Shown: piece after piece, positions 1 through 64,000 of the stretch
Layout of the letters: each line of letters opens with the position of its first letter
How positions within the stretch are numbered: position 1 is the first letter of the stretch
From: Ignavibacteriales bacterium
GTDB lineage: Bacteria; Bacteroidota; Ignavibacteria; Ignavibacteriales; DAOSCP01
Direction: 5' to 3'
Length of the DNA stretch: 64,000 nucleotides
Assembly (NCBI GenBank): GCA_035379625.1
Contig: DAOSVM010000001.1
Span: 159,600-223,599, forward strand
The notes under the pieces: model-generated
What the model saw: only the letters and a program-made list of their open reading frames with translations
The model's database searches: none
Told to the model about the DNA's origin: nothing
Made by a program: the position numbers and the translations under genes

Positions 1-12
1 AAGTCCTAAATC

Positions 13-48
13 AAAAAAAGGCAAGATCGCTTAAGCTCTCTTGCCTTT
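13..48 (-). terminator. Rho-independent terminator downstream of rpsA
   Basis: Stem GGCAAGA (20-26) pairs with TCTTGCC (39-45). On the minus strand it is followed by T7 (the A-run 13-19). It lies about 45 nt past the rpsA stop. Confidence 0.7.
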
Positions 49-91
49 AATTTATGTTTTTTAACCAGTCTATTTGAAGCTTAAAACAAGA

Positions 92-1879
92 TTATTTTTG
101 TTCAGGATTAACTGGTGTTTCAGGTACTTCTGGTTCTGGTTCAAAGCTTTGTAAATCGTTAGGATCAATTGTATTAACTTCAGCTTTCAAAATATCTTCA
201 ACTTTTACTTTTTCAAGTTTATGTGCTTTGATATATTCTTCAATTTCTTCTTCAGATTTATCTTTCAATACCGCTAAAGCACTTAATACAATTCTTTTCT
301 TTTCTTTGTTAAATTCAATAACTTTTAATTCTAATTCTGTATCTACTGGGAATCCAATACTTAAATTTTTAATTTTTGATGGTGATAATTGTTTAGCAGG
401 GACGAAGCCATCAACACCTTTAGGAAGTTCAACAATTACACCTTTTTCAATTATTCTTGCAACTTTAGCTGTTATAACTGTACCAACTTGATAGTCTTTT
501 TCAAAATCATCCCATGGATTAGGGAAAATTTGTTTGTGGCCTAATGAAATCTTTCTTTGTTCAGTATCTATTGACAATACAACAACTTCAATTTGCTCAT
601 TTTTCTTAACAATTTCACCGGGGTGTCTGATTTTCTTTGTCCAAGATAGATCAGAAATGTGAATTAAACCATCAACACCTGGTTCAAGCTCTACAAATAC
701 TCCAAATGCTGTGAGATTTCTTACAACTCCGGTATGTTTTGAACCAACTGGATATTTTTCCATCAACATTTGCCATGGATCAGGTGTAAGTTGTTTAATA
801 CCTAAAGATATTTTTCTTTCTTCTTTATCTAATGTAAGAATTACAGCTTCAACCATTTGTCCCATTGTAACAAATTGAGATGGATGTTTAATATGTTGAG
901 TCCAACTCATTTCAGAAATATGGATTAAACCTTCAATACCTTTTTCAATTTCAATAAATGCACCGAAATCAGTTAATGATACAACTCTACCTTTTACTTT
1001 ATCCCCAACTTTATATTTTTCTTCAATATTTTCCCAGGGATGTGGATAAAGTTGTTTAATACCTAAAGAAATTCTCTTTCTCTCTGGATCGTAATCTGTT
1101 ACAACAACTTTAATTTTTTCATCTAATTTAACAACTTCATTAGGATGATTAATTCTTCCCCAGCTTAAATCTGTAATATGAATTAAACCATCAACACCGC
1201 CTAAATCTACGAATACACCAAAATCTGTAATGGCTTTAACTGTACCTTCGAGAACTTGACCTTTTTGTAAATTATTGAGTAAAGCTTCTCTTTGATCTTT
1301 TGTTTTTTCTTCGATAATTACTTTATGTGAAACAACAATGTTTTCTTGTAAATGGTTAACTTTTACAACTTTAAAATCCATTGTTTGCCCAACTAAAGCG
1401 TCGAAATCTCTAATTGGTTTAATATCAATTTGAGAGCCTGGTAAGAATGCTTCCATACCGTAAATATCAACAACCATACCACCTTTAACTCTACGTAATA
1501 TTTTACCAGTAATAATTTCATCTTTTTCATAAGCATCGAGAACTCTTTTCCAAATTTTGATAAAGTCTGCTCTCTTTTTGCTTAAAATAATGTTGCCATC
1601 ACCATCATCTTCAACTTCAATAACAACATCAATTACATTACCAACTTTAATTTCTTCACCAGCATTGAATTCTGATTTAGAAATCATACCTTCTGCTTTA
1701 AAGCCAATGTCAACTGCAACATTATCATCGGTAACTCTTACAATTGTACCTTTGATAATATCACCAACTTTAACATTCTTAAATGATGAATCATACATAC
1801 TTGCTAATTGTTGCAACTCTTCATTTGTATATTCATCAGCATTCAGGAATTTTACAGGCTTTGTTTTAACATCACTCAT
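92..1879 (-). CDS. rpsA: 30S ribosomal protein S1 (six S1 RNA-binding domains)
   Basis: 595 aa. Repeated S1-domain pattern (G..v.G.V..i...G.fVdlg.g..GLiHiSe.sw) occurs six times; length and order are typical of bacterial RpsA. Confidence 0.95.
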
Positions 1880-1967
1880 TATATTCCTCCGAGCTGTTAT
1901 ATTTTCTACATTATTATAAAAACTATCGGGTAAAAAATAATAATGTAGGTTTGTTTGTTAATTGTTA

Positions 1968-2882
1968 TTAACTAACTACCCCGACGTTTTTCAAATTTTG
2001 TTCTAATTTATTTTTTACTTCTTCCATTAACCACATTGGGGTTGAAGTAGCCCCTGTGATTCCAATATTTTCTACATTTTTCAAATTTTTGTACAACGAG
2101 TCAAAATTTATATCTTCAAATCTTTCAATGAAATAAGAATTGTTATTAGCATTTTTAACTAAATCAAATAATACTTTGCCGTTACTGCTCTTTTTCCCAG
2201 CAACAAAGAAAATTAAATCATTGCTTTGCGCAAATTCAATAATTTTCTTATCCCTACCACTTACTTGGCCACAAATTGTATCTTTTGCTAAAAACTCTTT
2301 AGCTACATTTTCAGAACTATCAACTATCAAATTTTTTATTTTTTCTTTTAGATAATTTACTATTTTATAAAAACCATCTTTATCCATTGTTGTCTGAGAA
2401 AAAAGCACTGTATTCTTATCAAAATTAACTTTTTCTTCAGCTTCTTCAATACTTTTTATTACTATTGAAGTATAATTTGTAACACCATTTAATCCAATTG
2501 TCTCAGGATGATCTTTCTTTCCAAAAATTACAATTTGATAACCATTATCATAAAACTTTTTAATTCTTTCTTGGACTTTTGTTACAACGGGACAAGTAGC
2601 ATCAACAAGTACTAATTTCAAATGTTCAATTTTTTTATAAACTTCTGGAGGCTCACCATGAGCTCTTATTAAAACTACACTCCCTTTTGGCAAATTATCC
2701 AAATCAGAATGAGTTATTGTAATAAGCCCAAGATTTGCTAATCTCTCAATTTCAATCGGATTATGGATTATATCACCTAAGCAATAAACTTTACCATGTT
2801 TTTGTAATTGTTCCTCAGCTATATCAACTGTTCTTACAACTCCCCAACAAAATCCAGAACTTTTATCAATACTTATTTTCAT
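1968..2882 (-). CDS. ispH: 4-hydroxy-3-methylbut-2-enyl diphosphate reductase
   Basis: 304 aa. N-terminal 'GFCWGVVRTV', 'RAHGEPP' and 'DATCPVV' motifs carry the three IspH/LytB cluster cysteines. The cmk-ispH-rpsA neighbourhood is common. Confidence 0.9.
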   Translation of the reverse strand: MKISIDKSSGFCWGVVRTVDIAEEQLQKHGKVYCLGDIIHNPIEIERLANLGLITITHSDLDNLPKGSVVLIRAHGEPPEVYKKIEHLKLVLVDATCPVVTKVQERIKKFYDNGYQIVIFGKKDHPETIGLNGVTNYTSIVIKSIEEAEEKVNFDKNTVLFSQTTMDKDGFYKIVNYLKEKIKNLIVDSSENVAKEFLAKDTICGQVSGRDKKIIEFAQSNDLIFFVAGKKSSNGKVLFDLVKNANNNSYFIERFEDINFDSLYKNLKNVENIGITGATSTPMWLMEEVKNKLEQNLKNVGVVS

Positions 2883-3561
2883 TGTTAGCCCTTTCTAACT
2901 TTTCCCTAATTATATTTAATATTTGGCTAACCTGTTGTTCGATAGTAATATTACTCGTATCAACCTCAATAGCATCCACTGCTTTTTTTAGCGGTGCTAT
3001 TTCTCGGTTGCTATCAATAAGATCTCTGTTTATAAGATTGTTTTTAACCTCTTCAAAATTTGCTTTATGCCCAGCTACTTGCAATTCTTTTAATCTTCTT
3101 TCTGCTCTTTTATCAATATCTGCTATTAAATAAATTTTTACATCAGCATCAGGAAAAACTACTGTTCCTGTATCACGACCATCAAGAATTACGCTACTAT
3201 TTTGGGCAATTGATCTTTGTTTTTCTAATAGAAAATTTCGAACTTCAGGTATAGCACTTATTGGACTAACAAGATTACTAACTTTTAAAGTTCTAATTTC
3301 TTCTGTTATATCTTTTCCATTAAGATGAACTATTGTTTTTCTATCTCTATATTGAATATCGATATTAATTTTATCAAGATTTTCAATAAGTTTTTGAAAA
3401 TTATTTTCATAGCCTTCTTCAATAGCATAATATGCTACTGCTCGATACATAGCCCCAGTATCAAGATAAGTAATATTTAATTCGTTAGCAATTCTTTTTG
3501 CTGTTGTACTTTTTCCTGAACCAGATGGTCCATCAATAGTTATAATAAATTTATTCCCCAT
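2866..3561 (-). CDS. cmk: (d)CMP kinase
   Basis: 231 aa. P-loop 'IDGPSGSGKST', then 'LDTGAMYRA' and 'DGRDTGTVVFPDA', typical of cytidylate kinase. Overlaps ispH by 17 nt. Confidence 0.9.
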   Translation of the reverse strand: MGNKFIITIDGPSGSGKSTTAKRIANELNITYLDTGAMYRAVAYYAIEEGYENNFQKLIENLDKINIDIQYRDRKTIVHLNGKDITEEIRTLKVSNLVSPISAIPEVRNFLLEKQRSIAQNSSVILDGRDTGTVVFPDADVKIYLIADIDKRAERRLKELQVAGHKANFEEVKNNLINRDLIDSNREIAPLKKAVDAIEVDTSNITIEQQVSQILNIIREKLERANNENKY

Positions 3562-3601
3562 AGCTTACAAAATTAATATATTTTTATTTAAAACCCAAAT
3601 T

Positions 3602-6600
3602 TTATTTTATCTTAGCAATTTTCCCGATTTTAGTAATTGTTTTATTTTTGCTCTTTACTTTAAATTTGTAAAAATATACTCCATTAGCGATATTATTATT
3701 GTCTTCGTCATTACCATCCCAATAAATATAATTGTAATCGTATAATAATTCTGCCCTACTTCTTCTAATTTCTTTTATCTTCCTCCCTGCAACTGTGTAT
3801 ATCGAAATCTCAACTTCATCTGGTATTTGTGATAAAACGAACGTAAAATATGTTCCTCTCTCAAATGGATTGGGGTAATTGTAAACAACTTGCAATTCAA
3901 GATCACTTTTAACTTTAAATTTTTTGATAATTGGATCTGAAAAGTTACCATTATAATCTTTCCCTATAACCTTTAATTCGTATTCGTCATCCTTAAGCTT
4001 AGGCATATAATTTACTCTTATTAAAGGATTTTGTGAATTAAATTCAATTGTAATTTCATTATTATTATAATAATTCACTTTTTTATCATTTACAAATATC
4101 ATAATATTGGATGTATCATTAACAGGAATATTGGTATCATCTGTTAATTCAATTTTTATTAAAGGATTTGAACTAATATAATTTTTATTATCTAATGTTT
4201 TCATTAATTTGCCATCATTAAAAATACTTAACGATAAATTAGGATTATTATCTATTGTAATATTTACAATAGGTTTTCCAGTATCCTTTTGTACATAGAA
4301 ATATTTACTAATTTGATTATTTGTTTTATAATATTCATCTATTTTATTCAAACTATCGATAAAAAGATATACTGTATTATTATTTTGTAAAAATTTCGTA
4401 TCAATACTTAAATTGTTTTTATATACTGAATTTTTTAACAATTTTACATGTTCTTCCCTCAATTTAGTGTAACTATTATCTAATTTTTTCAAATAAACTT
4501 TAATATTTAAACTATCAGCATCTTTATCGCTTATATTCCATACACTATAATTAACATTCAACCCTTTGCCCTGATAAATAGTGTCTTTCTCTAATTGTAT
4601 TGATTTATCATTTACAAGTAATTCTGCTAATTTATTTTTTATTACTTTTATTTTTTTTAGTATTGGGACAAAATTATCATTTATATCATTATTAAAGTAA
4701 CCAATTAAAACAATCTTCGGATAATTCTTTAAAATTTTGTAATCAATTATAGCTCGTTTCCAATTATTAACAATATTAATAAATGGTAATGCGTTTGATA
4801 AAGTATCTTCTGTATTATCTTTTTTTATACCAATAAGTTTATAACTTATTGTATTATTTTGTTGTAAAGTATCATTTACCAATATTTGCTCAATCCCATC
4901 ATAATTATCAATGTCAATTATTACCTTCCCGTCATTTTTAACAATTAAGAAAGTGGTATCGCATTTTGCAGTACCATTATATTGTATTTTAAATGTCTCT
5001 GGAACACTTCCAACTTTAGCTCCTCTATATCCTAATATTCCCCAAGAAGCTCTGAAACTAATGCTATCTGCATATTTACTGCCAAACAACTTTAATTTGT
5101 CTCTAATTGATTGACTTAAATTAGTTGAACCTTCATCTTTAATCACAATTGCTATGTAAAATTTATCGGATAATGTATCCAACATATTATCATAAGCAAC
5201 TACATCTGAAGAATTAAATAAATCATATCTTCTGCCCCATATAGGTTTTAATGTATTTCTATCAAATAAATAAATATGATGACCTCGAACTGAGTTCTCC
5301 GGTATAAGCTGTTGTCCATTTAATAATATAAATGCTGTATTCCCATCATTATAGCCGCCTGATATTAATTCTATTTTATATTTTGCGGTATCCAATACCA
5401 GTCCGCTCGAAATATACTTTAAATTATAACTCTTAGTATTCTGGGAAAAAGATAGTGAATCACCAAATAATAATCCATAATCTGAATATATAAAGCTTCC
5501 TTGTGTCATTATTTCATTATTTTGATTAACTATTTTATACCAAACTCTACTATCATTTTCAACGTTGTCAAAAGAAATCGTTGTATAATTTGAGTCAGGA
5601 TTTAATAAAATTTTATAAGAATTTGCAAAATCTTGTTTTAAAGAGTACTCAAAAAAAGTTTTATTATTTATTTTATTTTGTGGATTTAAAACTTTTAATT
5701 CTTTTACTGATATATTTTCGGATTTAATTGCTGGAACGGTATAATAACTGCTATTTTTTACAATAAAAGTATATTCAAATTTATTATCATTGTAATCATA
5801 TTCATCAATTTTATTATCATAGTTTAATTCTATTATTATTTTGTTCATTCCCGATTTTGATTTTGTATACACAGGGAACTGAATACTATCACTATTCTTA
5901 GGTATATTCCTCAATATCTCTCTTGTTATAGTTTCATTATTATAGATATGAGTTATTTTAATATTAAAAGTGTCATTTATTGGATTACCATAGTTAAAAT
6001 ATTTTACTTTAACCAAAATACTATCATCAATATCACTTACATTCTCTTTTGAAAACTTCCATGATTGCTTATCAATTGCTAAATTTACTTTATTGGGTAA
6101 CTTTACATAAATTATCGGATCCCCAAATAATATATTGGTATATTTATAAAGTAAATAACTTCCACTATTTGAATATGTTTTACAAATATCATTCTTTATT
6201 AAATTATGAAGTTCTCCAATCGTAATATTTTGTTTTTCAATAGCCTTTTGATAAAATATATATGGAACTGTATAAGCTGTTGATGTATAACCTAGTGAAC
6301 TATTCCCTAAATAATTGATTGCCTTGGAATTATTTCTCACAGTAGCGTATTCTGAAAAAGCAACAATATCTGGTTCAGCAAATTTACCTGTAGAACAACC
6401 AAAATCTAGTATTATTGGATAAAGATTATATTTGCTATTTAGTTGTAAAATGTCATAAATTCCGTTATCCCAAGTTGATACTGCACTATGCCCTAAATAA
6501 GAAATAAATAATGCACTATTATTAATTATTTCTTCAAAATAATTCTGTGTTACATTTAATCCAAAATTTGTAACAGGATTAACAGTTTTATAAAAATGCT

Positions 6601-8755
6601 CATAAAACCCACCATAAGGTTTTATAAAATTATTTATTATCCCATCATTTATGTTTTTTATCTCTAAATATTGATTATTGGTTGTGTTACCACCTGAAAA
6701 AAATATAAATGATTTATTCCATCTATCAATTTTTTTATCGTTATAATTTTTATGCCTTTGAAAATAATTTTCAAATTCTTCAGTGGAATTTATTGGTAGA
6801 CGCCCAACTGCCATTTGTGGAATATTAGCACCAGTAGTATCCCAAATAACAAACCAAGTATCTGAAACCGGTGCTCCGTAGGACGGGACCCAGTTATTCT
6901 GTTTAGGAGCATCTCCATATTTAGCTCGATTATTATAATAATCATAAGTTGCATCACCAACAAGGAAGAGATATCTAGGCTTAGGCTCATCACTCATTTC
7001 ATAATAATCTTTTAAGAATAATTTTATAGGCTCTGGTGCGAAATAACCGAAATTGTAATTATCATATATATCATTAACATCAACTACTGCTGCATTCAAA
7101 TTGTAATAATTCTTTAGGTAATCGCAATATTTGTGAGCTACTTTTATAAATTTGCTGTGTGTTATTAAAATATAATCTGTTGTAGAATGCTTAATTAAAT
7201 TATTTTCAAATATTTTTTGGTATAAAAATTTTGGATTTTTAATTTTATTTACATTATATAAATAATATTGGCTATTTTGTTTAATAGTATCAATAAATAT
7301 TAGAGTGTCTCCATTTTTTGTAAAAATATCAATAAAATAAATTTTTTGATATTCCTTTTCTTTTTTCAATAAAATAACTTCGTTGGTATTAACATTTAAA
7401 ATTTTAATTTTATATGGTTTATTAAATTCGATATTATTTCTAAAATCAAAAATTAAACTATCATTAAATATTAGTTTTTTGGGGTATTCTATTTCAAACC
7501 AATCATGAAAAATTCCTGTTCCGTTTAATACATCAAGAGAAAAAGAATTGTCACCTTCTTTTAATAAATCTGAGTTAAAAGATGTACTAACAACTTTATG
7601 CTTATATCTATCAAAATATTCAGTAATAAGATAATTAGAACCATTAACTCTTACTCCTACTTGATGAGCATTTGTTATCGTACTTGCGGATCTACTTAAG
7701 ACTTTCCAATAAAATTTTGCTACTTTATTTGGTACAATATTATTTAATTTTAATGTAGGACTATCACCCCAACCTTTAGTCCATGTTTTATTTTCTATCC
7801 AATCTGGGAATTCTCTTCTTATTTGTGCATCAGTAGGAAAATCAAAGTATACATTAGCTTCATCGTGAATTAAACAATCGTAATAGTTAATTTCATCTTG
7901 ATAGGTTTGTATACTGTAATTATTTGTTATTCGTAAAGAATTATTATTATCATAAGTTAACCAATAATAGCTGCTGTCCGTATACCTATCAAGATATTCA
8001 TTATATGGTTTTCCATATTCTGCAACTTTTCTATAATCACCATTTGAATAGTTTTTATTCCCAATAAAAATAAAATATTCGTCAGAAGTAAAAATATCAT
8101 CATTATTCCCATGAAAATATAAAGGATACTCACTTCCTTTATAAAATAATTTAATATTCTTTGGAGATACATTATTTACTGGGAAATTAATACTTTTCAA
8201 AAATTCAAAATCAATTTTATATAAACCATCCTGATTTAAACTTAACTTATAATATATCTGATTACTATTAAACCAATTTTTAATCTCTTTAATTTCTTTA
8301 ACTTTTTTATTTATATAATTGTCTTGTTTTATAAATATAAAATTTTCTTCACTGTAAACTTTTAAGTTGCCAGAATTATGAGCATAATTAATTACAATAC
8401 TTTTTAAATAATGTAATTCATTGTTAATAATTTTTAAATAAGGGAATCGTAAATGTTTAAATTTCCTACCTTTGAATTTAAAATATCCTTTAAAAATTTT
8501 TTCTTCTTCAGTAATATTATTTATGTTTAATTCATATTTGTATCTTTCATAATCTAATTTTGAAATTAAGATTCTATTTTCATCAATATCTGATATATCA
8601 AGGAAAATATCTTTATAAAAATTCATATTATCTTCAACTTTTATTAAATCTATATTAATTTTAATATTTAAATTATTATTAGTATATTGACATACCAAGA
8701 AATTATTAGCTTGTATAAATATATTTAATAAACAAAATATAATTATAGTTCTCAA
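3602..8755 (-). CDS. Very large secreted peptidase C25 (gingipain/PorU-like) family protein with T9SS C-terminal sorting domain
   Basis: 1717 aa with an N-terminal signal peptide. The central block has 'YLFLVGDATYDYY', 'ISYLGHSAVSTW' (candidate catalytic His) and 'ILDFGCSTGKF' (candidate catalytic Cys), as in clan CD C25 peptidases. The last ~90 aa, 'YNYPNPFERGTYFTF...NGVYFYKFKV', form a T9SS/FlgD-Ig-like CTD. Confidence 0.6.
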   Translation of the reverse strand: MRTIIIFCLLNIFIQANNFLVCQYTNNNLNIKINIDLIKVEDNMNFYKDIFLDISDIDENRILISKLDYERYKYELNINNITEEEKIFKGYFKFKGRKFKHLRFPYLKIINNELHYLKSIVINYAHNSGNLKVYSEENFIFIKQDNYINKKVKEIKEIKNWFNSNQIYYKLSLNQDGLYKIDFEFLKSINFPVNNVSPKNIKLFYKGSEYPLYFHGNNDDIFTSDEYFIFIGNKNYSNGDYRKVAEYGKPYNEYLDRYTDSSYYWLTYDNNNSLRITNNYSIQTYQDEINYYDCLIHDEANVYFDFPTDAQIRREFPDWIENKTWTKGWGDSPTLKLNNIVPNKVAKFYWKVLSRSASTITNAHQVGVRVNGSNYLITEYFDRYKHKVVSTSFNSDLLKEGDNSFSLDVLNGTGIFHDWFEIEYPKKLIFNDSLIFDFRNNIEFNKPYKIKILNVNTNEVILLKKEKEYQKIYFIDIFTKNGDTLIFIDTIKQNSQYYLYNVNKIKNPKFLYQKIFENNLIKHSTTDYILITHSKFIKVAHKYCDYLKNYYNLNAAVVDVNDIYDNYNFGYFAPEPIKLFLKDYYEMSDEPKPRYLFLVGDATYDYYNNRAKYGDAPKQNNWVPSYGAPVSDTWFVIWDTTGANIPQMAVGRLPINSTEEFENYFQRHKNYNDKKIDRWNKSFIFFSGGNTTNNQYLEIKNINDGIINNFIKPYGGFYEHFYKTVNPVTNFGLNVTQNYFEEIINNSALFISYLGHSAVSTWDNGIYDILQLNSKYNLYPIILDFGCSTGKFAEPDIVAFSEYATVRNNSKAINYLGNSSLGYTSTAYTVPYIFYQKAIEKQNITIGELHNLIKNDICKTYSNSGSYLLYKYTNILFGDPIIYVKLPNKVNLAIDKQSWKFSKENVSDIDDSILVKVKYFNYGNPINDTFNIKITHIYNNETITREILRNIPKNSDSIQFPVYTKSKSGMNKIIIELNYDNKIDEYDYNDNKFEYTFIVKNSSYYTVPAIKSENISVKELKVLNPQNKINNKTFFEYSLKQDFANSYKILLNPDSNYTTISFDNVENDSRVWYKIVNQNNEIMTQGSFIYSDYGLLFGDSLSFSQNTKSYNLKYISSGLVLDTAKYKIELISGGYNDGNTAFILLNGQQLIPENSVRGHHIYLFDRNTLKPIWGRRYDLFNSSDVVAYDNMLDTLSDKFYIAIVIKDEGSTNLSQSIRDKLKLFGSKYADSISFRASWGILGYRGAKVGSVPETFKIQYNGTAKCDTTFLIVKNDGKVIIDIDNYDGIEQILVNDTLQQNNTISYKLIGIKKDNTEDTLSNALPFINIVNNWKRAIIDYKILKNYPKIVLIGYFNNDINDNFVPILKKIKVIKNKLAELLVNDKSIQLEKDTIYQGKGLNVNYSVWNISDKDADSLNIKVYLKKLDNSYTKLREEHVKLLKNSVYKNNLSIDTKFLQNNNTVYLFIDSLNKIDEYYKTNNQISKYFYVQKDTGKPIVNITIDNNPNLSLSIFNDGKLMKTLDNKNYISSNPLIKIELTDDTNIPVNDTSNIMIFVNDKKVNYYNNNEITIEFNSQNPLIRVNYMPKLKDDEYELKVIGKDYNGNFSDPIIKKFKVKSDLELQVVYNYPNPFERGTYFTFVLSQIPDEVEISIYTVAGRKIKEIRRSRAELLYDYNYIYWDGNDEDNNNIANGVYFYKFKVKSKNKTITKIGKIAKIK

Positions 8756-8772
8756 CTTAACTCCAAATTTTT

Positions 8773-9498
8773 ATGTTAAAAATTTTTGATACTTTCGTTA
8801 ATATTTTCAGCTATGATGAATTAAATATTAAAATACTTGAATCTGTAAAAAAGCGTAAAAAAGCAACTTTTTTTTATTTGAATACCTTTTCTTTATATCT
8901 AATTTTTAAAAGTCAGAATTATGCAACAGCATTTAATCAAGCTGATTATATAGTCCCCGATGGTATTAGTATAGTATATGCCGCTAGACTTCTAAACAAT
9001 ATTAAAATCAAAAAATTAAGAATTAATTTAAATTATTTTTTGTATTTAGAAAATATTATCATAAAGAATAATCTAACGATTTATTTATTAGGCTCACATA
9101 AAAATATTTTAGATAAAGCTGTCCACAAACTTAAAGAAAGAGGCATCAAAGTTGTTGGTTATAATGATGGTTATAATTTAAATAACTCTTTAATAGACAA
9201 TATTAATCAATTACAGCCTGATATTTTTTTTATTGGTATGGGAATGCCTAAACAAGAGTTATGGGTTATAGAAAACTCAAAAAAAATAAATACTGGAGCT
9301 TTCATTACTGTAGGTAATCTATTTGATATTATATCTGGAAATTTTAAAATTGCACCTAAATGGCTTACTAATACACCTTTCGAATGGGTTTATAGAATTT
9401 TCCAAGAACCTAAGAAACTCATCCCAAGATATATAAAATGTAACAGTTTCTATTTATACCTACTTGTTAAATATTATTTTAACAAAAGAGTTAAATAA
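8773..9498 (+). CDS. WecB/TagA/CpsF family (GT26) glycosyltransferase
   Basis: 241 aa. 'PDGISIVYAARLL', 'IYLLGS', 'FIGMGMPKQELW', 'GAFITVG..FD' and 'AP.W......EW.YR...EP.....RY' match the family pattern. Confidence 0.8.
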   Translation: MLKIFDTFVNIFSYDELNIKILESVKKRKKATFFYLNTFSLYLIFKSQNYATAFNQADYIVPDGISIVYAARLLNNIKIKKLRINLNYFLYLENIIIKNNLTIYLLGSHKNILDKAVHKLKERGIKVVGYNDGYNLNNSLIDNINQLQPDIFFIGMGMPKQELWVIENSKKINTGAFITVGNLFDIISGNFKIAPKWLTNTPFEWVYRIFQEPKKLIPRYIKCNSFYLYLLVKYYFNKRVK

Positions 9499-10526
9499 AT
9501 TTCTCTTAAAATTTTAATATATTTCTCTAATGAATGATTAATTGTTATATATTGGTTTAATTTACTCCCCAGTTCACTCATTAACTCATTATTACTTATT
9601 AAATTTAATAATTTTACTACTAAATCATCTGAATTATTAAAAAATATCGCTGTTTTACCATCAGCCAAGTAATTCTTGAACGCTCCATTCACATTTACTA
9701 TAACAGGTTTTGAAAATAGCCCAGCTTCAATGACAGTTAAACCAAATGGCTCTATAGGCGAAGGCGAAATAAGTACATCTATTATATTATAATAATCCCC
9801 TATATGCTGGATACTATCAATTATTTTTATATTTTCCTTAAAACTTAATGTTTCGTTGAGTAATCTTATCCTATCTATTCCATTTCCTATGAAAAGAAAA
9901 ATAATATTTTTATTTAACTCTAAAATTTTTGGGATTGCTTTAGTAATGATGTTTAAGTATTTTACAGAGTAATCAAATCTACCAATGTATCCAACTATAG
10001 TTTTATTTTCTTCAATTAATAACTTTTTTTTAAGTTCTACTGGATCAATCGTAATTTCTTTAACTATATTATCAACAGGATTGTATAAAGTTATTATTTT
10101 TTCTTCTTTAATTTTATAATTTTTAATTAGCATTCTTTTTATTTCATCACTTACTGCTATTAACATATTAGCTTTATAACTTAGCAACTTTTTATCATAA
10201 CTATGATAATGAACTGTAGTTACCGTTTTTACATTTTTTAATAATTTATTTAACAAATATGCTAACAAATCATAATATCTATGGTGTGAATGAATTATAT
10301 CTATTTGATTTTTAATACAAAATGTTAATAACTCAAACAATTTAGTTAAAAAATATTTACCTTTGAAGAAATAGACATTATTGTATTGTTTAAAGTAATT
10401 TGCGTTATCCCCATTTTCAAAATAAAAAAATAATTCAATATCTGTTTCAGTTTCTAATAAACATTTTAATACTCTTGAGACACCACAAGCCACATTTGCT
10501 TTAGTCCAAAGATGCAAAACTCTCAT
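9474..10526 (-). CDS. Glycosyltransferase family 4 (GT-B, Glycos_transf_1)
   Basis: 350 aa. C-terminal 'SPSPIEPFGLTVIEAGLFSKPVIV' (E-x7-E type motif) and an N-terminal GT4-like fold pattern. Confidence 0.8.
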   Translation of the reverse strand: MRVLHLWTKANVACGVSRVLKCLLETETDIELFFYFENGDNANYFKQYNNVYFFKGKYFLTKLFELLTFCIKNQIDIIHSHHRYYDLLAYLLNKLLKNVKTVTTVHYHSYDKKLLSYKANMLIAVSDEIKRMLIKNYKIKEEKIITLYNPVDNIVKEITIDPVELKKKLLIEENKTIVGYIGRFDYSVKYLNIITKAIPKILELNKNIIFLFIGNGIDRIRLLNETLSFKENIKIIDSIQHIGDYYNIIDVLISPSPIEPFGLTVIEAGLFSKPVIVNVNGAFKNYLADGKTAIFFNNSDDLVVKLLNLISNNELMSELGSKLNQYITINHSLEKYIKILREIYLTLLLK

Positions 10527-11416
10527 TCTATTATCCTTATAGGATATTCTTTTTTCATAAAATCATAAAAAGAATAAAATAACCGCTTTATTCTTTTAAA
10601 TTGCAATCTGAAAATTAATTTGAAAATTTTTAAAAAGAAATGAACGAATGGTTTTATTTTTATTATCTTATTTTCTCCATAAAATTTATATAAGTAATAC
10701 ATATTCCTATTAAGGAAATATTCTTTCCAATCATCAATTTTATTCTTATACTCCAGTTTTCTGAATATAACTGAATTTTTAATCAAATAGATTTTATAAC
10801 CAGCTTTCCTGATTCTTAAAGCATACTCGGTGTCATCACAAAAAATGAAAAAATTAGGATTTGGCAAACCTACTTTTACGACAATTGTTTTTGGAATTAA
10901 AACTCCTTCAAAAGTAAAATCAGCTATTTCTAACTTATTGGGGATTTTATCCAAATTTTTAAATATATTTCTTATTTCATATTTTCTTGGATTATTTCGC
11001 AATATTGATTTTAAATCAAATTCCAGACAAGATATTTCAACAATTTCATTTTTTAAATTAATTCTTATTGGTTGAATTACTTCATTATTGTGATAAATTT
11101 TAATCAATTCTTCTAGAGCAGTATTTTGTGGCACTACATCATCGTCAAAAAGCCAAAATAATTCAACATCTAACTCTAAAGCTATCTCTAAACCTTTTTT
11201 AAATCCTTTAGAACAACCTTCATTTTTATTATTTTTATGATAAATTATTTTATCTTTATTTATTTTATAATCATTTATAATTTCAGAATTTGCATTATCA
11301 ATTACAATAATTTTTTCAACTGGATAACTTTGTAATAATAAATTTTCTATTAAATCTTTGAGATATTCATCTCTGTTATAAGTGACAATTATTGCTGCTA
11401 CTTTGTATTGCTTCAT
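10523..11416 (-). CDS. Glycosyltransferase family 2
   Basis: 297 aa. 'VAAIIVTYNRDEYLKDLIENLLLQSY...IIVIDNAN' and 'LFDDDV' (DxD) are typical of GT2/rhamnosyltransferase-like enzymes. Confidence 0.85.
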   Translation of the reverse strand: MKQYKVAAIIVTYNRDEYLKDLIENLLLQSYPVEKIIVIDNANSEIINDYKINKDKIIYHKNNKNEGCSKGFKKGLEIALELDVELFWLFDDDVVPQNTALEELIKIYHNNEVIQPIRINLKNEIVEISCLEFDLKSILRNNPRKYEIRNIFKNLDKIPNKLEIADFTFEGVLIPKTIVVKVGLPNPNFFIFCDDTEYALRIRKAGYKIYLIKNSVIFRKLEYKNKIDDWKEYFLNRNMYYLYKFYGENKIIKIKPFVHFFLKIFKLIFRLQFKRIKRLFYSFYDFMKKEYPIRIIE

Positions 11417-12755
11417 CTATAATTTCCATAAATTTATTTTTTTCAAATGGGGCATAATAATATTCATAAATTTGTTGTCGCTTTTCAAAATTTTCTTCAT
11501 TCTCTTTTAATATTTTTTGTATATTTCCATAAGATATATTTTCATAAGGTAAAGAAATATTTAAATTGAATTTACTAAATTTTATATGTTCTATTCCAAA
11601 TTGATCTGGTATATAAATTATTGGTATGTCGTAGCTAAGAAGGTCTAAAGCTAGTGAAGTATCTTCAACCATACAAAAAGCTATATTATCAATTATTTTA
11701 TTTAAGTTATTTTGATAAAACTTACCACCAAATTCTTTTTTCAATTTATTTATTTTGTCCACCGGATGAGCTCTTAACATTATTCTTTTATCACTAAAAT
11801 AATATTTCGAAACCTGACAAAATTTATTATAATATTTTACTGAATAATTTAGATTTCTCCCTTCTGTTCTTGCAAAAGAATAAAAATATGGTGATAGAAT
11901 ATATAGAATATATTTTTTTTGACTATCGGTTTTAGTCCTGATAAAATTATAATTTTTACCAACAATCCCAACAATATCTTTTTTACCAGTATTTTTATTT
12001 TTGTAATAATCGTACTCCCCGCAAGCTAAGTAATAATCTGAAATTAAATTTTCGTATAAATTATCGTAAAAAATTATTCCATGGTCGAATAAAATATTTT
12101 TTTTACCTTTCTCCTTTGTAATTTGATATAGATAATTATAATTATGAAAGATGAAATCAGAAATGGATAAAGAAAATTGATCTATTTTATTATAAATATT
12201 TTTGTATTTAGTGTAAATTCTATATTTTATTTCAATTTGCTGTTTAAATTGCTTATATGAACTTAACTCAATTTCGTATTTTTTAAATAATGTTAAGCAA
12301 TAATTGTAAATTTTTTCAATAAATTCTAAATTTAATTTTTGTTTTTTATGAAATATGCTTACAAAACAAAAAATATTTCTACTAAGTAGCATTTTTTTAC
12401 TGTGGAGTGCACCAATTATTAATATTTTGTATTTATTAGCTAATAATTGCATTGTACTATAGCTAGATTTAGAATTAAATACTATATGTGATAAAATTGC
12501 TTTATTATCATTCTTATTGTAAAATAATAAATACTTAATTTTCCATAAGATAATCCAAGGAATATGTTTAATAAAATCTACAATACTATTCCAACGTGAA
12601 AATAATTTTAAATTACTTTTATATTCAACCTGCATAACTATATCTATAATTAATTCCTCAAGAAGAAGACAAAACATTTTTTCTTCTAATGGCAAAGTAT
12701 TTGAAAATTCAGTTATTGCTCTTAAAATATTTTTTAATTTTATATTCTTTCCCAT
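11376..12755 (-). CDS. Hypothetical protein in the polysaccharide locus (soluble, function unknown; possibly a GT-B-like or capsule-synthesis-like transferase)
   Basis: 459-aa ORF embedded between glycosyltransferase genes with overlapping stops and starts. No TM-rich profile, so it is not a Wzy. I recognise no catalytic motif. Confidence 0.5.
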   Translation of the reverse strand: MGKNIKLKNILRAITEFSNTLPLEEKMFCLLLEELIIDIVMQVEYKSNLKLFSRWNSIVDFIKHIPWIILWKIKYLLFYNKNDNKAILSHIVFNSKSSYSTMQLLANKYKILIIGALHSKKMLLSRNIFCFVSIFHKKQKLNLEFIEKIYNYCLTLFKKYEIELSSYKQFKQQIEIKYRIYTKYKNIYNKIDQFSLSISDFIFHNYNYLYQITKEKGKKNILFDHGIIFYDNLYENLISDYYLACGEYDYYKNKNTGKKDIVGIVGKNYNFIRTKTDSQKKYILYILSPYFYSFARTEGRNLNYSVKYYNKFCQVSKYYFSDKRIMLRAHPVDKINKLKKEFGGKFYQNNLNKIIDNIAFCMVEDTSLALDLLSYDIPIIYIPDQFGIEHIKFSKFNLNISLPYENISYGNIQKILKENEENFEKRQQIYEYYYAPFEKNKFMEIIDEAIQSSSNNCHL

Positions 12756-13816
12756 AAATTACAATATATCTTGAGATATTCTTTAATTATTAAGTCCCAT
12801 GTAAATTCTTTTACTTTTAAGTATGCTTTTTCACTAATTTTTGCATATAGTTTTTCATTAGCATATAATAAATTTATAGCATTTCTTATTTCATCTTCAT
12901 TATTACTATCAACAATGATAGCATCTTCATAATTACTTAAATAGTTTGAAATTCCACAATTTTTCGAAATAATCAATGGTGTTTTGTAATACATTGCTTC
13001 TAATGCCAATATAGAATAGGATTCATATAAACTTGGTATAATTACAATTTTTGCTTTTTTTATATATTCTGCTAGAGAATGACTATCTATTCTTCCTAGA
13101 AAATGTATATTATCTTTTTCAATACCAAAATAACCATTTTCACCACATACATATAAATCAAATTGCAAATTATCAAAAACTTTTAATAATATTTGGTAAC
13201 CTTTAAAATCTTTAAATCCTCCCGCATAAAGGACAAAATTTTCTTTATGATAAACATTTAAGATTAAATTATCATCTATTTCAATTCCATTTTTTACAAT
13301 TAAACTTTTATTAAATACTTTTTGGGGAATAAAATCTTTATCTAACACGTTATACAATAGGATATTATCGCAAAAATATGCTAAAATAGATTTTAAATAA
13401 TGAATAGTTTTAGGTATTCCTTTTTGTCTATAAGGATTATTCTTAAAATTTAGGGTATCATGAAATGTAACTAAAGTTTTTATCCAAGGGACAAATACTA
13501 AAATTAAGAATGGATATTGCCAACGTCTTTGAACTATAAAATGAACTATATTAACTCTAAATACTATAAAGAAAAGGAAGGGTATAATCCCACCAGTATA
13601 GACAAAAGAATTATTGCTCTTTTGTAATAATTTTATTGGACTAAACAATTTATTTATTTTGTTAGCATTTTTATCGACTTCATAGAAATAACATACAAAA
13701 CCTAACTTACTTAACCTATCAAAAATAGCTTTTTGTACTTTGTGAGTGGAGCTACCTAAAATAATTGGATATGTATATTCCCCTAAAAAAAGTATTTTGG
13801 GGTTAAAATTTTTCAT
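12740..13816 (-). CDS. Glycosyltransferase family 4
   Basis: 'IPSLYESYSILALEAMYYKTPLIIS' GT-B motif. I place the start at the internal ATG at 13816 (MKNFNPKILFLGEY...) rather than 13861, which would overlap the upstream gene by 59 nt. Confidence 0.75.
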   Translation of the reverse strand: MKNFNPKILFLGEYTYPIILGSSTHKVQKAIFDRLSKLGFVCYFYEVDKNANKINKLFSPIKLLQKSNNSFVYTGGIIPFLFFIVFRVNIVHFIVQRRWQYPFLILVFVPWIKTLVTFHDTLNFKNNPYRQKGIPKTIHYLKSILAYFCDNILLYNVLDKDFIPQKVFNKSLIVKNGIEIDDNLILNVYHKENFVLYAGGFKDFKGYQILLKVFDNLQFDLYVCGENGYFGIEKDNIHFLGRIDSHSLAEYIKKAKIVIIPSLYESYSILALEAMYYKTPLIISKNCGISNYLSNYEDAIIVDSNNEDEIRNAINLLYANEKLYAKISEKAYLKVKEFTWDLIIKEYLKIYCNLWERI

Positions 13817-15053
13817 TAAATACATTCCTATTTTTTTGTATATAAAACAATTGATATACAAATATAAATAATTCTGTAATTATAGAAGAAATTATTGCAG
13901 AATAGATACTCCTAAATATAAATAACAAGAGTAAATTTGCTAAAATATTCAAAATAGTTGCATATAAAGTAGATTTTGCAGTAATTTTTTCCATTCTTAA
14001 TGAATTTAAGAATACACCTGTAAAATTATTTGCAAAATAAAAGAAAATACCAATTGAAAGAATTTTCAAGTAAATACTTGAAAGGAGATATTTGTCTCCA
14101 TAAATATATTTTATAATATAATATGCAGTCAATTGATAAAATAATAATACAAAACTTGCTAATCCAATAAGTATAAAAAAAGTAGTTTTAATTTTATGCC
14201 AATCAAAATGCTTTTTTGAAAAATCTTGACAAAAATTAGAATAAGCAGGAACTAAAATACTATTAGAAAATATTTGTGGGAATTTGTAAAATGAATATGC
14301 TATAGAATAAAAAGCAATTATTTTAATATCAATAAAATAATACAAAATCTGTACGTCAATTTTATCATAAATTAACACAAATATTAAAGAAATTCCTAAT
14401 AGATAAGATGATTGAACAATTTTGAAATATTCATTAAATGAAAATATCTTGAATGATATTTGAATATTAAATTTCTTTAAATTGTTAGTTATTATTAGTA
14501 TATGTAATAAACTTAAAAATAAAAATATACTTATCAAAAATTGAATGTCAGCATATTTTATAAAAAATAAATTTATGAAACAAAAGACAATAATTAAAAA
14601 TCTTATAAAGAAATGTATCTTAAAAGGGTAGTAATATTCATTTAATCCGTAATAGATTTGATTAAACAATTGTATAAAATTCAATATAAATAGTAATGAA
14701 CCAAAAATTACGATAACTAATAATTGTAGTTTTAATAATATAAATAAATAAAAAACACCTAAAAATAAATAAATAATAAAAAATAAGACTTTTAGAGAAA
14801 ATATTATATTTACATAATAAGAAAATACTTCATTATTACTAGCAGCTTCTCTTTGCAGAAAATATTTAAAACCTAAATCAAAAATAGGTGAAATTATATT
14901 AAAAAAAACAGTAATAATTATAAATTTCCCATAATCAGCTTCAGTATTAAGTCTTGCTATGGTTAAAAAAAACAAAAAGAAAGTTATTTTATCGATAATT
15001 CCTATTAGGAATACGTATTTACTATGTTTGAAATTCTTTAAAAAATTTACCAT
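13803..15053 (-). CDS. wzx: Oligosaccharide flippase (Wzx/MOP family polysaccharide biosynthesis protein)
   Basis: About 416 aa, highly hydrophobic with more than 10 predicted TM segments, in the usual position in a GT locus. Start taken at ATG 15053 (MVNFLKNF...), overlapping the upstream stop by 7 nt; the ORF track begins at 15101. Confidence 0.7.
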   Translation of the reverse strand: MVNFLKNFKHSKYVFLIGIIDKITFFLFFLTIARLNTEADYGKFIIITVFFNIISPIFDLGFKYFLQREAASNNEVFSYYVNIIFSLKVLFFIIYLFLGVFYLFILLKLQLLVIVIFGSLLFILNFIQLFNQIYYGLNEYYYPFKIHFFIRFLIIVFCFINLFFIKYADIQFLISIFLFLSLLHILIITNNLKKFNIQISFKIFSFNEYFKIVQSSYLLGISLIFVLIYDKIDVQILYYFIDIKIIAFYSIAYSFYKFPQIFSNSILVPAYSNFCQDFSKKHFDWHKIKTTFFILIGLASFVLLFYQLTAYYIIKYIYGDKYLLSSIYLKILSIGIFFYFANNFTGVFLNSLRMEKITAKSTLYATILNILANLLLLFIFRSIYSAIISSIITELFIFVYQLFYIQKNRNVFNEKF

Positions 15054-16126
15054 AAATATTTTTTTATAGAATTGATAAAGCTTTGAGCGCTTTTTTCCCA
15101 AGTAAAATTTAACATTTCACGGCTCGCAAGTAATCCTTTTTGCATATTTTCTTCACGATGATGATATGCATATTCAAGATTATATAAAACTTCATCTAAA
15201 TCTGGTTCTATCCAATCGTGTAATAATATTTGCCCATTATAAATATGAAATGGTTTATTATTATTTAAAGTATAAGTAATATTATCATTTATAACATCTT
15301 TATGACCTGTAGCATTTGTAACAATTGCAGTTCTTCCAGAAGCTAAATATTCCATAAGGACTAAGTTTGTACCTCCTTCGCATCGATTTGGGAACAATCC
15401 AACATCAGTAAGTTTATAAATATCTTTAAGTTTATGGTTAGGAACTAATTCAAGTGTTATAGTTCTATTTAAATCAATTTTGTTATCAAGCAAAATATTA
15501 TTTATCATTTCTAAATAATTATTACCGCGCAAATTGAATTTTATATGCTTTGAGATAGACATATTTAACATGGTTTTAGGCCACATATTAAACCAAGCAT
15601 TAATCAAAACAACATCAGGATATTTTTTCTGCATTATAGAAACAGCTTTAATTACAACATCTTGTGATTTTCTTAATTCGAATTTACCACCGGAGAAAAT
15701 TACAAAATTATTGTAATCTTTAGGCGGTTGATAAAAAAATAAATCTGGGTCTATACCTTGAATCAATTTACCAGAATGATAAATACCTGCCTGTTTTAAT
15801 TTATATTCATTCCAAGAAGAACCACCTAATACTAAATTGTAATTTTGTGCGTTTTTTAATGAATTATTATTCAATTCTTGTTCAAAAAAACAATAACCAA
15901 TATTAATATCAGCTCTTGCTTGATATAAAGTTTCTAATTCGTGTGAAACTAACGCATGGAATGCTATCCCATCTAGATGAACTTTTTGCTCTTGGGAATA
16001 TAAATTATCCAACAAAATTGTCTCAGGATAAATTCTTGAAATCTCTTTCTTCAGATATTTACTACAAACTCCCCATCCGAAATTTTCACCATAGGAGAGA
16101 GCTAAATATAACTTTTTCATAATCAA
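15047..16126 (-). CDS. GT-B glycosyltransferase (family 1/4-like)
   Basis: 359 aa. 'FPNRCEGGTNLVLMEYLASGRTAIV' resembles the GT1/GT4 C-terminal nucleotide-sugar binding motif. First gene of the minus-strand GT operon. Confidence 0.6.
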   Translation of the reverse strand: MIMKKLYLALSYGENFGWGVCSKYLKKEISRIYPETILLDNLYSQEQKVHLDGIAFHALVSHELETLYQARADINIGYCFFEQELNNNSLKNAQNYNLVLGGSSWNEYKLKQAGIYHSGKLIQGIDPDLFFYQPPKDYNNFVIFSGGKFELRKSQDVVIKAVSIMQKKYPDVVLINAWFNMWPKTMLNMSISKHIKFNLRGNNYLEMINNILLDNKIDLNRTITLELVPNHKLKDIYKLTDVGLFPNRCEGGTNLVLMEYLASGRTAIVTNATGHKDVINDNITYTLNNNKPFHIYNGQILLHDWIEPDLDEVLYNLEYAYHHREENMQKGLLASREMLNFTWEKSAQSFINSIKKYLW

Positions 16127-16178
16127 CCATTTTTTTATATATTAAGATAATAAATTTAATAAAAAAAGATTATATTTT

Positions 16179-16793
16179 ATGTCAAATGTTGAATTTGATA
16201 AACAATTTGGAAATCTTATTATTGGAATAGATGAAGCAGGTCGAGGTCCATTATGTGGCCCAGTTGTAGCAGCTGCTGTTATAATGCCTTTAGATAATCC
16301 AATTGAAGGAGTTAAAGATTCAAAAAAATTAAGTGAAAAACAACGTGAAAAGCTTTTTTATTTAATAAAGAATAGAGCTCATTCACTTCAAGTTACGGTA
16401 ATAAATAATGACATAATTGATAAAATTAACATTTTGCAAGCTACATTTTTAGCTATGGAACAATCTTTCAGAAAAATTAAACATAATTATGATGCAGTTT
16501 TAATTGATGGGAACAGAACTTTTATAAAATCTCAAAAATTTATACCAATTATAAAAGGTGATGATAAATCTTATTCAATTGCCTGTGCATCAATTGTTGC
16601 AAAAGTTGTTAGAGATAAAATTATGTACCATTATGCAAAAAAATTTCCAATATATCAATGGGATAAAAATAAAGGTTATCCTACCAAATTACATAGGGAA
16701 TTAATTAAAAAGTATGGCGTTACTAAATACCATAGAAAATCCTTTTTGAAAAATATTATAAATGATGAGTTATTTGATGAAATCACAGAATAA
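16179..16793 (+). CDS. rnhB: Ribonuclease HII
   Basis: 204 aa. 'IIGIDEAGRGPLCGPVVAAAV', 'DSKKLS' and 'IDG' are canonical RNase HII motifs. Confidence 0.95.
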   Translation: MSNVEFDKQFGNLIIGIDEAGRGPLCGPVVAAAVIMPLDNPIEGVKDSKKLSEKQREKLFYLIKNRAHSLQVTVINNDIIDKINILQATFLAMEQSFRKIKHNYDAVLIDGNRTFIKSQKFIPIIKGDDKSYSIACASIVAKVVRDKIMYHYAKKFPIYQWDKNKGYPTKLHRELIKKYGVTKYHRKSFLKNIINDELFDEITE

Positions 16794-17136
16794 GAAAAAA
16801 GGGAATAATGGAGAAAAATTAGCATTAAAATTGCTAATGCAAAAAGGTTTTTCTATTATTGAAAAAAATTATCATTATAGTAACAAAGGTGAAATAGATA
16901 TTATAGCCCGGGATAAAGATTTCATTATATTTGTTGAAGTAAAAACTAGATTTAATGATAAATTTGGAGCACCAATAGATTCTATAACGAAAAATAAACA
17001 AAGTCAAATAAAAAAAGTAGCAGAAGCATATCTATTTGAAAAAAATTTAGAAAATATTAACTGTAGATTTGACGTAATAACTATTGACTTTTCAGAAGGT
17101 AAAGCAAAGATTGAGCATTATGAAGATGCTTTTTAA
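16762..17136 (+). CDS. yraN: YraN family (UPF0102) endonuclease-like protein
   Basis: 'GEKLALKLLMQKGFSIIEKNYH...GEIDIIA....IIFVEVKTR' is the family signature. The true start may be the ATG at 16777 (MKSQNKKKG). Confidence 0.85.
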   Translation: MMSYLMKSQNKKKGNNGEKLALKLLMQKGFSIIEKNYHYSNKGEIDIIARDKDFIIFVEVKTRFNDKFGAPIDSITKNKQSQIKKVAEAYLFEKNLENINCRFDVITIDFSEGKAKIEHYEDAF

Positions 17137-18296
17137 ATACCATAAATATCATAAATTACTTGTTTTATATCATTTACATGACCGAATTTTTCAACAATTT
17201 TATTTTTTATTTGATTTTTATCTTTTGCAAAATCAAGCTGATTAGCTAATATTAAGACATCTAAAACTAATTCATCTGTTAATAGTGCACTGTGATGTTT
17301 TTCTATTGCCTCGATTAGTATTTGTGGCAACCCCCACAAATTCAATAAATATGCTCCGATAACACAATGATTTGTTTTATAAGTATAATTTTCAAGTTCT
17401 GTTAAATCCTTTTCATCATCAAATAATTTTTCTGCAATATTTATATAATCTTTTATTTCTAACATAACTAAAATACCAATATCATGAATTATTCCAATAC
17501 CAAAAGCTTCATCCGCGATTTTTTGGTCTTTTTGTACAATTTTAATAATTTTTTGCATAATAGTAGCAACTCTAAAAGAATGTTCCCAAATTTTTTCAAG
17601 GAAATAATTAACTCTGGCATCATTCTTCTTATCCTTAAAAAGCCCACTAAATAACACTACAGATTTTACAATCTCAATACCTAACAAATTTACTGCGATT
17701 TTAGGATCAACAATATTTCTTGAGATACCAAAAAAAGCAGAGTTAACAATTTGCAGCAATTTTACTGATATTGAGATATCTTGTGATACTTTTTCAGCAA
17801 TTTTTCTTATTGAATAATTTTCAGACTTAAGTTCCTCTTCTATTTCAAGATAAAGTTTTGGAATTGTTGGCAAGATACTAATATTATTAATTACATCACG
17901 AATGGAAGGATTATTTAAATATTCTTCATATCTTATGAGTTGTAGTATCAATTGATTAATTTTGTTTGCATCTATCGGTTTTGCAATAAATTGATGAGCG
18001 TATTTTAAAGATTTTATTGCCAAATGTTCATCAGAATAACCTGAGAGAATTAATCTTTTTATATTTGGGTTATATAAATAGACATGACTCAGGAAATTAG
18101 CACCATCCATAATTGGCATTTTCATATCACTTATAACAATATCAACTTTATATTCTTGAATAATTTTTAATCCTTCTTCACCACTTGTTGCAAAAAAATA
18201 ATTAAAATGTTCGTCTTTTCTGGATAAAATACGTTTAATTGAATTTAATATATTACTATCATCATCCACAAACAAAACGTTATACTTCTTTTCCAT
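17133..18296 (-). CDS. Response regulator with C-terminal HDOD domain
   Basis: N-terminal REC ('VLFVDDD...ISDMKMPIMDG...SGY'). The C-terminal part has 'LPTIPKLYLEIEEEL....IRKIAEKVSQDISISVKLLQIVNSAFFG' and 'GIIHDIG', as in HDOD. Confidence 0.85.
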   Translation of the reverse strand: MEKKYNVLFVDDDSNILNSIKRILSRKDEHFNYFFATSGEEGLKIIQEYKVDIVISDMKMPIMDGANFLSHVYLYNPNIKRLILSGYSDEHLAIKSLKYAHQFIAKPIDANKINQLILQLIRYEEYLNNPSIRDVINNISILPTIPKLYLEIEEELKSENYSIRKIAEKVSQDISISVKLLQIVNSAFFGISRNIVDPKIAVNLLGIEIVKSVVLFSGLFKDKKNDARVNYFLEKIWEHSFRVATIMQKIIKIVQKDQKIADEAFGIGIIHDIGILVMLEIKDYINIAEKLFDDEKDLTELENYTYKTNHCVIGAYLLNLWGLPQILIEAIEKHHSALLTDELVLDVLILANQLDFAKDKNQIKNKIVEKFGHVNDIKQVIYDIYGI

Positions 18297-21015
18297 TATT
18301 ACTCCTTAATGGAAGTTTTATGATAAATTTCGTTCCCTCACCATAAGTAGATTCACACTTAATATCACCATTATGTTTATTAACGATTATATCATATGCA
18401 ATAGCAAGACCTTGCCCTGTCCCTTTACCAACTCCTTTTGTAGTAAAAAATGGCTCATAAATTTTGGAAAGGTGTTCAGGCTTAATCCCTGTACCATTAT
18501 CTTCAATAGTTATGTATGCAAAACTACTATCAGAAGATGTTGTAATTTTTATATAACCCTTCTGATTCAATTCTTTGAATTTCTCTTCTATTGCATGCGC
18601 TGAATTTACAATCATATTTAAAATAACTTGACCGATTTCATCAATAACACATTCAACTAGTGGTAAATTAGTATCAAATTGTGTTATCATATCAGCATAA
18701 TATTTCCAATTATTTCTTGAAATTGTTATTGTAGTTTCTATAATTTTATTTAAATCTGTCTGGACCTTTTCTTTAGAAGAAGGATGCGCAAACTCTTTCA
18801 TTGCAATTACAATCTTCTTTACTCTTTCTATACCTTCAAAAGTTTCGTTTAAGGCATTTATTGCCTCATTAATGAAATAATCTAAATCATATTTTAAATA
18901 ATTCTCTTTGAATATATCATTCTCTTTTAATGAACCACTGTCATCAAAAAATTGTTTAATATTGCTTAAAGCATCATATAAAAAATTTGAATTATCGTTA
19001 ATAAATTGCATAGGTGTATTAATTTCATGAGCTATACCTGCCGCCAATCTACCAATTGCTTCCAGTTTTTGCGAAGTAGCTAATTCAATTTCCAAATAGA
19101 CTTTTTCAGTGTTATCAATCAGAGATATTAAATATTGGTTATTTTCTGTTTTATATTTGTATATTGATAAAGTTAAATATTTATTTTCACCATTAATTTC
19201 AACTTCAATATATTCAATTGTTTTATTTAGATGATTTTGAACAAATTCATAGAATTCTGGTTCGTTATATTCAATAAAATCTATAAGTTTGTATTTTGCT
19301 TTAGATTTTTTTAATAAAGTTAAAAGATTTGTATGATCATGCCCGTTTTTGAAAATTTCCTTAAATATTTGATTACTCAGTAAGATATTTAATTCATTAT
19401 CAACTATAACTATAGCTTCTTTCAAATTATTAAGAATACTTCTTAAATTTTCCCTCTCTAATTGCAATAGGATTTCATAATTTGTTTTTGTAATATAACC
19501 AGCAATTAATTCACTAAATATAGCTAAGATATTGATTTCATCGTTATTCCATACATAATTATTACTAAACGAATAAAATTGCAAACTACCTATATTTTGT
19601 TTTGAATAAATTATAGGAACTATCAAAACACTTTTAAGATCAATTTCGTTAAAATTTCTAGTAATTGATGATGGTATTTTATCAGTATCATCAGGATATT
19701 TTATTATTTCATTAATCTTATAGTTTAATTCATTAATTTCATTTGTTATTACTCTATCTTTAAAATATTCGTATTCATTGCCGAAATATTCAAAATTTTT
19801 TATCTTATCTTCAAAAAGTATTGATAATCTAAATAAATCAACTTCAAAAAAGTCACCTAAAAGATTAACTACTGATTGTATTACATGCGGAAAATTTTTT
19901 TCTTTTGCGTAAACAATATTTGTGCTAAGAGTAAAAATTAAAGTTAATAAATCTGTTTTCTTCTTGGCTTGTTCTCTTAAAAATTCTTGTTCTGTAATAT
20001 CACGAAAAACTGAGAGAATGCATTTCTGATTATTCAAATAAATAAAATCGTGCCTCGCATATAGAGTTTTCTTTTTGCCATTATGAATATATACTTTATT
20101 AATATTCTTTTTTTGAAGATTGTGTTTTGAAAAATCAAATTGATTATTTAAAAAGATTTTATTTTTGTAATCAGTGGAATAAACTTCAGTAAAATGTTTG
20201 CCAATGATACTATTCAAAGGAATTTCAAATAGTTTAGCAAATTCCTTATTAGCATAAATTACATTTCCTTCAATTGTCATAATCCTTATTGGATCGAAAA
20301 AATTATTTAACAAATTAATGAGATTATTATTTTTAATATCGGTACAAATATTGTCTTCTAATGTTAACAAATAGAGTTTTCTATAAGAAAATTCTAGTAT
20401 ACTTTTTTTTATTTTATAATCTTGAAGATTTTTCTTACTATCTATAAGATTAAATATATCAAAAGGTTGCGTGGATTTTATAAATTTAACAAAATTTTCA
20501 ACTTGTTTATATTCAATAAGATATGTAATTTGTTGATTAACCAAATCTTCATAACTTATTTTCAAATTATTTAATAATATAGTATTAGAAGCAAGTATTT
20601 TTAAATTTTCATCGATAATTATTGCTGGTAAGTCAATATGTTCTATTAAAGCTTGAAGACTAAAAACCAAATCATCTATATGGCTAATTCTGATTAAACT
20701 ATTGATTATGTACCTTAAAGCATTTAGCTTATCATCTTTGAAATCTACTAGTAAATATTCGTTTTGAGTAAAAAATCTCAATTCCTCATATGATATAGAT
20801 ATAGAGATAATTGGTTTATTTAATTTTTGAAATTTGTTAATCAATTCATAATTATGAGTATCATCAAATAGGATTACAACATCACATAATTTAACTAAGT
20901 CCAAATTATTTGATATTTTATCGTAACTAAATATTTCAACCAAATAGTTGCTTTGTAAATCATTAACAATTTCTTGTTTATAATAGTTTTTGTAAATGAT
21001 TATTATTTTATTCAT
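18280..21015 (-). CDS. Multi-domain sensor histidine kinase (PAS/GAF-like repeats, HisKA, HATPase_c)
   Basis: 911 aa. H-box 'AAGIAHEINTPMQF', N-box 'VILNMIVNSAHA', G1 'IEDNGTGI' and G2 'GKGTGQGLAI'. Upstream PAS-like segments. Tightly packed between two RR genes. Confidence 0.85.
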   Translation of the reverse strand: MNKIIIIYKNYYKQEIVNDLQSNYLVEIFSYDKISNNLDLVKLCDVVILFDDTHNYELINKFQKLNKPIISISISYEELRFFTQNEYLLVDFKDDKLNALRYIINSLIRISHIDDLVFSLQALIEHIDLPAIIIDENLKILASNTILLNNLKISYEDLVNQQITYLIEYKQVENFVKFIKSTQPFDIFNLIDSKKNLQDYKIKKSILEFSYRKLYLLTLEDNICTDIKNNNLINLLNNFFDPIRIMTIEGNVIYANKEFAKLFEIPLNSIIGKHFTEVYSTDYKNKIFLNNQFDFSKHNLQKKNINKVYIHNGKKKTLYARHDFIYLNNQKCILSVFRDITEQEFLREQAKKKTDLLTLIFTLSTNIVYAKEKNFPHVIQSVVNLLGDFFEVDLFRLSILFEDKIKNFEYFGNEYEYFKDRVITNEINELNYKINEIIKYPDDTDKIPSSITRNFNEIDLKSVLIVPIIYSKQNIGSLQFYSFSNNYVWNNDEINILAIFSELIAGYITKTNYEILLQLERENLRSILNNLKEAIVIVDNELNILLSNQIFKEIFKNGHDHTNLLTLLKKSKAKYKLIDFIEYNEPEFYEFVQNHLNKTIEYIEVEINGENKYLTLSIYKYKTENNQYLISLIDNTEKVYLEIELATSQKLEAIGRLAAGIAHEINTPMQFINDNSNFLYDALSNIKQFFDDSGSLKENDIFKENYLKYDLDYFINEAINALNETFEGIERVKKIVIAMKEFAHPSSKEKVQTDLNKIIETTITISRNNWKYYADMITQFDTNLPLVECVIDEIGQVILNMIVNSAHAIEEKFKELNQKGYIKITTSSDSSFAYITIEDNGTGIKPEHLSKIYEPFFTTKGVGKGTGQGLAIAYDIIVNKHNGDIKCESTYGEGTKFIIKLPLRSNNGKEV

Positions 21016-21016
21016 A

Positions 21017-22168
21017 CTATTGATAAATCTTTTTTAATATTTTTAATGGTTCTTTTACACTTTTGATAGAAGCAAAATTAATTAATTTTTGTTTTAAAAT
21101 ATCCGTTATAAAAATACCCTTACTAATTAAAATTCTTCCATCTTCATCAGTAACATTATCCGCTAGCTGATAGCCTACTGGTAAATCTTTTAATTCGACA
21201 TTAACAACTATATATTTTTCATCTATACCGCTAATTTCGGCTTCAAGTGCAGAAAGTAATAAATTATTATAAATATCTTTATGTTTTGAAAATTCTTCTA
21301 AAATTTGTAATGATGTAAAACCAGATTGTTTTAATTCATAGTAATGGTTAGCTAATGATATTAAATTTCCTATTAGTACCGGTGGGAGTACGTTATTTTC
21401 AAAATGAATATCATTGATGTTGGAATTCACATTGTTTGATTCAAGGATAGCTTTTGCTATATTATTAAGTCTTGGAATATTATTTAAAAGGCTATAAGCT
21501 ATTTCAGTATGTGAATTAAATAAAATTTGTTCGTTGTGAGATAATTTCTGTAAGTTAAATTTTTTATCTAAAATTTCTTGTGGAAGAGTGACAACACCGA
21601 TAAAGGATAATAGAGCAGTTATTTCAATTTCCCATATATTTTGTAAATTAAGTCGTTGTGCAATTTTTTTGCAAATATATCTTATAGAATCAGCTCGAGT
21701 AAAAGCTTTTGGATAAAGTGCAGCTAAAATATCTGTTAAAAGCTTAATAGTTCCTCTCAATGTCTGAGCAAGGAGTTCTTTTTCTGCAATTACAAGTTCA
21801 TATTGTTTAATGGCTTCGTCAATATTTTTAATAAGAACTTCATTGGGGCAAGGTTTTAAAAGAAATCGAAATATATTTCCATTGTTGACGACTTCTATTG
21901 TTGCATTCATATCGGCATAGCCGGTGAGTAGCATCCTAGTAGAATTAGGAGATAATTTTTTAGCCTCGGATAAAAATTTGGCGCCATCCATAATTGGCAT
22001 TTTGTAGTCACTAACAATTACAGCAGGTTTATTTTTTTCTTCTTTTAGGTATTCTAAAGCTCGTGTAGCTTCAGTAAAAGTAATTAAATTATACTTACTT
22101 TTCAATACACGTTTAATACCTTGAAGAACTAATTCTTCATCATCTACGAATAAAATTGTATTATTCAT
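21017..22168 (-). CDS. Response regulator with degenerate (catalytic residues replaced) HD-GYP-like output domain
   Basis: REC domain ('ILFVDDE...VSDYKMPIMDG...TGY'). The C-terminal region is collinear with HD-GYP, but the expected 'LHDIGK' reads 'LSFIGV' and no HHE..DG.GYP motif is present. Confidence 0.7.
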   Translation of the reverse strand: MNNTILFVDDEELVLQGIKRVLKSKYNLITFTEATRALEYLKEEKNKPAVIVSDYKMPIMDGAKFLSEAKKLSPNSTRMLLTGYADMNATIEVVNNGNIFRFLLKPCPNEVLIKNIDEAIKQYELVIAEKELLAQTLRGTIKLLTDILAALYPKAFTRADSIRYICKKIAQRLNLQNIWEIEITALLSFIGVVTLPQEILDKKFNLQKLSHNEQILFNSHTEIAYSLLNNIPRLNNIAKAILESNNVNSNINDIHFENNVLPPVLIGNLISLANHYYELKQSGFTSLQILEEFSKHKDIYNNLLLSALEAEISGIDEKYIVVNVELKDLPVGYQLADNVTDEDGRILISKGIFITDILKQKLINFASIKSVKEPLKILKKIYQ

Positions 22169-22225
22169 ATAGCAAAATAATTTTTAAAATAAATTAATAT
22201 AAAATAACTTTAAAGTCAAATTATT

Positions 22226-23587
22226 TTATTCGTTTACTTGTGAAATCTCTTCAACAGGTATGAATTTTTTTGGTATAAATTTCTTTATAAAATCAAAATT
22301 GAAACTTGCTATTTCTTCGTTAGCACGATATGATATGATTAAGCCGAAGATAAGTAATAAGAAATTTGGAGACCACATTGCCCAAAAAGGAGAAATTAAG
22401 CTTCTGTCAGCAAGTTTTTCACCACCAATCAGCATTGCCCAATATATTAAAAAGAAAAATAAACTTACTCCTGCAGCTACTCCGAAGCCACCTTTTCTAA
22501 TTTTTATACCTAATGGAGCACCTATTATAATAAAAACAATACATGCAAAAGGTATTGAATATTTTTTATGATATTCAACTAAAAAAGAATTAATTTCATC
22601 TTGATAAAATTTAATATTTTCTATTTGAGCACGTAGGATATTATTATTGGACAGTAATTTTAGTTGTAAATTATAATTTGCTTCATCTATACCATATTTA
22701 GCTGAATGAAAAAATGTTGTATCAGATAATATATTATACAAAATAGATGAAAAAGAGATTTTGTAATTATTTTGTAACACTCTTAAACTATCAGCTACTT
22801 CAGAAAGATCATCAGCACTCATTTCTCTACCACCACGTTGTGTAACCGTATTGGATTGTTTAAAGTTAAATTCGTCGGCGGGAAATGAAATTTTATGATT
22901 ACGAAATACAAATTTCCGATAAAGCTCTTTTTCATCATTCGATTTTTCATGAATTTCACCATTTTCTAATTCAAATACTAACTTTGAATTATCAGCTGTA
23001 AAAAAAACTCTACCTTTTTTTGCATTTATAATAGTTGTTGAATTTGGATTACTAAAATTATATACTGTTATATCATACATTAAGTTACTATTTGGGTCAA
23101 GAGCTCTTACTAAAATAGCAGTATTAGGTATTTCGCGAGAGAAAATACCTGGAATAATTGATAACGTTGGTTTTGTTTTACTAATATCGCTTAATAAAAT
23201 TCTTGCGTTATGATTGGCATCTGGATATATGTTATTGTTAAAATACACTAATCCATAAGCAATTAACATACTCCATAAAAAAGGCGGTATAAGCATTTTA
23301 TAAACGCTTATACCTGAAGCTTTCATTATGGTAATTTCATTTTTTTGAGATAAATTACCGAATGCCATTAGTGTGGATATCAAAACTGACATTGGTATAA
23401 CAAGTACCAATATCCAAGCTAAATTATATGAAATTAATTTTACAATTACCCAAAGACTTAGACCCTTTCCAACAATTTTATCAGCATATTTCATTAAAAA
23501 TTGAAGTAAAAATATGAAAATCAAAATAAAAGAAGAAAGAAAAAAAGGTATTATATGATTAAGTATGATATAGCGAAATAATTTCAT
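22226..23587 (-). CDS. LptF/LptG family LPS export permease
   Basis: 453 aa. YjgP/YjgQ architecture: 3 N-terminal TM segments, a large periplasmic beta-jellyroll insert and 3 C-terminal TM segments, with an 'ITIMKASGIS' type motif. Confidence 0.8.
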   Translation of the reverse strand: MKLFRYIILNHIIPFFLSSFILIFIFLLQFLMKYADKIVGKGLSLWVIVKLISYNLAWILVLVIPMSVLISTLMAFGNLSQKNEITIMKASGISVYKMLIPPFLWSMLIAYGLVYFNNNIYPDANHNARILLSDISKTKPTLSIIPGIFSREIPNTAILVRALDPNSNLMYDITVYNFSNPNSTTIINAKKGRVFFTADNSKLVFELENGEIHEKSNDEKELYRKFVFRNHKISFPADEFNFKQSNTVTQRGGREMSADDLSEVADSLRVLQNNYKISFSSILYNILSDTTFFHSAKYGIDEANYNLQLKLLSNNNILRAQIENIKFYQDEINSFLVEYHKKYSIPFACIVFIIIGAPLGIKIRKGGFGVAAGVSLFFFLIYWAMLIGGEKLADRSLISPFWAMWSPNFLLLIFGLIISYRANEEIASFNFDFIKKFIPKKFIPVEEISQVNE

Positions 23588-23594
23588 TAATTTT

Positions 23595-23801
23595 TTATGA
23601 ATTTGATTTTTCTTGTGATTTGTTTTTATAATCAGTTAAGTAATAACCACTACCTTTAAAGATAATACCAGCGTTTTTGCTTACAAGTTTTTTAATTTCG
23701 CTATTACATTTAGGGCATGATTTTAATGGTTCATCTGTTATTTTTTGATATATTTCTAAAACTTCATTACAATTTTTACAGAAATATTCATATGTTGGCA
23801 T
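23595..23801 (-). CDS. FmdB family zinc-ribbon protein
   Basis: 'MPTYEYFCKNCN...CPKCNS' has two CxxC pairs. Start set at ATG 23801, which has a GGAGGT Shine-Dalgarno 8 nt upstream; the ORF track's ATG at 23816 is part of that SD context. Confidence 0.8.
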   Translation of the reverse strand: MPTYEYFCKNCNEVLEIYQKITDEPLKSCPKCNSEIKKLVSKNAGIIFKGSGYYLTDYKNKSQEKSNS

Positions 23802-23815
23802 TGTATTTACCTCCA

Positions 23816-24295
23816 TTATTTTTTATTAAAAATACTTGGTGGAAAAGAATATTCTAAAATTCCATTACCTATTCTTGGTTGATTAAAAAAAGATATTTTT
23901 GTTAAACTGCCTTTTTTAATTTCAATATTTAATTGACTATTAGCTGTTAAATCTGAAATTATATTTGAAATATCAGGTTCATGACCAACTAAAGCAATAT
24001 TTTCAAAATCTGAATAATTATCCAGTAGATTTAAAACCTTTTGAGAATTGGTTCCACAACCTAAATCTTTATGTATTTCCAAAGATAATTCGAAATCTTC
24101 AGCAATAATTTGTGCGGTTTGCAGGGCTCTTAAATAAGGTGAACTTATAATTATATCAATTTTAAGGAAATTTTTCCAAAATTTTATTGAGTTTTTTAAT
24201 CTTTTAATTCCTTCAGGAGTTAAGTTTCTATCAAAATCTTTAAAAGTTTTAGCGTGCTCTTCAGCTTTTTCATGTCGAATTAGATATAAATTCAT
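23816..24295 (-). CDS. sixA: Phosphohistidine phosphatase SixA / histidine phosphatase family protein
   Basis: 159 aa. 'LYLIRHEKAE' (RHx catalytic motif), 'SSPYLRALQTA' and 'LVGHEPD' match SixA-like phosphatases. Confidence 0.75.
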   Translation of the reverse strand: MNLYLIRHEKAEEHAKTFKDFDRNLTPEGIKRLKNSIKFWKNFLKIDIIISSPYLRALQTAQIIAEDFELSLEIHKDLGCGTNSQKVLNLLDNYSDFENIALVGHEPDISNIISDLTANSQLNIEIKKGSLTKISFFNQPRIGNGILEYSFPPSIFNKK

Positions 24296-24300
24296 ATTAT

Positions 24301-25056
24301 TTACTTATTATTTAAAATGTTAAAATTTTTAGGATTTGAAATTTCTTTTAATACCCATTTTTGCATTATATCAGAATTGCTAACATATTTCATTTTAGCA
24401 TAATCAAAAACAAAATAATTATATCTATCATTTTTATTAAAGCCATTCTCCAATAATTCTTTAGAAGGTAATATCTCAGTATAGATTGTATCACGACTAA
24501 AATTTGTAATTACTTGTTTAATGCTACCATATGGATGTGTTAGGCTCAAAAATGTTCTAAACACAAGTGAAATATAATTTTTGAAATCTGTATATAATGA
24601 ATATCTTTGCAAAACAGATACATTTTTTGATAAATAGTTCTCTTGAATTCCTATGAATACTTTATTATCTTTGATAATTCTTTGAACATCAATTTCTCCA
24701 TTAAGAGATTTATCTAACAAGTATAAATTAAAATTTTTGTTATAGATTGCAAACCTATTATATTCAGGATTTGAATATTGCAAAAGAACATAATAATATA
24801 AGTCATAATTCAATCTAATAGTATCAATTATTTTTTTTTGTGGTTTGAGAATTGGTTTATTTATATCGATTAGATTAGATAATTTTGAATTAGTTTCAGA
24901 ATCTCCTTCTACAGCACGGTTTACCATAGCAATGAAAGACTTTAAAATAGGATCTTCTTTTATTACAATTTTATCTTTTTTTGAGCATGAAGGAAATACA
25001 AAAATTGATAGTAATAACCATATAAGAATTAAGGTGTTATTATTTTTTTTATACAT
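24301..25056 (-). CDS. Hypothetical lipoprotein
   Basis: 251 aa. Signal peptide ending in the lipobox-like 'FVFPSCS'. No recognisable domain. Confidence 0.6.
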   Translation of the reverse strand: MYKKNNNTLILIWLLLSIFVFPSCSKKDKIVIKEDPILKSFIAMVNRAVEGDSETNSKLSNLIDINKPILKPQKKIIDTIRLNYDLYYYVLLQYSNPEYNRFAIYNKNFNLYLLDKSLNGEIDVQRIIKDNKVFIGIQENYLSKNVSVLQRYSLYTDFKNYISLVFRTFLSLTHPYGSIKQVITNFSRDTIYTEILPSKELLENGFNKNDRYNYFVFDYAKMKYVSNSDIMQKWVLKEISNPKNFNILNNK

Positions 25057-25122
25057 TTTTTTTATTAAAATATTTTCATTAATTTTAAATTTACAAATTT
25101 TTTATTAAATGGAGAAAAAAAT

Positions 25123-26292
25123 ATGAGTAAAAAATTATCAGTAATTGCATTATTATTAGTTTCTTTGGTTCTAACAGCATTTGAGTGCGCATCTCCTGAA
25201 ATTGAAGGTGCAAAACTTTATATTCAAAGAAAGCAATGGGATAAAGCAGAGGATCAATTAAAGAAAGAAGTTGAAAAAAATCCTAAAAGTGATGAAGGTT
25301 ATAAACTTTTGGGTGATGTTTATAAAAGTAGAGAAAAATATGATTTGATGTTAGATGCTTATGATAAATCATTATCAATAAGTAATCGTTTTGAAAAGGA
25401 AATTACTTTCAATAAAAAAGCTAGTTGGGCTGATTGTTATAACAAAGGTATAGGATACTATAATAGAGGTATTAAATTTTTATCTACTTCAGAAGATACT
25501 GCAAAAATGAATTTTAATAAATCCATAGAATTTTTCAAATTTGCAACAATGTTGCAACCAGATTCAACTGAAGCTTATAAATTGATGTATCAAGCAGCAA
25601 GCTTATGTAAAAAAACTGACGATGTTATTGTTTATTTAGAAAATGCTAATAAAAAGAGTAATAATCCAAAATTGGCTATTATTTTAGGTGAAGTTTATTC
25701 AAAAGAGGGTGCAAATTATTACAATCAATATAAAGATACAAGAAACTTATCTGATAGTTTAAAGGCTTTCACATATTTAGATCAAGGAATAACAATTTTA
25801 AATAATGCATCTCAACAATATCCAACGAACAAAGATATTCTATTACAATTAGCTAGTGCTTATATTTCTGCAAATAGAGTAAAAGAAGGTCAATCCGCTT
25901 TTGAAAGATTAGTAAGTTTAGATCCAACAAATAAATTATATAGATACAATTTTGGAGTTGTACTTTTAGAAATTAAAAGATATGATTTAGCTGCTGAACA
26001 ATTTGAAAAAGCAATTGAAATTGATCCTGAATATATTAATGCAATTTATAATTTAGGTGTTACATATGTGCAATGGGCTGTTAAATTAAAACAAGAGGCT
26101 GAAGACAAAGGTGTTAATGACGAATCTTATAAAGAAAAATTTAAGTTGGCATTACCTCAATTAGAGAAATTCCTCTCACAAAACAAGGAAGATGCTCAGG
26201 TTTGGAATTTGTTAGGTAAGATCTATGCAAATTTAGGTATGAATGATAAAGCTAAAGAAGCTTTCGAAAACGCGGATAAATATAACAAGTAA
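25123..26292 (+). CDS. Secreted TPR-repeat protein
   Basis: 389 aa with a signal peptide. Multiple TPR-like 34-aa repeats (e.g. 'AEQFEKAIEIDPEYINAIYNLGVTY', 'WNLLGKIYANLGMNDKAKEAFENA'). SD 'GGAGAAAAAAAT' precedes the ATG. Confidence 0.8.
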   Translation: MSKKLSVIALLLVSLVLTAFECASPEIEGAKLYIQRKQWDKAEDQLKKEVEKNPKSDEGYKLLGDVYKSREKYDLMLDAYDKSLSISNRFEKEITFNKKASWADCYNKGIGYYNRGIKFLSTSEDTAKMNFNKSIEFFKFATMLQPDSTEAYKLMYQAASLCKKTDDVIVYLENANKKSNNPKLAIILGEVYSKEGANYYNQYKDTRNLSDSLKAFTYLDQGITILNNASQQYPTNKDILLQLASAYISANRVKEGQSAFERLVSLDPTNKLYRYNFGVVLLEIKRYDLAAEQFEKAIEIDPEYINAIYNLGVTYVQWAVKLKQEAEDKGVNDESYKEKFKLALPQLEKFLSQNKEDAQVWNLLGKIYANLGMNDKAKEAFENADKYNK

Positions 26293-26313
26293 TATTTATG
26301 GAATTAGAATATT

Positions 26314-26348
26314 AAAGCAGGCGAGCGTAAGCGAGCTTGCTTTTTTTT
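26314..26348 (+). terminator. Rho-independent terminator of the TPR gene (sequence duplicated, inverted, at 38304-38338)
   Basis: Imperfect GC hairpin AAAGCAGGCGAGC-GTAA-GCGAGCTTGC followed by T8. It lies 22 nt after the stop. Confidence 0.7.
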
Positions 26349-26369
26349 ATTTTAAAAAATACTTTTCAT

Positions 26370-26970
26370 TAGCTCAGACGGTGTAAGCTTAAAGCCCGTG
26401 CACCGAGCGGCGCACGGGCGGGCTTACGCCCAAAATATATTTCACTAATTAAACCATATCTTACATAATATCAACGACATACAACATTTATGCATATACC
26501 AAAATAACTATTGACTGAAAATTTTCCAAAGTAATAGCAAACTTAAAGTATTAAAATATTTTCGTAATTACGATATAATTGTATTTTTCGATATATTGAC
26601 TTTTCTAAAAATATATTTGTATTTACAATATAATTGTATATACGATATATCAATAATCTTTAATAATATATTTGTAAAGACAATATAATTGATTTTACGA
26701 TATAATAGAAAATGCAATTATATTATAAAAAAAATCGCATCAAATATAAAAATTTGAAAGACTAGATATTAGTTTTGTCAAGAGAAATATTTATTGTGAA
26801 ACACACCATCAGACCTGCGTTCAGACGCTGCATCTAGGAAGTTGTGGAATTATGAAACCGTAAGCTACACTTTGTAAGGTGATAAAGAAAAGATTTTTAG
26901 CGGGCCTTCGGCCCGCTGCCCCTTGCGGCTTTCCACAAGCAGCAAGGGGCTAAGCTTATACCGTCTGAGC
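26370..26970 (+). repeat. Full copy 1 of a non-coding MITE-like structured repeat (module A on the left, module B on the right)
   Basis: Left terminus is TAGCTCAGACGGTGTAAGC (26370-26388). Right terminus is GCTTATACCGTCTGAGC (26954-26970), its reverse complement with 1 mismatch. Module A hairpin is at 26394-26419 plus GGGCG-N6-CGCCC. Module B hairpins are GCCCCTTGC/GCAAGGGGC (26918-26950) and AGCGGGCC-TTCG-GGCCCGCT (26899-26917). The core aligns with copies 2 and 3 in reverse complement. No ORF of 60 aa or more. Confidence 0.85.
26556..26727 (+). repeat. Phased iteron array inside copy 1 (3 x 55-bp units plus one offset palindrome)
   Basis: ATAT(A/T)TTTGT/CGT unit starts at 26556, 26611 and 26666. 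Palindromes are TACGATATAATTGTA (26569), TACAATATAATTGTA (26624) and GACAATATAATTGAT (26679), exactly 55 bp apart. A fourth motif with a flipped centre, TGCAATTATATTATA, sits at 26713 (+34). A CGATATA box lies about 20 bp after each palindrome. Confidence 0.85.
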
Positions 26971-27011
26971 CCAGAGATAGAATATTTTTTTTTTTAATAG
27001 AGACTTTATTT

Positions 27012-28010
27012 TTATTTGATTAAAATTTTTGCATAAACCGGGAGGTGATCGCTATATCCGCCGATATATCTTTTGCCTTCGAAGGTTCTGATTGGTAATC
27101 CTTCTGAATCAACATTTTTGCCAGTATACATATTAAAGGATGGGCAATCATATTGGAACTTATTGCTTTCAATTAAGTTAGAGGATACAATAATTTGGTC
27201 GAGCATATTCCATTCGTCGTCAAAGTAGTGTGAACCTTCATCATTATCTGCTTTTTCCCAAGATAAATTGTATAATTGTTTTGGTTGAGGTTTATCTTTA
27301 GAGCATATAAAAGGTTTAGCTTGTAAATATTTCATTATCGATTCATTTTTAGGGGTATCATTAAAGTCGCCCATTATTATTATGTTAGCATTAGGGTTAT
27401 AGCTAAGGATGTAATCAACTCTTTTTTTCAAAGTAGATGCTGCGGTATTTCTAGCAGGCGCTGATTTTTCTTCGCCACCACGTCTAGATGGCCAGTGGTT
27501 GGCAAATACATAGAAAGTATCACCGGTTTGCTTGTGAAGTAATTTCCCCATCACAATATTTCGTGTTGGCCAATCGATTTTTACAGTATCGTCAATAAGT
27601 TCGATGAATTGGAATAAATCTTTTTTGTATAAAATACCAACGTCAACGCCTCTTCTATCGGGTGAATCTTTGTGAATGACTCCAAAGTTATATTTTTTTA
27701 AAAATTGGTCATACATTGTTAGAGTATTTAATACAGCGCGATTTTCAACCTCACAAACAGTTAAAATATCAGGAGCTTTATTATCATTCATAGCAGAAAT
27801 AATTTTTGATAATCTTACAAATTTTAAAATTAATTTTTGGTCATCCCATTTGTACATACCTTTAGGGGTAAAATCTTCATCATTTGTATTAGGGTCATCA
27901 TTTGTATCGAAGAGGTTTTCTAAATTCCATTGAGCAATAAAGATATAATTGTTTTGAGCGTAAATAGGTAAAAAAACTAAAATGGAAATTAATAAGAGTT
28001 TTTTAAGCAT
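27012..28010 (-). CDS. Secreted endonuclease/exonuclease/phosphatase (EEP) family protein
   Basis: 332 aa with a signal peptide. 'AQWNLENLFD', 'LTVCEVEN', 'ANHWPSRRGG', 'IIMGDFND' and 'SDHLPV' are hallmark EEP motifs. Confidence 0.8.
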   Translation of the reverse strand: MLKKLLLISILVFLPIYAQNNYIFIAQWNLENLFDTNDDPNTNDEDFTPKGMYKWDDQKLILKFVRLSKIISAMNDNKAPDILTVCEVENRAVLNTLTMYDQFLKKYNFGVIHKDSPDRRGVDVGILYKKDLFQFIELIDDTVKIDWPTRNIVMGKLLHKQTGDTFYVFANHWPSRRGGEEKSAPARNTAASTLKKRVDYILSYNPNANIIIMGDFNDTPKNESIMKYLQAKPFICSKDKPQPKQLYNLSWEKADNDEGSHYFDDEWNMLDQIIVSSNLIESNKFQYDCPSFNMYTGKNVDSEGLPIRTFEGKRYIGGYSDHLPVYAKILIK

Positions 28011-28073
28011 TCAAGACCTCCGATAATAAAAATTGTTTTAGATTAAAATGAATATAAGAAAAAATATTTTAAG

Positions 28074-28104
28074 AGAAAAAAAATCCTGTGTTAAAACACA
28101 GGAT
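28074..28104 (-). terminator. Rho-independent terminator after the oxidoreductase operon
   Basis: ATCCTGTGT (28083-28091) pairs with ACACAGGAT (28096-28104). On the minus strand it is followed by a T-run (the A-run 28076-28083). It lies 10 nt past the stop at 28114. Confidence 0.8.
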
Positions 28105-28113
28105 TAATTTTAA

Positions 28114-28662
28114 TTAAGCTTCCACTTTTTCGACTAATTCCATACCTTTTTTGATAGCTTCTTCATTCAGAGGAATGAGATGATGGTATCTTTCAGGTAA
28201 AACTTTTTTTAAACCTTTTAGTACATTATCAATATTAAGAATTGGTTTTAATTTAATAAAAGCTCCGAGAACGATCATATTAAGGATTTTAGTATTTTTC
28301 ATTTCAGCAGCAGTTTGAGATGCTTCTATTCCGATAATTTTTATGTCGGTTCTTTTAGGAGGATGCACAATATTAGTAGAATCATATAATAAAAGTCCGC
28401 CGGTTTTTACAGCGCTTTCGAATTTATCTAAGCTAGGTTGATTGAGAGCGATAACGGTATCGAATTTGGAAAAAATAGGAGAACTTACGGGTTCATCACT
28501 AAGGATAACAATGCAATTAGCAGTACCACCACGCATTTCAGGCCCATAAGATGGCATCCAACTAACTTCCTTATTTTCTTCAACACCAGAATAGCAAAGT
28601 ATTTGACCAAGTGATAAAACACCTTGTCCACCAAAACCAGCAATAATAATTTCTTCAGTCAT
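28114..28662 (-). CDS. 2-oxoacid:ferredoxin oxidoreductase, gamma subunit
   Basis: 182 aa. 'IIIAGFGGQGVLSLGQIL' and 'GPEMRGG' are typical of the POR/KOR/VOR gamma subunit. Last gene of a 4-gene operon. Confidence 0.85.
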   Translation of the reverse strand: MTEEIIIAGFGGQGVLSLGQILCYSGVEENKEVSWMPSYGPEMRGGTANCIVILSDEPVSSPIFSKFDTVIALNQPSLDKFESAVKTGGLLLYDSTNIVHPPKRTDIKIIGIEASQTAAEMKNTKILNMIVLGAFIKLKPILNIDNVLKGLKKVLPERYHHLIPLNEEAIKKGMELVEKVEA

Positions 28663-29495
28663 TATTTAGCCTCCTCTTTTTTAGGAACTTTAATATCGCC
28701 TAATTGGTAAAATTTCAACATGTTGTCCTGTAACCACATATTAGATTCAGTAGGTGTCATTTTCCAATTAGAAGGGCAATTTGAAACGATTTCAACAAGG
28801 CAAGTTCCTTTATTAAGTTTTTGATATTCAAAGGCATTTCTAATAGCTTTTTTAGCTTTTCGAACGTGATTAGGGGAAAAAACAGCTTGTCTAGTGACAT
28901 AATAGGTTCCTGGGAGCTGTGCAACGAGTTCAGAGATTTTTAGGGGATATCCGACAAAATTTACATCACGTCCTTCAGGGGAAGTAGTTGATTTCATTCC
29001 TGGTAAAGTTGTCGGTGCCATTTGCCCGCCAGTCATACCATAAATACCGTTGTTTATGAAAATAATAGTAATATTTTCACCACGGTTACAGGTGTGAATA
29101 GTTTCACCAGTACCAATAGCAGCAAGATCTCCATCACCTTGATAGGAAAAAACAAATTTATCGGGAAAAACTCTTTTAATTCCGGTGGCAACAGCGGAAG
29201 CACGTCCATGGGCAGCTTCGCTCCAATCAATATCAAGGTAGTTATAAGCAAAAACTGCACAACCAACAGGGGCAACACCAATTGTTTGCTCTTGAATGCC
29301 CATTTCTTCTATTACTTCAGCAATTAATTTGTGAACAGTACTATGGCCACATCCTGGGCAATAGTGAAATGGATTATCGAGTAGTACGCTTGGTTTTTGG
29401 TATACAATGTTTTCTCTTACGCAAATATCATCTTCATGATGGAGATGATCATCTGTATATAATTCCTCTTGTAGGTATAATCTTTCGTTACCCAT
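28662..29495 (-). CDS. 2-oxoacid:ferredoxin oxidoreductase, beta (TPP-binding) subunit
   Basis: 277 aa. 'CPGCGH' and 'GDGD..AIG..E..H..R.N.....I..NN..YGMTGGQ' form the TPP-binding motif. Confidence 0.9.
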   Translation of the reverse strand: MGNERLYLQEELYTDDHLHHEDDICVRENIVYQKPSVLLDNPFHYCPGCGHSTVHKLIAEVIEEMGIQEQTIGVAPVGCAVFAYNYLDIDWSEAAHGRASAVATGIKRVFPDKFVFSYQGDGDLAAIGTGETIHTCNRGENITIIFINNGIYGMTGGQMAPTTLPGMKSTTSPEGRDVNFVGYPLKISELVAQLPGTYYVTRQAVFSPNHVRKAKKAIRNAFEYQKLNKGTCLVEIVSNCPSNWKMTPTESNMWLQDNMLKFYQLGDIKVPKKEEAK

Positions 29496-29497
29496 AA

Positions 29498-30562
29498 TTA
29501 TTTCCTTATAATTTTTTCTTCAAATTTTTCAACAATTTCTTCGGGAGTAGGAATCATTCCACCTGTTCTTCCATGGAATTCAACCGGTACAAGTCCATTG
29601 ACTGCTAATTTCACGTCTTCAAGCATTTGACCAACATTCATTTCAATATCTAAAATACCTTTGATTTTTTTAGCATAATTATTTATTTGCTCATATGGGA
29701 AAGGGAAAAGAGTAATTGGTCTAAAGACACCAACCTTGTAGCCCTTATTTCTTGCAATTTCAGCTGCTTTTTTAGCAATTCTAGCAACAAGGCCAAAGCC
29801 AGTGAAGATATATTCAGCATCATCACACATATATGTTTCGTATCTAACTTCTTCTTTTTCTATTTGTCTATACTTATTTTGCAGATGGATGTTAGTTTTT
29901 TCCATATCTTCAGGATGCATATGAAGAGAGGTTATAATATTTCTTTCGCGGTTTTTAGGTTTTCCAGTAGTTGCCCAAGGTTCATATTCAGTAATTCTTT
30001 CTTGCTGTGGGAAAAGTTCTACTTTTTCCATCATCTGACCTATAGCACCATCTAATAATAACATAACTGGATTACGCCATTTGAAAGCTAATTCAAAAGC
30101 AAGTTTTACAAAATCGACAGCTTCTTGAATGGTAGAAGGTGCAAGCGTAATTAGTTTATAATCTCCGTGTCCACCACCTTTAACAGTTTGGAAATAATCA
30201 CCTTGGGATGGCTGAATTGTACCTAACCCTGGACCACCACGCATAACATTAACTAGAAGACAAGGTAATTCAGCGCAAGCAATATAAGAAATACCTTCTT
30301 GCATTAAGCTAATACCAGGAGAAGAAGAAGAAGTCATAACTCGTTTTCCGCATCCGGCAGCACCATAAACCATATTAATAGAAGCTATTTCACTTTCTGC
30401 CTGAAGAACAACCATTCCCGTTCTTTTGTTTGCATAAGTTGCTAGATATTCAAGAATTTCAGATTGGGGAGTAATTGGATAGCCGAAATAGGCATCACAT
30501 CCAGAGCGAATTGCTGCTTCAGCAATTGCTTCGTTACCTTTCATTAATTTTAGTTCTTTCAT
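29498..30562 (-). CDS. 2-oxoacid:ferredoxin oxidoreductase, alpha subunit
   Basis: 354 aa. 'GNEAIAEAAIRSGCDAYFGYPITPQSEI' and 'SSSPGISLMQEG' are typical of KorA/VorB/PorA. Substrate specificity cannot be read from the sequence. Confidence 0.9.
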   Translation of the reverse strand: MKELKLMKGNEAIAEAAIRSGCDAYFGYPITPQSEILEYLATYANKRTGMVVLQAESEIASINMVYGAAGCGKRVMTSSSSPGISLMQEGISYIACAELPCLLVNVMRGGPGLGTIQPSQGDYFQTVKGGGHGDYKLITLAPSTIQEAVDFVKLAFELAFKWRNPVMLLLDGAIGQMMEKVELFPQQERITEYEPWATTGKPKNRERNIITSLHMHPEDMEKTNIHLQNKYRQIEKEEVRYETYMCDDAEYIFTGFGLVARIAKKAAEIARNKGYKVGVFRPITLFPFPYEQINNYAKKIKGILDIEMNVGQMLEDVKLAVNGLVPVEFHGRTGGMIPTPEEIVEKFEEKIIRK

Positions 30563-30849
30563 TCTTTCACCATAATATTTATATCTTTAGTTACATTAGT
30601 TATTGTTGCAATATGTTCTTTATTACCATCTACTGTTTTACGATAAACTGTTATTATGCCTTCAGGGCAAACCAAAGCACAATTTGTACATCCAGTACAC
30701 TTATCATTTACTCTAACAATATAAAGATAACCTTTAGAGTTAACTTTTTTAGATAACTCTAAAGTATCTTGTGGACATGCACTGGCGCATAACTTGCAAC
30801 CTTTACATTTTTCGATATCAATAATGATATCTCCTTTGACCTTTGCCAT
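30559..30849 (-). CDS. 2-oxoacid:ferredoxin oxidoreductase, delta subunit (2x[4Fe-4S] ferredoxin)
   Basis: 96 aa with two CxxCxxCxxxCP motifs ('CKGCKLCASACP' and 'CTGCTNCALVCP'). Confidence 0.85.
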   Translation of the reverse strand: MAKVKGDIIIDIEKCKGCKLCASACPQDTLELSKKVNSKGYLYIVRVNDKCTGCTNCALVCPEGIITVYRKTVDGNKEHIATITNVTKDINIMVKE

Positions 30850-31014
30850 AACAATCCCTAATTTTATTATTGTTTATATTTTGAAATTAATAAATATTTT
30901 GATAAAAAAAAATTATTAATATTTTTTTTATCTTATATTTAAATTTAATTTAGATATTGATGTTAATCACTTTTGACAAAAATATATTAACTTATGTTTA
31001 TTTTTGTTTTAAAA

Positions 31015-31050
31015 TATAAAAAGCCGGCGAGTAAAACTACACCGGCTTTA
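31015..31050 (-). terminator. Rho-independent terminator after the Trx-TrxR gene
   Basis: AGCCGG (31022-31027) pairs with CCGGCT (31042-31047). The minus-strand read is followed by TTTTTATATTTT. It lies about 20 nt past the stop at 31068. Confidence 0.7.
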
Positions 31051-31067
31051 TTTATTCAAGGGAGATG

Positions 31068-32396
31068 TTATGCGCTTATTTTATTTTCTACATTATCTTC
31101 TAATTTGGTCTCTTCTTCAATTTCTTTTGCTGCTTGGATGGCTGCTACTGTTCCTTCTGCTACTGCAACAGTTATTTGTCTATATGGTTTTGATGCAACA
31201 TCACCAACAGCAAACACATCTTTAATGCTAGTTCTTTGAAAATTATCAGTTTTTATATAACCCCAATTATCTAGTTCAAATTTATCCTTAAACAGTTCAA
31301 GATTTGGAACCATACCGGCAAATATAAACACGCCATCAGTTTCAATAGTTTTTAGTTCTTTTGTTTTTAAATCTTCCACAACAACTTTATTTACAGATTG
31401 ACCTTCCTTTATAAATTCCCTTGGTTCATGCTCGAACATAAATTTGATTTTTGGATTGGCAAATGCTTTTTCCTGAGCCATTTTATTTGCTTGCAATTTA
31501 TCAAATTGATGCACAATTGTTATCTCATCAGCAAATTTTGCAATAAATAAAGATTCTTCAATAGCTGAATTTCCACCACCAATAACTACAACTTTTTTAC
31601 CTTCATAAAATTTAGCATCACAAGTTGCACAGTATGAAATACCTTGTCCTTTGTATTCTTTTTCTCCTTTTACACCTATTACTCTAGGCGATGAACCTGT
31701 TGAAATAATTATTTTTTTTGCTTTAATTGTCTCAACATCATCAACAACAACTACTTTATTTATTAAGTCTACACTACTAACATCAACTGCTTGTCTAAAT
31801 TCAGCACCTGCTTTTTCTGCTTGCTCAAACATATAATGCATTAACATATATCCTGGGATTGGTTCAGGAAAACCAGGATAATTCCAAACCATATGAGTTG
31901 TCTTAACTTGCCCACCCGTTAATTCTTTATCTACAACAATGGTTTTTAATTTTGCTTGCGCAGAATATATTGCTGCGGTTAACCCACCAGGTCCGCCACC
32001 TAATATTAATACATCACATTCTGTTGATCTTTTTTGAATTTTATTCAATGTTGTTTTTACTTCTTCTTCACCAATCAAAAGCGATATATTTTTAATTAAT
32101 TCACTTCTTTTAATACCACCGCGTAAAATATCACCTACTAATTTACCTTTATCATAAAATAAAACCGTTGGGGATGAAGTAACGCCTAGAGAGACTGCTA
32201 ATTCTCTATTATCTTGACGCATAATTTTTATAAATTTTATTTTATCACCAAATAATTCAGCTAATTCTTCATATTTATGAGCCAATGCTTCGCATGGAGG
32301 GCATTCAGTTGAATAAAAATCTACAATTACCTTATCGCCTTGTAAAACTTCTTTTTCAAATTCTGGTGCATTGATATACATAATCTTTTCAGACAT
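31068..32396 (-). CDS. Thioredoxin-thioredoxin reductase fusion protein (N-terminal Trx, C-terminal low-Mr TrxR-like flavoprotein)
   Basis: 442 aa. Trx fold with 'ECPPC'. TrxR part has the FAD site 'ILGGGPGGLTAAIY', redox 'CATCD' and a second dinucleotide site 'VIGGGNSAIEE'. The NADPH motif HRRD..R reads 'HQFDKLQA'. Confidence 0.85.
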   Translation of the reverse strand: MSEKIMYINAPEFEKEVLQGDKVIVDFYSTECPPCEALAHKYEELAELFGDKIKFIKIMRQDNRELAVSLGVTSSPTVLFYDKGKLVGDILRGGIKRSELIKNISLLIGEEEVKTTLNKIQKRSTECDVLILGGGPGGLTAAIYSAQAKLKTIVVDKELTGGQVKTTHMVWNYPGFPEPIPGYMLMHYMFEQAEKAGAEFRQAVDVSSVDLINKVVVVDDVETIKAKKIIISTGSSPRVIGVKGEKEYKGQGISYCATCDAKFYEGKKVVVIGGGNSAIEESLFIAKFADEITIVHQFDKLQANKMAQEKAFANPKIKFMFEHEPREFIKEGQSVNKVVVEDLKTKELKTIETDGVFIFAGMVPNLELFKDKFELDNWGYIKTDNFQRTSIKDVFAVGDVASKPYRQITVAVAEGTVAAIQAAKEIEEETKLEDNVENKISA

Positions 32397-32406
32397 ATTC
32401 TCCTCT

Positions 32407-33723
32407 TTATTTATTATAAAAATAATATGAAATTCCTAATTCTAATAAATCTTTTATTGGTCTACAATCTTTTGAAAGAATATCTCCATTCTTATTTTTG
32501 GCAATTGCTGCACATCCTCCACCGCATGCCAATTGGACACTACAATCTTTACAACCATCAATTGTTGTTACATCTCTTTCTTGCCATTTTTCAATTATAT
32601 CATTATATAAGTCAACTTGTGGATAAAATTTACCAAGCTCTTCACCTTTTTTCCCTACGGTTGCTGTACAAGAATAAATTGTTCCAGTATAATCAAATGC
32701 CCACTCTGTTTTACAACCAGGGCATGAATCAAATAGAGGTTTGGGCAATTCTCCATTCTCATACAAATATTTTGCAACAGAAAACGCTGGTTGATGAAAT
32801 TCATAAATTTCTTGATTTTCTAACATCATTTCATATATTGTTTTATACAATTCACTTCTTGTAAATAATTTATTAGCATGAGATTGGCAAAAATGCAATT
32901 CGTAATTTCTTCCAATTTGAGTTTTAAAAAACGGGCTTTTGGTCCATCCTTTTTCAATAGAAAATTTAGCTAATTTCGGTAATTCATTAATGTTTTGTTT
33001 ATCTACTACAAACCTTAAATTAACGTTAATTTTATTTGTTAAAAGTTTATCAATTCCTTTAACAATTTTATCAAAAGTAGCACCACCACCTTTTAATGGC
33101 CTTCTTTCATTATGAATATCACCTACGCCATCTAATGTTATTTGTATTTCGCGAATTTTAATATTTTTTAATAAATCAGTATATTCTTCAACATTATAGC
33201 CATTAGTAACAATTGCTAAATCTAAGTTATTTTCTTTGATTTTATTGAAAAAATACTCATTTTGTTTTATATGGCTTATTCCTGTTAACAATGGTTCGCC
33301 ACCAAATAGCGTAATATATTTTTTCCTGCCATTAAATTGATTATTTACATAATCAAAGAAAGCATCTATCACTTCAAACTTTAACAATAAATCTGGATTA
33401 TCATACCCATCTTGAAAACAGTATTCACATGCGAAATTACAAGTATACCAGGGGACAAAAAATATTTGGATTTCGTCTGTATCTCTTGTATCAATAAAAT
33501 CTAAATACAAATTTTTATATAATTTATTTTCTTGTGTTTTTTCTACTAAATACCCTTTTTCAATAAATTCTTCGGGATTATTAATATTTTCATTAACAAA
33601 TTTACTATAGGTATCTTTGTCTAATATATCAGCATTACCCGAAAGTAAATTTATAACAAAATAATCTTCAGTGTTATGAACTTTTGAAATTATATTAAAT
33701 TTGGATTTTTCCATAATTCCCAT
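32407..33723 (-). CDS. Radical SAM / SPASM domain protein (peptide- or protein-modifying maturase-like)
   Basis: 438 aa. 'CNFACEYC' (CX3CX2C) lies about 95 aa from the N-terminus. The C-terminus is Cys-rich: 'CPGC...SCTA...CKDCSVQLACGGGCA' (SPASM/twitch). It is 10 nt upstream of the Trx-TrxR gene. Confidence 0.85.
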   Translation of the reverse strand: MGIMEKSKFNIISKVHNTEDYFVINLLSGNADILDKDTYSKFVNENINNPEEFIEKGYLVEKTQENKLYKNLYLDFIDTRDTDEIQIFFVPWYTCNFACEYCFQDGYDNPDLLLKFEVIDAFFDYVNNQFNGRKKYITLFGGEPLLTGISHIKQNEYFFNKIKENNLDLAIVTNGYNVEEYTDLLKNIKIREIQITLDGVGDIHNERRPLKGGGATFDKIVKGIDKLLTNKINVNLRFVVDKQNINELPKLAKFSIEKGWTKSPFFKTQIGRNYELHFCQSHANKLFTRSELYKTIYEMMLENQEIYEFHQPAFSVAKYLYENGELPKPLFDSCPGCKTEWAFDYTGTIYSCTATVGKKGEELGKFYPQVDLYNDIIEKWQERDVTTIDGCKDCSVQLACGGGCAAIAKNKNGDILSKDCRPIKDLLELGISYYFYNK

Positions 33724-33802
33724 TTTTTACACCCGTATGATTTTGAAATAAATAAAAAGTTACAAAAAAATATTAAAATTAATCAATAAAATATTAACAT
33801 TA

Positions 33803-33877
33803 TTTAATAAAAATGTGGATAACTTTTATATAACACCTACATCACATTGATACACAGTATGTTATAGTTATCCACAT
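33803..33877 (-). terminator. Long-stem intrinsic terminator of the MFS permease gene
   Basis: Perfect 12-bp arms ATGTGGATAACT (33813-33824) and AGTTATCCACAT (33866-33877), plus an inner ATAACA/TGTTAT pairing. The minus-strand read is followed by TTTTTATT. It lies 17 nt past the stop at 33894. Confidence 0.65.
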
Positions 33878-33893
33878 TAGGTTAATAATATGT

Positions 33894-35111
33894 TTATATT
33901 TGAGGCTTATAACCTTTGAAACCAAAAAATGAAATGTAAAGATAACATAAGACTGGTAAAATAAATGCGTGGTGTATACCAATATTATCAGCAATAACGC
34001 CTTGTATAACTGGAATTATAGCGCCACCAACAATTGCCATACATAATAAACCAGATCCTTTTTCAGTAAAACGACCCAATTTTGCCAAGGATAGTGAAAA
34101 AATTGTAGGAAACATTATGGAATTAAAAAATCCAACTAAAAGTATAGAAAATACTGCTACATATCCATTAGTTAACATCGATAGAATAACCAAAACAGAA
34201 GCCATAATTGCATTTATTGCTAATAACAAATTTGGTTTTATGATTCTTTGCAAGGCTGAACCTATAAACCTACCAACCATCGCACCGCCCCAATAAAAAG
34301 TAACAAATTTTGCTGCATCAGCTTCCTTTAATCCTACTAAAACATTAAAATAATTAACAAGAAAACTTCCTATTGACACTTCGGCTCCAACATATACAAA
34401 TATAGCAACAACACCTAATACTAAATGTTTATATTCAAATATACTTTTATGTTTTTTCTCACTAATTTCCTCTGCTTCTGCATCAGTTGTATGTACAATT
34501 TTAGGTAATTTTATAAAACTAAATAATATCCCTAATCCAACCAAAACAACTGAAATTACAAAATATGGCATTTTAACAGTTGCAGCAGATGATACACTAC
34601 TTAATATCAAAACACTCCCAATATATGGTGCTATTGTTGTGCCTAGTGAATTAAAGGCCTGCGTTAAATTCAATCTAACAGAAGCTGTTTCTGGTTTTCC
34701 TAATACAACAACATATGGATTTGCTGCTACTTGTAAAATCGTAATTCCACTTGCCAGAATAAATAATGCTACAAGGAATAAAACATAACTTAAAAAATTT
34801 GCTGACGGAATAAACATTAAACTTCCAATTCCAGCTGTAATCAATCCAACAACAATACCTTTTTGGTAACCTATTTTTTCAATTAACATACCCGCAGGAA
34901 TAGAAATTATAAAATAAGCCGTAAAAAAACTAAATTGTATTAACATAGCTTGAGTATAATTCAAGGAAAAGGAAGATTTTAAATGTGGTATTAAAATATC
35001 GTTTAAGCAAGTAATAAATCCCCAAATAAAAAACAACATCGTCAATATGGATAAATAAAATCCATTACTCTTGCTATTTTTTACGACAAAATTTTGATGA
35101 CCAATTTCCAT
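33894..35111 (-). CDS. MFS sugar transporter (FucP/GluP glucose-galactose-fucose:H+ symporter family)
   Basis: 405 aa with 12 TM-like segments. 'FFIWGFITCLNDILIPHLK' is the characteristic N-terminal motif of the FucP/GluP family. Confidence 0.8.
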   Translation of the reverse strand: MEIGHQNFVVKNSKSNGFYLSILTMLFFIWGFITCLNDILIPHLKSSFSLNYTQAMLIQFSFFTAYFIISIPAGMLIEKIGYQKGIVVGLITAGIGSLMFIPSANFLSYVLFLVALFILASGITILQVAANPYVVVLGKPETASVRLNLTQAFNSLGTTIAPYIGSVLILSSVSSAATVKMPYFVISVVLVGLGILFSFIKLPKIVHTTDAEAEEISEKKHKSIFEYKHLVLGVVAIFVYVGAEVSIGSFLVNYFNVLVGLKEADAAKFVTFYWGGAMVGRFIGSALQRIIKPNLLLAINAIMASVLVILSMLTNGYVAVFSILLVGFFNSIMFPTIFSLSLAKLGRFTEKGSGLLCMAIVGGAIIPVIQGVIADNIGIHHAFILPVLCYLYISFFGFKGYKPQI

Positions 35112-35189
35112 TCTACACCTGTATTTTTTAATTAAATTATTTTTTTTAATTTTATAATTTAAATAATTTTCAAAACAAAATTAACAAAA

Positions 35190-36242
35190 ATGACATTCTA
35201 TAAATCAATATTAAACTCTTTAGAAAATCCTTTATTTGTACGTGATAGTAACAATGTTTATGTTTATTGTAATGATGCTTTTGCAAACTTGTTAACACTC
35301 GATAAAAATCAAATTATTGGAAAAAGAATTGATGAAATTTTTATAGAAAATGCTTCTGATTTTCTCCATGCAGATGATTTTCTTAAACAATTTGGACAAG
35401 CTCCAATAACTGAATATTTTTGCCCTCATCATAACAGAACTTTTTTAATTTCCAAGTCTTTATTAAAATCTTCTGAAGAATATATAATAGGAATTATTTT
35501 CGATATTACAGAAATTAAACAAAACGAGATTGAAATAGTAAACAAAAAACACCTAGATTTTTTAAATAAATTTGAAAAAATTATTCTTCTGTCAGGTCTA
35601 TTAAATAACATAACCCACGAATTAGCTCAACCAATTAACGCCATAAAAATACTTGTTGATACAAATATAAAATATAACAAAGAATTTACATATGAACAGT
35701 TAATTGAGGATTTTCATTTTATATCATCTCAACTAACTAGAATCGAAAATATTATTCAAAATATTTTATTCCTCGAAAACAGCAATTATTACCAAAATGA
35801 AGAAAAATATTCATTACACGAAACTACGATATCAGCTATACAACTTTTCAATAGTAAAATTTCTGAATTTGGAATTAAAATAACAACTGATATACCAAAA
35901 GAACATTATGTAAAAGTTTCTAAATACTACCTAGATTACATAATAAGTAATTTATTATTATTTTCTATTTCAGATTTTGAAAATATTCACTTAAATGATA
36001 AAATAATTTCAATATATTCAAAAAAATATGATGATTTTATTTCTTACGAAGTTAAAGACAATTTAACAACGCAAGAAAAAATAGTTACCAATGTCTTTTC
36101 TCATAATTTTGATAACAAATACCTAACACGTGGAATTATTTATGCTACAATTACGAATATTTTTGATAAATTAAGAATTAAATATGAATTTAGTCAAACA
36201 CAAAGTGGACGAAAATTAATATTAAAATTTCCTAACAATTAA
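35190..36242 (+). CDS. PAS-domain histidine kinase-like protein with degenerate ATP-binding boxes
   Basis: 350 aa. N-terminal PAS ('FVRDSNNVYVYCNDAFANLL...GKRIDEIF') and H-box 'ITHELAQPINAI'. In the C-terminal domain the G1 position reads 'VKDNLTT' and no G2 (GxGxG) is seen. It is 10 nt upstream of an NtrC-type RR. Confidence 0.7.
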   Translation: MTFYKSILNSLENPLFVRDSNNVYVYCNDAFANLLTLDKNQIIGKRIDEIFIENASDFLHADDFLKQFGQAPITEYFCPHHNRTFLISKSLLKSSEEYIIGIIFDITEIKQNEIEIVNKKHLDFLNKFEKIILLSGLLNNITHELAQPINAIKILVDTNIKYNKEFTYEQLIEDFHFISSQLTRIENIIQNILFLENSNYYQNEEKYSLHETTISAIQLFNSKISEFGIKITTDIPKEHYVKVSKYYLDYIISNLLLFSISDFENIHLNDKIISIYSKKYDDFISYEVKDNLTTQEKIVTNVFSHNFDNKYLTRGIIYATITNIFDKLRIKYEFSQTQSGRKLILKFPNN

Positions 36243-36251
36243 GGTTTATGT

Positions 36252-37709
36252 ATGAATATACTTTTACTTGATGACGATAAAGGTTCAAGAGAAGCATTAG
36301 ATAGATTTCTTAATAAAATTGGTTACAAAATTGTAACTGCTTCAACACCTTTTGATGCAATTGAAATATTAAGTCAAAATACCTTTGATATAATTATATC
36401 AGATGTAAAGATGCCACAAATGAGCGGTTTAGAATTTTTGGAAACAATAAAGCAAAAAAATATAAAGGGCCAAGCTGAAGTAATACTTATTACTGGATTC
36501 GCAACAATCAAAGAAGCTGTTAAAGCATTAAAATTAGGCGCATATGATTATATTTCCAAACCAATAGATATTGATGAATTATTAAACGCAATCGAAAAAA
36601 TTGCTAATGTAAAAAAATTGCAAACTGAATTAAATACAATTAAACATGACTTCCAAATAGAATTAGAAAAAACAAAAGAAACTTTTCTTACTCAAATAAC
36701 AGACTTAAAGAAAAAATTACTCGAACAGAGTGGTATCGGGCATTTAACAATTTTTTCTGAAACGATGAAATCTGTTTATACAATGGCCGAAGTAATTGGA
36801 CAAGACCCTACCGTACCAATTCTCCTTGAAGGTGAAACTGGTACCGGAAAGGAAATGTTAGCTCGTTATATTCACTTAGTAAACGAAGATGTTAATTCTC
36901 CATTTATTGCTATAAACTGCCCTGCAATAAACCCTAACTTATTTGAAAGCGAACTCTTTGGTTATGAAAGTGGTGCTTTTACAGGAGCTTTAGCAAAAGG
37001 GCAAAAAGGGAAATTTGAACTTGCTGCCGGCGGTACAATATTACTCGATGAAATTTCCGAAATACCTAATGAAATACAGGCTAAATTACTTAGAGTTATT
37101 CAAGAAAGAAAATATTTCAAAGTCGGTGGTATAAAAGAATACGATTTAAAAGCCCGAATAATTTGTACAACAAATAGAGATATTAAAAAATTAGTACAAG
37201 AAGGTAAATTTAGAGAAGATTTATATTATAGACTTACAACTGGTCACATTATTATTCCTCCATTACGAGAAAGAAAAAATGAAATTATTCCACTTGCTCT
37301 TTCGTTTTTAAAAGAATTCTCAGAAAAAAGAAATAAAAAATTTTCTTCCATCTCTAACGAAGCTCAAATAATATTACTCAATCACCCTTGGGAAGGGAAT
37401 ATCCGAGAATTAAGAAATATTTTGGAAAAAATAGTTGTATTATTTAATGATCATACATTAAAACCAACACATTTACAATTACTCCCAGGATTTAGAAAAC
37501 AAAATACTAAACCAAATGCTATAGACTTACCTATTAGTGAATATCTTGCCTCAGGAAGCAATATTGATTTAGAAAATTACATCTTGGATATTGTTAAATT
37601 TGCTTTAGAATTAAACAAAAACAATAAAGTTAAAACCGCACAGCAATTAGGAATATCAAGAGATAAGCTCTACACATATATAAAGCATTTAAAATTAGAA
37701 AATATATAA
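36252..37709 (+). CDS. Sigma-54-dependent response regulator (NtrC family: REC-AAA+-HTH)
   Basis: 485 aa. REC ('ILLLDDD...SDVKMPQMSG'), Walker A 'GETGTGKE', sigma54-contact 'GAFTGA', Walker B 'LLDEI' and a C-terminal Fis-type HTH. Confidence 0.9.
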   Translation: MNILLLDDDKGSREALDRFLNKIGYKIVTASTPFDAIEILSQNTFDIIISDVKMPQMSGLEFLETIKQKNIKGQAEVILITGFATIKEAVKALKLGAYDYISKPIDIDELLNAIEKIANVKKLQTELNTIKHDFQIELEKTKETFLTQITDLKKKLLEQSGIGHLTIFSETMKSVYTMAEVIGQDPTVPILLEGETGTGKEMLARYIHLVNEDVNSPFIAINCPAINPNLFESELFGYESGAFTGALAKGQKGKFELAAGGTILLDEISEIPNEIQAKLLRVIQERKYFKVGGIKEYDLKARIICTTNRDIKKLVQEGKFREDLYYRLTTGHIIIPPLRERKNEIIPLALSFLKEFSEKRNKKFSSISNEAQIILLNHPWEGNIRELRNILEKIVVLFNDHTLKPTHLQLLPGFRKQNTKPNAIDLPISEYLASGSNIDLENYILDIVKFALELNKNNKVKTAQQLGISRDKLYTYIKHLKLENI

Positions 37710-37730
37710 AAAAAAGTTTTTCATATTACT

Positions 37731-38282
37731 TAGCTCAGACGGTGTAGGCATAGCCCACGTGCGGCGTTGCCGCACGTGGGCAGCGGGCCGGAACGGCCCG
37801 CTAAACTCTTCTCTTCAACACCTTACATACAGTGATGTTTTTGGGCCTAAATATTCAAATCTTTATCAATACGTACCAGTTTACAATTGGTACAATTTTT
37901 TTTATAATAAAATTGTATTTACATTTATATCGTAAAATCAATTATATTGTATTTACAAATAAATTATTAAAAATTACTGATATATCTTATATACAATTAT
38001 ATTGCAAGAACAAATATGTTATTAGAAAAGTGAATATATCGAAAAATACAATTATATCGTATACGCTAATTTTAGCAATATCTATATTATTTATTCACTT
38101 TTTTTACTTAATCTAATCTATATTAAAAAAATATATAAACAACATTTAGTTATTTAGTTAAATGTAAAAATATAAAATATATAGGTAAAAATTTATTAGA
38201 ATGTATTGGGGGAAAAATTTAGGCGTCAGCCCGCCCGTGCGCCGTACGGCGCACGGGCTTTATGCTTACACCGTCTGAGCTA
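37731..38282 (-). repeat. Full copy 2 of the MITE-like structured repeat (inverted relative to copy 1)
   Basis: TAGCTCAGACGGTGTAGGC (37731-37749) and GCTTACACCGTCTGAGCTA (38264-38282). Module B is on the left: extra hairpin CCCACGTGCGGC/GCCGCACGTGGG (37754-37780) plus AGCGGGCCG-GAA-CGGCCCGCT (37782-37802). Module A is on the right: GCCCGTGCGCC-GTAC-GGCGCACGGGC (38233-38258). The ORFs at 37832-38116 and 38219-38470 are not conserved in other copies. Confidence 0.85.
37903..38061 (-). repeat. Phased iteron array inside copy 2
   Basis: Palindromes ATCAATTATATTGTA (37937), TACAATTATATTGCA (37992) and TACAATTATATCGTA (38047) are exactly 55 bp apart. The offset motif TATAATAAAATTGTA is at 37903 (34 bp before the first). 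A degenerate in-phase site is at 37882. Confidence 0.8.
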
Positions 38283-38303
38283 ATGAAGAGTATTTTTTTA
38301 AAA

Positions 38304-38338
38304 TAAAAAAAGCAAGCTCGCTTACGCTCGCCTGCTTT
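38304..38338 (-). terminator. Rho-independent terminator of the barrel gene (inverted duplicate of 26314-26348)
   Basis: The reverse complement reads AAAGCAGGCGAGCGTAAGCGAGCTTGC followed by T7, near-identical to the terminator at 26314. It lies 20 nt past the stop at 38358. Confidence 0.7.
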
Positions 38339-38357
38339 AAATATTACAACATTATGA

Positions 38358-39737
38358 TTAAAATTTCCATCTATTACCAACTGCAAAGTTGAATTTCCTA
38401 GAACTATTTGGAGCAAACAGAGTGTATAAATCAAGTGTAGCGATATCAAGTTCCCAAACGCCAGTATCAAAACCTAAACCAAAAGCCCAATTAAAACCGT
38501 ATTTACCACCTGCAGAAAATCCTGTTCTAATATATGGTGACCATTTTGACGGAATATACCAGTCAAAACCTAATGAAAATCTTGGAATTGTGGAATTTCC
38601 CAATTCATCATTAAAACCTTGATTATAATTAAATTCTGCTAATAACCTACCGGGGATTTCCGGAATAAATTTTTGCAATTCCGTTGCAATACCTAACCTT
38701 AATGCGGTAGGTAAAGAAGTTGTAAATGCTCCAGTATATTTGCCTTTATATTTTAATGTATCTCCTAAATTCTCTGTTTGATTTTTATCAGTAAATGATG
38801 TTATAACTTTTGTACGATTAGCTTGATAAATAACAACGTTTTCCTTCCATTTAATACTTCCAATATCTGTTATTGCAAAACCAAAAAGGAAGAGATCATC
38901 TTGGCTTTTAGCTGAAAAACCTATATCGAAACCTAATCCTGTACCTGCAGGTTTTGAAAAAGGCGAAATTTTACTATCACCGTTACTACTTGTTGAATCA
39001 AAATCATATTTAATTTTAATATCTGGTGAAGTAGAGATTAATAACGAAGAATTATTTATAATTGTTGTTGTAACAATATTATTTTCATTTTTTGTAATTA
39101 CTGATAAATTAGTACTTTTTGTTTGAGAATATGCAAGGCCATTAACAAATTTCAATGAAATACCAGCAGAAATATTTTTAAGGTAATCAATTTTAATTTC
39201 AGGAATTAATCTTGAATAAGAAATATTATAATCTACAAAATATCCAGCTTTTGTATTCAAATTTTTCATAGAATAGACTTTTTGTGCATTTTCTTCATCG
39301 CCTAAAGTGAAATTATCTATTAGTAAATTGAATAAATCTGCCGGCAATGTTAAATCTGAAACTAAACGGTGATTTATTGCAAATCCAAAACTACCTATAT
39401 CTTTAGAGGGATTTATAGTAAAAGCTAAAGGGGTAAAATTTAAACCAAATTCCATTTTGGCATTATCCTTAAAGATATCCTTAAACTTTTGTTTATCACT
39501 TGCGGTAAGTGTTCTTCCTACTAGATTACCATTTCCATCATAAACACCACCAAAAAAATATTTTAATTCTTCAATTGATAAAAAGTTTCTATATAATGAA
39601 AAATTTATTGCAGGTATTATAGGAATATATAAATCTAAAGAAAAATTATTTTTTAATACAGAATCTTGAGACAAATTTGCTGGATTTTTCCCTAAGGCAT
39701 AAATACCACGAGATGAAGCTACATAAGTATTAGCCAT
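38358..39737 (-). CDS. Outer-membrane beta-barrel protein (PorV/PorQ/FadL-like); 5' end apparently frameshifted
   Basis: 459 aa as called. N-terminal 'YGMANTYVASSRGIYALGKNPANL' resembles the PorV/PorQ-family signature. Beta-strand-rich, ending 'AVGNRWKF' (terminal aromatic). The frame stays open upstream to 39806, and a signal-peptide mini-ORF lies out of frame at 39799-39840. Confidence 0.55.
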   Translation of the reverse strand: MANTYVASSRGIYALGKNPANLSQDSVLKNNFSLDLYIPIIPAINFSLYRNFLSIEELKYFFGGVYDGNGNLVGRTLTASDKQKFKDIFKDNAKMEFGLNFTPLAFTINPSKDIGSFGFAINHRLVSDLTLPADLFNLLIDNFTLGDEENAQKVYSMKNLNTKAGYFVDYNISYSRLIPEIKIDYLKNISAGISLKFVNGLAYSQTKSTNLSVITKNENNIVTTTIINNSSLLISTSPDIKIKYDFDSTSSNGDSKISPFSKPAGTGLGFDIGFSAKSQDDLFLFGFAITDIGSIKWKENVVIYQANRTKVITSFTDKNQTENLGDTLKYKGKYTGAFTTSLPTALRLGIATELQKFIPEIPGRLLAEFNYNQGFNDELGNSTIPRFSLGFDWYIPSKWSPYIRTGFSAGGKYGFNWAFGLGFDTGVWELDIATLDLYTLFAPNSSRKFNFAVGNRWKF

Positions 39738-39867
39738 ACCATAAGAAACTGGATCATATGCCCCAGATGCTCCTGCGCCATTTTGCGCATATACTATATT
39801 ATAACGTTAGCAATAATATGCTAACTAAAATTTTAGTCATCATCTTTATACCTCTTTCTAAAAATGT

Positions 39868-41922
39868 TTAAAAGTTATCAGGATTTAAATCAACATCCAT
39901 TTTTACATAACCTTTAATTTTTATGGTCTGATCTGTTGTAAATTCAACTCTTACATTATTGTTTGAGTTACTTGTCTCTAATTTAGCTTCGATTATAGCT
40001 TTGTAAGCATCAAAATACTTATCGACTTCTTTTGTAGACAACTCTTGAATAATAAATTTTTTGTATGCTTGTGTTACTTTTCCGTTATTATCTACATAAG
40101 CTGCTGGAACATACAATGAATCGCTTTTTAGTTCATTATTATTCACAGGAATATCGAATAATTTATTACCGTTTTTATCATATATGCTAACTTTCATATA
40201 AACAGCAGCTGGAATACCATTTTCAATGTCGAGAAATAATCTAACTTTTTTAATATCATTAGCTTTTTTCCTATCGTCTTGGCTTGGTGGATCTAATTTG
40301 TCTGTTGTATCTTTTAAGCTGCCTCCATTTATGCTAATTTTTAATGGTATTTCAACAGTATAACTTGGAGTAACACTATTGGTATCAGTGATAGTTACAA
40401 CTTCGTAATTTGGATTAAAAGTAGGTTTTATGTTAAAATCAATTGTTTTAATTATTTTACCACTTATACTATTAAGGAAATTTGCTAGTAAAATATTTGC
40501 AGTTGGATTGTTTTTATTAATATTTAAATTCAAATTAATTTTTTCTGTTGCTTCAGGGGAGCTGATTTGTCCTGTTATTTTAACAGGAATATTTGTCCCC
40601 ATATTAAATTTTAATTTTATTAAACTATTATCGTAGAATAAAATTTTATTAAACTCTAGATTATTTAAGTCTTTGGTTTCAAAATTATTAGATTCGCTAA
40701 TTGGGTCTAATATTGTTGGTTTTATCTGTGCCTTAACTTCTTTCAAAGTAAATTTATTAGCTTGAGATGATGCCGTAATATAATCATTTATAGATATTGT
40801 TCTATAATCATTTGAATTAGCAGATGAATCAAATTGAGCAGTAACTGAATACCTAATAAAACTTATTGCTTGAGTATTAGGATTTTGCGACCTTATTTGA
40901 TAATTATTAAAAATAAAATTAATCGTTGTTTTAGCTTTTCTTGGGACAACAATCGTTGTATCAAAATTTAAAGTTGATATAGGTGATTTATATATATCAT
41001 TAAAGTGAATTTTAATATTTGCTGATAAATCTAATTTATTGTCAATATCGATTTTAAGACTACCGTTTTTTATAATAGCTGAATAAACTTTTAATGAGTC
41101 ATTTGCATCAAATTTTATGGAATCACTATTAACTATTGGGGCTTGTCCAGGTATTATAACACTTCCATCTTTAATGTAGATATAACTTTCTTTAATTACA
41201 ATTTTTGCTGAGTATGCTGGCGTTATAAATGGGCCTGTTGATTGTGTCGACGAAATGGTTGCCGAGAATTTTATATCTTTTTTAATGACAGCATTTTGAA
41301 TTAGAGGGATTTGTAATTCTTTTGTTGTTTGTGGAGCAATATCTACATTTTGGTTATAATTAGCAATATTTCCACTATTATCAGAATTTTTAAGTACTAT
41401 ATTAGATATTGTTAAATTAACTCCAGAATTTAAAGGGAAATTATTAGTAATACTTAAGATTATTGAACCATTTTTTATTGTTGCATAATTTATCTCACTA
41501 ATACTTGGGGAGCTCATTTCTTCTGTACCAGTTACCGCTGGGAAAAAAGGAACATTTTGGCCAGGCCCATATCCAGGTGCCCATTGGTAAGCTATTGTAT
41601 TTTCTTGACGTGAAATTTTTGCTTTAAATTCATCTTTTTTAAGAGTTGTTGAGGAACTACTTGGATCACTTGCTATTTTATCACCGATCGTAATTTTGGA
41701 GAGCGTTTTTGTCTGCCTAAAAATCAAAAGATTATTACTACTTGATTTTGCAATATTGGTTGTATCTTTTTTTATTGCATCCCATAGCGTATAAGATTTA
41801 TCAACTATTGGAATTGTTACTCCTTCATATGGTACAATCGGGGCCTTATATTCACTAGGTAAATCAATACAACCATAAAAAGTTAGTAAAAATAGAATAT
41901 AAAAATACTTAATCTTTTTCAT
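39868..41922 (-). CDS. Large hypothetical lipoprotein (partner of the downstream barrel)
   Basis: Start set at ATG 41922 (MKKIKYFYILFLLTFYGC, lipobox FYGC) with a GGAGA SD 9 nt upstream; the ORF track starts at 41970. About 684 aa, Ser/Thr/Asn/Ile-rich, beta-rich, with no recognisable domain. Confidence 0.6.
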   Translation of the reverse strand: MKKIKYFYILFLLTFYGCIDLPSEYKAPIVPYEGVTIPIVDKSYTLWDAIKKDTTNIAKSSSNNLLIFRQTKTLSKITIGDKIASDPSSSSTTLKKDEFKAKISRQENTIAYQWAPGYGPGQNVPFFPAVTGTEEMSSPSISEINYATIKNGSIILSITNNFPLNSGVNLTISNIVLKNSDNSGNIANYNQNVDIAPQTTKELQIPLIQNAVIKKDIKFSATISSTQSTGPFITPAYSAKIVIKESYIYIKDGSVIIPGQAPIVNSDSIKFDANDSLKVYSAIIKNGSLKIDIDNKLDLSANIKIHFNDIYKSPISTLNFDTTIVVPRKAKTTINFIFNNYQIRSQNPNTQAISFIRYSVTAQFDSSANSNDYRTISINDYITASSQANKFTLKEVKAQIKPTILDPISESNNFETKDLNNLEFNKILFYDNSLIKLKFNMGTNIPVKITGQISSPEATEKINLNLNINKNNPTANILLANFLNSISGKIIKTIDFNIKPTFNPNYEVVTITDTNSVTPSYTVEIPLKISINGGSLKDTTDKLDPPSQDDRKKANDIKKVRLFLDIENGIPAAVYMKVSIYDKNGNKLFDIPVNNNELKSDSLYVPAAYVDNNGKVTQAYKKFIIQELSTKEVDKYFDAYKAIIEAKLETSNSNNNVRVEFTTDQTIKIKGYVKMDVDLNPDNF

Positions 41923-42096
41923 AAATAAATTCTCCATTCTTTTCTTTTTAATATAATTTTTAATTAACAAAAAACAAATTTATGTATGTAAAATAATTAT
42001 TAATTATTTGTTCTTTTAATATAAAATAATTTTACATTTGAAATATGTGTAATATTCTTTATATTTATATTCTTGAATTATTTAAAAGGTTATATA

Positions 42097-42852
42097 ATGC
42101 ACAAAAATACAAAAGTCATCATATATTTAACAACTATATTTATTTCAATGTTATTAGTTAGTTGTTCATCTACTAAAGATTTAACAAAATTAACTCCATC
42201 TCAAAGATTACAAAAAGCAATTGATAATTATAATAACAAAGATTATGAAGAAGCAGTAGCATCTTTTCAAAGTATTTTAATTGAATTTGCAGGTAGAGAA
42301 GTTATTGATAGTGCTCAATTTTATTTAGCTATGTCAAGGTATATGAAAGAGGAATATTTATTAGCCTCTTATGAATTTAGTAAGCTCATTCAAAATATGC
42401 CATTAAGTCAATTTGTACCACTCTCTCAATATATGCTTGCTGATTGTTACTTTCAGCTATCTCCTCCTATGCCACTTGACCAAAAATATACTAAAAAAGC
42501 AATAGAAGAATTTCAAGCTTTTATTGATTTTTATCCTAATCATCCAAAAGTTGATGAAGCAACAAAAAAAATTAAATCATTAAATGAAAAACTTGCTTAT
42601 AAAGATTATAATGCTGCTTACATTTATGAAAGAATGGAAAACTATAATGCAGCTATTTTCTTTTATTCACAAGTGATTGAAAATTATCATGATACAAAAT
42701 ATGCACCATTAGCTCTTTATAATAGAATTAAAGTTGAATTGGTAAAAAATAGAAAAGCCGAAGCAAAAAATGATATAGCTAATTTCAAAGAAAAATATCC
42801 TACTCACGAGTTATATAATAAAATACTGGAGATTGAACAAAGTTTGAATTAA
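42097..42852 (+). CDS. bamD: Outer membrane protein assembly factor BamD
   Basis: Lipoprotein signal 'MLLVSCSS'. TPR-like 'YNNKDYEEAVASFQSIL', 'AQFYLAMSRY', 'FQAFIDFYPNHPKVDEA' and 'YIYERMENYNAAIFFYSQVIENY..TKYAPLALY' match the BamD/YfiO pattern. ATG 42097 is preferred over TTG 42073. Confidence 0.8.
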   Translation: MHKNTKVIIYLTTIFISMLLVSCSSTKDLTKLTPSQRLQKAIDNYNNKDYEEAVASFQSILIEFAGREVIDSAQFYLAMSRYMKEEYLLASYEFSKLIQNMPLSQFVPLSQYMLADCYFQLSPPMPLDQKYTKKAIEEFQAFIDFYPNHPKVDEATKKIKSLNEKLAYKDYNAAYIYERMENYNAAIFFYSQVIENYHDTKYAPLALYNRIKVELVKNRKAEAKNDIANFKEKYPTHELYNKILEIEQSLN

Positions 42853-44381
42853 TGAGAATATTTTTTTTTACATATTTTATCTTAGTTTTATCAATTTACC
42901 CAAAAGATTTAGATTCTCTTTTTAATCAATTTCAAAAAGTATTTTACTTAAATTTTTTTACAGAACAAATTAGCTTTCGTAATAAATGTTCTTTCCAAAC
43001 TATATATGAAGTTAAAAAAAATTTTCACCTTTTTAACTCTCACCAACAAGAATATATTCAAGTATCATTATATAATGTAACTAATACTGATACATTTATA
43101 ATTTCTCCTAAAAAATACTTTCGCATTAATTTTTTCAAAGATGCTCTTAAGAAACCTAAGTATAATCTTGATAGCCTTGCAATAATATTAGACTCTGTCT
43201 ATTCTTTTGAAGTAATTTATTTAAATTTTCCGAAGCCAAAAGGCATAAAAGATGATTTTTATGATATTTTTATAACTCCTATATCAGATTATGGATATAC
43301 TGAATTAATAACAGAAAATCCAATCCGTACACAAATAGTTCTTTCAAATGATTTCTCAAATTATTATACTAATGGATTGGATGCTGTAAAAGTAACTCTA
43401 GCTCATGAATTCCATCATGCTATACAATTTCATTATAAATTACCAGATAAAGATATATTTTTTTATGAGATGACTTCTACTTCAATGGAAGAATTTGTAT
43501 TTCCAGAAGTCAATGATTATATCAATTACATTAAATCTTATTTCAAGAATTTAAATACTAATTTTAAGTTCGGTGATGGTTATTCTCAAGCCATATGGAA
43601 CTTATTTTTATATAAACAATTAAAGACTCATAATTTTATAAAATTGCAATGGGAATACTTTAAAATTAATGATGCATTGATCGCAATAAATAAATCATTA
43701 GAAGATTATGGAACAAATTTTAGTTCAATGTTTGGTTTATTCTCAAAAAGTATAAGCAATAAATTCAGATATAAATATTACGATGATGCTAATCTTTTTC
43801 CAAATATTTCATATTCACAAATTATCTCTAATGATGCTGGTCAATCTATAGTTAGTGATATTACTTATTGTGCAATTAAATATTTTGGGGTTATAGATAA
43901 TTCTGATACTATTAGTTTTGTTATATCAAATGGTAATTTTGTGGCTGCAAACAACGCTCTTAGTGATAACGAAGGAATTGGGATGAAAATAATATTATCA
44001 AACTACTCCACTAATAATTCATTAAAGTTAAATGATGCTTTACATTTAATTATACATTTTAATAAACAAGATAGCGGGAATCAAGTTAATATAATTGGGG
44101 ATATGCAAAGCAATTCCAATTATATAACAATTTTCCCAAATCCATTAAAGTTAAACCAAACAAATTTCTTAAATTTAAATTTTAGCAATAATGTTAGCGA
44201 GTTAAAAATTTATATTTATGATATAAAAAGCAAAAATATTTTCAAGCATCAAGTTAAATTTTTAGATAATAAGAATAATTTTGTCTTTCAAATTCCAGAG
44301 GATATACCCACAGGAATATATTTTGTTTATATCGAAACAAATGAGTTTAAGAAAATAGAAAAATTAGCCATTATAAAATAA
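42852..44381 (+). CDS. Secreted HExxH-motif protein (putative zinc metalloprotease) with T9SS C-terminal domain
   Basis: 509 aa with a signal peptide. 'VTLAHEFHHAIQF' (HExxH). C-terminal 'ITIFPNPLKLNQTNFLNLNF...GIYFVYIETNEFKKIEKLAIIK' is CTD-like. Its ATG overlaps the bamD stop (TAATG). Confidence 0.5.
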   Translation: MRIFFFTYFILVLSIYPKDLDSLFNQFQKVFYLNFFTEQISFRNKCSFQTIYEVKKNFHLFNSHQQEYIQVSLYNVTNTDTFIISPKKYFRINFFKDALKKPKYNLDSLAIILDSVYSFEVIYLNFPKPKGIKDDFYDIFITPISDYGYTELITENPIRTQIVLSNDFSNYYTNGLDAVKVTLAHEFHHAIQFHYKLPDKDIFFYEMTSTSMEEFVFPEVNDYINYIKSYFKNLNTNFKFGDGYSQAIWNLFLYKQLKTHNFIKLQWEYFKINDALIAINKSLEDYGTNFSSMFGLFSKSISNKFRYKYYDDANLFPNISYSQIISNDAGQSIVSDITYCAIKYFGVIDNSDTISFVISNGNFVAANNALSDNEGIGMKIILSNYSTNNSLKLNDALHLIIHFNKQDSGNQVNIIGDMQSNSNYITIFPNPLKLNQTNFLNLNFSNNVSELKIYIYDIKSKNIFKHQVKFLDNKNNFVFQIPEDIPTGIYFVYIETNEFKKIEKLAIIK

Positions 44382-44392
44382 TAAAAAGGTGA

Positions 44393-45346
44393 ATTATTAA
44401 AGGGCAAATTATCAAAATAGAAAGTATAAATTATTTTGTTAAAAGTGAAGGTAAAATATATAATTGCTTCTTAAAAGGGAGTTTCAAGAAAAAATACGAA
44501 TATAAAAAAAACAAGCTATTCACAACAGATATTGCAGTTGTTGGAGATTTTGTTGAATTTGAATTGAATAATGAAGGTTATGGATTAATATATAATATTT
44601 TGGAAAGAAAAAATTTTGTATCTCGTAAGGCACCACGTATTAAAGGAGCAACTTATAGGGGCTCAAGATTAGAACAAATAATTGCAGCAAATATAGATTT
44701 AAGTCTAATTGTTCAAAGTGCCGATTTCCCAAAATTCAATAATCGAACTTTAGATAGATATATTGTATCCGCTCACGCTTGCAAAATTGATTTTATAATT
44801 TTAATTAATAAAATTGATTTAGTTGATGAAGAATTTTTAAATTATTGGGTAAATCTCTACAAAAAAATTGGTTATAAAGTTTATCCTGTTTCAGCAAAAG
44901 ATGGAGTAGGTTTTGATGAATTAAAAGAAATTATAAAAGGAAATGTTAATTTAGTTTGGGGGCCAAGTGGCGTTGGCAAAAGTTCAATTATTAATTTTTT
45001 ATTCCCTTCTGTAAATTTAAAGGTAGGTGAAGTTTCAAATTATACTTCCAAAGGGAAGCACACCACAGTTACAAGTCAATTACTCGAATTTGAGAATGAT
45101 ACATATCTTATTGATACTCCAGGTATTAGAGAAATTGAACCTTTTGGTGTTTCTAAAATTGATTTAGGACATTATTTTGATGAATTTAAAGAATTCATTC
45201 CCGATTGTAAATTTAATACCTGCACCCATAACCATGAACCAGGATGTGCAGTTATAAAAGCTTTTGAAGAAGGTAAAATTTCTGAAGAAAGATATTACAG
45301 TTATTTGAATATATTAGCTACTATCGAGGAAGATGTTTTTATTTAA
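44393..45346 (+). CDS. rsgA: Ribosome small-subunit-dependent GTPase A (start codon non-canonical or frameshifted)
   Basis: Circularly permuted GTPase motifs: 'ILINKIDL' (NKxD), 'GPSGVGKSS' (P-loop), 'DTPG', and the zinc knuckle 'CKFNTCTHNHEPGC'. The OB-fold N-terminus (IIKGQIIKIESINYFVKSEGKIYNCFLKG...) is in frame from 44393. The first ATG/GTG/TTG in frame is the TTG at 44564. Confidence 0.8.
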   Translation: MIKGQIIKIESINYFVKSEGKIYNCFLKGSFKKKYEYKKNKLFTTDIAVVGDFVEFELNNEGYGLIYNILERKNFVSRKAPRIKGATYRGSRLEQIIAANIDLSLIVQSADFPKFNNRTLDRYIVSAHACKIDFIILINKIDLVDEEFLNYWVNLYKKIGYKVYPVSAKDGVGFDELKEIIKGNVNLVWGPSGVGKSSIINFLFPSVNLKVGEVSNYTSKGKHTTVTSQLLEFENDTYLIDTPGIREIEPFGVSKIDLGHYFDEFKEFIPDCKFNTCTHNHEPGCAVIKAFEEGKISEERYYSYLNILATIEEDVFI

Positions 45347-45458
45347 GCTTTAAAATTATTTTTTATTATAATAAATTTAATTTGCATTAATTATTTATTT
45401 TCTTTATTTTCAATTTAGTACCATAATATTTCATAATATTAATTAATTAGGAGTAGAA

Positions 45459-48400
45459 ATGAAAAGAAAAATATTATTTTTCTTTGTAGTATTATTAACA
45501 ATTGTTTTTGGACAGCAAAAGCCACCTATCTATATAGCTTTTCATTGGCATATGCATCAACCAATTTATTGGCCTTACGAAACAGTTTGGCAAACACAGC
45601 AACGAGGCGCTTATAGTTATAGCGTTGTAGATATTTTTAATCAAAGAATCGGACCTTATACTAATTGGCCTAAAGATGCTATCTACAAAGGAATAAACAA
45701 CAATTTAGAGCATTTAGGTGCACAAGTAAGTTTAAGTGGTTCATTAATAGAAAATTTGAATAATTTAGAAAGTGGTGGAAATGGAAATTTTAACGGTTGG
45801 AAAAATCATTGGAAAGATATAGCCACCAAGAAAACATCAAAGAATAATCCGAGAATTGATTTAGTTGCTTTTGGTTATCATCACCCATTGATGGGATTAA
45901 TTGATTATGAAGATATAAGAAAACAAATTCAACAACATAGAGAAGCTATAACAACTAATTTTGGAATAAGTTATTCAAAAGGAATATTTCCACCAGAAAA
46001 TGCTTTCACGCCAAGAATGATTCCTGCATTAGTTGCAGAAGGTTTACAATGGGTAATGGTAGATAATGTTCATTTTGATAGAGCAACTGAGGGCTATCCA
46101 TTTAATACAGGTGGAAATTTGTATGAACCAAATAAAGCTGATATTCAAAATCCTAATCCAAATGATTGGGTACAACTAAATGGATTATGGGCTCCGACAA
46201 AAGTTTCAGCAGGCTGGGGTCACAAACCACATTACATAAAATATGTCGATCCCAATACTGGGCAAGAATATAAAATGATAGCTGTACCAACAAGTAGATA
46301 TTTAGGGAATGAAGATGGCAGAGGTGGTTTTGGCGCATTAAACTATGAACAAGTAATGAGTCAATTAGAGTTTGCAAATAATGATCCAGCTCATCCTATT
46401 CTTGTTGTTTTACATCACGATGGCGATAATTATGGCGGTGGAAGTTCAGGCTATTATGGCAGTAATTTCGATAATTTTGTAAATTGGCTAAAAGCTAACC
46501 CTTCTAGATTTGTTTGTACAACTATTCAAGATTATTTGGATATGTTCCCACCAGATCCAAACGATGTTATTTGGGTTGAGGATGGTAGCTGGTCAGGTGC
46601 TGATAATGGCGATCCAGAATTCTTAAAATGGAATGGCGATCCAGGTAGTGACGGCTACAGTCCCGATAGAAATAGCTGGGGAATTGTAACGGCGGCAAAA
46701 AATTATGTCTTTACTGCTGATAAGATTAATCCTAATGATAATAATACAAAATTAGCATGGAAATACTTAACTGTTTCACAAACAAGCTGTTATTGGTATT
46801 GGGATGGCTCTGAAAACGGAGTATGGGATTCTCACCCTGCGAGAGCTTGTAATGAAGCTGTAAAGTATGCTAAAATGGTGACTGATGGCGGAAATGATAT
46901 TGTTGGGCCTACAATTTATATCCCACAACGAGAACCTTATAATCCAGGTTCTACCGAGTGGAATATTTCGAAACCTTCAGATTTTACCGTTTGGACTTAC
47001 GTTTATGATTTAAGTGGATTGAATTCAGTAAAATTGAAATATAGAGTAAACAATGATAACAATTATAAGTTAACTAATGATAATTTTACTTATTCTGGTG
47101 GCTCTACTGTTGGCGCTTGGCAAGAAGTTACAATGAATTCCAAAACAATACAATCAAAAACAAATCCACTTCCATCTTACAAAGCCGATGAATTTAGTGC
47201 GATAATTTCAGGAATAAAAAATAAATTAGTTGATTATTACGTTGAGGCTGTAGATTCTAAAGGAAATGTAACTAAAAGTCCAATTAAGCATGTTTGGGTT
47301 GGTGATGGTTCAGGTACAACAGGCGGCGGGACAACATCTTCGGTAATTTGGACTCCAACTAATCCAACAAAAAATGATGAAATTGAAATTAAAGTTATTT
47401 CGTCTAAAAGTGCTAAATTACATTGGGGAGTAAATTCCGTTAATAAAAATTGGACTACCCCAAATCAACTTTACTGGCCTTCAAACACAACATTATTTAA
47501 TAATATTGGACCTGCTGTTGAAAGCCCTTTTACTAAAGTTGGTGATACTTTAAAAATAAAATTAGGACCTTTCAACAATCCTGCACAAGTTGTTAATTCT
47601 TTAAATTTCGTTATTCATTTTGATGATAATACTTGGGATAACAATAACAATAACGATTATAATATTCCAATAAGCGGAAATAATAGCGGTGATACTACAA
47701 AACCTACTATTACATTCAATATGGACGGCAACCTTGATGAAAATACTAATATAGCTGCTCAAAATTCTGATGATAAATTACATTATATTTATTCCAACGG
47801 ATTACTCTATCTAGCTACAAAATCAGCTCAATCAAAAGGTAATGATGCTTTCATCTTTGTGTCAAAAACAAATCCTACTGCATTAGTTAATGCTCCTTGG
47901 GCAAAAACTGGAAAAGTTGGTACATATGATATATTTTTAGGAAATGAAAGTACAAACAATTGGTCTGGCTGGTTCGATAAAAACGGAAATTTATTAAACT
48001 CAATCAAACAAAAATCTGGACAATATTTAGAAGCTGTTATAGATTTGAAAAATGATTTAGGAATTACTAATCCAGAAAAAATTTATGTAGCAGTTGGTTA
48101 TTATAATACTAACGATAATGGAAAATTAGTTTTACAAATTCCACAGGGCAACTCAAATGATGATATTGATATAAACGAATTAGCAGAAATTTCATTGCAA
48201 ACTGTAACCAGTAATGAAAACACCATAAAGTTAAAAGATTATTTATTATTATCAAATTACCCTAATCCTTTCAATCCATCAACTTTAATAACTTATTATT
48301 TACCAACTGCTGGCAATGTAAAATTAGATATTTATAATTGTTTAGGCGAAAAAATCGAAAGTTTGGTAAATACATATCAATATCCTGGCAATTATACTGT

Positions 48401-48497
48401 AAAATATGATGCTAAAAATTTAGTTTCTGGTATTTACTACGTAGTTTTAAACTTAGATAATAAGATAAAAACGCATAAAATTATGCTAATGAAATAA
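45459..48497 (+). CDS. Secreted glycoside hydrolase family 57-like enzyme with C-terminal accessory domains and T9SS CTD
   Basis: 1012 aa with a signal peptide. 'FHWHMHQPIYWPYE' (GH57 region I 'HQP') and 'AFGYHHPLMGLI' (GH57 region II-like). A Gly/Thr linker 'GDGSGTTGGGTTSS' follows. C-terminal 'LSNYPNPFNPSTLITYYLP...GIYYVVL' is a T9SS CTD. Confidence 0.7.
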   Translation: MKRKILFFFVVLLTIVFGQQKPPIYIAFHWHMHQPIYWPYETVWQTQQRGAYSYSVVDIFNQRIGPYTNWPKDAIYKGINNNLEHLGAQVSLSGSLIENLNNLESGGNGNFNGWKNHWKDIATKKTSKNNPRIDLVAFGYHHPLMGLIDYEDIRKQIQQHREAITTNFGISYSKGIFPPENAFTPRMIPALVAEGLQWVMVDNVHFDRATEGYPFNTGGNLYEPNKADIQNPNPNDWVQLNGLWAPTKVSAGWGHKPHYIKYVDPNTGQEYKMIAVPTSRYLGNEDGRGGFGALNYEQVMSQLEFANNDPAHPILVVLHHDGDNYGGGSSGYYGSNFDNFVNWLKANPSRFVCTTIQDYLDMFPPDPNDVIWVEDGSWSGADNGDPEFLKWNGDPGSDGYSPDRNSWGIVTAAKNYVFTADKINPNDNNTKLAWKYLTVSQTSCYWYWDGSENGVWDSHPARACNEAVKYAKMVTDGGNDIVGPTIYIPQREPYNPGSTEWNISKPSDFTVWTYVYDLSGLNSVKLKYRVNNDNNYKLTNDNFTYSGGSTVGAWQEVTMNSKTIQSKTNPLPSYKADEFSAIISGIKNKLVDYYVEAVDSKGNVTKSPIKHVWVGDGSGTTGGGTTSSVIWTPTNPTKNDEIEIKVISSKSAKLHWGVNSVNKNWTTPNQLYWPSNTTLFNNIGPAVESPFTKVGDTLKIKLGPFNNPAQVVNSLNFVIHFDDNTWDNNNNNDYNIPISGNNSGDTTKPTITFNMDGNLDENTNIAAQNSDDKLHYIYSNGLLYLATKSAQSKGNDAFIFVSKTNPTALVNAPWAKTGKVGTYDIFLGNESTNNWSGWFDKNGNLLNSIKQKSGQYLEAVIDLKNDLGITNPEKIYVAVGYYNTNDNGKLVLQIPQGNSNDDIDINELAEISLQTVTSNENTIKLKDYLLLSNYPNPFNPSTLITYYLPTAGNVKLDIYNCLGEKIESLVNTYQYPGNYTVKYDAKNLVSGIYYVVLNLDNKIKTHKIMLMK

Positions 48498-48515
48498 ATT
48501 TATTATTGCAAAAAG

Positions 48516-48549
48516 AAGGCAAGGAAGCAATGCAACCTTGCCTTTTTTT
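48516..48549 (+). terminator. Rho-independent terminator of the GH57-like gene
   Basis: AAGGCAAGG (48516-48524) pairs with CCTTGCCTT (48536-48544), followed by a T-run to 48549. It starts 19 nt after the stop. Confidence 0.8.
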
Positions 48550-48568
48550 ATTTTAAAACAATTCTCAT

Positions 48569-49138
48569 TAGCTCGGACAGTATAAGCATAGCAGCGGGCC
48601 GGAACGGCCCGCTAAAAATCTTTTCATCATCACCTTACCAAGTGTAGCTCAACGGTTTCATAATTCCACATCTCCCAAAATTCAGTGCAGATTGTGTGTT
48701 TGACTGAAAAATTTTTTTTTGTCAAAGCTAAAAATTAGCCTTAAAATTTTATGTTTATTGCGGATTTCTATATAATATAATTGTATTTACAATAATATCA
48801 TACAACCAATTATATTGTATATACAAAAATATTTTTTAAAATTGTAACTATATCGTGTATGCAATTATATTGTAAATACGAATATATTTTTAAAAATTGC
48901 GAATATATCGTAATTTTTAATATATAGGAATAACGATATTACGTATACACTTTTTTTTACATAATTTAATCAATCTTAAAAAAAATTTTAAACAATATTT
49001 AGTTATTTAGCTAAATGTAAAAATATATAAAATATTGATAAAAAATCTAATGTAAGATAGTAGATGGAAAATTTTTGGGCGTTAGCCCGCCCGTGCGCCG
49101 CAAGGCGCACGGGCTTTATGCTTACACCGTCTGAGCTA
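48569..49138 (-). repeat. Full copy 3 of the MITE-like structured repeat (same orientation as copy 2)
   Basis: TAGCTCGGACAGTATAAGC (48569-48587) and GCTTACACCGTCTGAGCTA (49120-49138). Module B is AGCGGGCCGGAACGGCCCGCT (about 48592-48612), with no extra hairpin. The conserved block 'GGTTTCATAATTCCAC' equals the reverse complement of copy 1's 'GTGGAATTATGAAACC'. Module A is GCCCGTGCGCC-GCAA-GGCGCACGGGC (49089-49114). No ORF of 60 aa or more. Confidence 0.85.
48771..48874 (-). repeat. Phased iteron array inside copy 3
   Basis: The offset motif TATAATATAATTGTA is at 48771. Palindromes ACCAATTATATTGTA (48805) and TGCAATTATATTGTA (48860) are 55 bp apart. The next in-phase site (48915) is degenerate. 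Confidence 0.75.
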
Positions 49139-49266
49139 AATATGTTAATATTTTTTAATTTTTAAAATAATTTTTCAAGATTTTTATAATTCTTTTATTT
49201 ACAAATAATTGTTTCATATTTTTCATTATTTAATTATATTTGTATTTTGAACTATTAGGATATTAA

Positions 49267-50934
49267 ATGTTTAAGAAGTTTATCTTAATATTGTTTATTA
49301 ACGTTTTTGTTGTAAAGGCTCAAGTAGTTTATGAACCAATTGATAATTCTATATATTCCTTTCTGGATGAAATGTCAAATAAATGTTTGATAAATATAAA
49401 TTTACTAATAAAGCCTATACCTAGAATTGAAATTGCCAAACAACTTTTAAAATTAAAAAATAAGCAAAATGATCTAACCGAAATTGAATTAAAGGAATTA
49501 AATTTTTATTGTCAAGATTTTCAAGATGAAATAACTTTTTTACAAAATAATTCTTTTGATACAACCGAAACGCATAAGTTTGCATATTATAATTCAGATG
49601 TCTCAAATTTATATCGATATACGAGCGAATTATTCACTTTGAAAGCTGATGTTATTTATGGGGTATCATTAGAAAATAGATTTGGGAAAAAATTCACTCA
49701 TAGATGGAACGGTGCATCAGTTTACGGATATTTGGATAATAATATTGGTTATATGTTTAATTTTAGAGATAATCGCGAAGAAAGTGATTATCTTGATCAT
49801 AGAAAAATACTTAGTGATGAAATGGGTATTACTGCAAATCCATTAAATGGTGGATTGGAATATAGTGAAGCTAGAGCAAGTCTTTCCTATAATTGGAGTT
49901 GGGGAACTATAACTTTTGCCAAGGATTATTTAACTTGGGGCTATGAAAAGAGTGGGAATATCGTTTTAGGTAGAAAAGCACCTACTTACCCATATGTTAG
50001 ATTGGATATTACACCTACAGATTGGTTTTCATTCAATTATATACATGCTTTTTTAGAATCTCAGATAATAGATTCAATAGAGACTTATAAAATTCACTCG
50101 TACCGTGAAAGCTCAAGAATAATATATAGGAGCAAATATTTAGCTTCGCATACTATATCAATAAGATATAAAAATATAACATTTAACGCTGGTGAATCGA
50201 TGGTTTATTCAGATCAAATAAGACCATTATATTTATTACCAGTAATGTTTTTTCGTTTAGCAGATCATTATTATAGTAATATTAACAATGATGCCGGCGA
50301 TAACGCACAATTTTTCTTTAATATTTCATCAAGAAATGATTTACCAAATACACATTTATATGCAACTTTATATATTGATGAAATTACATTATCCAATCTT
50401 TTTGATAAGCAAAAACAAAGATACCAAGTTGCAATGAATTATGGGATATCAAATTACGGTGGAATAATTAATAATTTGTCATTAACTTTGGAGTATACAA
50501 AAATATTTCCATTTGTTTATCAACATTATATAAAAACAATAGATTATTCATCATCAAATTATTCTCTTGGTCATTGGTTGAGCGATAATGCCGATCTATT
50601 TTATTTTTCAACAAAATATAAATTTTTTAGAGGTCTTGATTTACAAACATATTTTAAATATATTAGAAAAGGTAATGGTGGTCTTTCTGATTCCTTAATG
50701 AGATATCGTCAATATACCAATTCAATTCCTCAACCAAAATTTTTATGGGGCAAAGTAGCTGAAAGATTATATTTAGGTGCTGAATTAACTTATGAAATTT
50801 GGCATAATTTTGTTGCAAAACTTGCTTTTGAATACACAAACTTCAAAGATGAATTAAAAGATAATTCGAGAACTTTCGATTATCAATTAGGGAAGAATAA
50901 TAATTATAAATTTTCCATTTACTATAAATTATAA
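49267..50934 (+). CDS. Outer-membrane beta-barrel protein, capsule assembly Wzi-like
   Basis: 555 aa with a signal peptide. N-terminal 'IDNSIYSFLDEMSNKCLININLLIKPIPRIEIAKQL' resembles the Wzi-family helical plug motif. The rest is beta-rich, ending 'KFSIYYKL'. Confidence 0.5.
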   Translation: MFKKFILILFINVFVVKAQVVYEPIDNSIYSFLDEMSNKCLININLLIKPIPRIEIAKQLLKLKNKQNDLTEIELKELNFYCQDFQDEITFLQNNSFDTTETHKFAYYNSDVSNLYRYTSELFTLKADVIYGVSLENRFGKKFTHRWNGASVYGYLDNNIGYMFNFRDNREESDYLDHRKILSDEMGITANPLNGGLEYSEARASLSYNWSWGTITFAKDYLTWGYEKSGNIVLGRKAPTYPYVRLDITPTDWFSFNYIHAFLESQIIDSIETYKIHSYRESSRIIYRSKYLASHTISIRYKNITFNAGESMVYSDQIRPLYLLPVMFFRLADHYYSNINNDAGDNAQFFFNISSRNDLPNTHLYATLYIDEITLSNLFDKQKQRYQVAMNYGISNYGGIINNLSLTLEYTKIFPFVYQHYIKTIDYSSSNYSLGHWLSDNADLFYFSTKYKFFRGLDLQTYFKYIRKGNGGLSDSLMRYRQYTNSIPQPKFLWGKVAERLYLGAELTYEIWHNFVAKLAFEYTNFKDELKDNSRTFDYQLGKNNNYKFSIYYKL

Positions 50935-50937
50935 AAT

Positions 50938-51621
50938 ATGGATAATACTCAAAAAAAACTAGAAGAATTAGGTAAATTATCAGCTATTTTAGCTCACGAA
51001 ATAAGGAATCCGTTGTCTGTATTAAAACTTAATTTAGATTCTTTAAAGTATTCTAATAATTTAAATGAAGAAGATAAACAGATATTAGATTTATGTATTA
51101 AGGCAACGAATAGAATAGAATTTTTAATTAATAATACATTAAATGTAAGTAGAAAGTCGGATGAACATCTTGAGGCAACAAATATAAATGAAATTATTAA
51201 TAACGCAATTCAAATATTAGAGTTAAAAATTTCATCAAATAATATAAAGGTTGAAAAATATTTATCTCATAATTTACCAAATTTATATTTTAATCATAAC
51301 AAAATATTGCAGGTATTTATTAATTTAATTACAAATTCCATAGAATCTCTTTCAAATTTAGAAAGAGAAAGAATTATAACTTTTAGCACCAAATTAGAGA
51401 ATAATTATATCAAATTTTCAATAAAAGATAACGGTAAAGGTATATCAAAACAAATTCAGACTAAGATTTTTGATGATTTTTATACAAGTAAAAAAAATGG
51501 AACAGGTATAGGCTTAAGTATCTGTAAAATGATATTAAATGAGTATGATGCAAAGTTTTATTTTGAAAGTGAACCAAATGAATTTACTATTTTTTATATA
51601 GATTTTCCAATTAAAAAGTAG
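50938..51621 (+). CDS. Sensor-less cytoplasmic histidine kinase (HisKA + HATPase_c only)
   Basis: 227 aa. H-box 'LAHEIRNPL' is within 25 aa of the N-terminus. N-box 'FINLITNSIES', G1 'IKDNGKGI' and G2 'GTGIGLSI'. No TM or sensor domain. Confidence 0.85.
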   Translation: MDNTQKKLEELGKLSAILAHEIRNPLSVLKLNLDSLKYSNNLNEEDKQILDLCIKATNRIEFLINNTLNVSRKSDEHLEATNINEIINNAIQILELKISSNNIKVEKYLSHNLPNLYFNHNKILQVFINLITNSIESLSNLERERIITFSTKLENNYIKFSIKDNGKGISKQIQTKIFDDFYTSKKNGTGIGLSICKMILNEYDAKFYFESEPNEFTIFYIDFPIKK

Positions 51622-51627
51622 GGGCCT

Positions 51628-53097
51628 ATGGAGGAATATAAAATACTTATTATAGATGACGATGAATTAGTAGGAGTTTCATTAAAAAAAGCTCTCAAAA
51701 AAATAGGTTATGATGCGTATCTATGCCAAGATCCTAATGAAATAAATTCAATGATAAATGAAATAGATCCTGATTTGATACTTTTGGATATTTATTTAAG
51801 TGAAGATGTAAACGGTATAGACGTATTAAAATCATTAGTTAATAGCTACAAACAAATACCTATTGTAATGATAACAGGATACGCTGATGTACAAATAGCA
51901 GTAAATGCGATGAAAATTGGTGCTAAGGATTTTTTATTAAAGCCTGTTGATATGGAACAGCTAAAATTTATACTTGAAAAGAATCTTGAGCCAGTTAAGC
52001 TAAGAAAACAAGTTTTGAAATTACAACAACTTTTACAAGAAGGCCCAGTAATAACAAGAGATTATTTTGGTAAAAGTGAAAAAATACAAAAGGTTTTGAA
52101 TTTAGCTGAAAAGTTTGCACAAACTGACAATACGACAATTTTAATTGAAGGAGAGAGTGGAACCGGTAAGGAAGTAATGGCTAAATTTATCCACTCGATG
52201 AGCCCAAGAAGGCAAGGACCATTTATTACGGTTAATTGTGGGGCAATTCCCAAAGAATTAGCTGAAAGTGAACTTTTTGGATACGAAAAAGGGGCGTTTA
52301 CAGGTGCAGCTTCTAAAACAAAATTAGGAAAATTTGAACTTGCCGATAACGGGACTTTATTACTTGATGAAATTGGCGAACTTCCTTTAGATTTACAAGT
52401 AAAACTTTTAAGAGTTTTACAAGAAAAGAAATTCTTCCGTTTAGGAGGAGAGAAAGAAGTTGCTGTAAATGTTAGAATAATAGCTGCAACAAATAGAAAT
52501 CTTGAAAAAGAAGTAGAAGAAAAAAGATTTAGAGAAGATTTATTTTATCGCTTGAATGTAGGGAAAATATATTTACCACCGTTAAGAGAAAGAAAAGAAG
52601 ATATCCCATTACTTGCAACAATGTTTATTGAAGAAATTTGTAATAGTTGCAATATAGAAGTAAAGAATATTGAAAGTTCTGCATTAAACTTTTTAAAAGA
52701 AGTTACCTGGAAAGGTAATATCAGAGAATTGCGTAATGCAATAGAAAGAGCTATTATTTTATCAAACGGAAATACAATAAAACTTGAAGATTTTTCTTTT
52801 TTGAAGGAATATGATGATTATGTAGAAGAATTAAAATATTCTGATGATGATTTGGAAGAATTTAATGATACAGATGATGCAATTTTTAATAATGATAATA
52901 TAACTTTATCTGATTATCATTTGTCTATACCAAAAAATGGTATAACAATAGATCAAGTAATGAAAGATTTAATTGTAGAAACGTTAAAATTGACAAAAGG
53001 GAATCAATTAAAAGCTGCAAAAATATTGGGGCTTTCTAGAGCTAAACTTAGATATAGAATTGAACAATTAAAAATTGATTTAAAACAATTTAATTAA
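51628..53097 (+). CDS. Sigma-54-dependent response regulator (NtrC family)
   Basis: 489 aa. REC ('ILIIDDD...LLDIYL'), 'GESGTGKE', 'GAFTGA', 'LLDEIGELP' and the C-terminal HTH 'GNQLKAAKILGLSRAKLRYRI'. Confidence 0.9.
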   Translation: MEEYKILIIDDDELVGVSLKKALKKIGYDAYLCQDPNEINSMINEIDPDLILLDIYLSEDVNGIDVLKSLVNSYKQIPIVMITGYADVQIAVNAMKIGAKDFLLKPVDMEQLKFILEKNLEPVKLRKQVLKLQQLLQEGPVITRDYFGKSEKIQKVLNLAEKFAQTDNTTILIEGESGTGKEVMAKFIHSMSPRRQGPFITVNCGAIPKELAESELFGYEKGAFTGAASKTKLGKFELADNGTLLLDEIGELPLDLQVKLLRVLQEKKFFRLGGEKEVAVNVRIIAATNRNLEKEVEEKRFREDLFYRLNVGKIYLPPLRERKEDIPLLATMFIEEICNSCNIEVKNIESSALNFLKEVTWKGNIRELRNAIERAIILSNGNTIKLEDFSFLKEYDDYVEELKYSDDDLEEFNDTDDAIFNNDNITLSDYHLSIPKNGITIDQVMKDLIVETLKLTKGNQLKAAKILGLSRAKLRYRIEQLKIDLKQFN

Positions 53098-53106
53098 GGA
53101 AAATTT

Positions 53107-53679
53107 ATGTCTTTGCCAATGGTTTCTGTTGATAGTATTTTGGTTAGAAGTGAAGTAATAAAGAAAAAATTTTGCTGTGATCTTGAAAAATGTAAAGGGG
53201 CTTGTTGTACTTTTGAATCCGATTATGGGGCTCCATTATTAGAAGAAGAAATTCCTATTATAAAAAATATATTACCAAAGGTAAAAAAATATCTTTCAGA
53301 ACGAAATATTGAATATATAGATAAGAATGATTTTTATGAAATTAATGATAATGGTATTTTTACAAGGGGAATAAATAAAAGGGATTGTGTTTTTGTCTTT
53401 TACGATGAGAATAATATTGCCAAATGTGCTATTGAAAAAGCTTATATGAATGGAGAAGTAGATTTCAAAAAACCTATATCATGCCATCTATTTCCAATAA
53501 GAATTCATAATTTTGGCGGTGATATTTTAGTTTTTGAAAATTTTGTGGGCTGCCAACCAGCTCTTCCAAATGGAGAAAAACTCGATATACCTACTTTTAA
53601 ATTTTGTAAAGATGCTTTAATTCGCAAATATGGTGAAAATTGGTACAAAAAATTAGAAGATATCGCAAATTCACAATAA
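53107..53679 (+). CDS. Cys-rich DUF3109-like protein
   Basis: 190 aa. 'FCCDLEKCKGACCTFESDYGAPLLEEE' and later 'CVF...AKCAIE...SCHLFPIRI', as I remember for the DUF3109/YkgJ-like Fe-S/Zn family. Last gene of the wzi-like/HK/RR operon. Confidence 0.55.
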   Translation: MSLPMVSVDSILVRSEVIKKKFCCDLEKCKGACCTFESDYGAPLLEEEIPIIKNILPKVKKYLSERNIEYIDKNDFYEINDNGIFTRGINKRDCVFVFYDENNIAKCAIEKAYMNGEVDFKKPISCHLFPIRIHNFGGDILVFENFVGCQPALPNGEKLDIPTFKFCKDALIRKYGENWYKKLEDIANSQ

Positions 53680-53850
53680 TTTTAATTGACATTTAAAAAT
53701 ATTTTTACTATATTTGACTAAGAAGTTTACTATATCGCTGTTTTTTTGAAGAAATTAACAAAATAATTGAACCTTTTGATATATTTTTGTTGTTTAGTTT
53801 ATAGTTTATTATTGTTATTAAAAGTTTGAAAAAAGTTCTTATAATAAAAT

Positions 53851-53947
53851 GTTCAGTCGGGATTTATGGCGACTTGCACCGACTTTAAACAAATAGCTAA
53901 ATAGCCGAATAAGTTTAAAACCTTCGCTATTTAGCGAAGGTTTTTTT
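53851..53947 (+). promoter_or_regulatory. Candidate SAM-II/SAM-V-class riboswitch with terminator/antiterminator, leader of the metY operon
   Basis: TATAAT at 53840-53845. Stem AGTCGG (53855-60) pairs with CCGACT (53879-84), enclosing 'GAUUUAUGGCGACUUGCA'. The 3' tail is 'AAAUAGCUAAAU' (SAM-II-like GAUUU...UUGCA...AAAGCUAAA features). GCTAAATAGC (53896-53905) is perfectly complementary to GCTATTTAGC (53926-53935), inside the terminator CCTTCGCT-ATTT-AGCGAAGG plus T7 (53921-53947). Confidence 0.45.
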
Positions 53948-54021
53948 GTTTTAAACAAATCAAAGAAATGAGGCCTCATCAAAACTATATTTTTTATAAT
54001 TAAAATAATAAGGAGTAAAAT

Positions 54022-55308
54022 ATGCCAGAAAATACATTGAAATTCGAAACATTAGCATTGCATGCGGGGCATGATATCGATCCAACATTATCACGTGCTG
54101 TTCCTATTTATAGAACTTCATCTTATGTATTTAAAGATACCGAACACGCAGCTAATCTTTTTGCACTTAAAGAGTTGGGCTATATATATACACGCTTAAT
54201 GAATCCAACACAGGATATTCTTGAGAGAAGAATTGCCGCTCTTGAAGGTGGTGCTGCAGCATTAGCTATTGCATCTGGTACATCTGCAATTTTTTATTCA
54301 ATAATAAATATATTATCTGTTGGAGATGAATTTATTTCAGCTAATAATTTGTATGGTGGAACTTATACTATGTTTAATGATATTCTTCCACAATTCGGTA
54401 TAAAAGCTAAATTTGTTGACGTTAGAGATCCAAGAAATTTTCAAAAAGCAATTACTGAAAAAACTAAAGCAATATATATAGAAACAATTGGCAATCCTGC
54501 ACTTGATGTTGCTGATATAGAGGAAATAGCTAAAATAGCCCATGAGAATGAACTTCCATTAATCGTTGATTCTACTTTTACAACACCATATTTACTTAGG
54601 CCTATTGAATATGGAGCAGATATTGTCGTCCATTCCTTAACTAAATGGATAGGCGGACACGGAACGGGGATTGGAGGAATTATTGTTGATGCTGGAAAGT
54701 TCAATTGGCAAAATCCGAAATTTAAGCTTTATAATGAACCAGATCCTAGTTATCATGGATTAAGATATGCTCATGATTTAGGTGATTTTAATCCAATTGC
54801 ATTTGCAATGAGAGCTCGACTTGTACCTTTAAGAAACTTAGGCGCTTGTATTTCTCCTGATAACGCTTGGCTATTCTTACAAGGTATTGAAACTTTAGCT
54901 TTAAGAATGGAAAGACACTCACAAAATGCATTAAAGATTGCTGAATATTTAACTAATCATCCAAAAGTAAAGTGGGTACGATATCCAGGATTGCCCGATG
55001 ATCCATCTTATCCTTTAGCTAAAAAATACTTAAAAAATGGCTTTGGTGGGATGGTTGTATTTGGAGTTAAAGGCGGTGCCGATGAAGGAAGAAAATTTAT
55101 CGAAAATTTGAAAATTTTCTCACATTTGGCAAATGTTGGAGATGCTAAATCATTAGCTATTCATCCAGCAACAACAACTCATTCACAGCTCAATGAGGAA
55201 CAACAGTTAGCTGGTGGTATTACACCTGAACTTATCAGATTATCTGTTGGAATTGAAAATGTGAATGACTTAATCCAAGATATTGAAAATTCATTACATT
55301 TAATATAG
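54022..55308 (+). CDS. metY: O-acetylhomoserine aminocarboxypropyltransferase (sulfhydrylase)
   Basis: 428 aa. 'FETLALHAG', 'YTRLMNPT' and 'HSLTKWIGGHG' (PLP lysine) are canonical for the MetY/Cys-Met PLP family. Strong SD AAGGAG. Confidence 0.9.
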   Translation: MPENTLKFETLALHAGHDIDPTLSRAVPIYRTSSYVFKDTEHAANLFALKELGYIYTRLMNPTQDILERRIAALEGGAAALAIASGTSAIFYSIINILSVGDEFISANNLYGGTYTMFNDILPQFGIKAKFVDVRDPRNFQKAITEKTKAIYIETIGNPALDVADIEEIAKIAHENELPLIVDSTFTTPYLLRPIEYGADIVVHSLTKWIGGHGTGIGGIIVDAGKFNWQNPKFKLYNEPDPSYHGLRYAHDLGDFNPIAFAMRARLVPLRNLGACISPDNAWLFLQGIETLALRMERHSQNALKIAEYLTNHPKVKWVRYPGLPDDPSYPLAKKYLKNGFGGMVVFGVKGGADEGRKFIENLKIFSHLANVGDAKSLAIHPATTTHSQLNEEQQLAGGITPELIRLSVGIENVNDLIQDIENSLHLI

Positions 55309-55316
55309 GTTTTTTA

Positions 55317-56447
55317 ATGAGTTTAATAGTAGAAACTAAATTTGTAGAACTTTTTTCTGAAAGGCCGCTTTTGCTTGAAAGTGGTGATGAACTTAAGAAT
55401 ATAAATGTTGCATACCAAACTTATGGAGAATTAAATTCCGATAGGAATAATGTTATATTTGTTTTCCACGCTTTGACCGGCAACGCACACGCGGCCGGTC
55501 TTTTAAAACAAATTGAATTTTCTCCTAATTCCAAACCAGATTACCTTGAAAAATATTCAAAAATGAATTTAAATAAAACTGGTTGGTGGGATGGTATAAT
55601 TGGACCAGCTAAAGGGATTGATACCAACAAATATTTTGTAATTTGTGCAAATATTTTGGGGAGTTGTTACGGTACAACTGGTCCAAACACTAAAAAAAAT
55701 GTGGATGGTAATGTATGGGGAAAAGATTTTCCTATTATTACAGTTCGTGATATGGTAAAAGTACAAAAAGAACTTTTAGACTTTTTAAAAATCGAAAAAA
55801 TTAAAGCGTGTATAGGCGGTTCATTAGGCGGCTTTCAAGTATTTGAATTTGGAATAATGTATCCCGAAATTTCTGAAATTCTTTTCCCTATTGCTTGTGA
55901 TGTTGTTAATACAGATTGGGCAATAGCTTTTAATGAAATCCAAAGAAAAATAATTACTTCAGATATTAATTGGAATAATGGTAATATTTCAGATACAACA
56001 ATTAATAATCTCGCAATTGCTAGAATGGTTGGTCTTTTGAGTTACAGAACTCCAGAAAACTATAATCTAAAATTCAATCGTAAGATTATTGGTAATGACT
56101 TATATGATAAAAATACAATTTTTGATATATCTAATTATTTTAATTACCAAGGCAAAAAATTTGTAAATAGATTTGATCCAATAAGCTATTTAAGAATACT
56201 GCAAGCAACAGATTTACACGATATTTCATATAAACGAGGTTCATTTAATGATGTGCTTGCAGAAATAAAATCTTTAACTATTTCAATTGTGATAGATTCT
56301 GATATTTTATATTTACCAGAAAGGCAAGAAAATTTTACAAATATGATTCCCAAAAATAAAACTCATAAAATCCATTCATCATATGGACATGATGGATTTT
56401 TAACAGAATTTGAGCAATTAAATCAGATTCTTAAACTTTATATATAA
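55317..56447 (+). CDS. metX: Homoserine O-acetyltransferase
   Basis: 376 aa. 'NVIFVFHALTGNAH', 'GWWDGIIGP...DTNKYFVICANILGSCYGTTGP' and 'IGGSLGG' (nucleophile elbow) match the MetX alpha/beta hydrolase. Confidence 0.9.
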   Translation: MSLIVETKFVELFSERPLLLESGDELKNINVAYQTYGELNSDRNNVIFVFHALTGNAHAAGLLKQIEFSPNSKPDYLEKYSKMNLNKTGWWDGIIGPAKGIDTNKYFVICANILGSCYGTTGPNTKKNVDGNVWGKDFPIITVRDMVKVQKELLDFLKIEKIKACIGGSLGGFQVFEFGIMYPEISEILFPIACDVVNTDWAIAFNEIQRKIITSDINWNNGNISDTTINNLAIARMVGLLSYRTPENYNLKFNRKIIGNDLYDKNTIFDISNYFNYQGKKFVNRFDPISYLRILQATDLHDISYKRGSFNDVLAEIKSLTISIVIDSDILYLPERQENFTNMIPKNKTHKIHSSYGHDGFLTEFEQLNQILKLYI

Positions 56448-56457
56448 TGGGGGGATA

Positions 56458-58872
56458 ATGAAAATTTTGAAATTTGGCGGGACTTCCGTAGGAACAATCG
56501 AAGGATTAACTAATATAATTACAATTTCGAAGAATTTATATCAAAATAATGAAAAATTTTGGCTTGTTTGTTCAGCTTTTACAACAGTAACGGATAAATT
56601 ATTGAAATGTTCTGAACTTGCTGAAAAAGGTAATAATTTTGAATCAGTTTTTAACGAATTAAAAGATATTCATTCTATTTTTATTGAAAAATTTATAAAA
56701 AATTCTTTAAACATAAAAAAAACTGTTGAAAATGAAATTAATGATTTATATAAACTATTAAATGGTGTTTATTTATTAAAAGAATTATCACCAAGAACAA
56801 AAGATATAATTTTAAGTTATGGTGAGAGGTTATCTTGTCAAATTATTACAAATATATTACAAGAAAATGACCTACCAGTAGATTATGTAGATGCAAGGAA
56901 TATTATTATTACAGATGATAAGTTTGGTTCAGCAAATGTATTATATGAAAAAACAGCCGAAAATATTAAAACCAAACTTCTTTTTGATAATAATATAAAA
57001 GTAATTACCGGGTTTATTGCTTCTACTGAAAATGGTGATACAACAACATTAGGAAGAGGAGGGTCTGATTTTACGGCTTCTATAATAGGTGCAATAATTA
57101 ATGCAGATGAAATTCAGATTTGGACTGATGTTGATGGAATTCTTACTGCAGATCCGAGAAAAGTAAAAAATGCACAACCATTAAAAGCTGTTACATATCA
57201 AGAAGCTATGGAGATGTCATATTTCGGAGCAAAAGTAATATATAGCCCTACTATATTACCAGCTTTACAAAAAAATATTAAAATTCGTATAAAAAATACT
57301 TTTAATCCTTCTTTTCCAGGAACAGTAATTTTACCAAGGGAAAAGGGAATTAACTTTACTTTCAAATCTATTTCATCAATTTCAAATATAGCTGTGATTA
57401 GATTTAGTAGTAATTTAAAGAACGATGAAGCTAAATTACTCGACGAATTAAAAAAGAATGATATTGAAATATTAATTTATGGTCAAGCTTCGTCAGAAAA
57501 AAATACTTTATTTGCTATTTATCATAAAGATATTAAAAAATCTGAAAAAATTGCAAATGAATTATTGGGCAAAAATAATTTTAAGATAAAAGATAATTTA
57601 GCATTGATTGTAATTGTTGCTGAAGATATAATTGATACTCCAGGTGTTTCAGGAAGAGTTTTTAGCGCTCTTGGGAAAAATGCAATCAATGTGCAAGGGG
57701 CTATTTTAGGCTCATCTGAAACAAATATTTCTATTATTATAGACCAAAAAGATGAGCAAAAAGCAATTAATGCGCTTCACGATTCATTATTTGTAAGTGA
57801 TTATAGTGTTGCAAATCTTTTCCTTTTTGGGCCTGGTTTAGTTGGAAAAGAATTGCTTAATGTAATAGCCGATAGAGCAAATAATTTATTTGAAACTAAA
57901 AAAATCAAGTTAAATTTAGCTGGTATAGCTAATTCAAAATACTATTTTTTAAACAAAAATGGTATAGATATTAAAAATTGGCAAGTTGAGATACAAAACG
58001 GATATCCAAGTAATATTAATAATTTTGTAAATGATATAATAAAATTAAATTTAGAAAATAGTATATTTATTGATTGTTCAGGTATTACAGAAATTATACA
58101 ATATTATCCAAAGCTATTAAAATCATCAATAGCTATTGTTACTCCGTCGAAGCTTGCTAATTCGCAAGATATTGAATTTTATCAGTCTCTGAGGAATATT
58201 GCTTATCAAAACAATACTGTATTTAGATATAGTGCTAATGTTGGTGCTGCATTGCCAATTATAAATACTATTAAAGATTTAGTTATTAGTGGAGATAAAA
58301 TAAATAAGATAGAGGGTATTCTTTCTGGTACATTAAGTTATTTGTTCAATGAATTTATTTCATCAAATTTAAAATTTAGCGAATTAATTAAAAAAGCTAA
58401 AGAACTTGGTTATACCGAGCCTGATCCAAGAGATGATTTAAATGGTTTAGATGTTGCACGGAAAATACTAATTTTAGCACGAGAAACAGGAAGTAAATTA
58501 AATCTTCAAGATGTAGAAATCGAAAATCTTGTGCCAGAAAAATTAAGAAATATTGTATCAGTTGATGAATTTCTTAAAAAAATTGCAGATTATGATGAAT
58601 ATTTTAATAACATTAAAGATGAAGCTATTAAGAACAATCAAAAGCTTTGTTATATAGCAAAATATGAAAATAATAAGGCGGTTGTAAGTTTAGAAAAAGT
58701 TAGTTCGGAGCATCCATTTTATAATATTAGCGGAAATAATGCCATTGTAGCAATATATTCTGATAATTATAATAATAAACCATTAGTTATTAGTGGTGCA
58801 GGAGCAGGGGCAAAATTAACATCAGTAGGGGTATTTTCTGATATTTTAAGAGTTGTTGATTATTTAATTTAA
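56458..58872 (+). CDS. thrA: Bifunctional aspartokinase / homoserine dehydrogenase
   Basis: 804 aa. 'ILKFGGTSVG', 'GRGGSDFTA' and 'WTDVDGILTADPR' (aspartokinase), then an ACT region. The C-terminal part has 'LFGPGLVGKEL' (NAD site) and 'GYTEPDPRDDLNGLDVARK' (homoserine dehydrogenase). Confidence 0.9.
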   Translation: MKILKFGGTSVGTIEGLTNIITISKNLYQNNEKFWLVCSAFTTVTDKLLKCSELAEKGNNFESVFNELKDIHSIFIEKFIKNSLNIKKTVENEINDLYKLLNGVYLLKELSPRTKDIILSYGERLSCQIITNILQENDLPVDYVDARNIIITDDKFGSANVLYEKTAENIKTKLLFDNNIKVITGFIASTENGDTTTLGRGGSDFTASIIGAIINADEIQIWTDVDGILTADPRKVKNAQPLKAVTYQEAMEMSYFGAKVIYSPTILPALQKNIKIRIKNTFNPSFPGTVILPREKGINFTFKSISSISNIAVIRFSSNLKNDEAKLLDELKKNDIEILIYGQASSEKNTLFAIYHKDIKKSEKIANELLGKNNFKIKDNLALIVIVAEDIIDTPGVSGRVFSALGKNAINVQGAILGSSETNISIIIDQKDEQKAINALHDSLFVSDYSVANLFLFGPGLVGKELLNVIADRANNLFETKKIKLNLAGIANSKYYFLNKNGIDIKNWQVEIQNGYPSNINNFVNDIIKLNLENSIFIDCSGITEIIQYYPKLLKSSIAIVTPSKLANSQDIEFYQSLRNIAYQNNTVFRYSANVGAALPIINTIKDLVISGDKINKIEGILSGTLSYLFNEFISSNLKFSELIKKAKELGYTEPDPRDDLNGLDVARKILILARETGSKLNLQDVEIENLVPEKLRNIVSVDEFLKKIADYDEYFNNIKDEAIKNNQKLCYIAKYENNKAVVSLEKVSSEHPFYNISGNNAIVAIYSDNYNNKPLVISGAGAGAKLTSVGVFSDILRVVDYLI

Positions 58873-58917
58873 TTTAATTATTTTATATTGCAAATACAAT
58901 TTATTTTCGGGGGATTT

Positions 58918-60576
58918 ATGCGATTTTTTTTTATGTTAATTTTATCGAGCTTTTTGTTTGCTCAGAGCAATATTGTTTGGAATGATATCACCAACAACTA
59001 TCCGAGTCTTCCAAAGGGTGTTAAACTTTATAAAGGGACTCGTTCTTCTCCGCTTTTAATAGCATATTATTTAGATGTCGATATGAATGAACCAAATATA
59101 GCTGTAAGGCCATATATAATCAGTAATGGTATAAAAAAAGGGATTACTAGTTTTACTTCATCTGTTGGGGCATATGCAGCTATTAATGGTGGCTATTTTG
59201 GTGGGAGTGAATCTTATTCGGCTTGCATATATCCTGGTGAGGTAAAAGCTCAAAATATATCATCAGTAACGCGAGATGGAAAAGTTTTTCCTGTTTCAAG
59301 AGCTTTTTTTGGTGTAAAGTCTAATAAAAAAAGTAGTTGTGAATGGATATATCATTTTGGAAGTACTATTAATGATGTATGGAAACTAAATCAACCGACT
59401 GATAATCCTTCTTCATCGAGTGGAAATCCTGCGCCAATACCTACAAAAAATGATGGTAAAAAATTTGATAGTCTTTTTGTTGGTATTGGTGGGGGACCAA
59501 TGCTAATAAAAAATGGAAATATAAATATTACATTCAATCAAGAAGTATTTTGGGGCTCTGGGGTAAGTAGGGATATACAGGATCCAAGAACAGCTCTTGG
59601 TTATACCAATAATAATCACATTATTATGTTTGTTGCTGACGGCAGAAGTAATTTAAGTTACGGCGTAACAATAGATGAATTAGCAACGATTATGAAATCT
59701 TTAGGTTGTGTAGAGGCTATTAATTTGGATGGTGGGGGCTCAACTCAAATGGCTGTAGGGAGTAATCTTGTTAACGCTCCAAGTGATGGTACGGAAAGAC
59801 CACTTGTAACAATTTTTGCAGTAACTCTTTCAGATTCCGCTAAATTTCCTAAGTCATACACTTGGGAAGAAATTATTGATAATGATAAAAATGACCAACG
59901 TTTTCAATTAGTTGGTAGTTGGATAACAACAGCTAATAGCGGTTATTATGGTACAACTGTAGCAAATATTAAAACTGCTGGAGATGGTTCATCAAATGCA
60001 CAATATAATGTATCTCCAGTTGTTGCAGGCAAATATGATGTTTTTGGATGGTGGGTTGCTTCTTCTAACCGCAGTAAAAAAACACCTTATATTATATTTC
60101 ATAATAACAAATATGATACTGTTTATGCTGATCAGTCTGTTAATAATGGAATGTGGGTAAAATTGGGTACTTTCGATTTTTCTGCTGGCTCAGGACAGTA
60201 TATTAAAATTTCTGACAAAGCACCTAACTCGGCTAGTTTATATGTGGTTGCTGATGCGATTAGAATTGCAACTTATGAAAATATTGTTTCAATAGAGAAT
60301 AAGAGTAATTCTATTAATTATTTATTAGCTAAAAATTATCCAAATCCTTTTAATCCTAGTACAAATATTTTTTATACATTACCGACAAATTCTAGAGTTA
60401 GCATTAAAATTTATAATTTATTGGGGAATTTAATTTCAACAGTTGTAGATGAATACCAAAGTTCTGGAAATTATTCATACAGTTTTGATGCTTCTAATTT
60501 ACCAGCTGGTATATATTTTGCTAAAATTACCGCTAATAATAATACAAAAATATTGAAGATGCAGCTTATTAAATAA
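58918..60576 (+). CDS. Secreted phosphodiester glycosidase family (DUF2233/NAGPA-like) protein with T9SS CTD
   Basis: Start at ATG 58918 (MRFFFMLILSSFLFAQ signal); the ORF track has TTG 58888. 'GGGPMLIKNG', 'PRTALGYT', 'MFVADGR' and 'AINLDGGGST' are family motifs. C-terminal 'AKNYPNPFNPSTNIFYTLP...GIYFAKI' is the CTD. Confidence 0.8.
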   Translation: MRFFFMLILSSFLFAQSNIVWNDITNNYPSLPKGVKLYKGTRSSPLLIAYYLDVDMNEPNIAVRPYIISNGIKKGITSFTSSVGAYAAINGGYFGGSESYSACIYPGEVKAQNISSVTRDGKVFPVSRAFFGVKSNKKSSCEWIYHFGSTINDVWKLNQPTDNPSSSSGNPAPIPTKNDGKKFDSLFVGIGGGPMLIKNGNINITFNQEVFWGSGVSRDIQDPRTALGYTNNNHIIMFVADGRSNLSYGVTIDELATIMKSLGCVEAINLDGGGSTQMAVGSNLVNAPSDGTERPLVTIFAVTLSDSAKFPKSYTWEEIIDNDKNDQRFQLVGSWITTANSGYYGTTVANIKTAGDGSSNAQYNVSPVVAGKYDVFGWWVASSNRSKKTPYIIFHNNKYDTVYADQSVNNGMWVKLGTFDFSAGSGQYIKISDKAPNSASLYVVADAIRIATYENIVSIENKSNSINYLLAKNYPNPFNPSTNIFYTLPTNSRVSIKIYNLLGNLISTVVDEYQSSGNYSYSFDASNLPAGIYFAKITANNNTKILKMQLIK

Positions 60577-60742
60577 AAGCTAAATTAGGCTATCTGAAAG
60601 TTTTAAAAAAATATTTGATATTTACTTTTTAAATAGCTTCTTTATATTGTATTAAATATGTGTTTAACTAGATGTTTGTAAATAGAATATATAAATTTAT
60701 AATATTTTTGTGAAATCAGAGAAGCAATGAAAAAGAATTTTT

Positions 60743-60804
60743 GGGCGTTAGCCCGCCCGTGCGCCGTACGGCGCACGGACTTTATGCTTATACCGTCTGA
60801 GCTA
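60743..60804 (-). repeat. Truncated copy S1 of the repeat family (module A plus terminus; possible decayed core remnant back to about 60637)
   Basis: GGGCGTTAGCCCGCCCGTGCGCC-GTAC-GGCGCACGGAC TTTATGCTTATACCGTCTGAGCTA. The hairpin is at 60755-60780 and the terminus at 60786-60804. The terminus lies 9 nt from the cyclase stop codon. Upstream 'TTGTAAATAGAATATATAAATTT' and 'TATATTGTA' resemble core iteron sequence. Confidence 0.8.
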
Positions 60805-60813
60805 AATATAGTA

Positions 60814-62637
60814 TTATGATGAGCTATTTTCTGTTTCTAAAAAGAACATTTTAAGCTTACCTTTACCTTTTACAGAAATTTCCCCCCTGTCATCAAAGTT
60901 ATATTTATTTTCTAATATCTTTTTCGTTGCTTCTGAAACATTTATTTTGAAGGGAAGACTTGAGTTTTCTAATCTTGAAGCGACATTAACTGTATCGCCC
61001 CAAATGTCATATGTTAATTGTGTTTTACCAATGATACCTGCAGAAATAACTCCACTATGTAAACCTGAACGTACTTCCCATTTAATTTGGGCTTCTTTGT
61101 TATTTATTTTGAGATATTCGAATATTTCTAATGCTACTTTTACTAATCTTTCTGCGTGGTCATCGCACTCATAAGGAAAACCGGCACCTATCATATAAGA
61201 GTCGCCAATGGCTTTAACTTTCACGCAATTGTGTTTTAAAATAATTTGATCGAAAACTGAATATATTCTTGATAATTCTTCTACTAATGTTTTAGGTGAT
61301 AGTTTAGACGCTATATTTGTAAATCCTACAAAATCAATAAACATAATGCTTACATTTTCATATATTTTTGGTTCTATATATTCTTTTTTTCTTAATTCGT
61401 CAGCAATTACCAATGGGAAAACGCTGTTTAGTAAATTATCTGCTCTTTGTTTTTCTTGATTGATTATTGAATTTTTTCTTTCAATTAATTCATTTTTTTC
61501 TTCTAACTCTTTATTTTTCTTTTGAATTATTTTATTTTTATGCAAAATATAGACTACAACTAAGCCAAAAATTACTAATAATGAAATAAGAAAATATTTT
61601 ATTAACTTTTCTCTTTCACGTTCTAAATTTTCAATTCTTCTTTGTTTTTCTTTTTCAAATTCATCTAAAACGTTAAAAACACCTACTAAGTTAGCTCTTG
61701 CATCGAGTGAATCCATTCCTAAAGTAAATTTTTTGCTATATACTAAAGCGCTATCGTACATTTTATTTTTTTCATATAAATGCATTAATTTCATAGAAAT
61801 ATTGGAAAAATCATCCCAGAAGGCTATTTTATAACTTATATTTAATGCTTTTTTGTAATATATTAAAGCTTTGTTAAAATTATTTAATTCATTAAAATAA
61901 TCACCATAATGCATATAAAATGCAACAGCAAAACCTAAATTTTTTTCTAGATTTCCTGCTGTTTGTTCGGAGAGTTTTAGGTAAACGAAGGCAAAATCAT
62001 ATTTTTTTTCATTAAGATAAATTCTTGCACTATTTAAAAAGGCTTTAGCAATTCCAATACTATCTTTCTCAACTTTTCTAATATTATACATTAAGTTATT
62101 AAAGTATTTAGCTTTATTATAATTAGCCAATTTCAAATGAGTTAATACAAGACTATTATATACATAACTCATACCTTTTTGAAAATTTATTTTTGAAAAT
62201 ATTTTTAGAGCTTCATTTAAATTTTCTAAAGACTTTTGAAATTCATTGATATAATAAAAATTAGCTCCTAAATTATTAAAAGCATATCCTAATTGTATAC
62301 TATCATTAAAATAATCGGCTTTATCTCTTGCCATAACAAAATATTTAGCAGCAATGGAATTTCTGACAAGCCCCATATATACAACGCCAATATAATTATA
62401 TAACTCCGGTAACTCTCTTAATAATTGATATTCTGTAATTAATTCTAAAGCTTTATAACCATATTTAAGGGCAAGTTTTGGATCTTTTGCGCGGTATTCC
62501 CAGGTAAGTTTTTTTAAGATTTTTATAGTGTCGTATTTTTTATCTACTTTTTGTTTTTCGAAACCATTCGCAAAGGTAGAAGAGCATAATAAAATTAGAA
62601 TAATTAAGATTTTGTATATTTTATTTAAATTTAACAT
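60814..62637 (-). CDS. Membrane-anchored TPR-repeat class III adenylate/guanylate cyclase
   Basis: 607 aa. Signal/anchor, TPR-like repeats, a coiled coil, one TM ('LISLLVIFGLVVVYIL'), then the cyclase domain 'VSIMFIDFVGFT...KAIGDSYMIGAG...IWGDTVNVASRLE'. Confidence 0.85.
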   Translation of the reverse strand: MLNLNKIYKILIILILLCSSTFANGFEKQKVDKKYDTIKILKKLTWEYRAKDPKLALKYGYKALELITEYQLLRELPELYNYIGVVYMGLVRNSIAAKYFVMARDKADYFNDSIQLGYAFNNLGANFYYINEFQKSLENLNEALKIFSKINFQKGMSYVYNSLVLTHLKLANYNKAKYFNNLMYNIRKVEKDSIGIAKAFLNSARIYLNEKKYDFAFVYLKLSEQTAGNLEKNLGFAVAFYMHYGDYFNELNNFNKALIYYKKALNISYKIAFWDDFSNISMKLMHLYEKNKMYDSALVYSKKFTLGMDSLDARANLVGVFNVLDEFEKEKQRRIENLEREREKLIKYFLISLLVIFGLVVVYILHKNKIIQKKNKELEEKNELIERKNSIINQEKQRADNLLNSVFPLVIADELRKKEYIEPKIYENVSIMFIDFVGFTNIASKLSPKTLVEELSRIYSVFDQIILKHNCVKVKAIGDSYMIGAGFPYECDDHAERLVKVALEIFEYLKINNKEAQIKWEVRSGLHSGVISAGIIGKTQLTYDIWGDTVNVASRLENSSLPFKINVSEATKKILENKYNFDDRGEISVKGKGKLKMFFLETENSSS

Positions 62638-62644
62638 ACTATTT

Positions 62645-63640
62645 TTAGCTTATTCTACTTTTGCGCAAAAAATAGATAAAAATTGGTGAACCTAAAAACG
62701 CAGTTATTGCGCCAACAGGAATTTCGGCTGGAGCCATTACAGTTCTACCAATTGTATCAGCCACCGTCAAATAAATTGCACCTATTAAAAACGAATAAGG
62801 TAATACTTTTCTATTGTCAACACCATAAATTAACCTTGTAAAATGCGGAACAACCAATCCAACAAAACCAATTATTCCACTCAAAGAAACCAACACAGCC
62901 ACCATTATAGAAGATAAAATAATTAAAATATATTTAACTTGCAAATAATTTATACCTAAATATTTAGCATTATCTTCTCCTAAAGCTAATAAATTAAGTT
63001 TATAGCCGTAAAAACTTAAAAAAATTGAAATAATAATTGTAAAAATCAACACATAATCGGCATATTGCATATCTGCAAGAGCTAAATTCCCAATTAACCA
63101 GAAATAAGCATTTTTTGCAGTTTCGTGGGCCATACTAATAATAATCAAAATCATAGCAGAAAGGAAAGACGAAATCATAATTCCAATAAGCAACATCGAT
63201 TCATTTTGTAATGTTAATAATTTGCGAGCTAAAACAAAAGTAAACAAAGTAACAACCAAAGCCCCTGTAAAAGCAAACAAATTTATAAAAAATAAATTAA
63301 AACCTAAAACAATACCAACGACAGTTCCCAAAGCAGCACCACTCGAAATACCTAAAACGTAAGGTTCGGCGAGTGGATTCATAAAAATGCCTTGAAAAAT
63401 AGCGCCCACAATTGAAAGCCCGCCGCCAACGGCAATAGCTATAAAAATACGTGGAAGTCTCAAATTTAAAATAATACTTCTTTTAATATCATCCACTTGG
63501 CCAAATAAAGTAGAATACAAATCGAAAAAACTAATATCAGCACTGCCAGTTTTCAAACAGCAAATTATTGCTGCAATCAACAATAAAAAAAGGAATAATA
63601 AATTCAAAAAAAATACCTTAAAATTGAAATTATTCTGCAT
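62645..63640 (-). CDS. FecCD-family iron-chelate/B12-type ABC transporter permease
   Basis: 331 aa with about 9-10 TM segments. 'LRLPRIFIAIAVGGGLSIVGAIFQGIFMNPLAEPYVLGISSGAALG' is the classic FecCD/BtuC motif. No ATPase or binding-protein gene is adjacent. Confidence 0.9.
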   Translation of the reverse strand: MQNNFNFKVFFLNLLFLFLLLIAAIICCLKTGSADISFFDLYSTLFGQVDDIKRSIILNLRLPRIFIAIAVGGGLSIVGAIFQGIFMNPLAEPYVLGISSGAALGTVVGIVLGFNLFFINLFAFTGALVVTLFTFVLARKLLTLQNESMLLIGIMISSFLSAMILIIISMAHETAKNAYFWLIGNLALADMQYADYVLIFTIIISIFLSFYGYKLNLLALGEDNAKYLGINYLQVKYILIILSSIMVAVLVSLSGIIGFVGLVVPHFTRLIYGVDNRKVLPYSFLIGAIYLTVADTIGRTVMAPAEIPVGAITAFLGSPIFIYFLRKSRIS

Positions 63641-63669
63641 TTGCTTTATAAATAATTATAAAAATATAT

Positions 63670-63735
63670 TAGCTCAGACGGTGTAAGCATAAAGCCCGTG
63701 CGCTGTGCGGCGCACGGGCGGGCTAACGCCCAAAA
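63670..63735 (+). repeat. Truncated copy S2 of the repeat family (terminus plus module A)
   Basis: TAGCTCAGACGGTGTAAGCATAAAGCCCGTGCGC-TGTGCG-GCGCACGGGCGGGCTAACGCCCAAAA, with the hairpin at 63694-63719. A near-iteron, TACAACATAATTGGA, follows at 63756-63770. It sits between the obg stop and the permease start. Confidence 0.8.
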
Positions 63736-63778
63736 TTTTTCCAATAAAGAAGATATACAACATAATTGGATATATCTT

Positions 63779-64000
63779 TTAGTAATTTTCCAAACTATTT
63801 AATCTTTCCCAAAGATAATCTATTAAATCTTTAACACCTATACCTGCAACAGATGACAAATAAAAAATAGGCCCATCATAACCATCAATTTTAATCTTTT
63901 TTATATCATTTAATACATCTTCTGTTAAAGCATCAATTTTTGTAAAAGCTAAAACAAAAGGTTTTTTACTCATTTCTTCTGAATAAGTTAATAATTCTTT
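63779..64000 (-). CDS. obg: GTPase Obg, C-terminal part (5' end lies beyond the window)
   Basis: 'KPFVLAFTKIDAL' (NKxD-equivalent region) and 'YLSSVAGIGVKDLIDYL' (SA.tg.G...L) match the end of the Obg G-domain. The reading frame is open to the window edge. Confidence 0.75.
   Translation of the reverse strand, partial: KELLTYSEEMSKKPFVLAFTKIDALTEDVLNDIKKIKIDGYDGPIFYLSSVAGIGVKDLIDYLWERLNSLENY

Follow-up and report, generated by a model that had tools for sequence, protein, structure and literature searches.

The window analysed here, a whole stretch of 64,000 nucleotides at 27% G+C with Ignavibacteriales-like genes, contains three full copies of a repeat element and two solo end modules. Copy 1 (26370–26972, forward strand) reads from its A end to its B end, and copies 2 (37731–38282) and 3 (48569–49138) lie in the opposite orientation on the reverse strand, with the B end to the left and the A end to the right; all three were defined by blastn, a scan for terminal inverted repeats (TIRs), a hairpin scan and nhmmer. 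An earlier, sequence-only reading had taken these three blocks to be homologous along their full length with copy 1 inverted, and this is borne out by blastn identities of 72–77% among them and by nhmmer E-values of 1e-114 to 7e-141 against the family profile. Its two truncated copies also exist, outside the interval that it described: nhmmer places solo A-end modules at 60739–60804 on the reverse strand (TIR 60786–60804, hairpin 60757–60778) and at 63670–63745 on the forward strand (TIR 63670–63688, hairpin 63694–63719).

Architecture of the element

The elements end in TIRs of 19–22 bp with the consensus TAGCTCRGACRGTRTAAGCWTA, the core pattern of which matches the window eight times against 0.03 matches expected by chance. 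Each element had been said to finish with the reverse complement of its beginning; the TIRs are present, but they are imperfect, with 16 of 19 bases matching at the right end of copy 1 (GGGCTCAGACGGTATAAGC, 26954–26972; left end 26370–26388) and at the left end of copy 3 (TAGCTCGGACAGTATAAGC, 48569–48587; right end 49120–49138), and 18 of 19 at the left end of copy 2 (37731–37749; right end 38264–38282). The right edge of copy 1, previously set at 26970 with a terminal TA, had to be moved to 26972, where TA is absent.

One or two G+C-rich hairpins per end begin 1–7 nt inside each TIR, and the hairpin scan of the window recovered those of modules A and B as they had been described: A1 (26394–26419), A2 (26420–31), B2 (26899–26917) and B1 (26918–26950) in copy 1; B1' (37753–37781), B2 (37782–37802) and A1 (38233–38258) in copy 2; and B2 (48593–48613) and A1 (49089–49114) in copy 3, from which B1 is absent. 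The end modules are indeed GC-rich, at 61–70% G+C compared to 19–23% in the cores, and 10 of the 14 strictly perfect, G+C-containing hairpins in the window lie within or directly abut an element. The core consists of six 17-mers (TTGTAnnnACRATATA), all in the same direction, across three 55-bp units. In copy 1 the array occupies 26553–26704 as 2.8 units, each with a 17-mer pair, and includes TAnnTTTG boxes at 26612 and 26667; the corresponding arrays lie at 37926–38062 in copy 2 and 48807–48911 in copy 3. As the earlier reading maintained, no start-to-stop ORF is common to the copies, neither internal period (55 bp or 17 bp) being a multiple of three, and Pfam detects no transposase, integrase or reverse transcriptase domain among 43 window ORFs; three further ORFs outside that scan (54022–58872) have orthologues annotated as metabolic enzymes.

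The weakly conserved flank that had been remarked upon proves to be an optional outer module, here the T-module, in which a terminator hairpin is followed by about seven consecutive T residues and then by ATTTTAAAAAATACTCTTCAT; it is present at approximately one quarter of ends when all loci are counted. The T-module of copy 1 (26312–26369, forward strand; hairpin AGGCGAGCGTAAGCGAGCTTGC, T-run, then ATTTTAAAAAATACTTTTCAT) abuts the A-end TIR and is the sole canonical terminator-like site between 26200 and 27100, and a hairpin of this type is followed by the TIR in 12 of its 14 occurrences. Copy 2 has a T-module of the same type (38283–38337, reverse strand) between its A-end TIR and the stop codon of a DUF5723 gene, the blastn homology extending to 38345. 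The T-module of copy 3 (48517–48568, forward strand) carries a second type of hairpin (AAGGCAAGGAAGCAATGCAACCTTGCC, T-run, then ATTTTAAAACAATTCTCAT). A strict transposon terminus at the TIR would not lead one to expect such conservation outside it; either a repeatedly preferred target or a longer composite element would then be needed.

Distribution, variants and conservation

Further copies are plentiful: a metagenome scan found 79 additional loci carrying the exact 22-mer TAGCTCAGACGGTRTAAGCWTA, and a tally of that scan gives 62 exact matches over about 1.5 Mb of contigs in a single metagenome. The window and the 79 loci together yield 170 TIR hits, among which are 58 plus/minus pairs spanning 280–805 bp, with a median element length of about 535 bp, and 54 unpaired ends that form a gradient from near-full copies to a bare TIR, as is seen in decaying MITE families (PMC10969869). 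The family is lineage-restricted and high-copy, belonging to a few low-GC Ignavibacteriales from metagenomes and abundant in some genomes; nhmmer finds five copies in the 64-kb window compared to none in 105 kb of relatives with 43–88% protein identity. No Rfam family reaches threshold for the element, the phage and plasmid collections contain no homologue and a full-text literature search returned no description of it, so that, judged from these sources, the family is apparently undescribed, as had been supposed. No coding capacity, conserved ORF or transposase was found in the window or the other loci, and among the 79 loci there is no autonomous partner with matching TIRs of the kind that the earlier reading envisaged as a longer master copy.

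One TIR bounds several interiors. The main subfamily has the 55-bp-array core; a second has GCCACC hairpins (L094, L103 and L130), in the loops of which the CGATATA core of the 17-mer reappears in inverted arrangement; and a third content is a 2-kb stretch with a 256-aa ORF (L109, 2442–4495). Conservation is uneven, the TIR, hairpins and 17-mers being kept far better than the leader and post-array region: 13 of the 19 TIR positions do not vary over 48 elements, with an overall copy identity of only about 72–91%. A strong hairpin adjoins the TIR in 144 of 148 distinct ends, yet in 110 different sequences, pairing being maintained while sequence varies. Paired cells make up 97.6% of the B1 stem, and double changes occupy 56 cells, compared to 15.4 in shuffles, none of 500 of which reached 56. 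The covariation that had been proposed as a check is thus present in the stems, but without the signature of an RNA strand, there being no excess of G-U (8 cells) over A-C (5 cells). Copies within one genome differ by about 10–28%, and at least two sites are common to genomes whose local DNA is about 78–92% identical; hence, most copies are old. The conserved ends and array may reflect selection at the level of the host.

Insertion sites and rearrangements

Flanking DNA is AT-rich and almost devoid of G, with a T-rich consensus around TA on both sides in inverted orientation. The TA at the termini had suggested a TA target duplication of IS630 type, and the flanks are compatible with this; however, TA is absent at 9 of 48 B ends, no partner transposase was found, and no filled site could be set against an empty one at base resolution, the element-free relatives being too diverged to align across the junction. 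Being palindromic, a duplicated TA is not distinguishable from the TIR itself. No target duplication longer than TA (>2 bp) was found, and that target duplications are detectable in these genomes is evident from another small TIR element, unrelated to this family, which sits inside two copies and has clean 5-bp duplications.

Copies are intergenic and mostly downstream of genes; 21 of 41 lie between convergent genes, 72% of the flanking genes point into the element, and stop codons often precede the TIR by only 7–22 nt with no terminator of their own. Genes pointing away from the element are no commoner on the B side (11) than on the A side (13), which argues against use of the element as a portable promoter.

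Several copies coincide with changes in gene order. The six-gene, 10.3-kb segment between copies 2 and 3 (38283–48568) is inverted relative to two related loci (L146 and L147), whose junctions at this point measure 88–159 bp and contain no element; the inversion could have arisen in the lineage of the relatives, and the window's arrangement around copy 2 is found in contigs of this species, among those listed. An adenylate-cyclase gene stops 9 nt short of the solo end at 60739; the neighbour of this gene differs in a relative, so that this solo end marks a synteny breakpoint. The other solo end, at 63670, interrupts a gene pair: it separates the Obg stop (about 63781) from the FecCD start (63640), and in relative L151 these two genes overlap. 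At the place taken by copy 1, another locus (L140) has a methyltransferase gene. The calculated probability that three breakpoints should all fall by chance on the 4 occupied junctions of 18 is about 0.005.

The core array

Elements account for 124 occurrences of the 17-mer and sequence elsewhere (848 kb) for two; the geometry of the array is strict, with pair members 17 bp apart, pairs 55 bp apart and a single direction, in copies that are about 75% identical. TAnnTTTG, which is the sigma-A −7 box of Bacteroidetes (PMC9723704), with a similar −7 box in Chlorobi (10.1101/172254), lies upstream of most operons in the window as well as inside the 55-bp units, and all of the array's TAnnTTTG or TATAAT-TG boxes share the A-to-B direction. 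An exact TAnnTTTG box is lacking in copy 2, and the −33 TTG is off the expected spacing. On its motifs, the array looks like promoter boxes of Bacteroidetes type or protein-binding iterons. The sole database similarities are to AT-rich tandem repeats (71–78% identity, covering no more than 22% of the query), namely a 17-bp array upstream of Borrelia ospD and the spacer of a Lactococcus plasmid, and these are probably convergent.

Discussion

The family most likely represents a gene-less, modular, TIR-ended element of about 0.5 kb that propagates in the manner of a miniature transposon and lies at the borders of rearrangements. Of the three natures first offered for it (MITE-like element, structured RNA or protein-binding locus), the MITE-like one is best supported, because there are many copies in related genomes, the same TIR bounds different interiors, none turned up in 105 kb of closer relatives, and copies fall at an inversion, a breakpoint and an intra-operon insertion. 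We favour, with moderate confidence, a non-autonomous MITE-like modular element that is mobilised in trans, is tolerated on the downstream side of genes and supplies dispersed homology for rearrangement. A transposase recognising the TIRs would move, or have moved, copies in trans and insert them at a TA within T-rich, roughly palindromic surroundings. The end hairpins and outer terminator would block transcription into or out of the element, and by stopping transcription could allow copies to persist at the 3' ends of genes and to replace a gene's own terminator. Since each element has a TIR-plus-hairpin unit at both ends, in opposite orientations, inverted homology is available between any two copies, which would explain an inversion between copies 2 and 3 even though these are directly oriented. 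The 17-mer array might act as a cluster of internal promoters or as an array of protein-binding sites, either role being compatible with mobility.

The same array could instead belong to an intergenic transcription cassette that is maintained by the host and no longer mobile, if it ever was. Its 17-mer promoters would fire from A to B, yielding an RNA of 150–300 nt that ends at the B2/B1 hairpins, and the end hairpins and T-modules would terminate or insulate both the core transcript and the convergent flanking genes. The uniform A-to-B direction of the TAnnTTTG boxes, a motif that also precedes operons of the window, is consistent with this, as are the superior conservation of TIR, hairpins and 17-mers, the compensatory changes that maintain pairing, the many flanking genes for which the element's end is the only terminator, and the promoter activity demonstrated experimentally for the comparable BrickBuilt (PMC4596501). 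We nonetheless regard it as unlikely: copy 2 lacks the exact box and the −33 TTG departs from the expected spacing, B-side genes do not point away more often than A-side genes, the end hairpins have no adjacent U-tract and the terminator scan flags the T-module only, while the strongly conserved TIR, its occurrence at unrelated interiors and the patchy distribution would go unexplained. Were the 17-mers iterons, or a centromere-like or nucleoid-protein site, the repeat would spread more than 1000 binding sites per genome around the chromosome. The strict 17/55-bp geometry in copies of such limited identity, the near-exclusivity of the 17-mer to elements and the inverted CGATATA core in the loops of the second subfamily all fit a DNA-level array of this kind, but no candidate binding protein, Rep or Par gene adjoins any copy, dozens of copies per genome exclude an origin or plasmid-type centromere, and the database similarities are only to AT-rich repeats, so that we judge it improbable.

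Poorer still are the prospects of programmed, reversible inversion at TIR-plus-hairpin sites of a site-specific recombinase or invertase, which we think very improbable in spite of the exact bounding of the inversion by copies 2 and 3 and the mutual inversion of their facing ends. There is no recombinase gene in the window or beside copies at other loci; the inverted block consists of six genes of ordinary housekeeping type, not of a promoter or a variable surface gene; the listed contigs of the species share one arrangement around copy 2; and most copies lie between convergent genes with no apparent switch. A single large structured non-coding RNA, comprising the entire 0.5-kb unit and closed by its TIRs, is scarcely credible. 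It would accommodate the 19-bp terminal complementarity and the G+C-rich, co-varying stems, but the TIR differences point to one strand at positions 11 and 14 and to the opposite strand at 2 and 7, the G-U and A-C counts show nothing strand-specific, the interior is tandemly repetitive at 19–23% G+C, Rfam offers no family at threshold, and solo ends and alternative interiors exist.

For the MITE-like element that we prefer, the nearest counterpart in the literature is BrickBuilt of Porphyromonas gingivalis (Klein et al. 2015, PMC4596501), which likewise has a host in the FCB group, is gene-less and strictly intergenic, comprises a leader, internal tandem direct repeats, a tail and short inverted-repeat ends, varies in length (84–991 nt) with many copies lacking one end, and has inconsistent or absent target duplications; the promoter elements that it carries are a further likeness if the putative boxes described here are such. 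The two are unrelated in sequence. In BrickBuilt the TIRs are 12 nt long, of IS5 type (GAGACCTTTGCA) and matched by resident ISPg elements, and the contiguous repeats are 23 nt long and variable in number, whereas the present family has TIRs of 19–22 nt with no known parent IS, a fixed six 17-mers at 17/38/17 spacing, a G+C hairpin beside the TIR at nearly every end and, at some ends, an outer terminator. With prokaryotic MITEs such as Chunjie, QMITE1/2 and Correia (PMC10969869) it shares TIRs, absence of a transposase, AT-richness, intergenic positions or gene 3' ends, tens to hundreds of copies, a full-to-truncated gradient, stable stem-loops and an association with genome plasticity; it differs in exceeding their usual limit of <500 bp (median about 535 bp), and in having no demonstrable direct-repeat duplication, no identified parent IS and conserved sequence outside some TIRs. 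MITEs derived from IS630/Tc1-mariner resemble it in the TA at the tips and the AT-rich, roughly symmetrical flank consensus, but here TA is inseparable from the TIR when it is present at all, and no DDE transposase with matching TIRs was found.

Inverted pairs of G+C-rich extragenic palindromes, in a modular mosaic with optional modules after gene 3' ends, are also typical of the BIME/REP repeats of enterobacteria and the pneumococcal BOX/SPRITE repeats, and SPRITE has a terminator-like module comparable to the T-module. These are however only 30–300 bp long, without a conserved linear 19-nt TIR or a 300–400 bp AT-rich core carrying an ordered 17-mer array, and REPs are mobilised by RAYT proteins, none of which was seen for the present family. 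The 17-bp repeats of Borrelia burgdorferi ospD have been described as reiterated promoter elements. They share the 17-bp period and an TATAATTG-N9-TATAATTG pattern, which lies directly upstream of a gene, but form a contiguous array at a single locus in an unrelated phylum, with no TIRs or hairpins, and the similarity (71–73% in about 150 bp of AT-rich repeats) has most likely arisen by convergence.

A family of gene-less repeats in the window

The window (27.2% G+C) encodes proteins with T9SS sorting domains, a pyruvate:ferredoxin oxidoreductase, sigma-54 activators and a polysaccharide cluster. The closest protein homologues of its genes are found in Ignavibacteria and Ignavibacteriales, and a 208-kb metagenome contig is among those that encode identical proteins. 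The three homologous blocks noted from the sequence proved to be genuine, end-to-end copies of one gene-less element with terminal inverted repeats (TIRs), at 26370-26972 (copy 1), 37731-38282 (copy 2) and 48569-49138 (copy 3). A search of the window with the family profile returned exactly these three full copies and two solo modules of the A end, one of the element's two ends (A and B), at 60739-60804 and 63670-63745. The core pattern of the TIR occurs eight times in the window, against 0.03 expected by chance. The TIRs are present as the sequence-only reading had described, but they are not the perfect reverse complements that it took them for: 16-19 of their 19 bases agree with the consensus.

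Distribution of the family

A scan of metagenome contigs with an exact 22-mer matched 79 loci, none of which overlaps the window outside the repeats. Together with the window these hold 170 TIR hits, which resolve into 58 inverted pairs and 54 unpaired ends; the paired elements are 280-805 bp long, most of them 470-620 bp. In one metagenome, Ga0116168, 62 exact matches on ~1.5 Mb of contigs represent, by our own tally, at least one copy per 25-30 kb. Copies are also present in the Ignavibacteriales genome DAOSCP01. A scan of a genome collection (596 Gb) with GCTCAGACGGTRTARGC produced at least 52 hits, nearly all of them single chance matches in unrelated taxa; among the matches listed, only Ignavibacteriales DAOSCP01 had several, including a full element.

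Unpaired ends grade from near-full copies with a decayed TIR, through end modules of 75-110 bp, to bare TIRs. A second type of interior, with GCCACC...GGTGGC hairpins, occurs within the same TIR at three loci (L094, L103 and L130), and at another (L109, 2442-4495) a 2-kb stretch between a bare TIR and a full B-end module holds an ORF of 256 aa with about four internal repeats (EEY..L..LG....F.VD) and no Pfam match; this stretch could be cargo, or the two ends could be unrelated solo ends. The window copies are closer to some foreign copies (up to 91% over ~390 bp) than they are to one another (72-77%).

Two further loci deserve mention. L022 (1700-2300) and L120 (1-600) belong to loci with a mean identity of only ~78% across 6.3 kb, yet they show 100% identity in the aligned stretch of the element and in the ~130 bp that follow it as far as a tRNA gene; this could reflect recent exchange between organisms or a chimeric contig end at the repeat. 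A bare solo TIR lies at 2577-2595 of L111, ~500 bp upstream of the start of a 16S rRNA gene, whereas L124, from a related organism, lacks it in the equivalent region (~6575), which cannot be aligned.

Architecture of the element

The TIR is 19-22 bp long with the consensus TAGCTCRGACRGTRTAAGCWTA, the same at both tips when read inward. Among 48 distinct full elements, 13 of its first 19 positions are invariant and the common variation is A/G throughout. We rejected a tRNA origin of the TIR, in which TAGCTCAG is D-arm-like, as ARAGORN found no tRNA in the window and no complementary GAGC arm was apparent on reading.

A strong hairpin starts 1-7 nt inward of the TIR at 144 of the 148 distinct ends. 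These hairpins comprise 110 sequences, and most of their stems start with GCCC. At the A end the hairpins read GCCCGTGCGCC-loop-GGCGCACGGGC, then GGGC-TWAM-GCCC, followed by AAAA. At the B end the outer hairpin, B1 (CCCCTTGCRGC...GCYGCAAGGGG or CCCACGTGCGGC...), precedes a second, B2 (AGCGGGCC...GGCCCGCT), which is followed by AAAAATCTTTT. Further hairpin types include a terminator-like CCGCACAAC...GTTGTGCGG with a T-run. These end modules are 61-70% G+C, compared with 19-23% for the interior.

The pairing of B1 is kept by compensatory changes: 97.6% of cells in the stem are paired, double-sided changes number 56 cells compared with 15.4 in shuffles (none of 500 shuffles was as high), and pairing falls to 33-51% when the partners are slid by 1-3 columns. 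The constraint is not tied to one strand, because stem G-U pairs are no commoner than A-C mismatches (8 versus 5). A single structured RNA formed by TIR-TIR pairing was also tested and gave no strand signal. A canonical intrinsic terminator is a G+C-rich stem directly followed by a U-tract; the TIR-adjacent hairpins are followed inward by A4-5 and then a T-run, or outward by TTWWGCTTA, and so fail the rule of the terminator scan. Beside many loci (L056, L065, L069, L072, L083 and L116 among them), the terminators of neighbouring genes fall in a few stereotyped stem families, AGCTCTC...GAGAGCT, GGCTGCC...GGCAGCC and GACTGTC...GGCAGTC, a hint that in these genomes the terminator hairpins, too, are homogenised or repeated.

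The interior of the main subfamily contains two or three tandem 55-bp units, each with a pair of 17-mers (TTGTAnnnACRATATA), a typical copy having six of these at spacings of 17/38/17/38/17, all directed from A to B. Across 848 kb, the elements contain 124 occurrences of the 17-mer (at most one mismatch), and two more lie outside them. No start-to-stop ORF is common to the copies, and none of the 58 paired elements contains an ORF of at least 100 aa. A small conserved ORF was considered and rejected, as only stop-free translations of AT-rich DNA were found and neither repeat period of the array (55 and 17 bp) is divisible by three. Nor are the cores origin-like, since DnaA boxes are lacking inside the elements.

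The array carries TAnnTTTG or TATAAT-TG boxes, likewise oriented from A to B. In Bacteroidetes, sigma-A has TAnnTTTG as its -7 box (PMC9723704), and the RpoD motif of Chlorobi resembles it (10.1101/172254); in the window TAnnTTTG stands upstream of most operons. The boxes within the array and the occurrence of the same box before window operons make it plausible, from sequence, that the array is a cluster of internal promoters. However, copy 2 has no exact TAnnTTTG box, the -33 element is off the expected spacing, and genes on the B side show no preference for pointing away from the element. The main alternative, which is compatible with promoters, is that the 17-mers are a predicted protein-binding array.

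Flanks and genomic placement

The flank that had appeared weakly conserved is an optional outer module (T-module), found outside the TIR at about a quarter of ends and composed of a terminator hairpin, which comes in two stereotyped forms, ~7 T and then ATTTTAAAAAATACTCTTCAT. One hairpin form is followed by a TIR at 12 of its 14 sites, the other at 4 of 6. The module is present at the left end of copy 1, the right end of copy 2 and the left end of copy 3, and is a canonical intrinsic terminator by scan. Of all the observations, this conserved sequence beyond the TIR is the hardest to reconcile with a simple transposon model.

Over the first 7 nt of flank, both sides share a T-rich, nearly G-free consensus in inverted orientation. 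TA is present at all 48 A ends and at 39 of 48 B ends; being palindromic, it may belong to the TIR. On reading, element flanks contained no direct repeat longer than 2 bp, 5-bp duplications found at a nested second TIR element providing a positive control. This second element is unrelated, 183-303 bp long with tips CCCAAATTAT...ATAATTTGGG, and was seen at L067 6377-6559, L106 410-592, L088 9945-10247 and L130 5999-6297. It has clean 5-bp target duplications (ATTAA or TTTAA) and sits inside copies of the main element in L067 and L106, window copy 2 representing the uninterrupted 'empty' site for the L067 insertion.

Among the copies for which both neighbouring genes were called (n=41), 21 have convergent and 3 divergent neighbours, and 72% of flanking genes are aimed into the element, the A and B sides being alike. 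Stop codons often lie 7-22 nt from the TIR in genes without a terminator of their own; elsewhere the T-run of the terminator most often ends ~6 nt before the TIR. From this placement, the element end may serve as the terminator of genes that lack one.

Rearrangement and mobility

Relatives of the window were reached via the proteins that flank the copies. In two of these, L146 and L147, the orthologues of window genes are 49-89% identical, and the six genes between copies 2 and 3 are reversed in both order and orientation, the genes outside being unchanged. The junctions there measure 88 bp and 159 bp, both without the element, and both gene arrangements are backed by independent assemblies. 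L151 comes from the sample that also gave L146; there Obg overlaps FecCD, and the cyclase comes after them. In the window the solo end at 63670 sits between Obg and FecCD, and where the solo end at 60739 lies, the cyclase has a different gene on its other side. In L140 a methyltransferase gene takes the place of copy 1 and synteny is otherwise kept. The presence of the family is patchy, end and whole-element profiles finding no match in 105 kb of these relatives. All three breakpoints fall on the four element-occupied junctions among 18 that are comparable, for which our own calculation gives a chance of 4/816 (~0.005).

Homologous recombination between whole elements cannot account for the inversion, since copies 2 and 3 have the same orientation. 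The A-end TIR and T-module of copy 2 face the B-end TIR and T-module of copy 3 as inverted repeats, and recombination or transposase action at these facing ends would invert exactly the block observed. Outgroup synteny is not conserved around the inversion and gave no polarity.

At least two sites are common to two genomes whose local DNA is 78-92% identical, and copies within a genome differ by ~10-28%; both speak against recent activity. Neither the window nor the 79 loci yielded a transposase. Indirect signs of movement are the insertion within an operon, the breakpoints and the family's patchy presence. ORFs recurring beside TIRs were considered as transposases and rejected, being only short partial alignments to large neighbouring proteins, probably through a shared C-terminal domain. 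Movement would be in trans, by a transposase that binds the TIRs, possibly into TA, and the hairpins and T-modules would block read-through, so that the element is tolerated.

Comparison with known element types

The features listed for prokaryotic MITEs are TIRs of ~4-30 bp, no transposase or coding capacity, a length typically <500 bp, flanking direct repeats, AT-rich intergenic copies and a parent IS with matching TIRs (PMC10969869). Our element is like these in its TIRs of 19-22 bp, absence of genes, AT-rich intergenic placement, many copies and gradient of truncation; its pairs, at 280-805 bp, lie at or above the usual length limit, and BrickBuilt reaches 991 nt. These agreements, which do not extend to target duplication and a parent IS, lead us to describe the element as working like a MITE or a mosaic extragenic element. 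The family is MITE-like, its membership unproven. This bears out one proposal of the sequence-only reading, leaves its TA target duplication unproven and makes another, a single structured RNA, unlikely. BrickBuilt of P. gingivalis is the closest described analogue, having a leader, tandem repeats, a tail and short TIRs, intergenic copies, promoters and inconsistent target duplications (PMC4596501). We exclude membership of BrickBuilt / MITEPgRS, with its IS5-type TIR GAGACCTTTGCA and contiguous repeats of 23 nt or 41 nt (PMC4596501), as the TIR and repeat unit of our element are different sequences.

In IS630/Tc1-mariner derivatives a TA target is duplicated at insertion and the TIRs are shared with a DDE transposase gene. 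Our element might be such a derivative: it has TA tips and a symmetrical T-rich flank, but the analysis recovered no empty site. REP/BIME sequences are mobilised by RAYT and comprise a palindromic unit of 20-40 nt with a 5' GTAG-type motif, together with a RAYT gene. In contrast, the hairpins of our element are highly diverse and its conserved part is the linear TIR, and with no Y1 transposase in the window we rejected this assignment. In iteron origins and plasmid centromeres, repeats stand beside a Rep or Par gene at one or few loci per replicon; despite its direct 17-mers, the element has no Rep or Par gene nearby and dozens of copies, and was likewise rejected.

The proposed check against Rfam produced no family match for the element: at the gathering threshold only a SAM-II riboswitch was found in the window, and a permissive search of copy 1 gave at best 17.6-20.1 bits against thresholds of 39-64. 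A FopS sRNA hit on the T-module (18.8 bits, threshold 56) was taken as chance. Neither blastn against phage and plasmid collections nor three pattern scans of viral contigs found a homologue, the only look-alikes in the phage and plasmid search being AT-rich tandem repeats of Borrelia and Lactococcus. Upstream of ospD on lp38 of Borreliella burgdorferi (L149, 1501-1650), about nine contiguous 17-bp repeats (TTGATATTAAAATATAA) share TATAATTG-N9-TATAATTG with the element array; the similarity is probably convergent. A full-text literature search returned no paper describing the family.

Taking structure, placement and breakpoints together, we consider it somewhat probable that this is a MITE-like, insulated and rearrangement-prone element. 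It would, if so, be an abundant and apparently undescribed repeat family of an uncultured Ignavibacteriales lineage from metagenomes. It is not a new principle of biology; one unit nevertheless joins traits that usually belong to separate types, namely a conserved TIR, variable hairpins whose structure is kept, a 17-mer array of fixed geometry and optional terminators. The element offers a compact test case of how gene-less elements come to be tolerated, by being insulated from transcription, and are later co-opted as promoters or arrays of binding sites. Some lineages have it and the DNA sampled from closer relatives does not, which prompts the question whether a non-autonomous element has spread horizontally in a single habitat. 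Its copies break short-read assemblies, and because they mark inversion and synteny breakpoints they are of use in assessing metagenome-assembled genomes and in typing strains. Far bolder, and in our judgement improbable, is a domesticated, genome-wide architecture of insulated cassettes with six-site arrays rather than just selfish repeats. Walls of hairpins and terminators would here enclose six binding or promoter sites of the same direction, in dozens to hundreds of cassettes per chromosome at operon boundaries; by recruiting RNA polymerase or a DNA-binding protein, the arrays would give order to the nucleoid or to transcription units in these very AT-rich Ignavibacteriales, and some as yet undescribed machinery would recognise the TIR-plus-hairpin unit as its signal.

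Other features of the window

A gene at 3602-8755 encodes a 1717-aa protein with a gingipain-like Peptidase_C25 domain and adjoins a glycosyltransferase and polysaccharide-synthesis cluster of 18-25% GC (8773-16126); the two may form a variable surface-structure island. An AT-rich intergenic region (33724-33893) has two perfect, inverted DnaA boxes (33814-33822, minus; 33868-33876, plus) adjoining a 21-bp tandem repeat (33753-33812), near a switch in the sign of gene orientation and GC skew (~35-44 kb), and could be part of a replication origin or a DnaA-regulated promoter. The SAM-II (SAM_alpha) riboswitch, at 53846-53920 on the plus strand (46.9 bits, threshold 36), lies upstream of a Cys/Met-metabolism gene (54022-55308), and TAnnTTTG boxes stand ahead of the riboswitch at 53709 and 53782; SAM-II is an Alpha-proteobacteria riboswitch according to Rfam, and the host here is Ignavibacteriales-like.

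Follow-up and report, generated by a model that had tools for sequence, protein, structure and literature searches.

The described systems closest to the repeat analysed here are the MITEs (as defined in PMC3049150 and PMC3184786), the BOX elements and the REP and BIME repeats. BOX elements of Streptococcus pneumoniae are composites of the form boxA-boxB(n)-boxC, in which the end modules can pair around a tandem internal module (PMC3049150). REPs are units of 20–40 nt with 8–9-bp stems and a terminal GTAG/CGTC tag, and in the BIMEs of enterobacteria the AT-rich linker between inverted hairpin units binds IHF (PMC3733652).

Here we present an analysis of a tandem array of palindromes located in a 64,000-nt stretch of Ignavibacteriales DNA (hereafter the window). 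The array is very probably the invariant central module of a non-coding mosaic repeat family, similar to MITEs, BIMEs and BOX elements, in uncultured Ignavibacteriales of ~27% G+C, and this family is probably mobile. We also propose, tentatively, that the array serves the element in cis. Taken as a whole (identity and cis role together), this explanation has in our estimate a probability of about 0.55.

In size, TIRs, non-coding status and dispersed copies, the element agrees with a MITE. With the Correia/NEMIS elements of Neisseria and the RUP elements of pneumococcus it shares a small AT-rich non-coding body, TIRs, strongly base-paired ends and many dispersed intergenic copies; MITE sites are found either occupied or empty in related genomes. 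It differs from these elements in having ~65-nt ends, each a TIR plus a hairpin, that are also found alone, and in its modular interior with a fixed, nested tandem array; moreover, no target-site duplication is demonstrated and no cognate IS is present in the 268 kb examined. The BOX elements, compared here by description and hosted by a different phylum, are alike in architecture, being dispersed composites with end modules around a tandem interior. However, the number of boxB modules ranges from 0 to 8 between loci or strains, whereas the Ignavibacteriales element has ~2.8 fixed units of 55 bp with occasional deletions only.

GC-rich hairpins, either single or paired in inverted orientation on both sides of an AT-rich linker, are common to REPs, BIMEs and the present element, as is the position after genes and between convergent genes (9 convergent, 8 tandem and 0 divergent among our 17 classifiable copies). 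By contrast with REPs, the Ignavibacteriales unit measures ~65–75 nt and has an 11-bp stem with a 9-bp outer stem, and by contrast with BIMEs the linker is 300–500 bp long and has its own repeat architecture. The sequence GACG lies inside the TIR and is not an unpaired terminal tag as in REPs; the CGTC-tagged REPs were rejected as an identity, their stem and loop sizes not fitting. Plasmid centromere and iteron arrays (parC of R1 and pSK41, sopC of F and the omega-repressor heptads) lie at one or a few loci per replicon and adjoin par or rep genes. They resemble the present array in being made of direct short tandem repeats with a terminal inverted copy in AT-rich DNA, but here there are dozens of chromosomal copies and no par or rep genes nearby.

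Structure and distribution of the repeat family

The three copies in the window align end to end, and elements of the family are 349–641 bp long. Their modules follow one order: a 20-nt TIR, a GC-rich hairpin, a left AT-rich module, the array, a post-array module, a short A-rich stretch, two GC hairpins and the inverted TIR. The TIRs, TTAGCTCAGACGGTGTAAGC and its complement GCTTAYACYGTCTGAGCTAA, bound 21 copies, and eight TIR sites are observed in the window where 0.01 would be expected.

Copy 1 (605 bp; positions 26369–26973, forward strand; nhmmer score 492 bits) comprises TIR-L with its hairpin, a left AT-rich module of type 1, the array, a post-array module of variant B, a 3′ module with two hairpins, and TIR-R, all given here on the forward strand. 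The left end unit (26369–26431) opens with the TIR (26369–26388), followed by a GC-rich hairpin (26394–26431) whose stem, GCCCGTGCACC/GGCGCACGGGC, has an outer stem extension. The array occupies 26569–26727 and is followed by the variant B post-array module (26728–26873), which carries an insert of ~70 nt relative to variant A. The 3′ module (26874–26950) is made up of GTAAGGTGATAAAGAAAAGATTTTT, hairpin hp1 (26899–26917) and hairpin hp2 (26918–26950). The closing TIR-R (26954–26973), which reads GCTTATACCGTCTGAGC plus CCA, is the reverse complement of TIR-L.

The other two full copies in the window lie on the reverse strand. Copy 2 (554 bp; 37730–38283) combines a type 2 left module with post-array variant A and has its array at 37903–38061. 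Copy 3 (572 bp; 48568–49139) combines a type 2 left module with variant B and is without hp2; its array (48771–48930) has a degenerate first unit. Two solo end units, each consisting of a TIR and hairpin without an array, were also found, one at 60732–60805 on the reverse strand with ~50 nt of the left module, and one at 63669–63803 on the forward strand with part of the left module, its end unit at 63669–63742. A further full copy lies 4.4 kb past the window end, where it was detected by profile HMM only. It has the same 55/55/17/17 layout, with motif starts at 206, 261 and 316, an inverted copy at ~350, and a secondary copy 17 bp downstream of both the second and the third motif. In total, four full and two solo units are present within 45 kb of this contig, partly ~11 kb apart.

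Further copies were collected by scanning metagenomes with a pattern of the 3′ module, to avoid selecting on the palindromes, and this yielded 19 loci, mostly from metagenome Ga0116168. The family as a whole counts 21 full copies in the 268 kb examined and ~15 more that are solo or partial; they come from at least five assemblies, more than 15 contigs and several Ignavibacteriales metagenome bins. In one metagenome, at least 17 copies lie on ~780 kb of contigs. The copies sit in unrelated gene contexts, and the window matches the other loci in the elements only, not in the genes. The same element occurs in a MAG named Ignavibacteriales bacterium. The source DNA has a G+C content of ~27%, proteins encoded in the window carry type IX secretion sorting domains, and relatives of the nuclease neighbouring the element are annotated as Ignavibacteria, Ignavibacteriaceae or Ignavibacterium album.

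The make-up of the elements is mosaic. The left module exists in two versions and so does the post-array module, and these versions are freely combined. What all sub-families have in common is the ends and the array, the array being the only internal module of this kind. Among the 20 distinct left-end units, stems are kept and loops vary. Hairpins, all of them terminal, are the only structures predicted by RNAalifold from eleven copies, and two base pairs of hp2 show compensatory changes. No ORF keeps its position, strand or frame across the copies, so that the dispersed repeat has no protein gene of its own; the initial annotation had placed the array inside a dispersed chromosomal repeat and seen no gene for a cognate protein near it.

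Several other identities were considered and set aside. A known RNA family was rejected, Rfam giving no match at the gathering threshold for the whole window and only chance-level hits at E ≤ 10 for copy 1. The start of the TIR, TAGCTCAGACGG, resembles the D-arm of a tRNA, but the window is free of tRNAs according to ARAGORN. A small toxin or peptide gene (LDR or type I toxin–antitoxin) does not fit elements with no conserved ORF, and a GTG-started frame of 31–32 codons running through the hairpins is broken by differences in loop length. Integron attC sites and cassettes were dismissed on the grounds that 11 kb of DNA with housekeeping genes separates the end units and that each element has two inverted ends. 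As to a phage or plasmid origin, the element has no match in phage records or viral contigs, and the plasmid matches amount to weak AT-rich repeat similarity. DnaA-box-like 9-mers are at chance level in the window (26 against 23), and a link to a replication origin was discarded. With no match in Rfam, phage records or viral contigs and no paper found in a literature search, the family appears to be previously undescribed; nor did the literature search return a published link of Ignavibacteria with MITEs.

Anatomy of the array

The initial annotation had described palindromes of consensus TACAATNNNATTGTA spaced by 55 bp in each full copy, and these are indeed present. In copy 1 they start at 26569 (one mismatch to the consensus), 26624 (none) and 26679 (three mismatches); in copy 2 at 37937, 37992 and 38047 (two, one and one); and in copy 3 at 48805 and 48860 (two and one). 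Their spacing in the window copies is exactly 55 bp, and a motif with flipped centre lies 34 bp past the array at 26713, 37903 and 48771, as had been noted. A window-wide search for TACAATNNNATTGTA allowed up to two mismatches, a threshold below which the 26679 site falls. Of its 32 matches, 12 lie inside the three arrays, which cover less than 1% of the window; the remaining 20 are at the chance level (17 ± 4 expected from shuffles). Tandem Repeats Finder independently called a period of 55 in copies 1 to 3 (2.8, 2.5 and 1.9 copies, respectively, with 71–86% matches) and a nested period of 17 within the arrays.

The nested period reflects a second, weaker copy of the 15-mer, TACGATATAATTGTA, which starts 17 bp downstream of each palindrome. 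A CGATATA box reported as accompanying the palindromes does follow every one of them, but it is not a separate signal; it is part of this second, degenerate copy. Because the box belongs to the second 15-mer, the motif sites fall at offsets 0, 17, 55, 72, 110 and 127, with an inverted site at 144. In copy 1 the seven motif copies are M1 (26569–26583), M1b (~26586–26600), M2 (26624–26638), M2b (26641–26655), M3 (26679–26693), M3b (26696–26710) and the inverted M4 (26713–26727). The 55-bp period is thus a higher-order repeat of a 17-bp sub-repeat with core CAATATAATTG, arranged as 17+17+21 bp, present ~2.8 times and closed by one inverted motif copy. What remains of the 55-bp unit after two sub-repeats measures 21–23 bp and resembles a third sub-repeat with an insertion.

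Only the core CAATATAATTG of the motif is well kept, and the outer GTA on the right is commonly replaced by GCA, GAT or GCT. A logo pooled from 126 motif instances reads TG-n4-TAC-r-ATATAATTG-n4-TAC in a 17-nt register, its most informative positions being C2 and G12, 10 bp apart. In all direct motif copies the central ATA triplet points the same way, as duplication predicts. Since the third unit closes with an inverted copy, M3b and M4 together form a near-perfect 30-bp dyad, and this dyad is the best-kept stretch of the array (0.83–0.87). The distances from M1 to M2 and from M2 to M3 are 54–56 bp in every copy that has those units. Three copies have lost one or two array units, and no copy has extra ones.

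The likening of the array to iterons holds in that one repeated, partly dyad-symmetric motif recurs in a fixed layout. The proposal that its sites are arrayed on one face of the helix is weakly founded. At 10.5 bp per turn, 55 bp would correspond to 5.24 turns, or a rotation of ~86° per repeat, and neighbouring sites, in truth 17 and 38 bp apart, would fall on different faces.

Very probably, a 17-bp sub-repeat (TAC-R-ATATAATTG-nnnn) was amplified into the 55-bp higher-order unit (17+17+21), and this amplification and the inverted closing copy predate the diversification of the family. The 55-bp phasing is thus inherited and not separately maintained; the layout is kept within 1 bp in every copy retaining the array.

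Conservation of the array

Conservation was measured as the mean pairwise identity per column over 18 distinct copies, which average 75% identical, so that per-column values are informative. The initial annotation had the spacers drifting more than the palindromes. We find the same value for the three palindromes (0.784) and for the rest of the array (0.784; Mann–Whitney p = 0.81), and over the 18 copies the seven motif copies together score 0.783 against 0.786 for the spacers. The palindromes are therefore not specially protected. This comparison had been named in advance as the test of a binding function, and on the present alignment it goes largely against the binding-site reading: the palindromes are no better kept than the spacers, although the phase is kept at 54–56 bp. 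The case cautions against taking phased palindromes, seen in a small number of repeat copies, as evidence of selection.

Over all copies the array as a whole scores 0.78, the left AT-rich module 0.62, the post-array module 0.65 and the ends 0.84–0.91. Within sub-families the corresponding values are 0.77–0.85 for the array, 0.77–0.78 for the post-array module and 0.71–0.73 for the left AT-rich module, so that the array's lead over the adjoining modules is mostly due to these having two versions. As a block, the array is a family constant with a stable layout. Conservation gives no specific support for binding sites.

As the array is the one internal module that every sub-family keeps, and with its layout fixed, we tentatively read it as acting in cis, as a multi-site AT-rich platform for protein binding or bending that may be used in copying or moving the element. 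It would bind a mobilising enzyme or an architectural protein, and the two hairpin ends would thereby be brought together. Such a role has parallels in Mu, Tn7 and IR/DR elements, which have internal transposase sites, and in BIMEs, where an IHF site separates the two REPs. Of the analogies drawn in the initial annotation, the one with subterminal binding sites of transposases may apply. The motifs all point in one direction except the last, which is not the mirror arrangement of classic transposon ends. Should the array bind a protein, the family would offer a compact natural model of the way in which the ends of a mobile repeat are assembled.

A neutral origin of the array, as a decayed internal tandem duplication of the founder that is passively carried, its conservation reflecting shared descent and the lack of alternative module versions, is somewhat unlikely. 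It would account for the equal conservation of palindromes, secondary motifs and spacers (0.78), for an array no better kept within sub-families than the post-array module, and for the persistence of copies with partly deleted arrays. It also fits the divergence between units within the array (71–86% matches), which is about that between orthologous units of different copies. A passive relic agrees less well with the presence of the array in every full-length sub-family while both adjoining modules exist in two versions, and with a spacing kept within 1 bp despite ~25% sequence divergence. Gap-opening events are fewer in the array (59 in 162 columns) than in the left module (105 in 171). Consensus G/C positions, the first expected to be lost under AT-biased mutation, are retained better in the array (0.81–0.85) than in the left module (0.69–0.73; p = 0.02–0.04), though the array has no such advantage over the post-array module. 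The seven motif copies of the consensus share an almost invariant 13-nt core and differ in their 4-nt linkers, which again speaks against passive decay.

The nearest strain (99.5% identical) has a 1-nt indel and one substitution in the array of copy 1, and the indel is in keeping with a neutral array; this strain comparison, of low power, gives no sign of extra constraint on the array. Over copy 1, the window and the three loci compared with it are 99.3–100% identical and so have no power on constraint. On present evidence, the family does not rise above an ordinary, if neatly built, mosaic repeat.

Promoter-like sequences

Every motif contains a perfect TATAAT, and the element could in principle carry one or more promoters of its own for a short RNA ending in the two GC hairpins, with the array as a tandem promoter or upstream element. 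We consider this improbable. Promoter-like sites number 12 in the element against 4.2 ± 1.8 in shuffles, and include TTGATT-N18-TACAAT at the 3′ end of the array and T(T/G)GAAT-N16–18-TACAC(T/A) directly before GTAAGGTG. In copy 1 the latter is the pair TGGAAT-N16-TACACT within 26728–26873 on the forward strand, which we infer to be promoter-like. The −35-like and −10-like hexamers before GTAAGGTG are kept in both variants A and B, and the spacer between them is replaced. GTAAGGTGATAAAGAAAAGATTTTT and hp1 are the best-conserved internal part of the element, also in copies that were not selected by pattern; having served as search pattern, GTAAGGTG and hp1 have a partly inflated conservation.

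On the other side, a T-run follows none of the hairpins, covarying structure does not extend past the hairpins and no Rfam family matches. The −35-like elements accompanying the TATAAT boxes are weak, and AT-rich DNA produces many false promoter matches to a consensus that may not be that of Ignavibacteriota.

A search of a plasmid collection gave only two matches to the array, both weak, and each is an AT-rich repeat that includes TATAAT. Among the database matches the array comes closest to a set of 17-bp tandem repeats upstream of ospD in Borrelia burgdorferi (E = 5e-8), a likeness that could be taken to favour a promoter. The period of 17 bp is shared and the units are very similar (TATAATTGATATTAAAA against TATAATTGATTTTACGA), but the ospD repeats are a single promoter-proximal locus on a linear plasmid of an unrelated phylum. 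The similarity is probably convergent, both being AT-rich, −10-like sequence; a literature search on the ospD repeats returned nothing. Since E-values are over-optimistic for AT-rich repeats, both plasmid matches serve as leads only.

Genomic context and possible host-level functions

The array had at first been read as an operator or a centromere-like iteron array, and neither reading is supported. In 9 of the 17 classifiable copies both neighbouring genes end at the element, no copy lies between divergent genes, and many copies are found directly after terminators. Repeats of the REP, BIME and MITE type usually lie at such 3′-end positions, which speak against the array being an operator of the adjoining genes. 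With up to one mismatch allowed, the 11.5 kb of elements contain 76 matches to the 13-mer motif and the other 256 kb contain 11. Seven of these 11 matches lie in elements truncated at contig ends, leaving four genuine outside matches, at chance level. The motif is confined to the elements, and there is thus no separate, regulon-like set of sites. A centromere or plasmid iteron array is at odds with the dozens of dispersed chromosomal copies and with the gene content of the window and 10 kb on each side, where Pfam annotation shows ordinary housekeeping and signalling genes and no parA, parB, RHH, Xre, rep or transposase gene.

A broader version, in which a dimeric host protein of the HTH or RHH type binds the array and the elements act as chromosome-organising, insulating or centromere-like loci, is very improbable. 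The core CAAT-N3-ATTG is dyad-symmetric, with its most informative C and G 10 bp apart, and the dyad of M3b and M4 is the best-kept part of the array, both as a dimeric protein would have it; the constant orientation of the central triplet, however, fits duplication better than a symmetric site, and the palindromes are kept no better than the spacers. The clustering of units on this contig, partly at ~11-kb intervals, would suit chromosome organisation, but on other contigs the elements are irregularly spaced at 3–6 kb. The array has a weak similarity (E = 9e-5 over 76 nt) to a repeat-bearing spacer between genes for a ParA-like ATPase and a small RHH protein on Lactococcus plasmids; against this, E-values of AT-rich matches are over-optimistic, and the window with its 10-kb flanks is devoid of par, RHH and Xre genes. 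Finally, the motif is not met with beyond the elements, as it might be at the promoter of its own regulator, and truncated arrays are tolerated.

We regard it as equally much of a long shot that the family is a vehicle that spreads a multi-site landing pad for one dedicated HTH or RHH protein to dozens of sites between convergent genes. If so, arrays of ~7 sites together with cruciform-prone GC hairpins would form nucleoprotein complexes that organise the chromosome or insulate transcription or supercoiling, a chromosomal, repeat-borne counterpart of plasmid centromere arrays.

Probable mobility of the element

Returning to the reading of the family as a probably mobile, MITE-like repeat, we compared sites and flanks. 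The copy 1 site is occupied in the strain that is 99.5% identical; in a related genome, with 79% identity in the neighbouring protein, it is without an element. In the latter, a TPR gene is followed by an ordinary terminator and then by a methyltransferase gene, and there is no clean empty site. A TA adjoins the GCTC...GAGC ends in 16 of 19 copies on the left and 11 of 19 on the right. Because TTA...TAA is itself an inverted repeat and the flanking TA may belong to the TIR, a target-site duplication is not demonstrable; no direct repeat longer than TA was found at the flanks of the 19 copies.

The 268 kb examined contain no autonomous IS or transposase partner with matching ends, an all-against-all BLASTP of 247 ORFs gave no multi-copy protein gene, and no RAYT (Y1 transposase) gene was found among the loci examined. 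At one locus, two facing end units 2 kb apart were considered as a possible autonomous partner; they enclose only a repeat protein without a Pfam match, and no array, and this candidate was dropped. Between loci L015 and L056 the element is 99–100% identical and the adjoining genes are 66–84% identical. The identical block spans the adjacent tRNA genes and begins at a contig end, and may reflect recombination or chimeric assembly; as a sign of constraint on the element, this identity was set aside. Several assemblies break inside the element, which accounts for their contig breaks at these positions, and the element could be of use as a marker for strain typing.

Flanking sequences of the element

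The same terminator-like hairpin and T-run, AAAGCAGGCGAGCGTAAGCGAGCTTGCTTTTTTT, lies 3′ of three unrelated genes, and the terminator is thus a repeated module in its own right. It is found at 26314-26348 and, on the minus strand, at 38303-38340 of the window; at L043, one of the other loci compared for element copies, it stands immediately left of the element, and at another such locus, L041, it is present in inverted orientation in the right flank of 5766-6296. Between the terminator and the left terminal inverted repeat (TIR-L) of the element are approximately 20 nt, ATTTTAAAAAATACTCTTCA, which are found again behind different terminators. This recurring stretch could mean that the element prefers certain targets or that its boundary lies further out.

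A longer shared block is seen between L015 (1727-2572) and L056 (22-880), which are located in two bins. It comprises the element together with roughly 400 bp of neighbouring non-coding sequence and tRNA genes, and is 98-100% identical, whereas the flanking genes are only 66-84% identical. The block could be the product of recent recombination or transfer, or of a chimeric metagenome contig joined at a conserved tRNA or repeat.

Distribution of end units and array-like sequences

End units, each composed of a TIR and a GC-rich hairpin, are present in the window at 26372, 38280, 49136 and 60802 (that is, at consecutive distances of 11.9, 10.9 and 11.7 kb), and the next full element copy follows at about 68.4-69.0 kb, beyond the window end (L067 4621-5226). 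The first 26 kb of the window are devoid of end units. This pattern is probably coincidental, because spacing in other contigs is irregular, at 3-6 kb.

At L053 (2444-4493), a facing pair of end units, separated by 2 kb, encloses about 900 bp of non-coding DNA and a gene for a 256-amino-acid protein, which is built from four internal repeats, each of about 60 residues, and has no Pfam match. Each unit lies directly beyond the end of an outer gene, and the two are therefore probably solo units rather than a single cargo-carrying element. In the window, a solo end unit is adjoined at 63740-63790 by AAGATATACAACATAATTGGATATATCTT, in which the core motif occurs singly (one mismatch) within an 8-bp inverted repeat; this copy may be a remnant of an array.

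A stretch closely resembling the array end occurs in the Lactococcus plasmid pUCCL641A (NZ_PP589743.1; L058 2500-2570), where it reads TTTACGATATAATGCAAATGGAATTATATTATA, compared with TTTACGATATAATAGAAAATGCAATTATATTATA in the window. The spacer that holds it separates the gene for a ParA-like ATPase from a 75-amino-acid RHH gene and also bears TTTACAATATAT repeats.

Other features of the window

Two perfect DnaA-box 9-mers (TTATCCACA), inverted relative to each other within a 44-nt inverted repeat, are located at 33789-33901, in the spacer that separates a radical-SAM gene from an MFS transporter gene. Over the window as a whole, DnaA-box-like 9-mers show no enrichment (26 versus 23 expected). 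The cumulative GC skew has its lowest point near 39-40 kb.

On the plus strand, 53846-53920 matches the Rfam SAM_alpha (SAM-II) riboswitch with 46.9 bits (gathering score 36), in an Ignavibacteriales bacterium rather than an alphaproteobacterium. The match is upstream of a gene for a Cys/Met-metabolism PLP enzyme (54022-55308), which is followed by homoserine-pathway genes.

Three tandem repeats of 261 bp each, 67-71% identical, span 483-1090 within an ORF on the minus strand (92-1879). Since multiple S1 RNA-binding domains are annotated in this ORF, the repeats are no more than the reiterated S1 domains of ribosomal protein S1.

Follow-up and report, generated by a model that had tools for sequence, protein, structure and literature searches.

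REP/BIME elements and the REPINs of Pseudomonas are among the closest described systems to the repeat that we identified in this Ignavibacteriales genome. They lie mostly after the 3' ends of genes, form mosaics of inverted units, leave no target duplication and persist for a long time, and the same holds here. However, REP/BIME elements have a short linker and a long single hairpin, whereas here an AT-rich core of 250-900 bp separates ends that carry unlike stems. Also different are the 20-nt terminus, which is the most conserved part of our repeat, and the absence of a general GTAG/GTGG motif. No RAYT gene was found near any copy.

Correia elements of Neisseria and MITEs are non-coding, 100-600 bp long and intergenic, have terminal inverted repeats and an AT-rich body, and are points of rearrangement. 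Some of their copies may also contain promoters, terminators or RNase III sites. The Ignavibacteriales repeat shares the general build, but Correia elements duplicate TA, whereas here there is no duplication, no matching IS was found, and GC-rich double hairpins are present at both ends. BOX elements of Streptococcus pneumoniae are similar in having two unlike end modules, variable tandem internal modules, no known transposase and a stable predicted fold. There is no sequence relation, however, and BOX modules are 45-59 nt long in an element that folds on itself as a whole, whereas the repeat here has a GC clamp at each end and a core that is a chain of AT-rich palindromes in 55-bp units.

The ends of IS200/IS605 elements and of PATEs have subterminal hairpins at a fixed distance from the end and leave no target duplication, as is the case here. 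In contrast, IS200/IS605 ends are not inverted and have a fixed target of 4-5 nt on one side; the ends and flanks of our repeat are mirror-symmetric, and no Y1 transposase was found. The hairpin also resembles an intrinsic terminator (GC-rich stem of 9-15 bp, loop of 3-6 nt) and is followed by TTTATGCTT in module A. However, the U-tract of the sister modules is weak or absent, and the terminators of the flanking genes, just outside the repeat and with runs of T7-9, are much better.

Full-text literature searches returned no description of such repeats in Ignavibacteria. The repeat is an undescribed family of interspersed mosaic palindromic repeats from a small clade of Ignavibacteriales. It belongs with the REP/BIME/MITE repeats and does not amount to a system of a new type.

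End units and composite repeats

The hairpin (H1) belongs to the end module of a non-coding mosaic repeat of about 550 bp, in which it serves as subterminal clamp. We searched the window, i.e., the whole 64-kb stretch of DNA analysed here, for GCCCGTGCGCC-N4-GGCGCACGGGC with up to three mismatches, and found exactly five matches (copies 1 to 5, at 26394-26419, 38233-38258, 49089-49114, 60755-60780 and 63694-63719). None were found in any of 100 shuffles. These are the five sites that a first-pass annotation had listed, and its loop sequences and its single stem mismatches in copies 1 and 4 were also recovered. Copies 1, 2 and 3 each form the right-hand end of a composite of about 550-600 bp, and copies 4 and 5 are solo units. 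Three of the units are on the plus strand and two on the minus strand. The features are as follows (H2 is a second hairpin; A and A' are the two kinds of end unit; R1 to R3 are the composites; c4 and c5 are the solo units):

26312-26350 (approximate): T2 terminator of the TPR gene, just outside R1
26369-26973, minus strand: composite R1, inverted relative to R2, with its A' terminus at 26954-26973
26369-26431: A unit of R1, with terminus 26369-26388, H1 26394-26419 and H2 26420-26431
37730-38283, plus strand: composite R2, consisting of an inverted A' unit, an AT-rich core and an A unit
37730-37802, minus strand: A' unit of R2, with the reverse-complement terminus on the plus strand at 37730-37749
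37753-37781: H1' of R2, GCCCACGTGCGGC-GTT-GCCGCACGTGGGC
37782-37802: H2' of R2, AGCGGGCCG-GAA-CGGCCCGCT
37926-38062, no strand: core of R2, a 55-bp unit repeated 2.5 times, without a conserved ORF
38221-38232, plus strand: H2 of the flagged unit, (A)GGC-GTCA-GCC(C), a predicted fold that directly abuts H1
38233-38258, plus strand: H1 of the flagged unit, GCCCGTGCGCC-GTAC-GGCGCACGGGC, with a perfect 11-bp stem
38259-38283, plus strand: spacer TTTAT and 20-nt terminus GCTTACACCGTCTGAGCTAA, with locus-unique sequence outside
38300-38340, minus strand: T2 terminator of the DUF5723 gene, GCAGGCGAGC-GTAA-GCGAGCTTGC followed by T7, between the gene and the unit
48568-49139, plus strand: composite R3, with A' end 48568-48613, H1' deleted and H2' at 48593-48613
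49077-49139: A unit of R3, with H2 49077-49088, H1 49089-49114 and terminus 49120-49139
60743-60805, plus strand: solo unit c4, with H2 60743-60754, H1 60755-60780 and terminus 60786-60805
63669-63731, minus strand: solo unit c5, with terminus 63669-63688, H1 63694-63719 and H2 63720-63731, between obg and the FecCD permease gene

The H1 stem is perfect over 11 bp in copies 2 and 3. Copy 1 has a single A.C mismatch (plus strand) and copy 4 a single C.A mismatch. In copy 5 the loop is closed by a T.G pair; if this is instead counted as unpaired, the stem has 10 bp and the loop 6 nt. In the orientation of the unit, H1 is followed by TTTATGCTT in copies 2-5 and by TTTAAGCTT in copy 1. At 26 nt H1 falls within the 20-40 nt of REP palindromes, and like these it is extragenic and occurs in high copy number. 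The earlier assignment to a REP/BIME-like class is borne out: the palindrome is GC-rich and extragenic, occurs in many copies, and has a loop that varies freely on a conserved stem. However, the bases 5' of the H1 stem are GGTGTAAGCATAAA and not the GT[AG]G foot tetranucleotide of REP elements; GTAG was seen only in a subset of units (e.g., at 37744-37747), 5-6 nt away from the stem.

Alignment of the five copies shows that the conserved unit is about 75 nt long, not 26 nt, and consists of H2, H1, a T-rich spacer and the terminus GCTTACACCGTCTGAGCTAA. The consensus reads ATTTTGGGCGTyAGCCC, GCCCGTGCGCC-loop-GGCGCACGGGC, TTTAT and GCTTAyACCGTCTGAGCTAA, and past ...GAGCTAA no two loci are alike in sequence. 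The distance from hairpin to terminus is fixed at 3-5 nt at both ends of composites, and the terminus varies almost only by C<->T exchanges.

Predicted folds of the units (-32 to -37 kcal/mol, z = -3.4 to -4.5) place H2 (GGGC-N4-GCCC) beside H1. The 81-nt unit of the flagged H1 has a predicted energy of -34.4 kcal/mol (z = -3.4 compared with shuffles). Across the family the GGC/GCC stem of H2 is constant and its loop is GTTA, TTTA, GTAA or GTCA. The first-pass annotation had instead proposed two mutually exclusive folds, with a GGGCG-N6-CGCCC hairpin overlapping H1. This is not needed, as GGGCG-N6-CGCCC is the weaker of the two folds and is broken in many family members, where its fifth base is T, whereas GGGC-N4-GCCC abuts H1 without overlap and the variable bases fall in its loop. 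Some further pairings were considered and rejected. A third hairpin within the terminus (GCUUA-N7-UGAGC) is predicted by folding, but without compensatory change, and a long-range pairing of TGTAAG with the terminus shows no covariation. A panhandle between the two termini was also set aside: G.U-type and A.C-type combinations are both present (54 vs 29), and no orientation fits.

The far end of each composite is an inverted and diverged A' unit that has the same terminus and other hairpins, H1' and H2'. H1' begins with GCCCACGTGCGGC in R2 and with GCCCCTTGCGGCTT in R1, and is deleted in R3; H2' is AGCGGGCC-loop-GGCCCGCT. For the A' unit of R2 the predicted folding energy is -47 to -51 kcal/mol (z = -4.8 to -5.6). 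The core between the ends is AT-rich and contains a 55-bp unit repeated 2.5-2.8 times, which is built from overlapping palindromes such as TTGTA-N2-TACAA, TACAAT-N3-ATTGTA and CGATATA. The 20-nt termini are inverted relative to each other, as are the terminal inverted repeats of MITEs, and partner termini of composites differ from the consensus at a mean of 2.3 of 20 positions. A consensus drawn from 44 composites measures about 545 bp and is asymmetric, running from the A end through the core to the A' end. An unbiased partner search found an inverted partner for 51 of 69 units. In the core halves, no consensus structure was identified besides the end hairpins, in mixed-subfamily alignments of poor quality.

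No partner terminus is present upstream of c4, the terminus of which ends 8 nt from the stop codon of the cyclase gene. The terminus of c5 ends 28 nt ahead of the start codon of the permease gene. In total, eight termini were found in the 64 kb, and the repeats account for about 3% of the window.

We identified no ORF of at least 90 aa inside any composite. A small protein or a type I toxin-antitoxin system in the core was considered and rejected, as no small ORF is common to more than 9 of 44 composites; the small ORFs that are shared merely cross the conserved hairpin and terminus, in differing frames.

The window is strongly AT-rich (G+C 22-35%). Eight strong GC hairpins (perfect stems of at least 8 bp with at least six G-C pairs) occur in it, and all eight are members of the H1 repeat family. 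Annotation of terminators, small RNAs and rearrangements in these Ignavibacteriales must therefore reckon with these repeats.

Selection on pairing and distribution of the family

Pairing in H1 and H2 is maintained by selection, and the loop, the details of the spacer and the core drift. The H1 stems of 159 units, with 71 different arm sequences, include 1726 Watson-Crick pairs, 22 G.U pairs and only 16 mismatches. They belong to at least six unrelated stem families that share one common terminus. Among 39 full-length copies of module A, the stems are 99.4% identical and 16 different loops occur, whereas median identity is 76% between the cores of these repeats. Thus, the loop changes about as fast as the core, unlike the stem.

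Module A shows no covariation signal because it hardly varies, but the sister family can show one. In 47 A' units, 95.8% of cells are paired, compared with 27-56% when the partner arm is slid. Changes on both sides occur at six pairs, whereas shuffles give 2.8 +/- 0.8 (0 of 500 as high). One covarying pair is A-U in 28 units, G-C in 17 and G.U in one, and another is U-A in 39 and A-U in four. The covariation check suggested by the first-pass annotation, applied to a larger copy set, thus confirms selection on pairing, both across the 159 units and through the compensatory changes in A'. Old copies with near-perfect stems are a clean natural case of per-locus selection on nucleic-acid structure, and the constraint on their stems bears on the long-running question of whether REP elements are parasites or host tools.

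The repeat family is limited to a few uncultured Ignavibacteriales. We identified 161 distinct termini in 0.76 Mb of fetched loci (up to three mismatches, non-redundant), only seven of which are inside ORFs. Besides solo units, the same loci contain 60 distinct composites; these range from 264 to 1038 bp, and their modal length is about 530 bp. A search of one-genome-per-species contigs with the terminus pattern GCYTAYACCGTCTGAGCTAA matched only the Ignavibacteriales bacterium AMR_MDS_1854 MAG, at three sites. The pattern had no match in viral contigs, and in metagenomes it was found at 84 loci, most of which come from two JGI samples. By its proteins, the window itself belongs to uncultured Ignavibacteriales.

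Contigs from the species of the window (L092-L098) keep both c4 and c5. In a related species (68% amino-acid identity of the permease), 21 kb of syntenic DNA contains no terminus. The gap between obg and the permease gene is 49 nt there, without the unit, compared with 138 nt in the window, with c5. At the position of R2/R3, the related species has its response-regulator and GH57 genes separated by one bidirectional terminator of the classic type. No empty sites were found among the fetched loci, where every shared flank has a repeat. The repeats are located at synteny breakpoints, which suggests a role in genome rearrangement.

Possible functions of the end hairpins

We tentatively favour, with less than even confidence, the reading that the hairpin, placed at the end of a mosaic repeat of the REP/BIME/MITE-like type, acts as an outward-facing RNA stop or insulator. 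H1, with help from H2, would form an RNA stem-loop on the strand that is read outward from the repeat body. Transcripts that emerge from the AT-rich, promoter-like core, or run across it, would be stopped or processed by this stem-loop before entering the neighbouring gene in antisense. Only the stability of the stem would matter in such a mechanism, so that different stems could serve. The stem would be relaxed where a co-oriented gene start stands just outside. As a further step, the 20-nt terminus may serve, in DNA form, as the recognised end of a repeat that is, or once was, mobile.

Several observations are as an outward stop or insulator predicts. Wobble pairs are more frequent on the outward strand (22 vs 9, p = 0.03; 31 pairs in all), and a terminator scan accepted H1 with TTTATGCTT as a terminator on that strand. 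H1 has a median of 7 pairs where a co-oriented gene start lies within 60 nt outward, and of 11 pairs otherwise (Mann-Whitney p = 0.0005). The sequence of the stem is free, whereas its pairing is constrained at each locus. The core contains near-consensus promoter-like sites such as TTTACA-17-TATAAT, which matches 11 of 12 positions. Against this reading, promoter-like sites in the core are not in excess over shuffles (9 vs 5.7 +/- 2.0), and the U-tract is adequate in module A only (TTTAT, by the threshold of at least five U in eight); in A' and C-type units the corresponding sequence is TTAA, TAA or CAC.

The solo unit c5 also argues against this reading. It is oriented outward in the junction of obg and the permease gene, which is operon-like in the related species, and several strains keep it. 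This is a difficulty for a terminator, because a strong one at this position would be polar on the permease gene. The model also leaves unexplained the conservation of the terminus and its variation almost only by C<->T exchanges.

Possible, but in our view rather doubtful, is the main alternative, namely that the hairpin is a single-strand DNA recognition structure for a transposase or recombinase acting in trans, in which case the terminus would hold the cleavage site. Such an arrangement would be comparable to REP/RAYT systems, IS200/IS605 ends or the nic sites of relaxases, and the enzyme could move the repeat with no duplication of the target. The fixed position of the hairpin, 3-5 nt from a conserved terminus at both ends, is consistent with this, as is the preference of wobble pairs for one strand. 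Target-site duplication is absent at every length and boundary offset, with no excess of flank identity for k = 2-9 and eight boundary offsets compared with shuffled pairings. The orientation of composites is weakly correlated with GC skew (26 vs 12, p = 0.03), and the lineage-specific distribution and the location at synteny breakpoints also fit this reading. However, HUH enzymes read the sequence of the stem, whereas at least six unrelated stems occur on one terminus, and the ends are inverted repeats with symmetric flanks, unlike those of IS200/IS605. No candidate enzyme was found either. The 729 ORFs that surround the repeats, in about 0.9 Mb, include none with an HUH motif, and paralogue clustering of these ORFs gave no multi-copy transposase-like ORF. 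In the fetched contigs, no outward-facing pair of termini encloses an ORF of at least 90 aa and no pair at all encloses a transposase gene, so that these contigs contain no autonomous IS with the same ends, and the genes between inward-facing pairs of units are housekeeping genes. Nor would transposition competence alone explain intact stems in old copies, the cores of which are 76% identical. The link to RAYT or IS200/IS605 enzymes that the first-pass annotation had raised is not upheld, given the lack of HUH motifs among these 729 ORFs, the inverted ends and the unrelated stems on one terminus.

The family lacks defining features of three known mobilisation routes (REP/RAYT, DDE-MITE and IS200/IS605). 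We regard it as unlikely, although worth stating, that the composite is a self-insulated, non-coding functional cassette and not a decaying transposon. Such a cassette would combine an AT-rich core of protein-binding or promoter repeats, outward RNA stops that depend on structure only, a sequence-specific 20-nt terminus and, in many cases, inward-facing terminators of its own. It would spread without target duplication by a mobilising mechanism that would be new because none of the three known routes fits. Gene ends in this very AT-rich genome would receive terminators and insulators from it, and host-level selection would keep it at each locus.

The hairpin could alternatively lie in a 3' UTR and terminate or stabilise the mRNA of the adjacent gene, as REP elements do in operons of E. 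coli. The first-pass annotation had offered this stabiliser or terminator role, and we find it poorly supported and improbable. Units do tend to face gene 3' ends (95 of 146 termini). Of the 94 gene ends that flank composites, 67 are 3' ends, and their median distance to the repeat is 51 nt. Neither the response-regulator gene (stop at 37709) nor the cyclase gene (stop at 60814) is followed by another hairpin ahead of the unit, and c5 follows obg in a probable operon. However, at 47 of the 67 composite ends that face a 3' end, the gene's own terminator, with its T-run, intervenes between gene and repeat; most commonly the T-run ends exactly 5 nt from the terminus. Roughly one third of units face gene starts, and the wobble pairs favour the outward strand, opposite to that of the gene's mRNA.

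The reported adjacency of the hairpin to the TPR, DUF5723 (called the barrel gene), cyclase and Obg genes was confirmed, but it is not direct for the TPR and DUF5723 genes, where a canonical terminator lies between. A block of 123 nt at the DUF5723 gene end is 92% complementary to 26312-26434 and is thus shared with the TPR gene end. The T2 module occurs next to termini in 20 copies, and is one of three recurrent terminator families found there. The shared block, together with the different terminator near the GH57 gene in the related species, suggests that at least some terminators may travel with the repeat.

Little probability also attaches to a purely DNA-level role, in which hairpins or cruciforms, terminus and core would be sites for host proteins (gyrase or nucleoid proteins, as in BIME/RIP-like elements) and would act on supercoiling between convergent genes. 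Composites are indeed found more often than expected between convergent genes (the gene pairs around them are convergent in 23 cases, tandem in 21 and divergent in 3, compared with a background of 64, 172 and 74 on the same contigs; p = 4e-5). The core and terminus contain conserved motifs, and old copies are constrained at each locus. A protein site, however, would neither need compensatory changes in the stem nor tolerate unrelated stems, and the strand asymmetry of wobble pairs indicates a single-stranded form. There is also no known binding protein.

Very improbable is a small structured RNA gene, possibly derived from a tRNA, in which the strand starting with UUAGCUCAGACGGUGUAAGC would provide a 5' single-stranded seed or a D-arm-like segment followed by two hairpins: this layout resembles that of trans-acting small RNAs and the reverse-complement terminus resembles tRNA positions 8-26 (15-16 of 19 with tRNA-Ile; shuffle p about 0.01), but the tRNA-invariant G18 and A14 vary between copies, wobble pairs prefer the other strand, and there are more than 100 copies, many of which follow inward-facing terminators so closely that a promoter would not fit. 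ARAGORN identified no tRNA or tmRNA in the window, and the tRNA genes in the fetched loci fall outside the units. Rfam gave no relevant family in the window at gathering thresholds, and at permissive E-values the best match in 37690-38380 was a generic terminator hairpin (0.15). The sole Rfam match in the window is a SAM-II riboswitch, which is unrelated to the repeat.

Repeats at rearrangement breakpoints

Comparison with a contig of a related species (L088) points to rearrangement around the repeats. There, the response-regulator and GH57 genes are convergent, with 43 nt between them, and the cyclase is convergent with the POR operon. Both pairs are separated in the window:

36252-37709 / 45459-48497, response-regulator and GH57 partners, 10 kb apart
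60814-62637 / 28114-30849, cyclase and POR operon partners, 32 kb apart

Since a repeat is present at every junction broken relative to L088 (the composite repeats R2, R3 and R1, and the solo unit c4), the repeats mark rearrangement breakpoints. The two solo units, c4 (60743-60805, +) and c5 (63669-63731, -), flank the cyclase and permease genes with their termini pointing inward, and are 93% complementary over a 70-nt stretch. No inversion of the cyclase-permease segment with respect to obg was seen in the relative.

Terminators and tRNA genes beside the units

A recurring canonical terminator module, AAAAAAA-GCAAGCTCGCTTACGCTCGCCTGC-TTT, which reads inward as a hairpin followed by T7-8, lies immediately outside the termini in the window:

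26312-26350, terminator module
38300-38340, terminator module
48530-48560, terminator module

The fetched loci contain 20 more copies, and many termini have one just outside. Two more terminator families (GCTCCCTT... and GGCTGCC...) recur beside termini in the same way. The distance from terminator to terminus is exactly 5 nt in most cases. The repeat may either bring these terminators with it or target them. Among the fetched loci, units also occur near the 3' ends of tRNA genes, with gaps of 40-56 nt:

L026 322-455, unit near tRNA-Thr
L058 2904-3052, unit near tRNA-Phe
L063 7028-7181, unit near tRNA-Leu

Placement just past the ends of transcription units therefore extends to tRNA genes.

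Variation and tRNA likeness of the 20-nt terminus

Variation in the terminus among all units (e.g., window 38264-38283) is nearly all C<->T, at positions 3, 6, 9, 13, 17 and 18 of the strand read outward from the repeat body, on which pyrimidine sites take 83 of the 84 transitions. Neither a pairing partner nor another cause for this variation was found in the terminus copies of all units. The reverse complement of the terminus, there and in all termini, is TTAGCTCAGACGGTGTAAGC, which is similar to the D arm of tRNAs (positions 8-26). Compared with a tRNA-Ile of this metagenome population, it agrees at 15-16 of 19 positions, with p about 0.01 by shuffling. The units contain no predicted tRNA, and the tRNA-invariant bases differ between terminus copies.

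Putative replication origin and other features

The 170-nt gap between the radical-SAM and MFS genes holds two inverted, perfect DnaA boxes (TTATCCACA):

33814-33822, -, DnaA box
33868-33876, +, DnaA box

This gap may be a replication origin because it is near the cumulative GC-skew minimum (at about 38-40 kb of the window). R1 lies to the left of the putative origin, in inverted orientation relative to R2 and R3, which are both to the right.

Two further features were identified:

53846-53920, +, SAM-II (SAM_alpha) riboswitch (Rfam, 46.9 bits, above the gathering threshold)
92-1879, -, ORF of 595 aa

A gene of Cys/Met metabolism (54022-55308) sits downstream of the riboswitch. Within the ORF, a 261-nt (87-aa) repeat occurs three times in tandem (window 400-1200), with 67-88% identity between copies.
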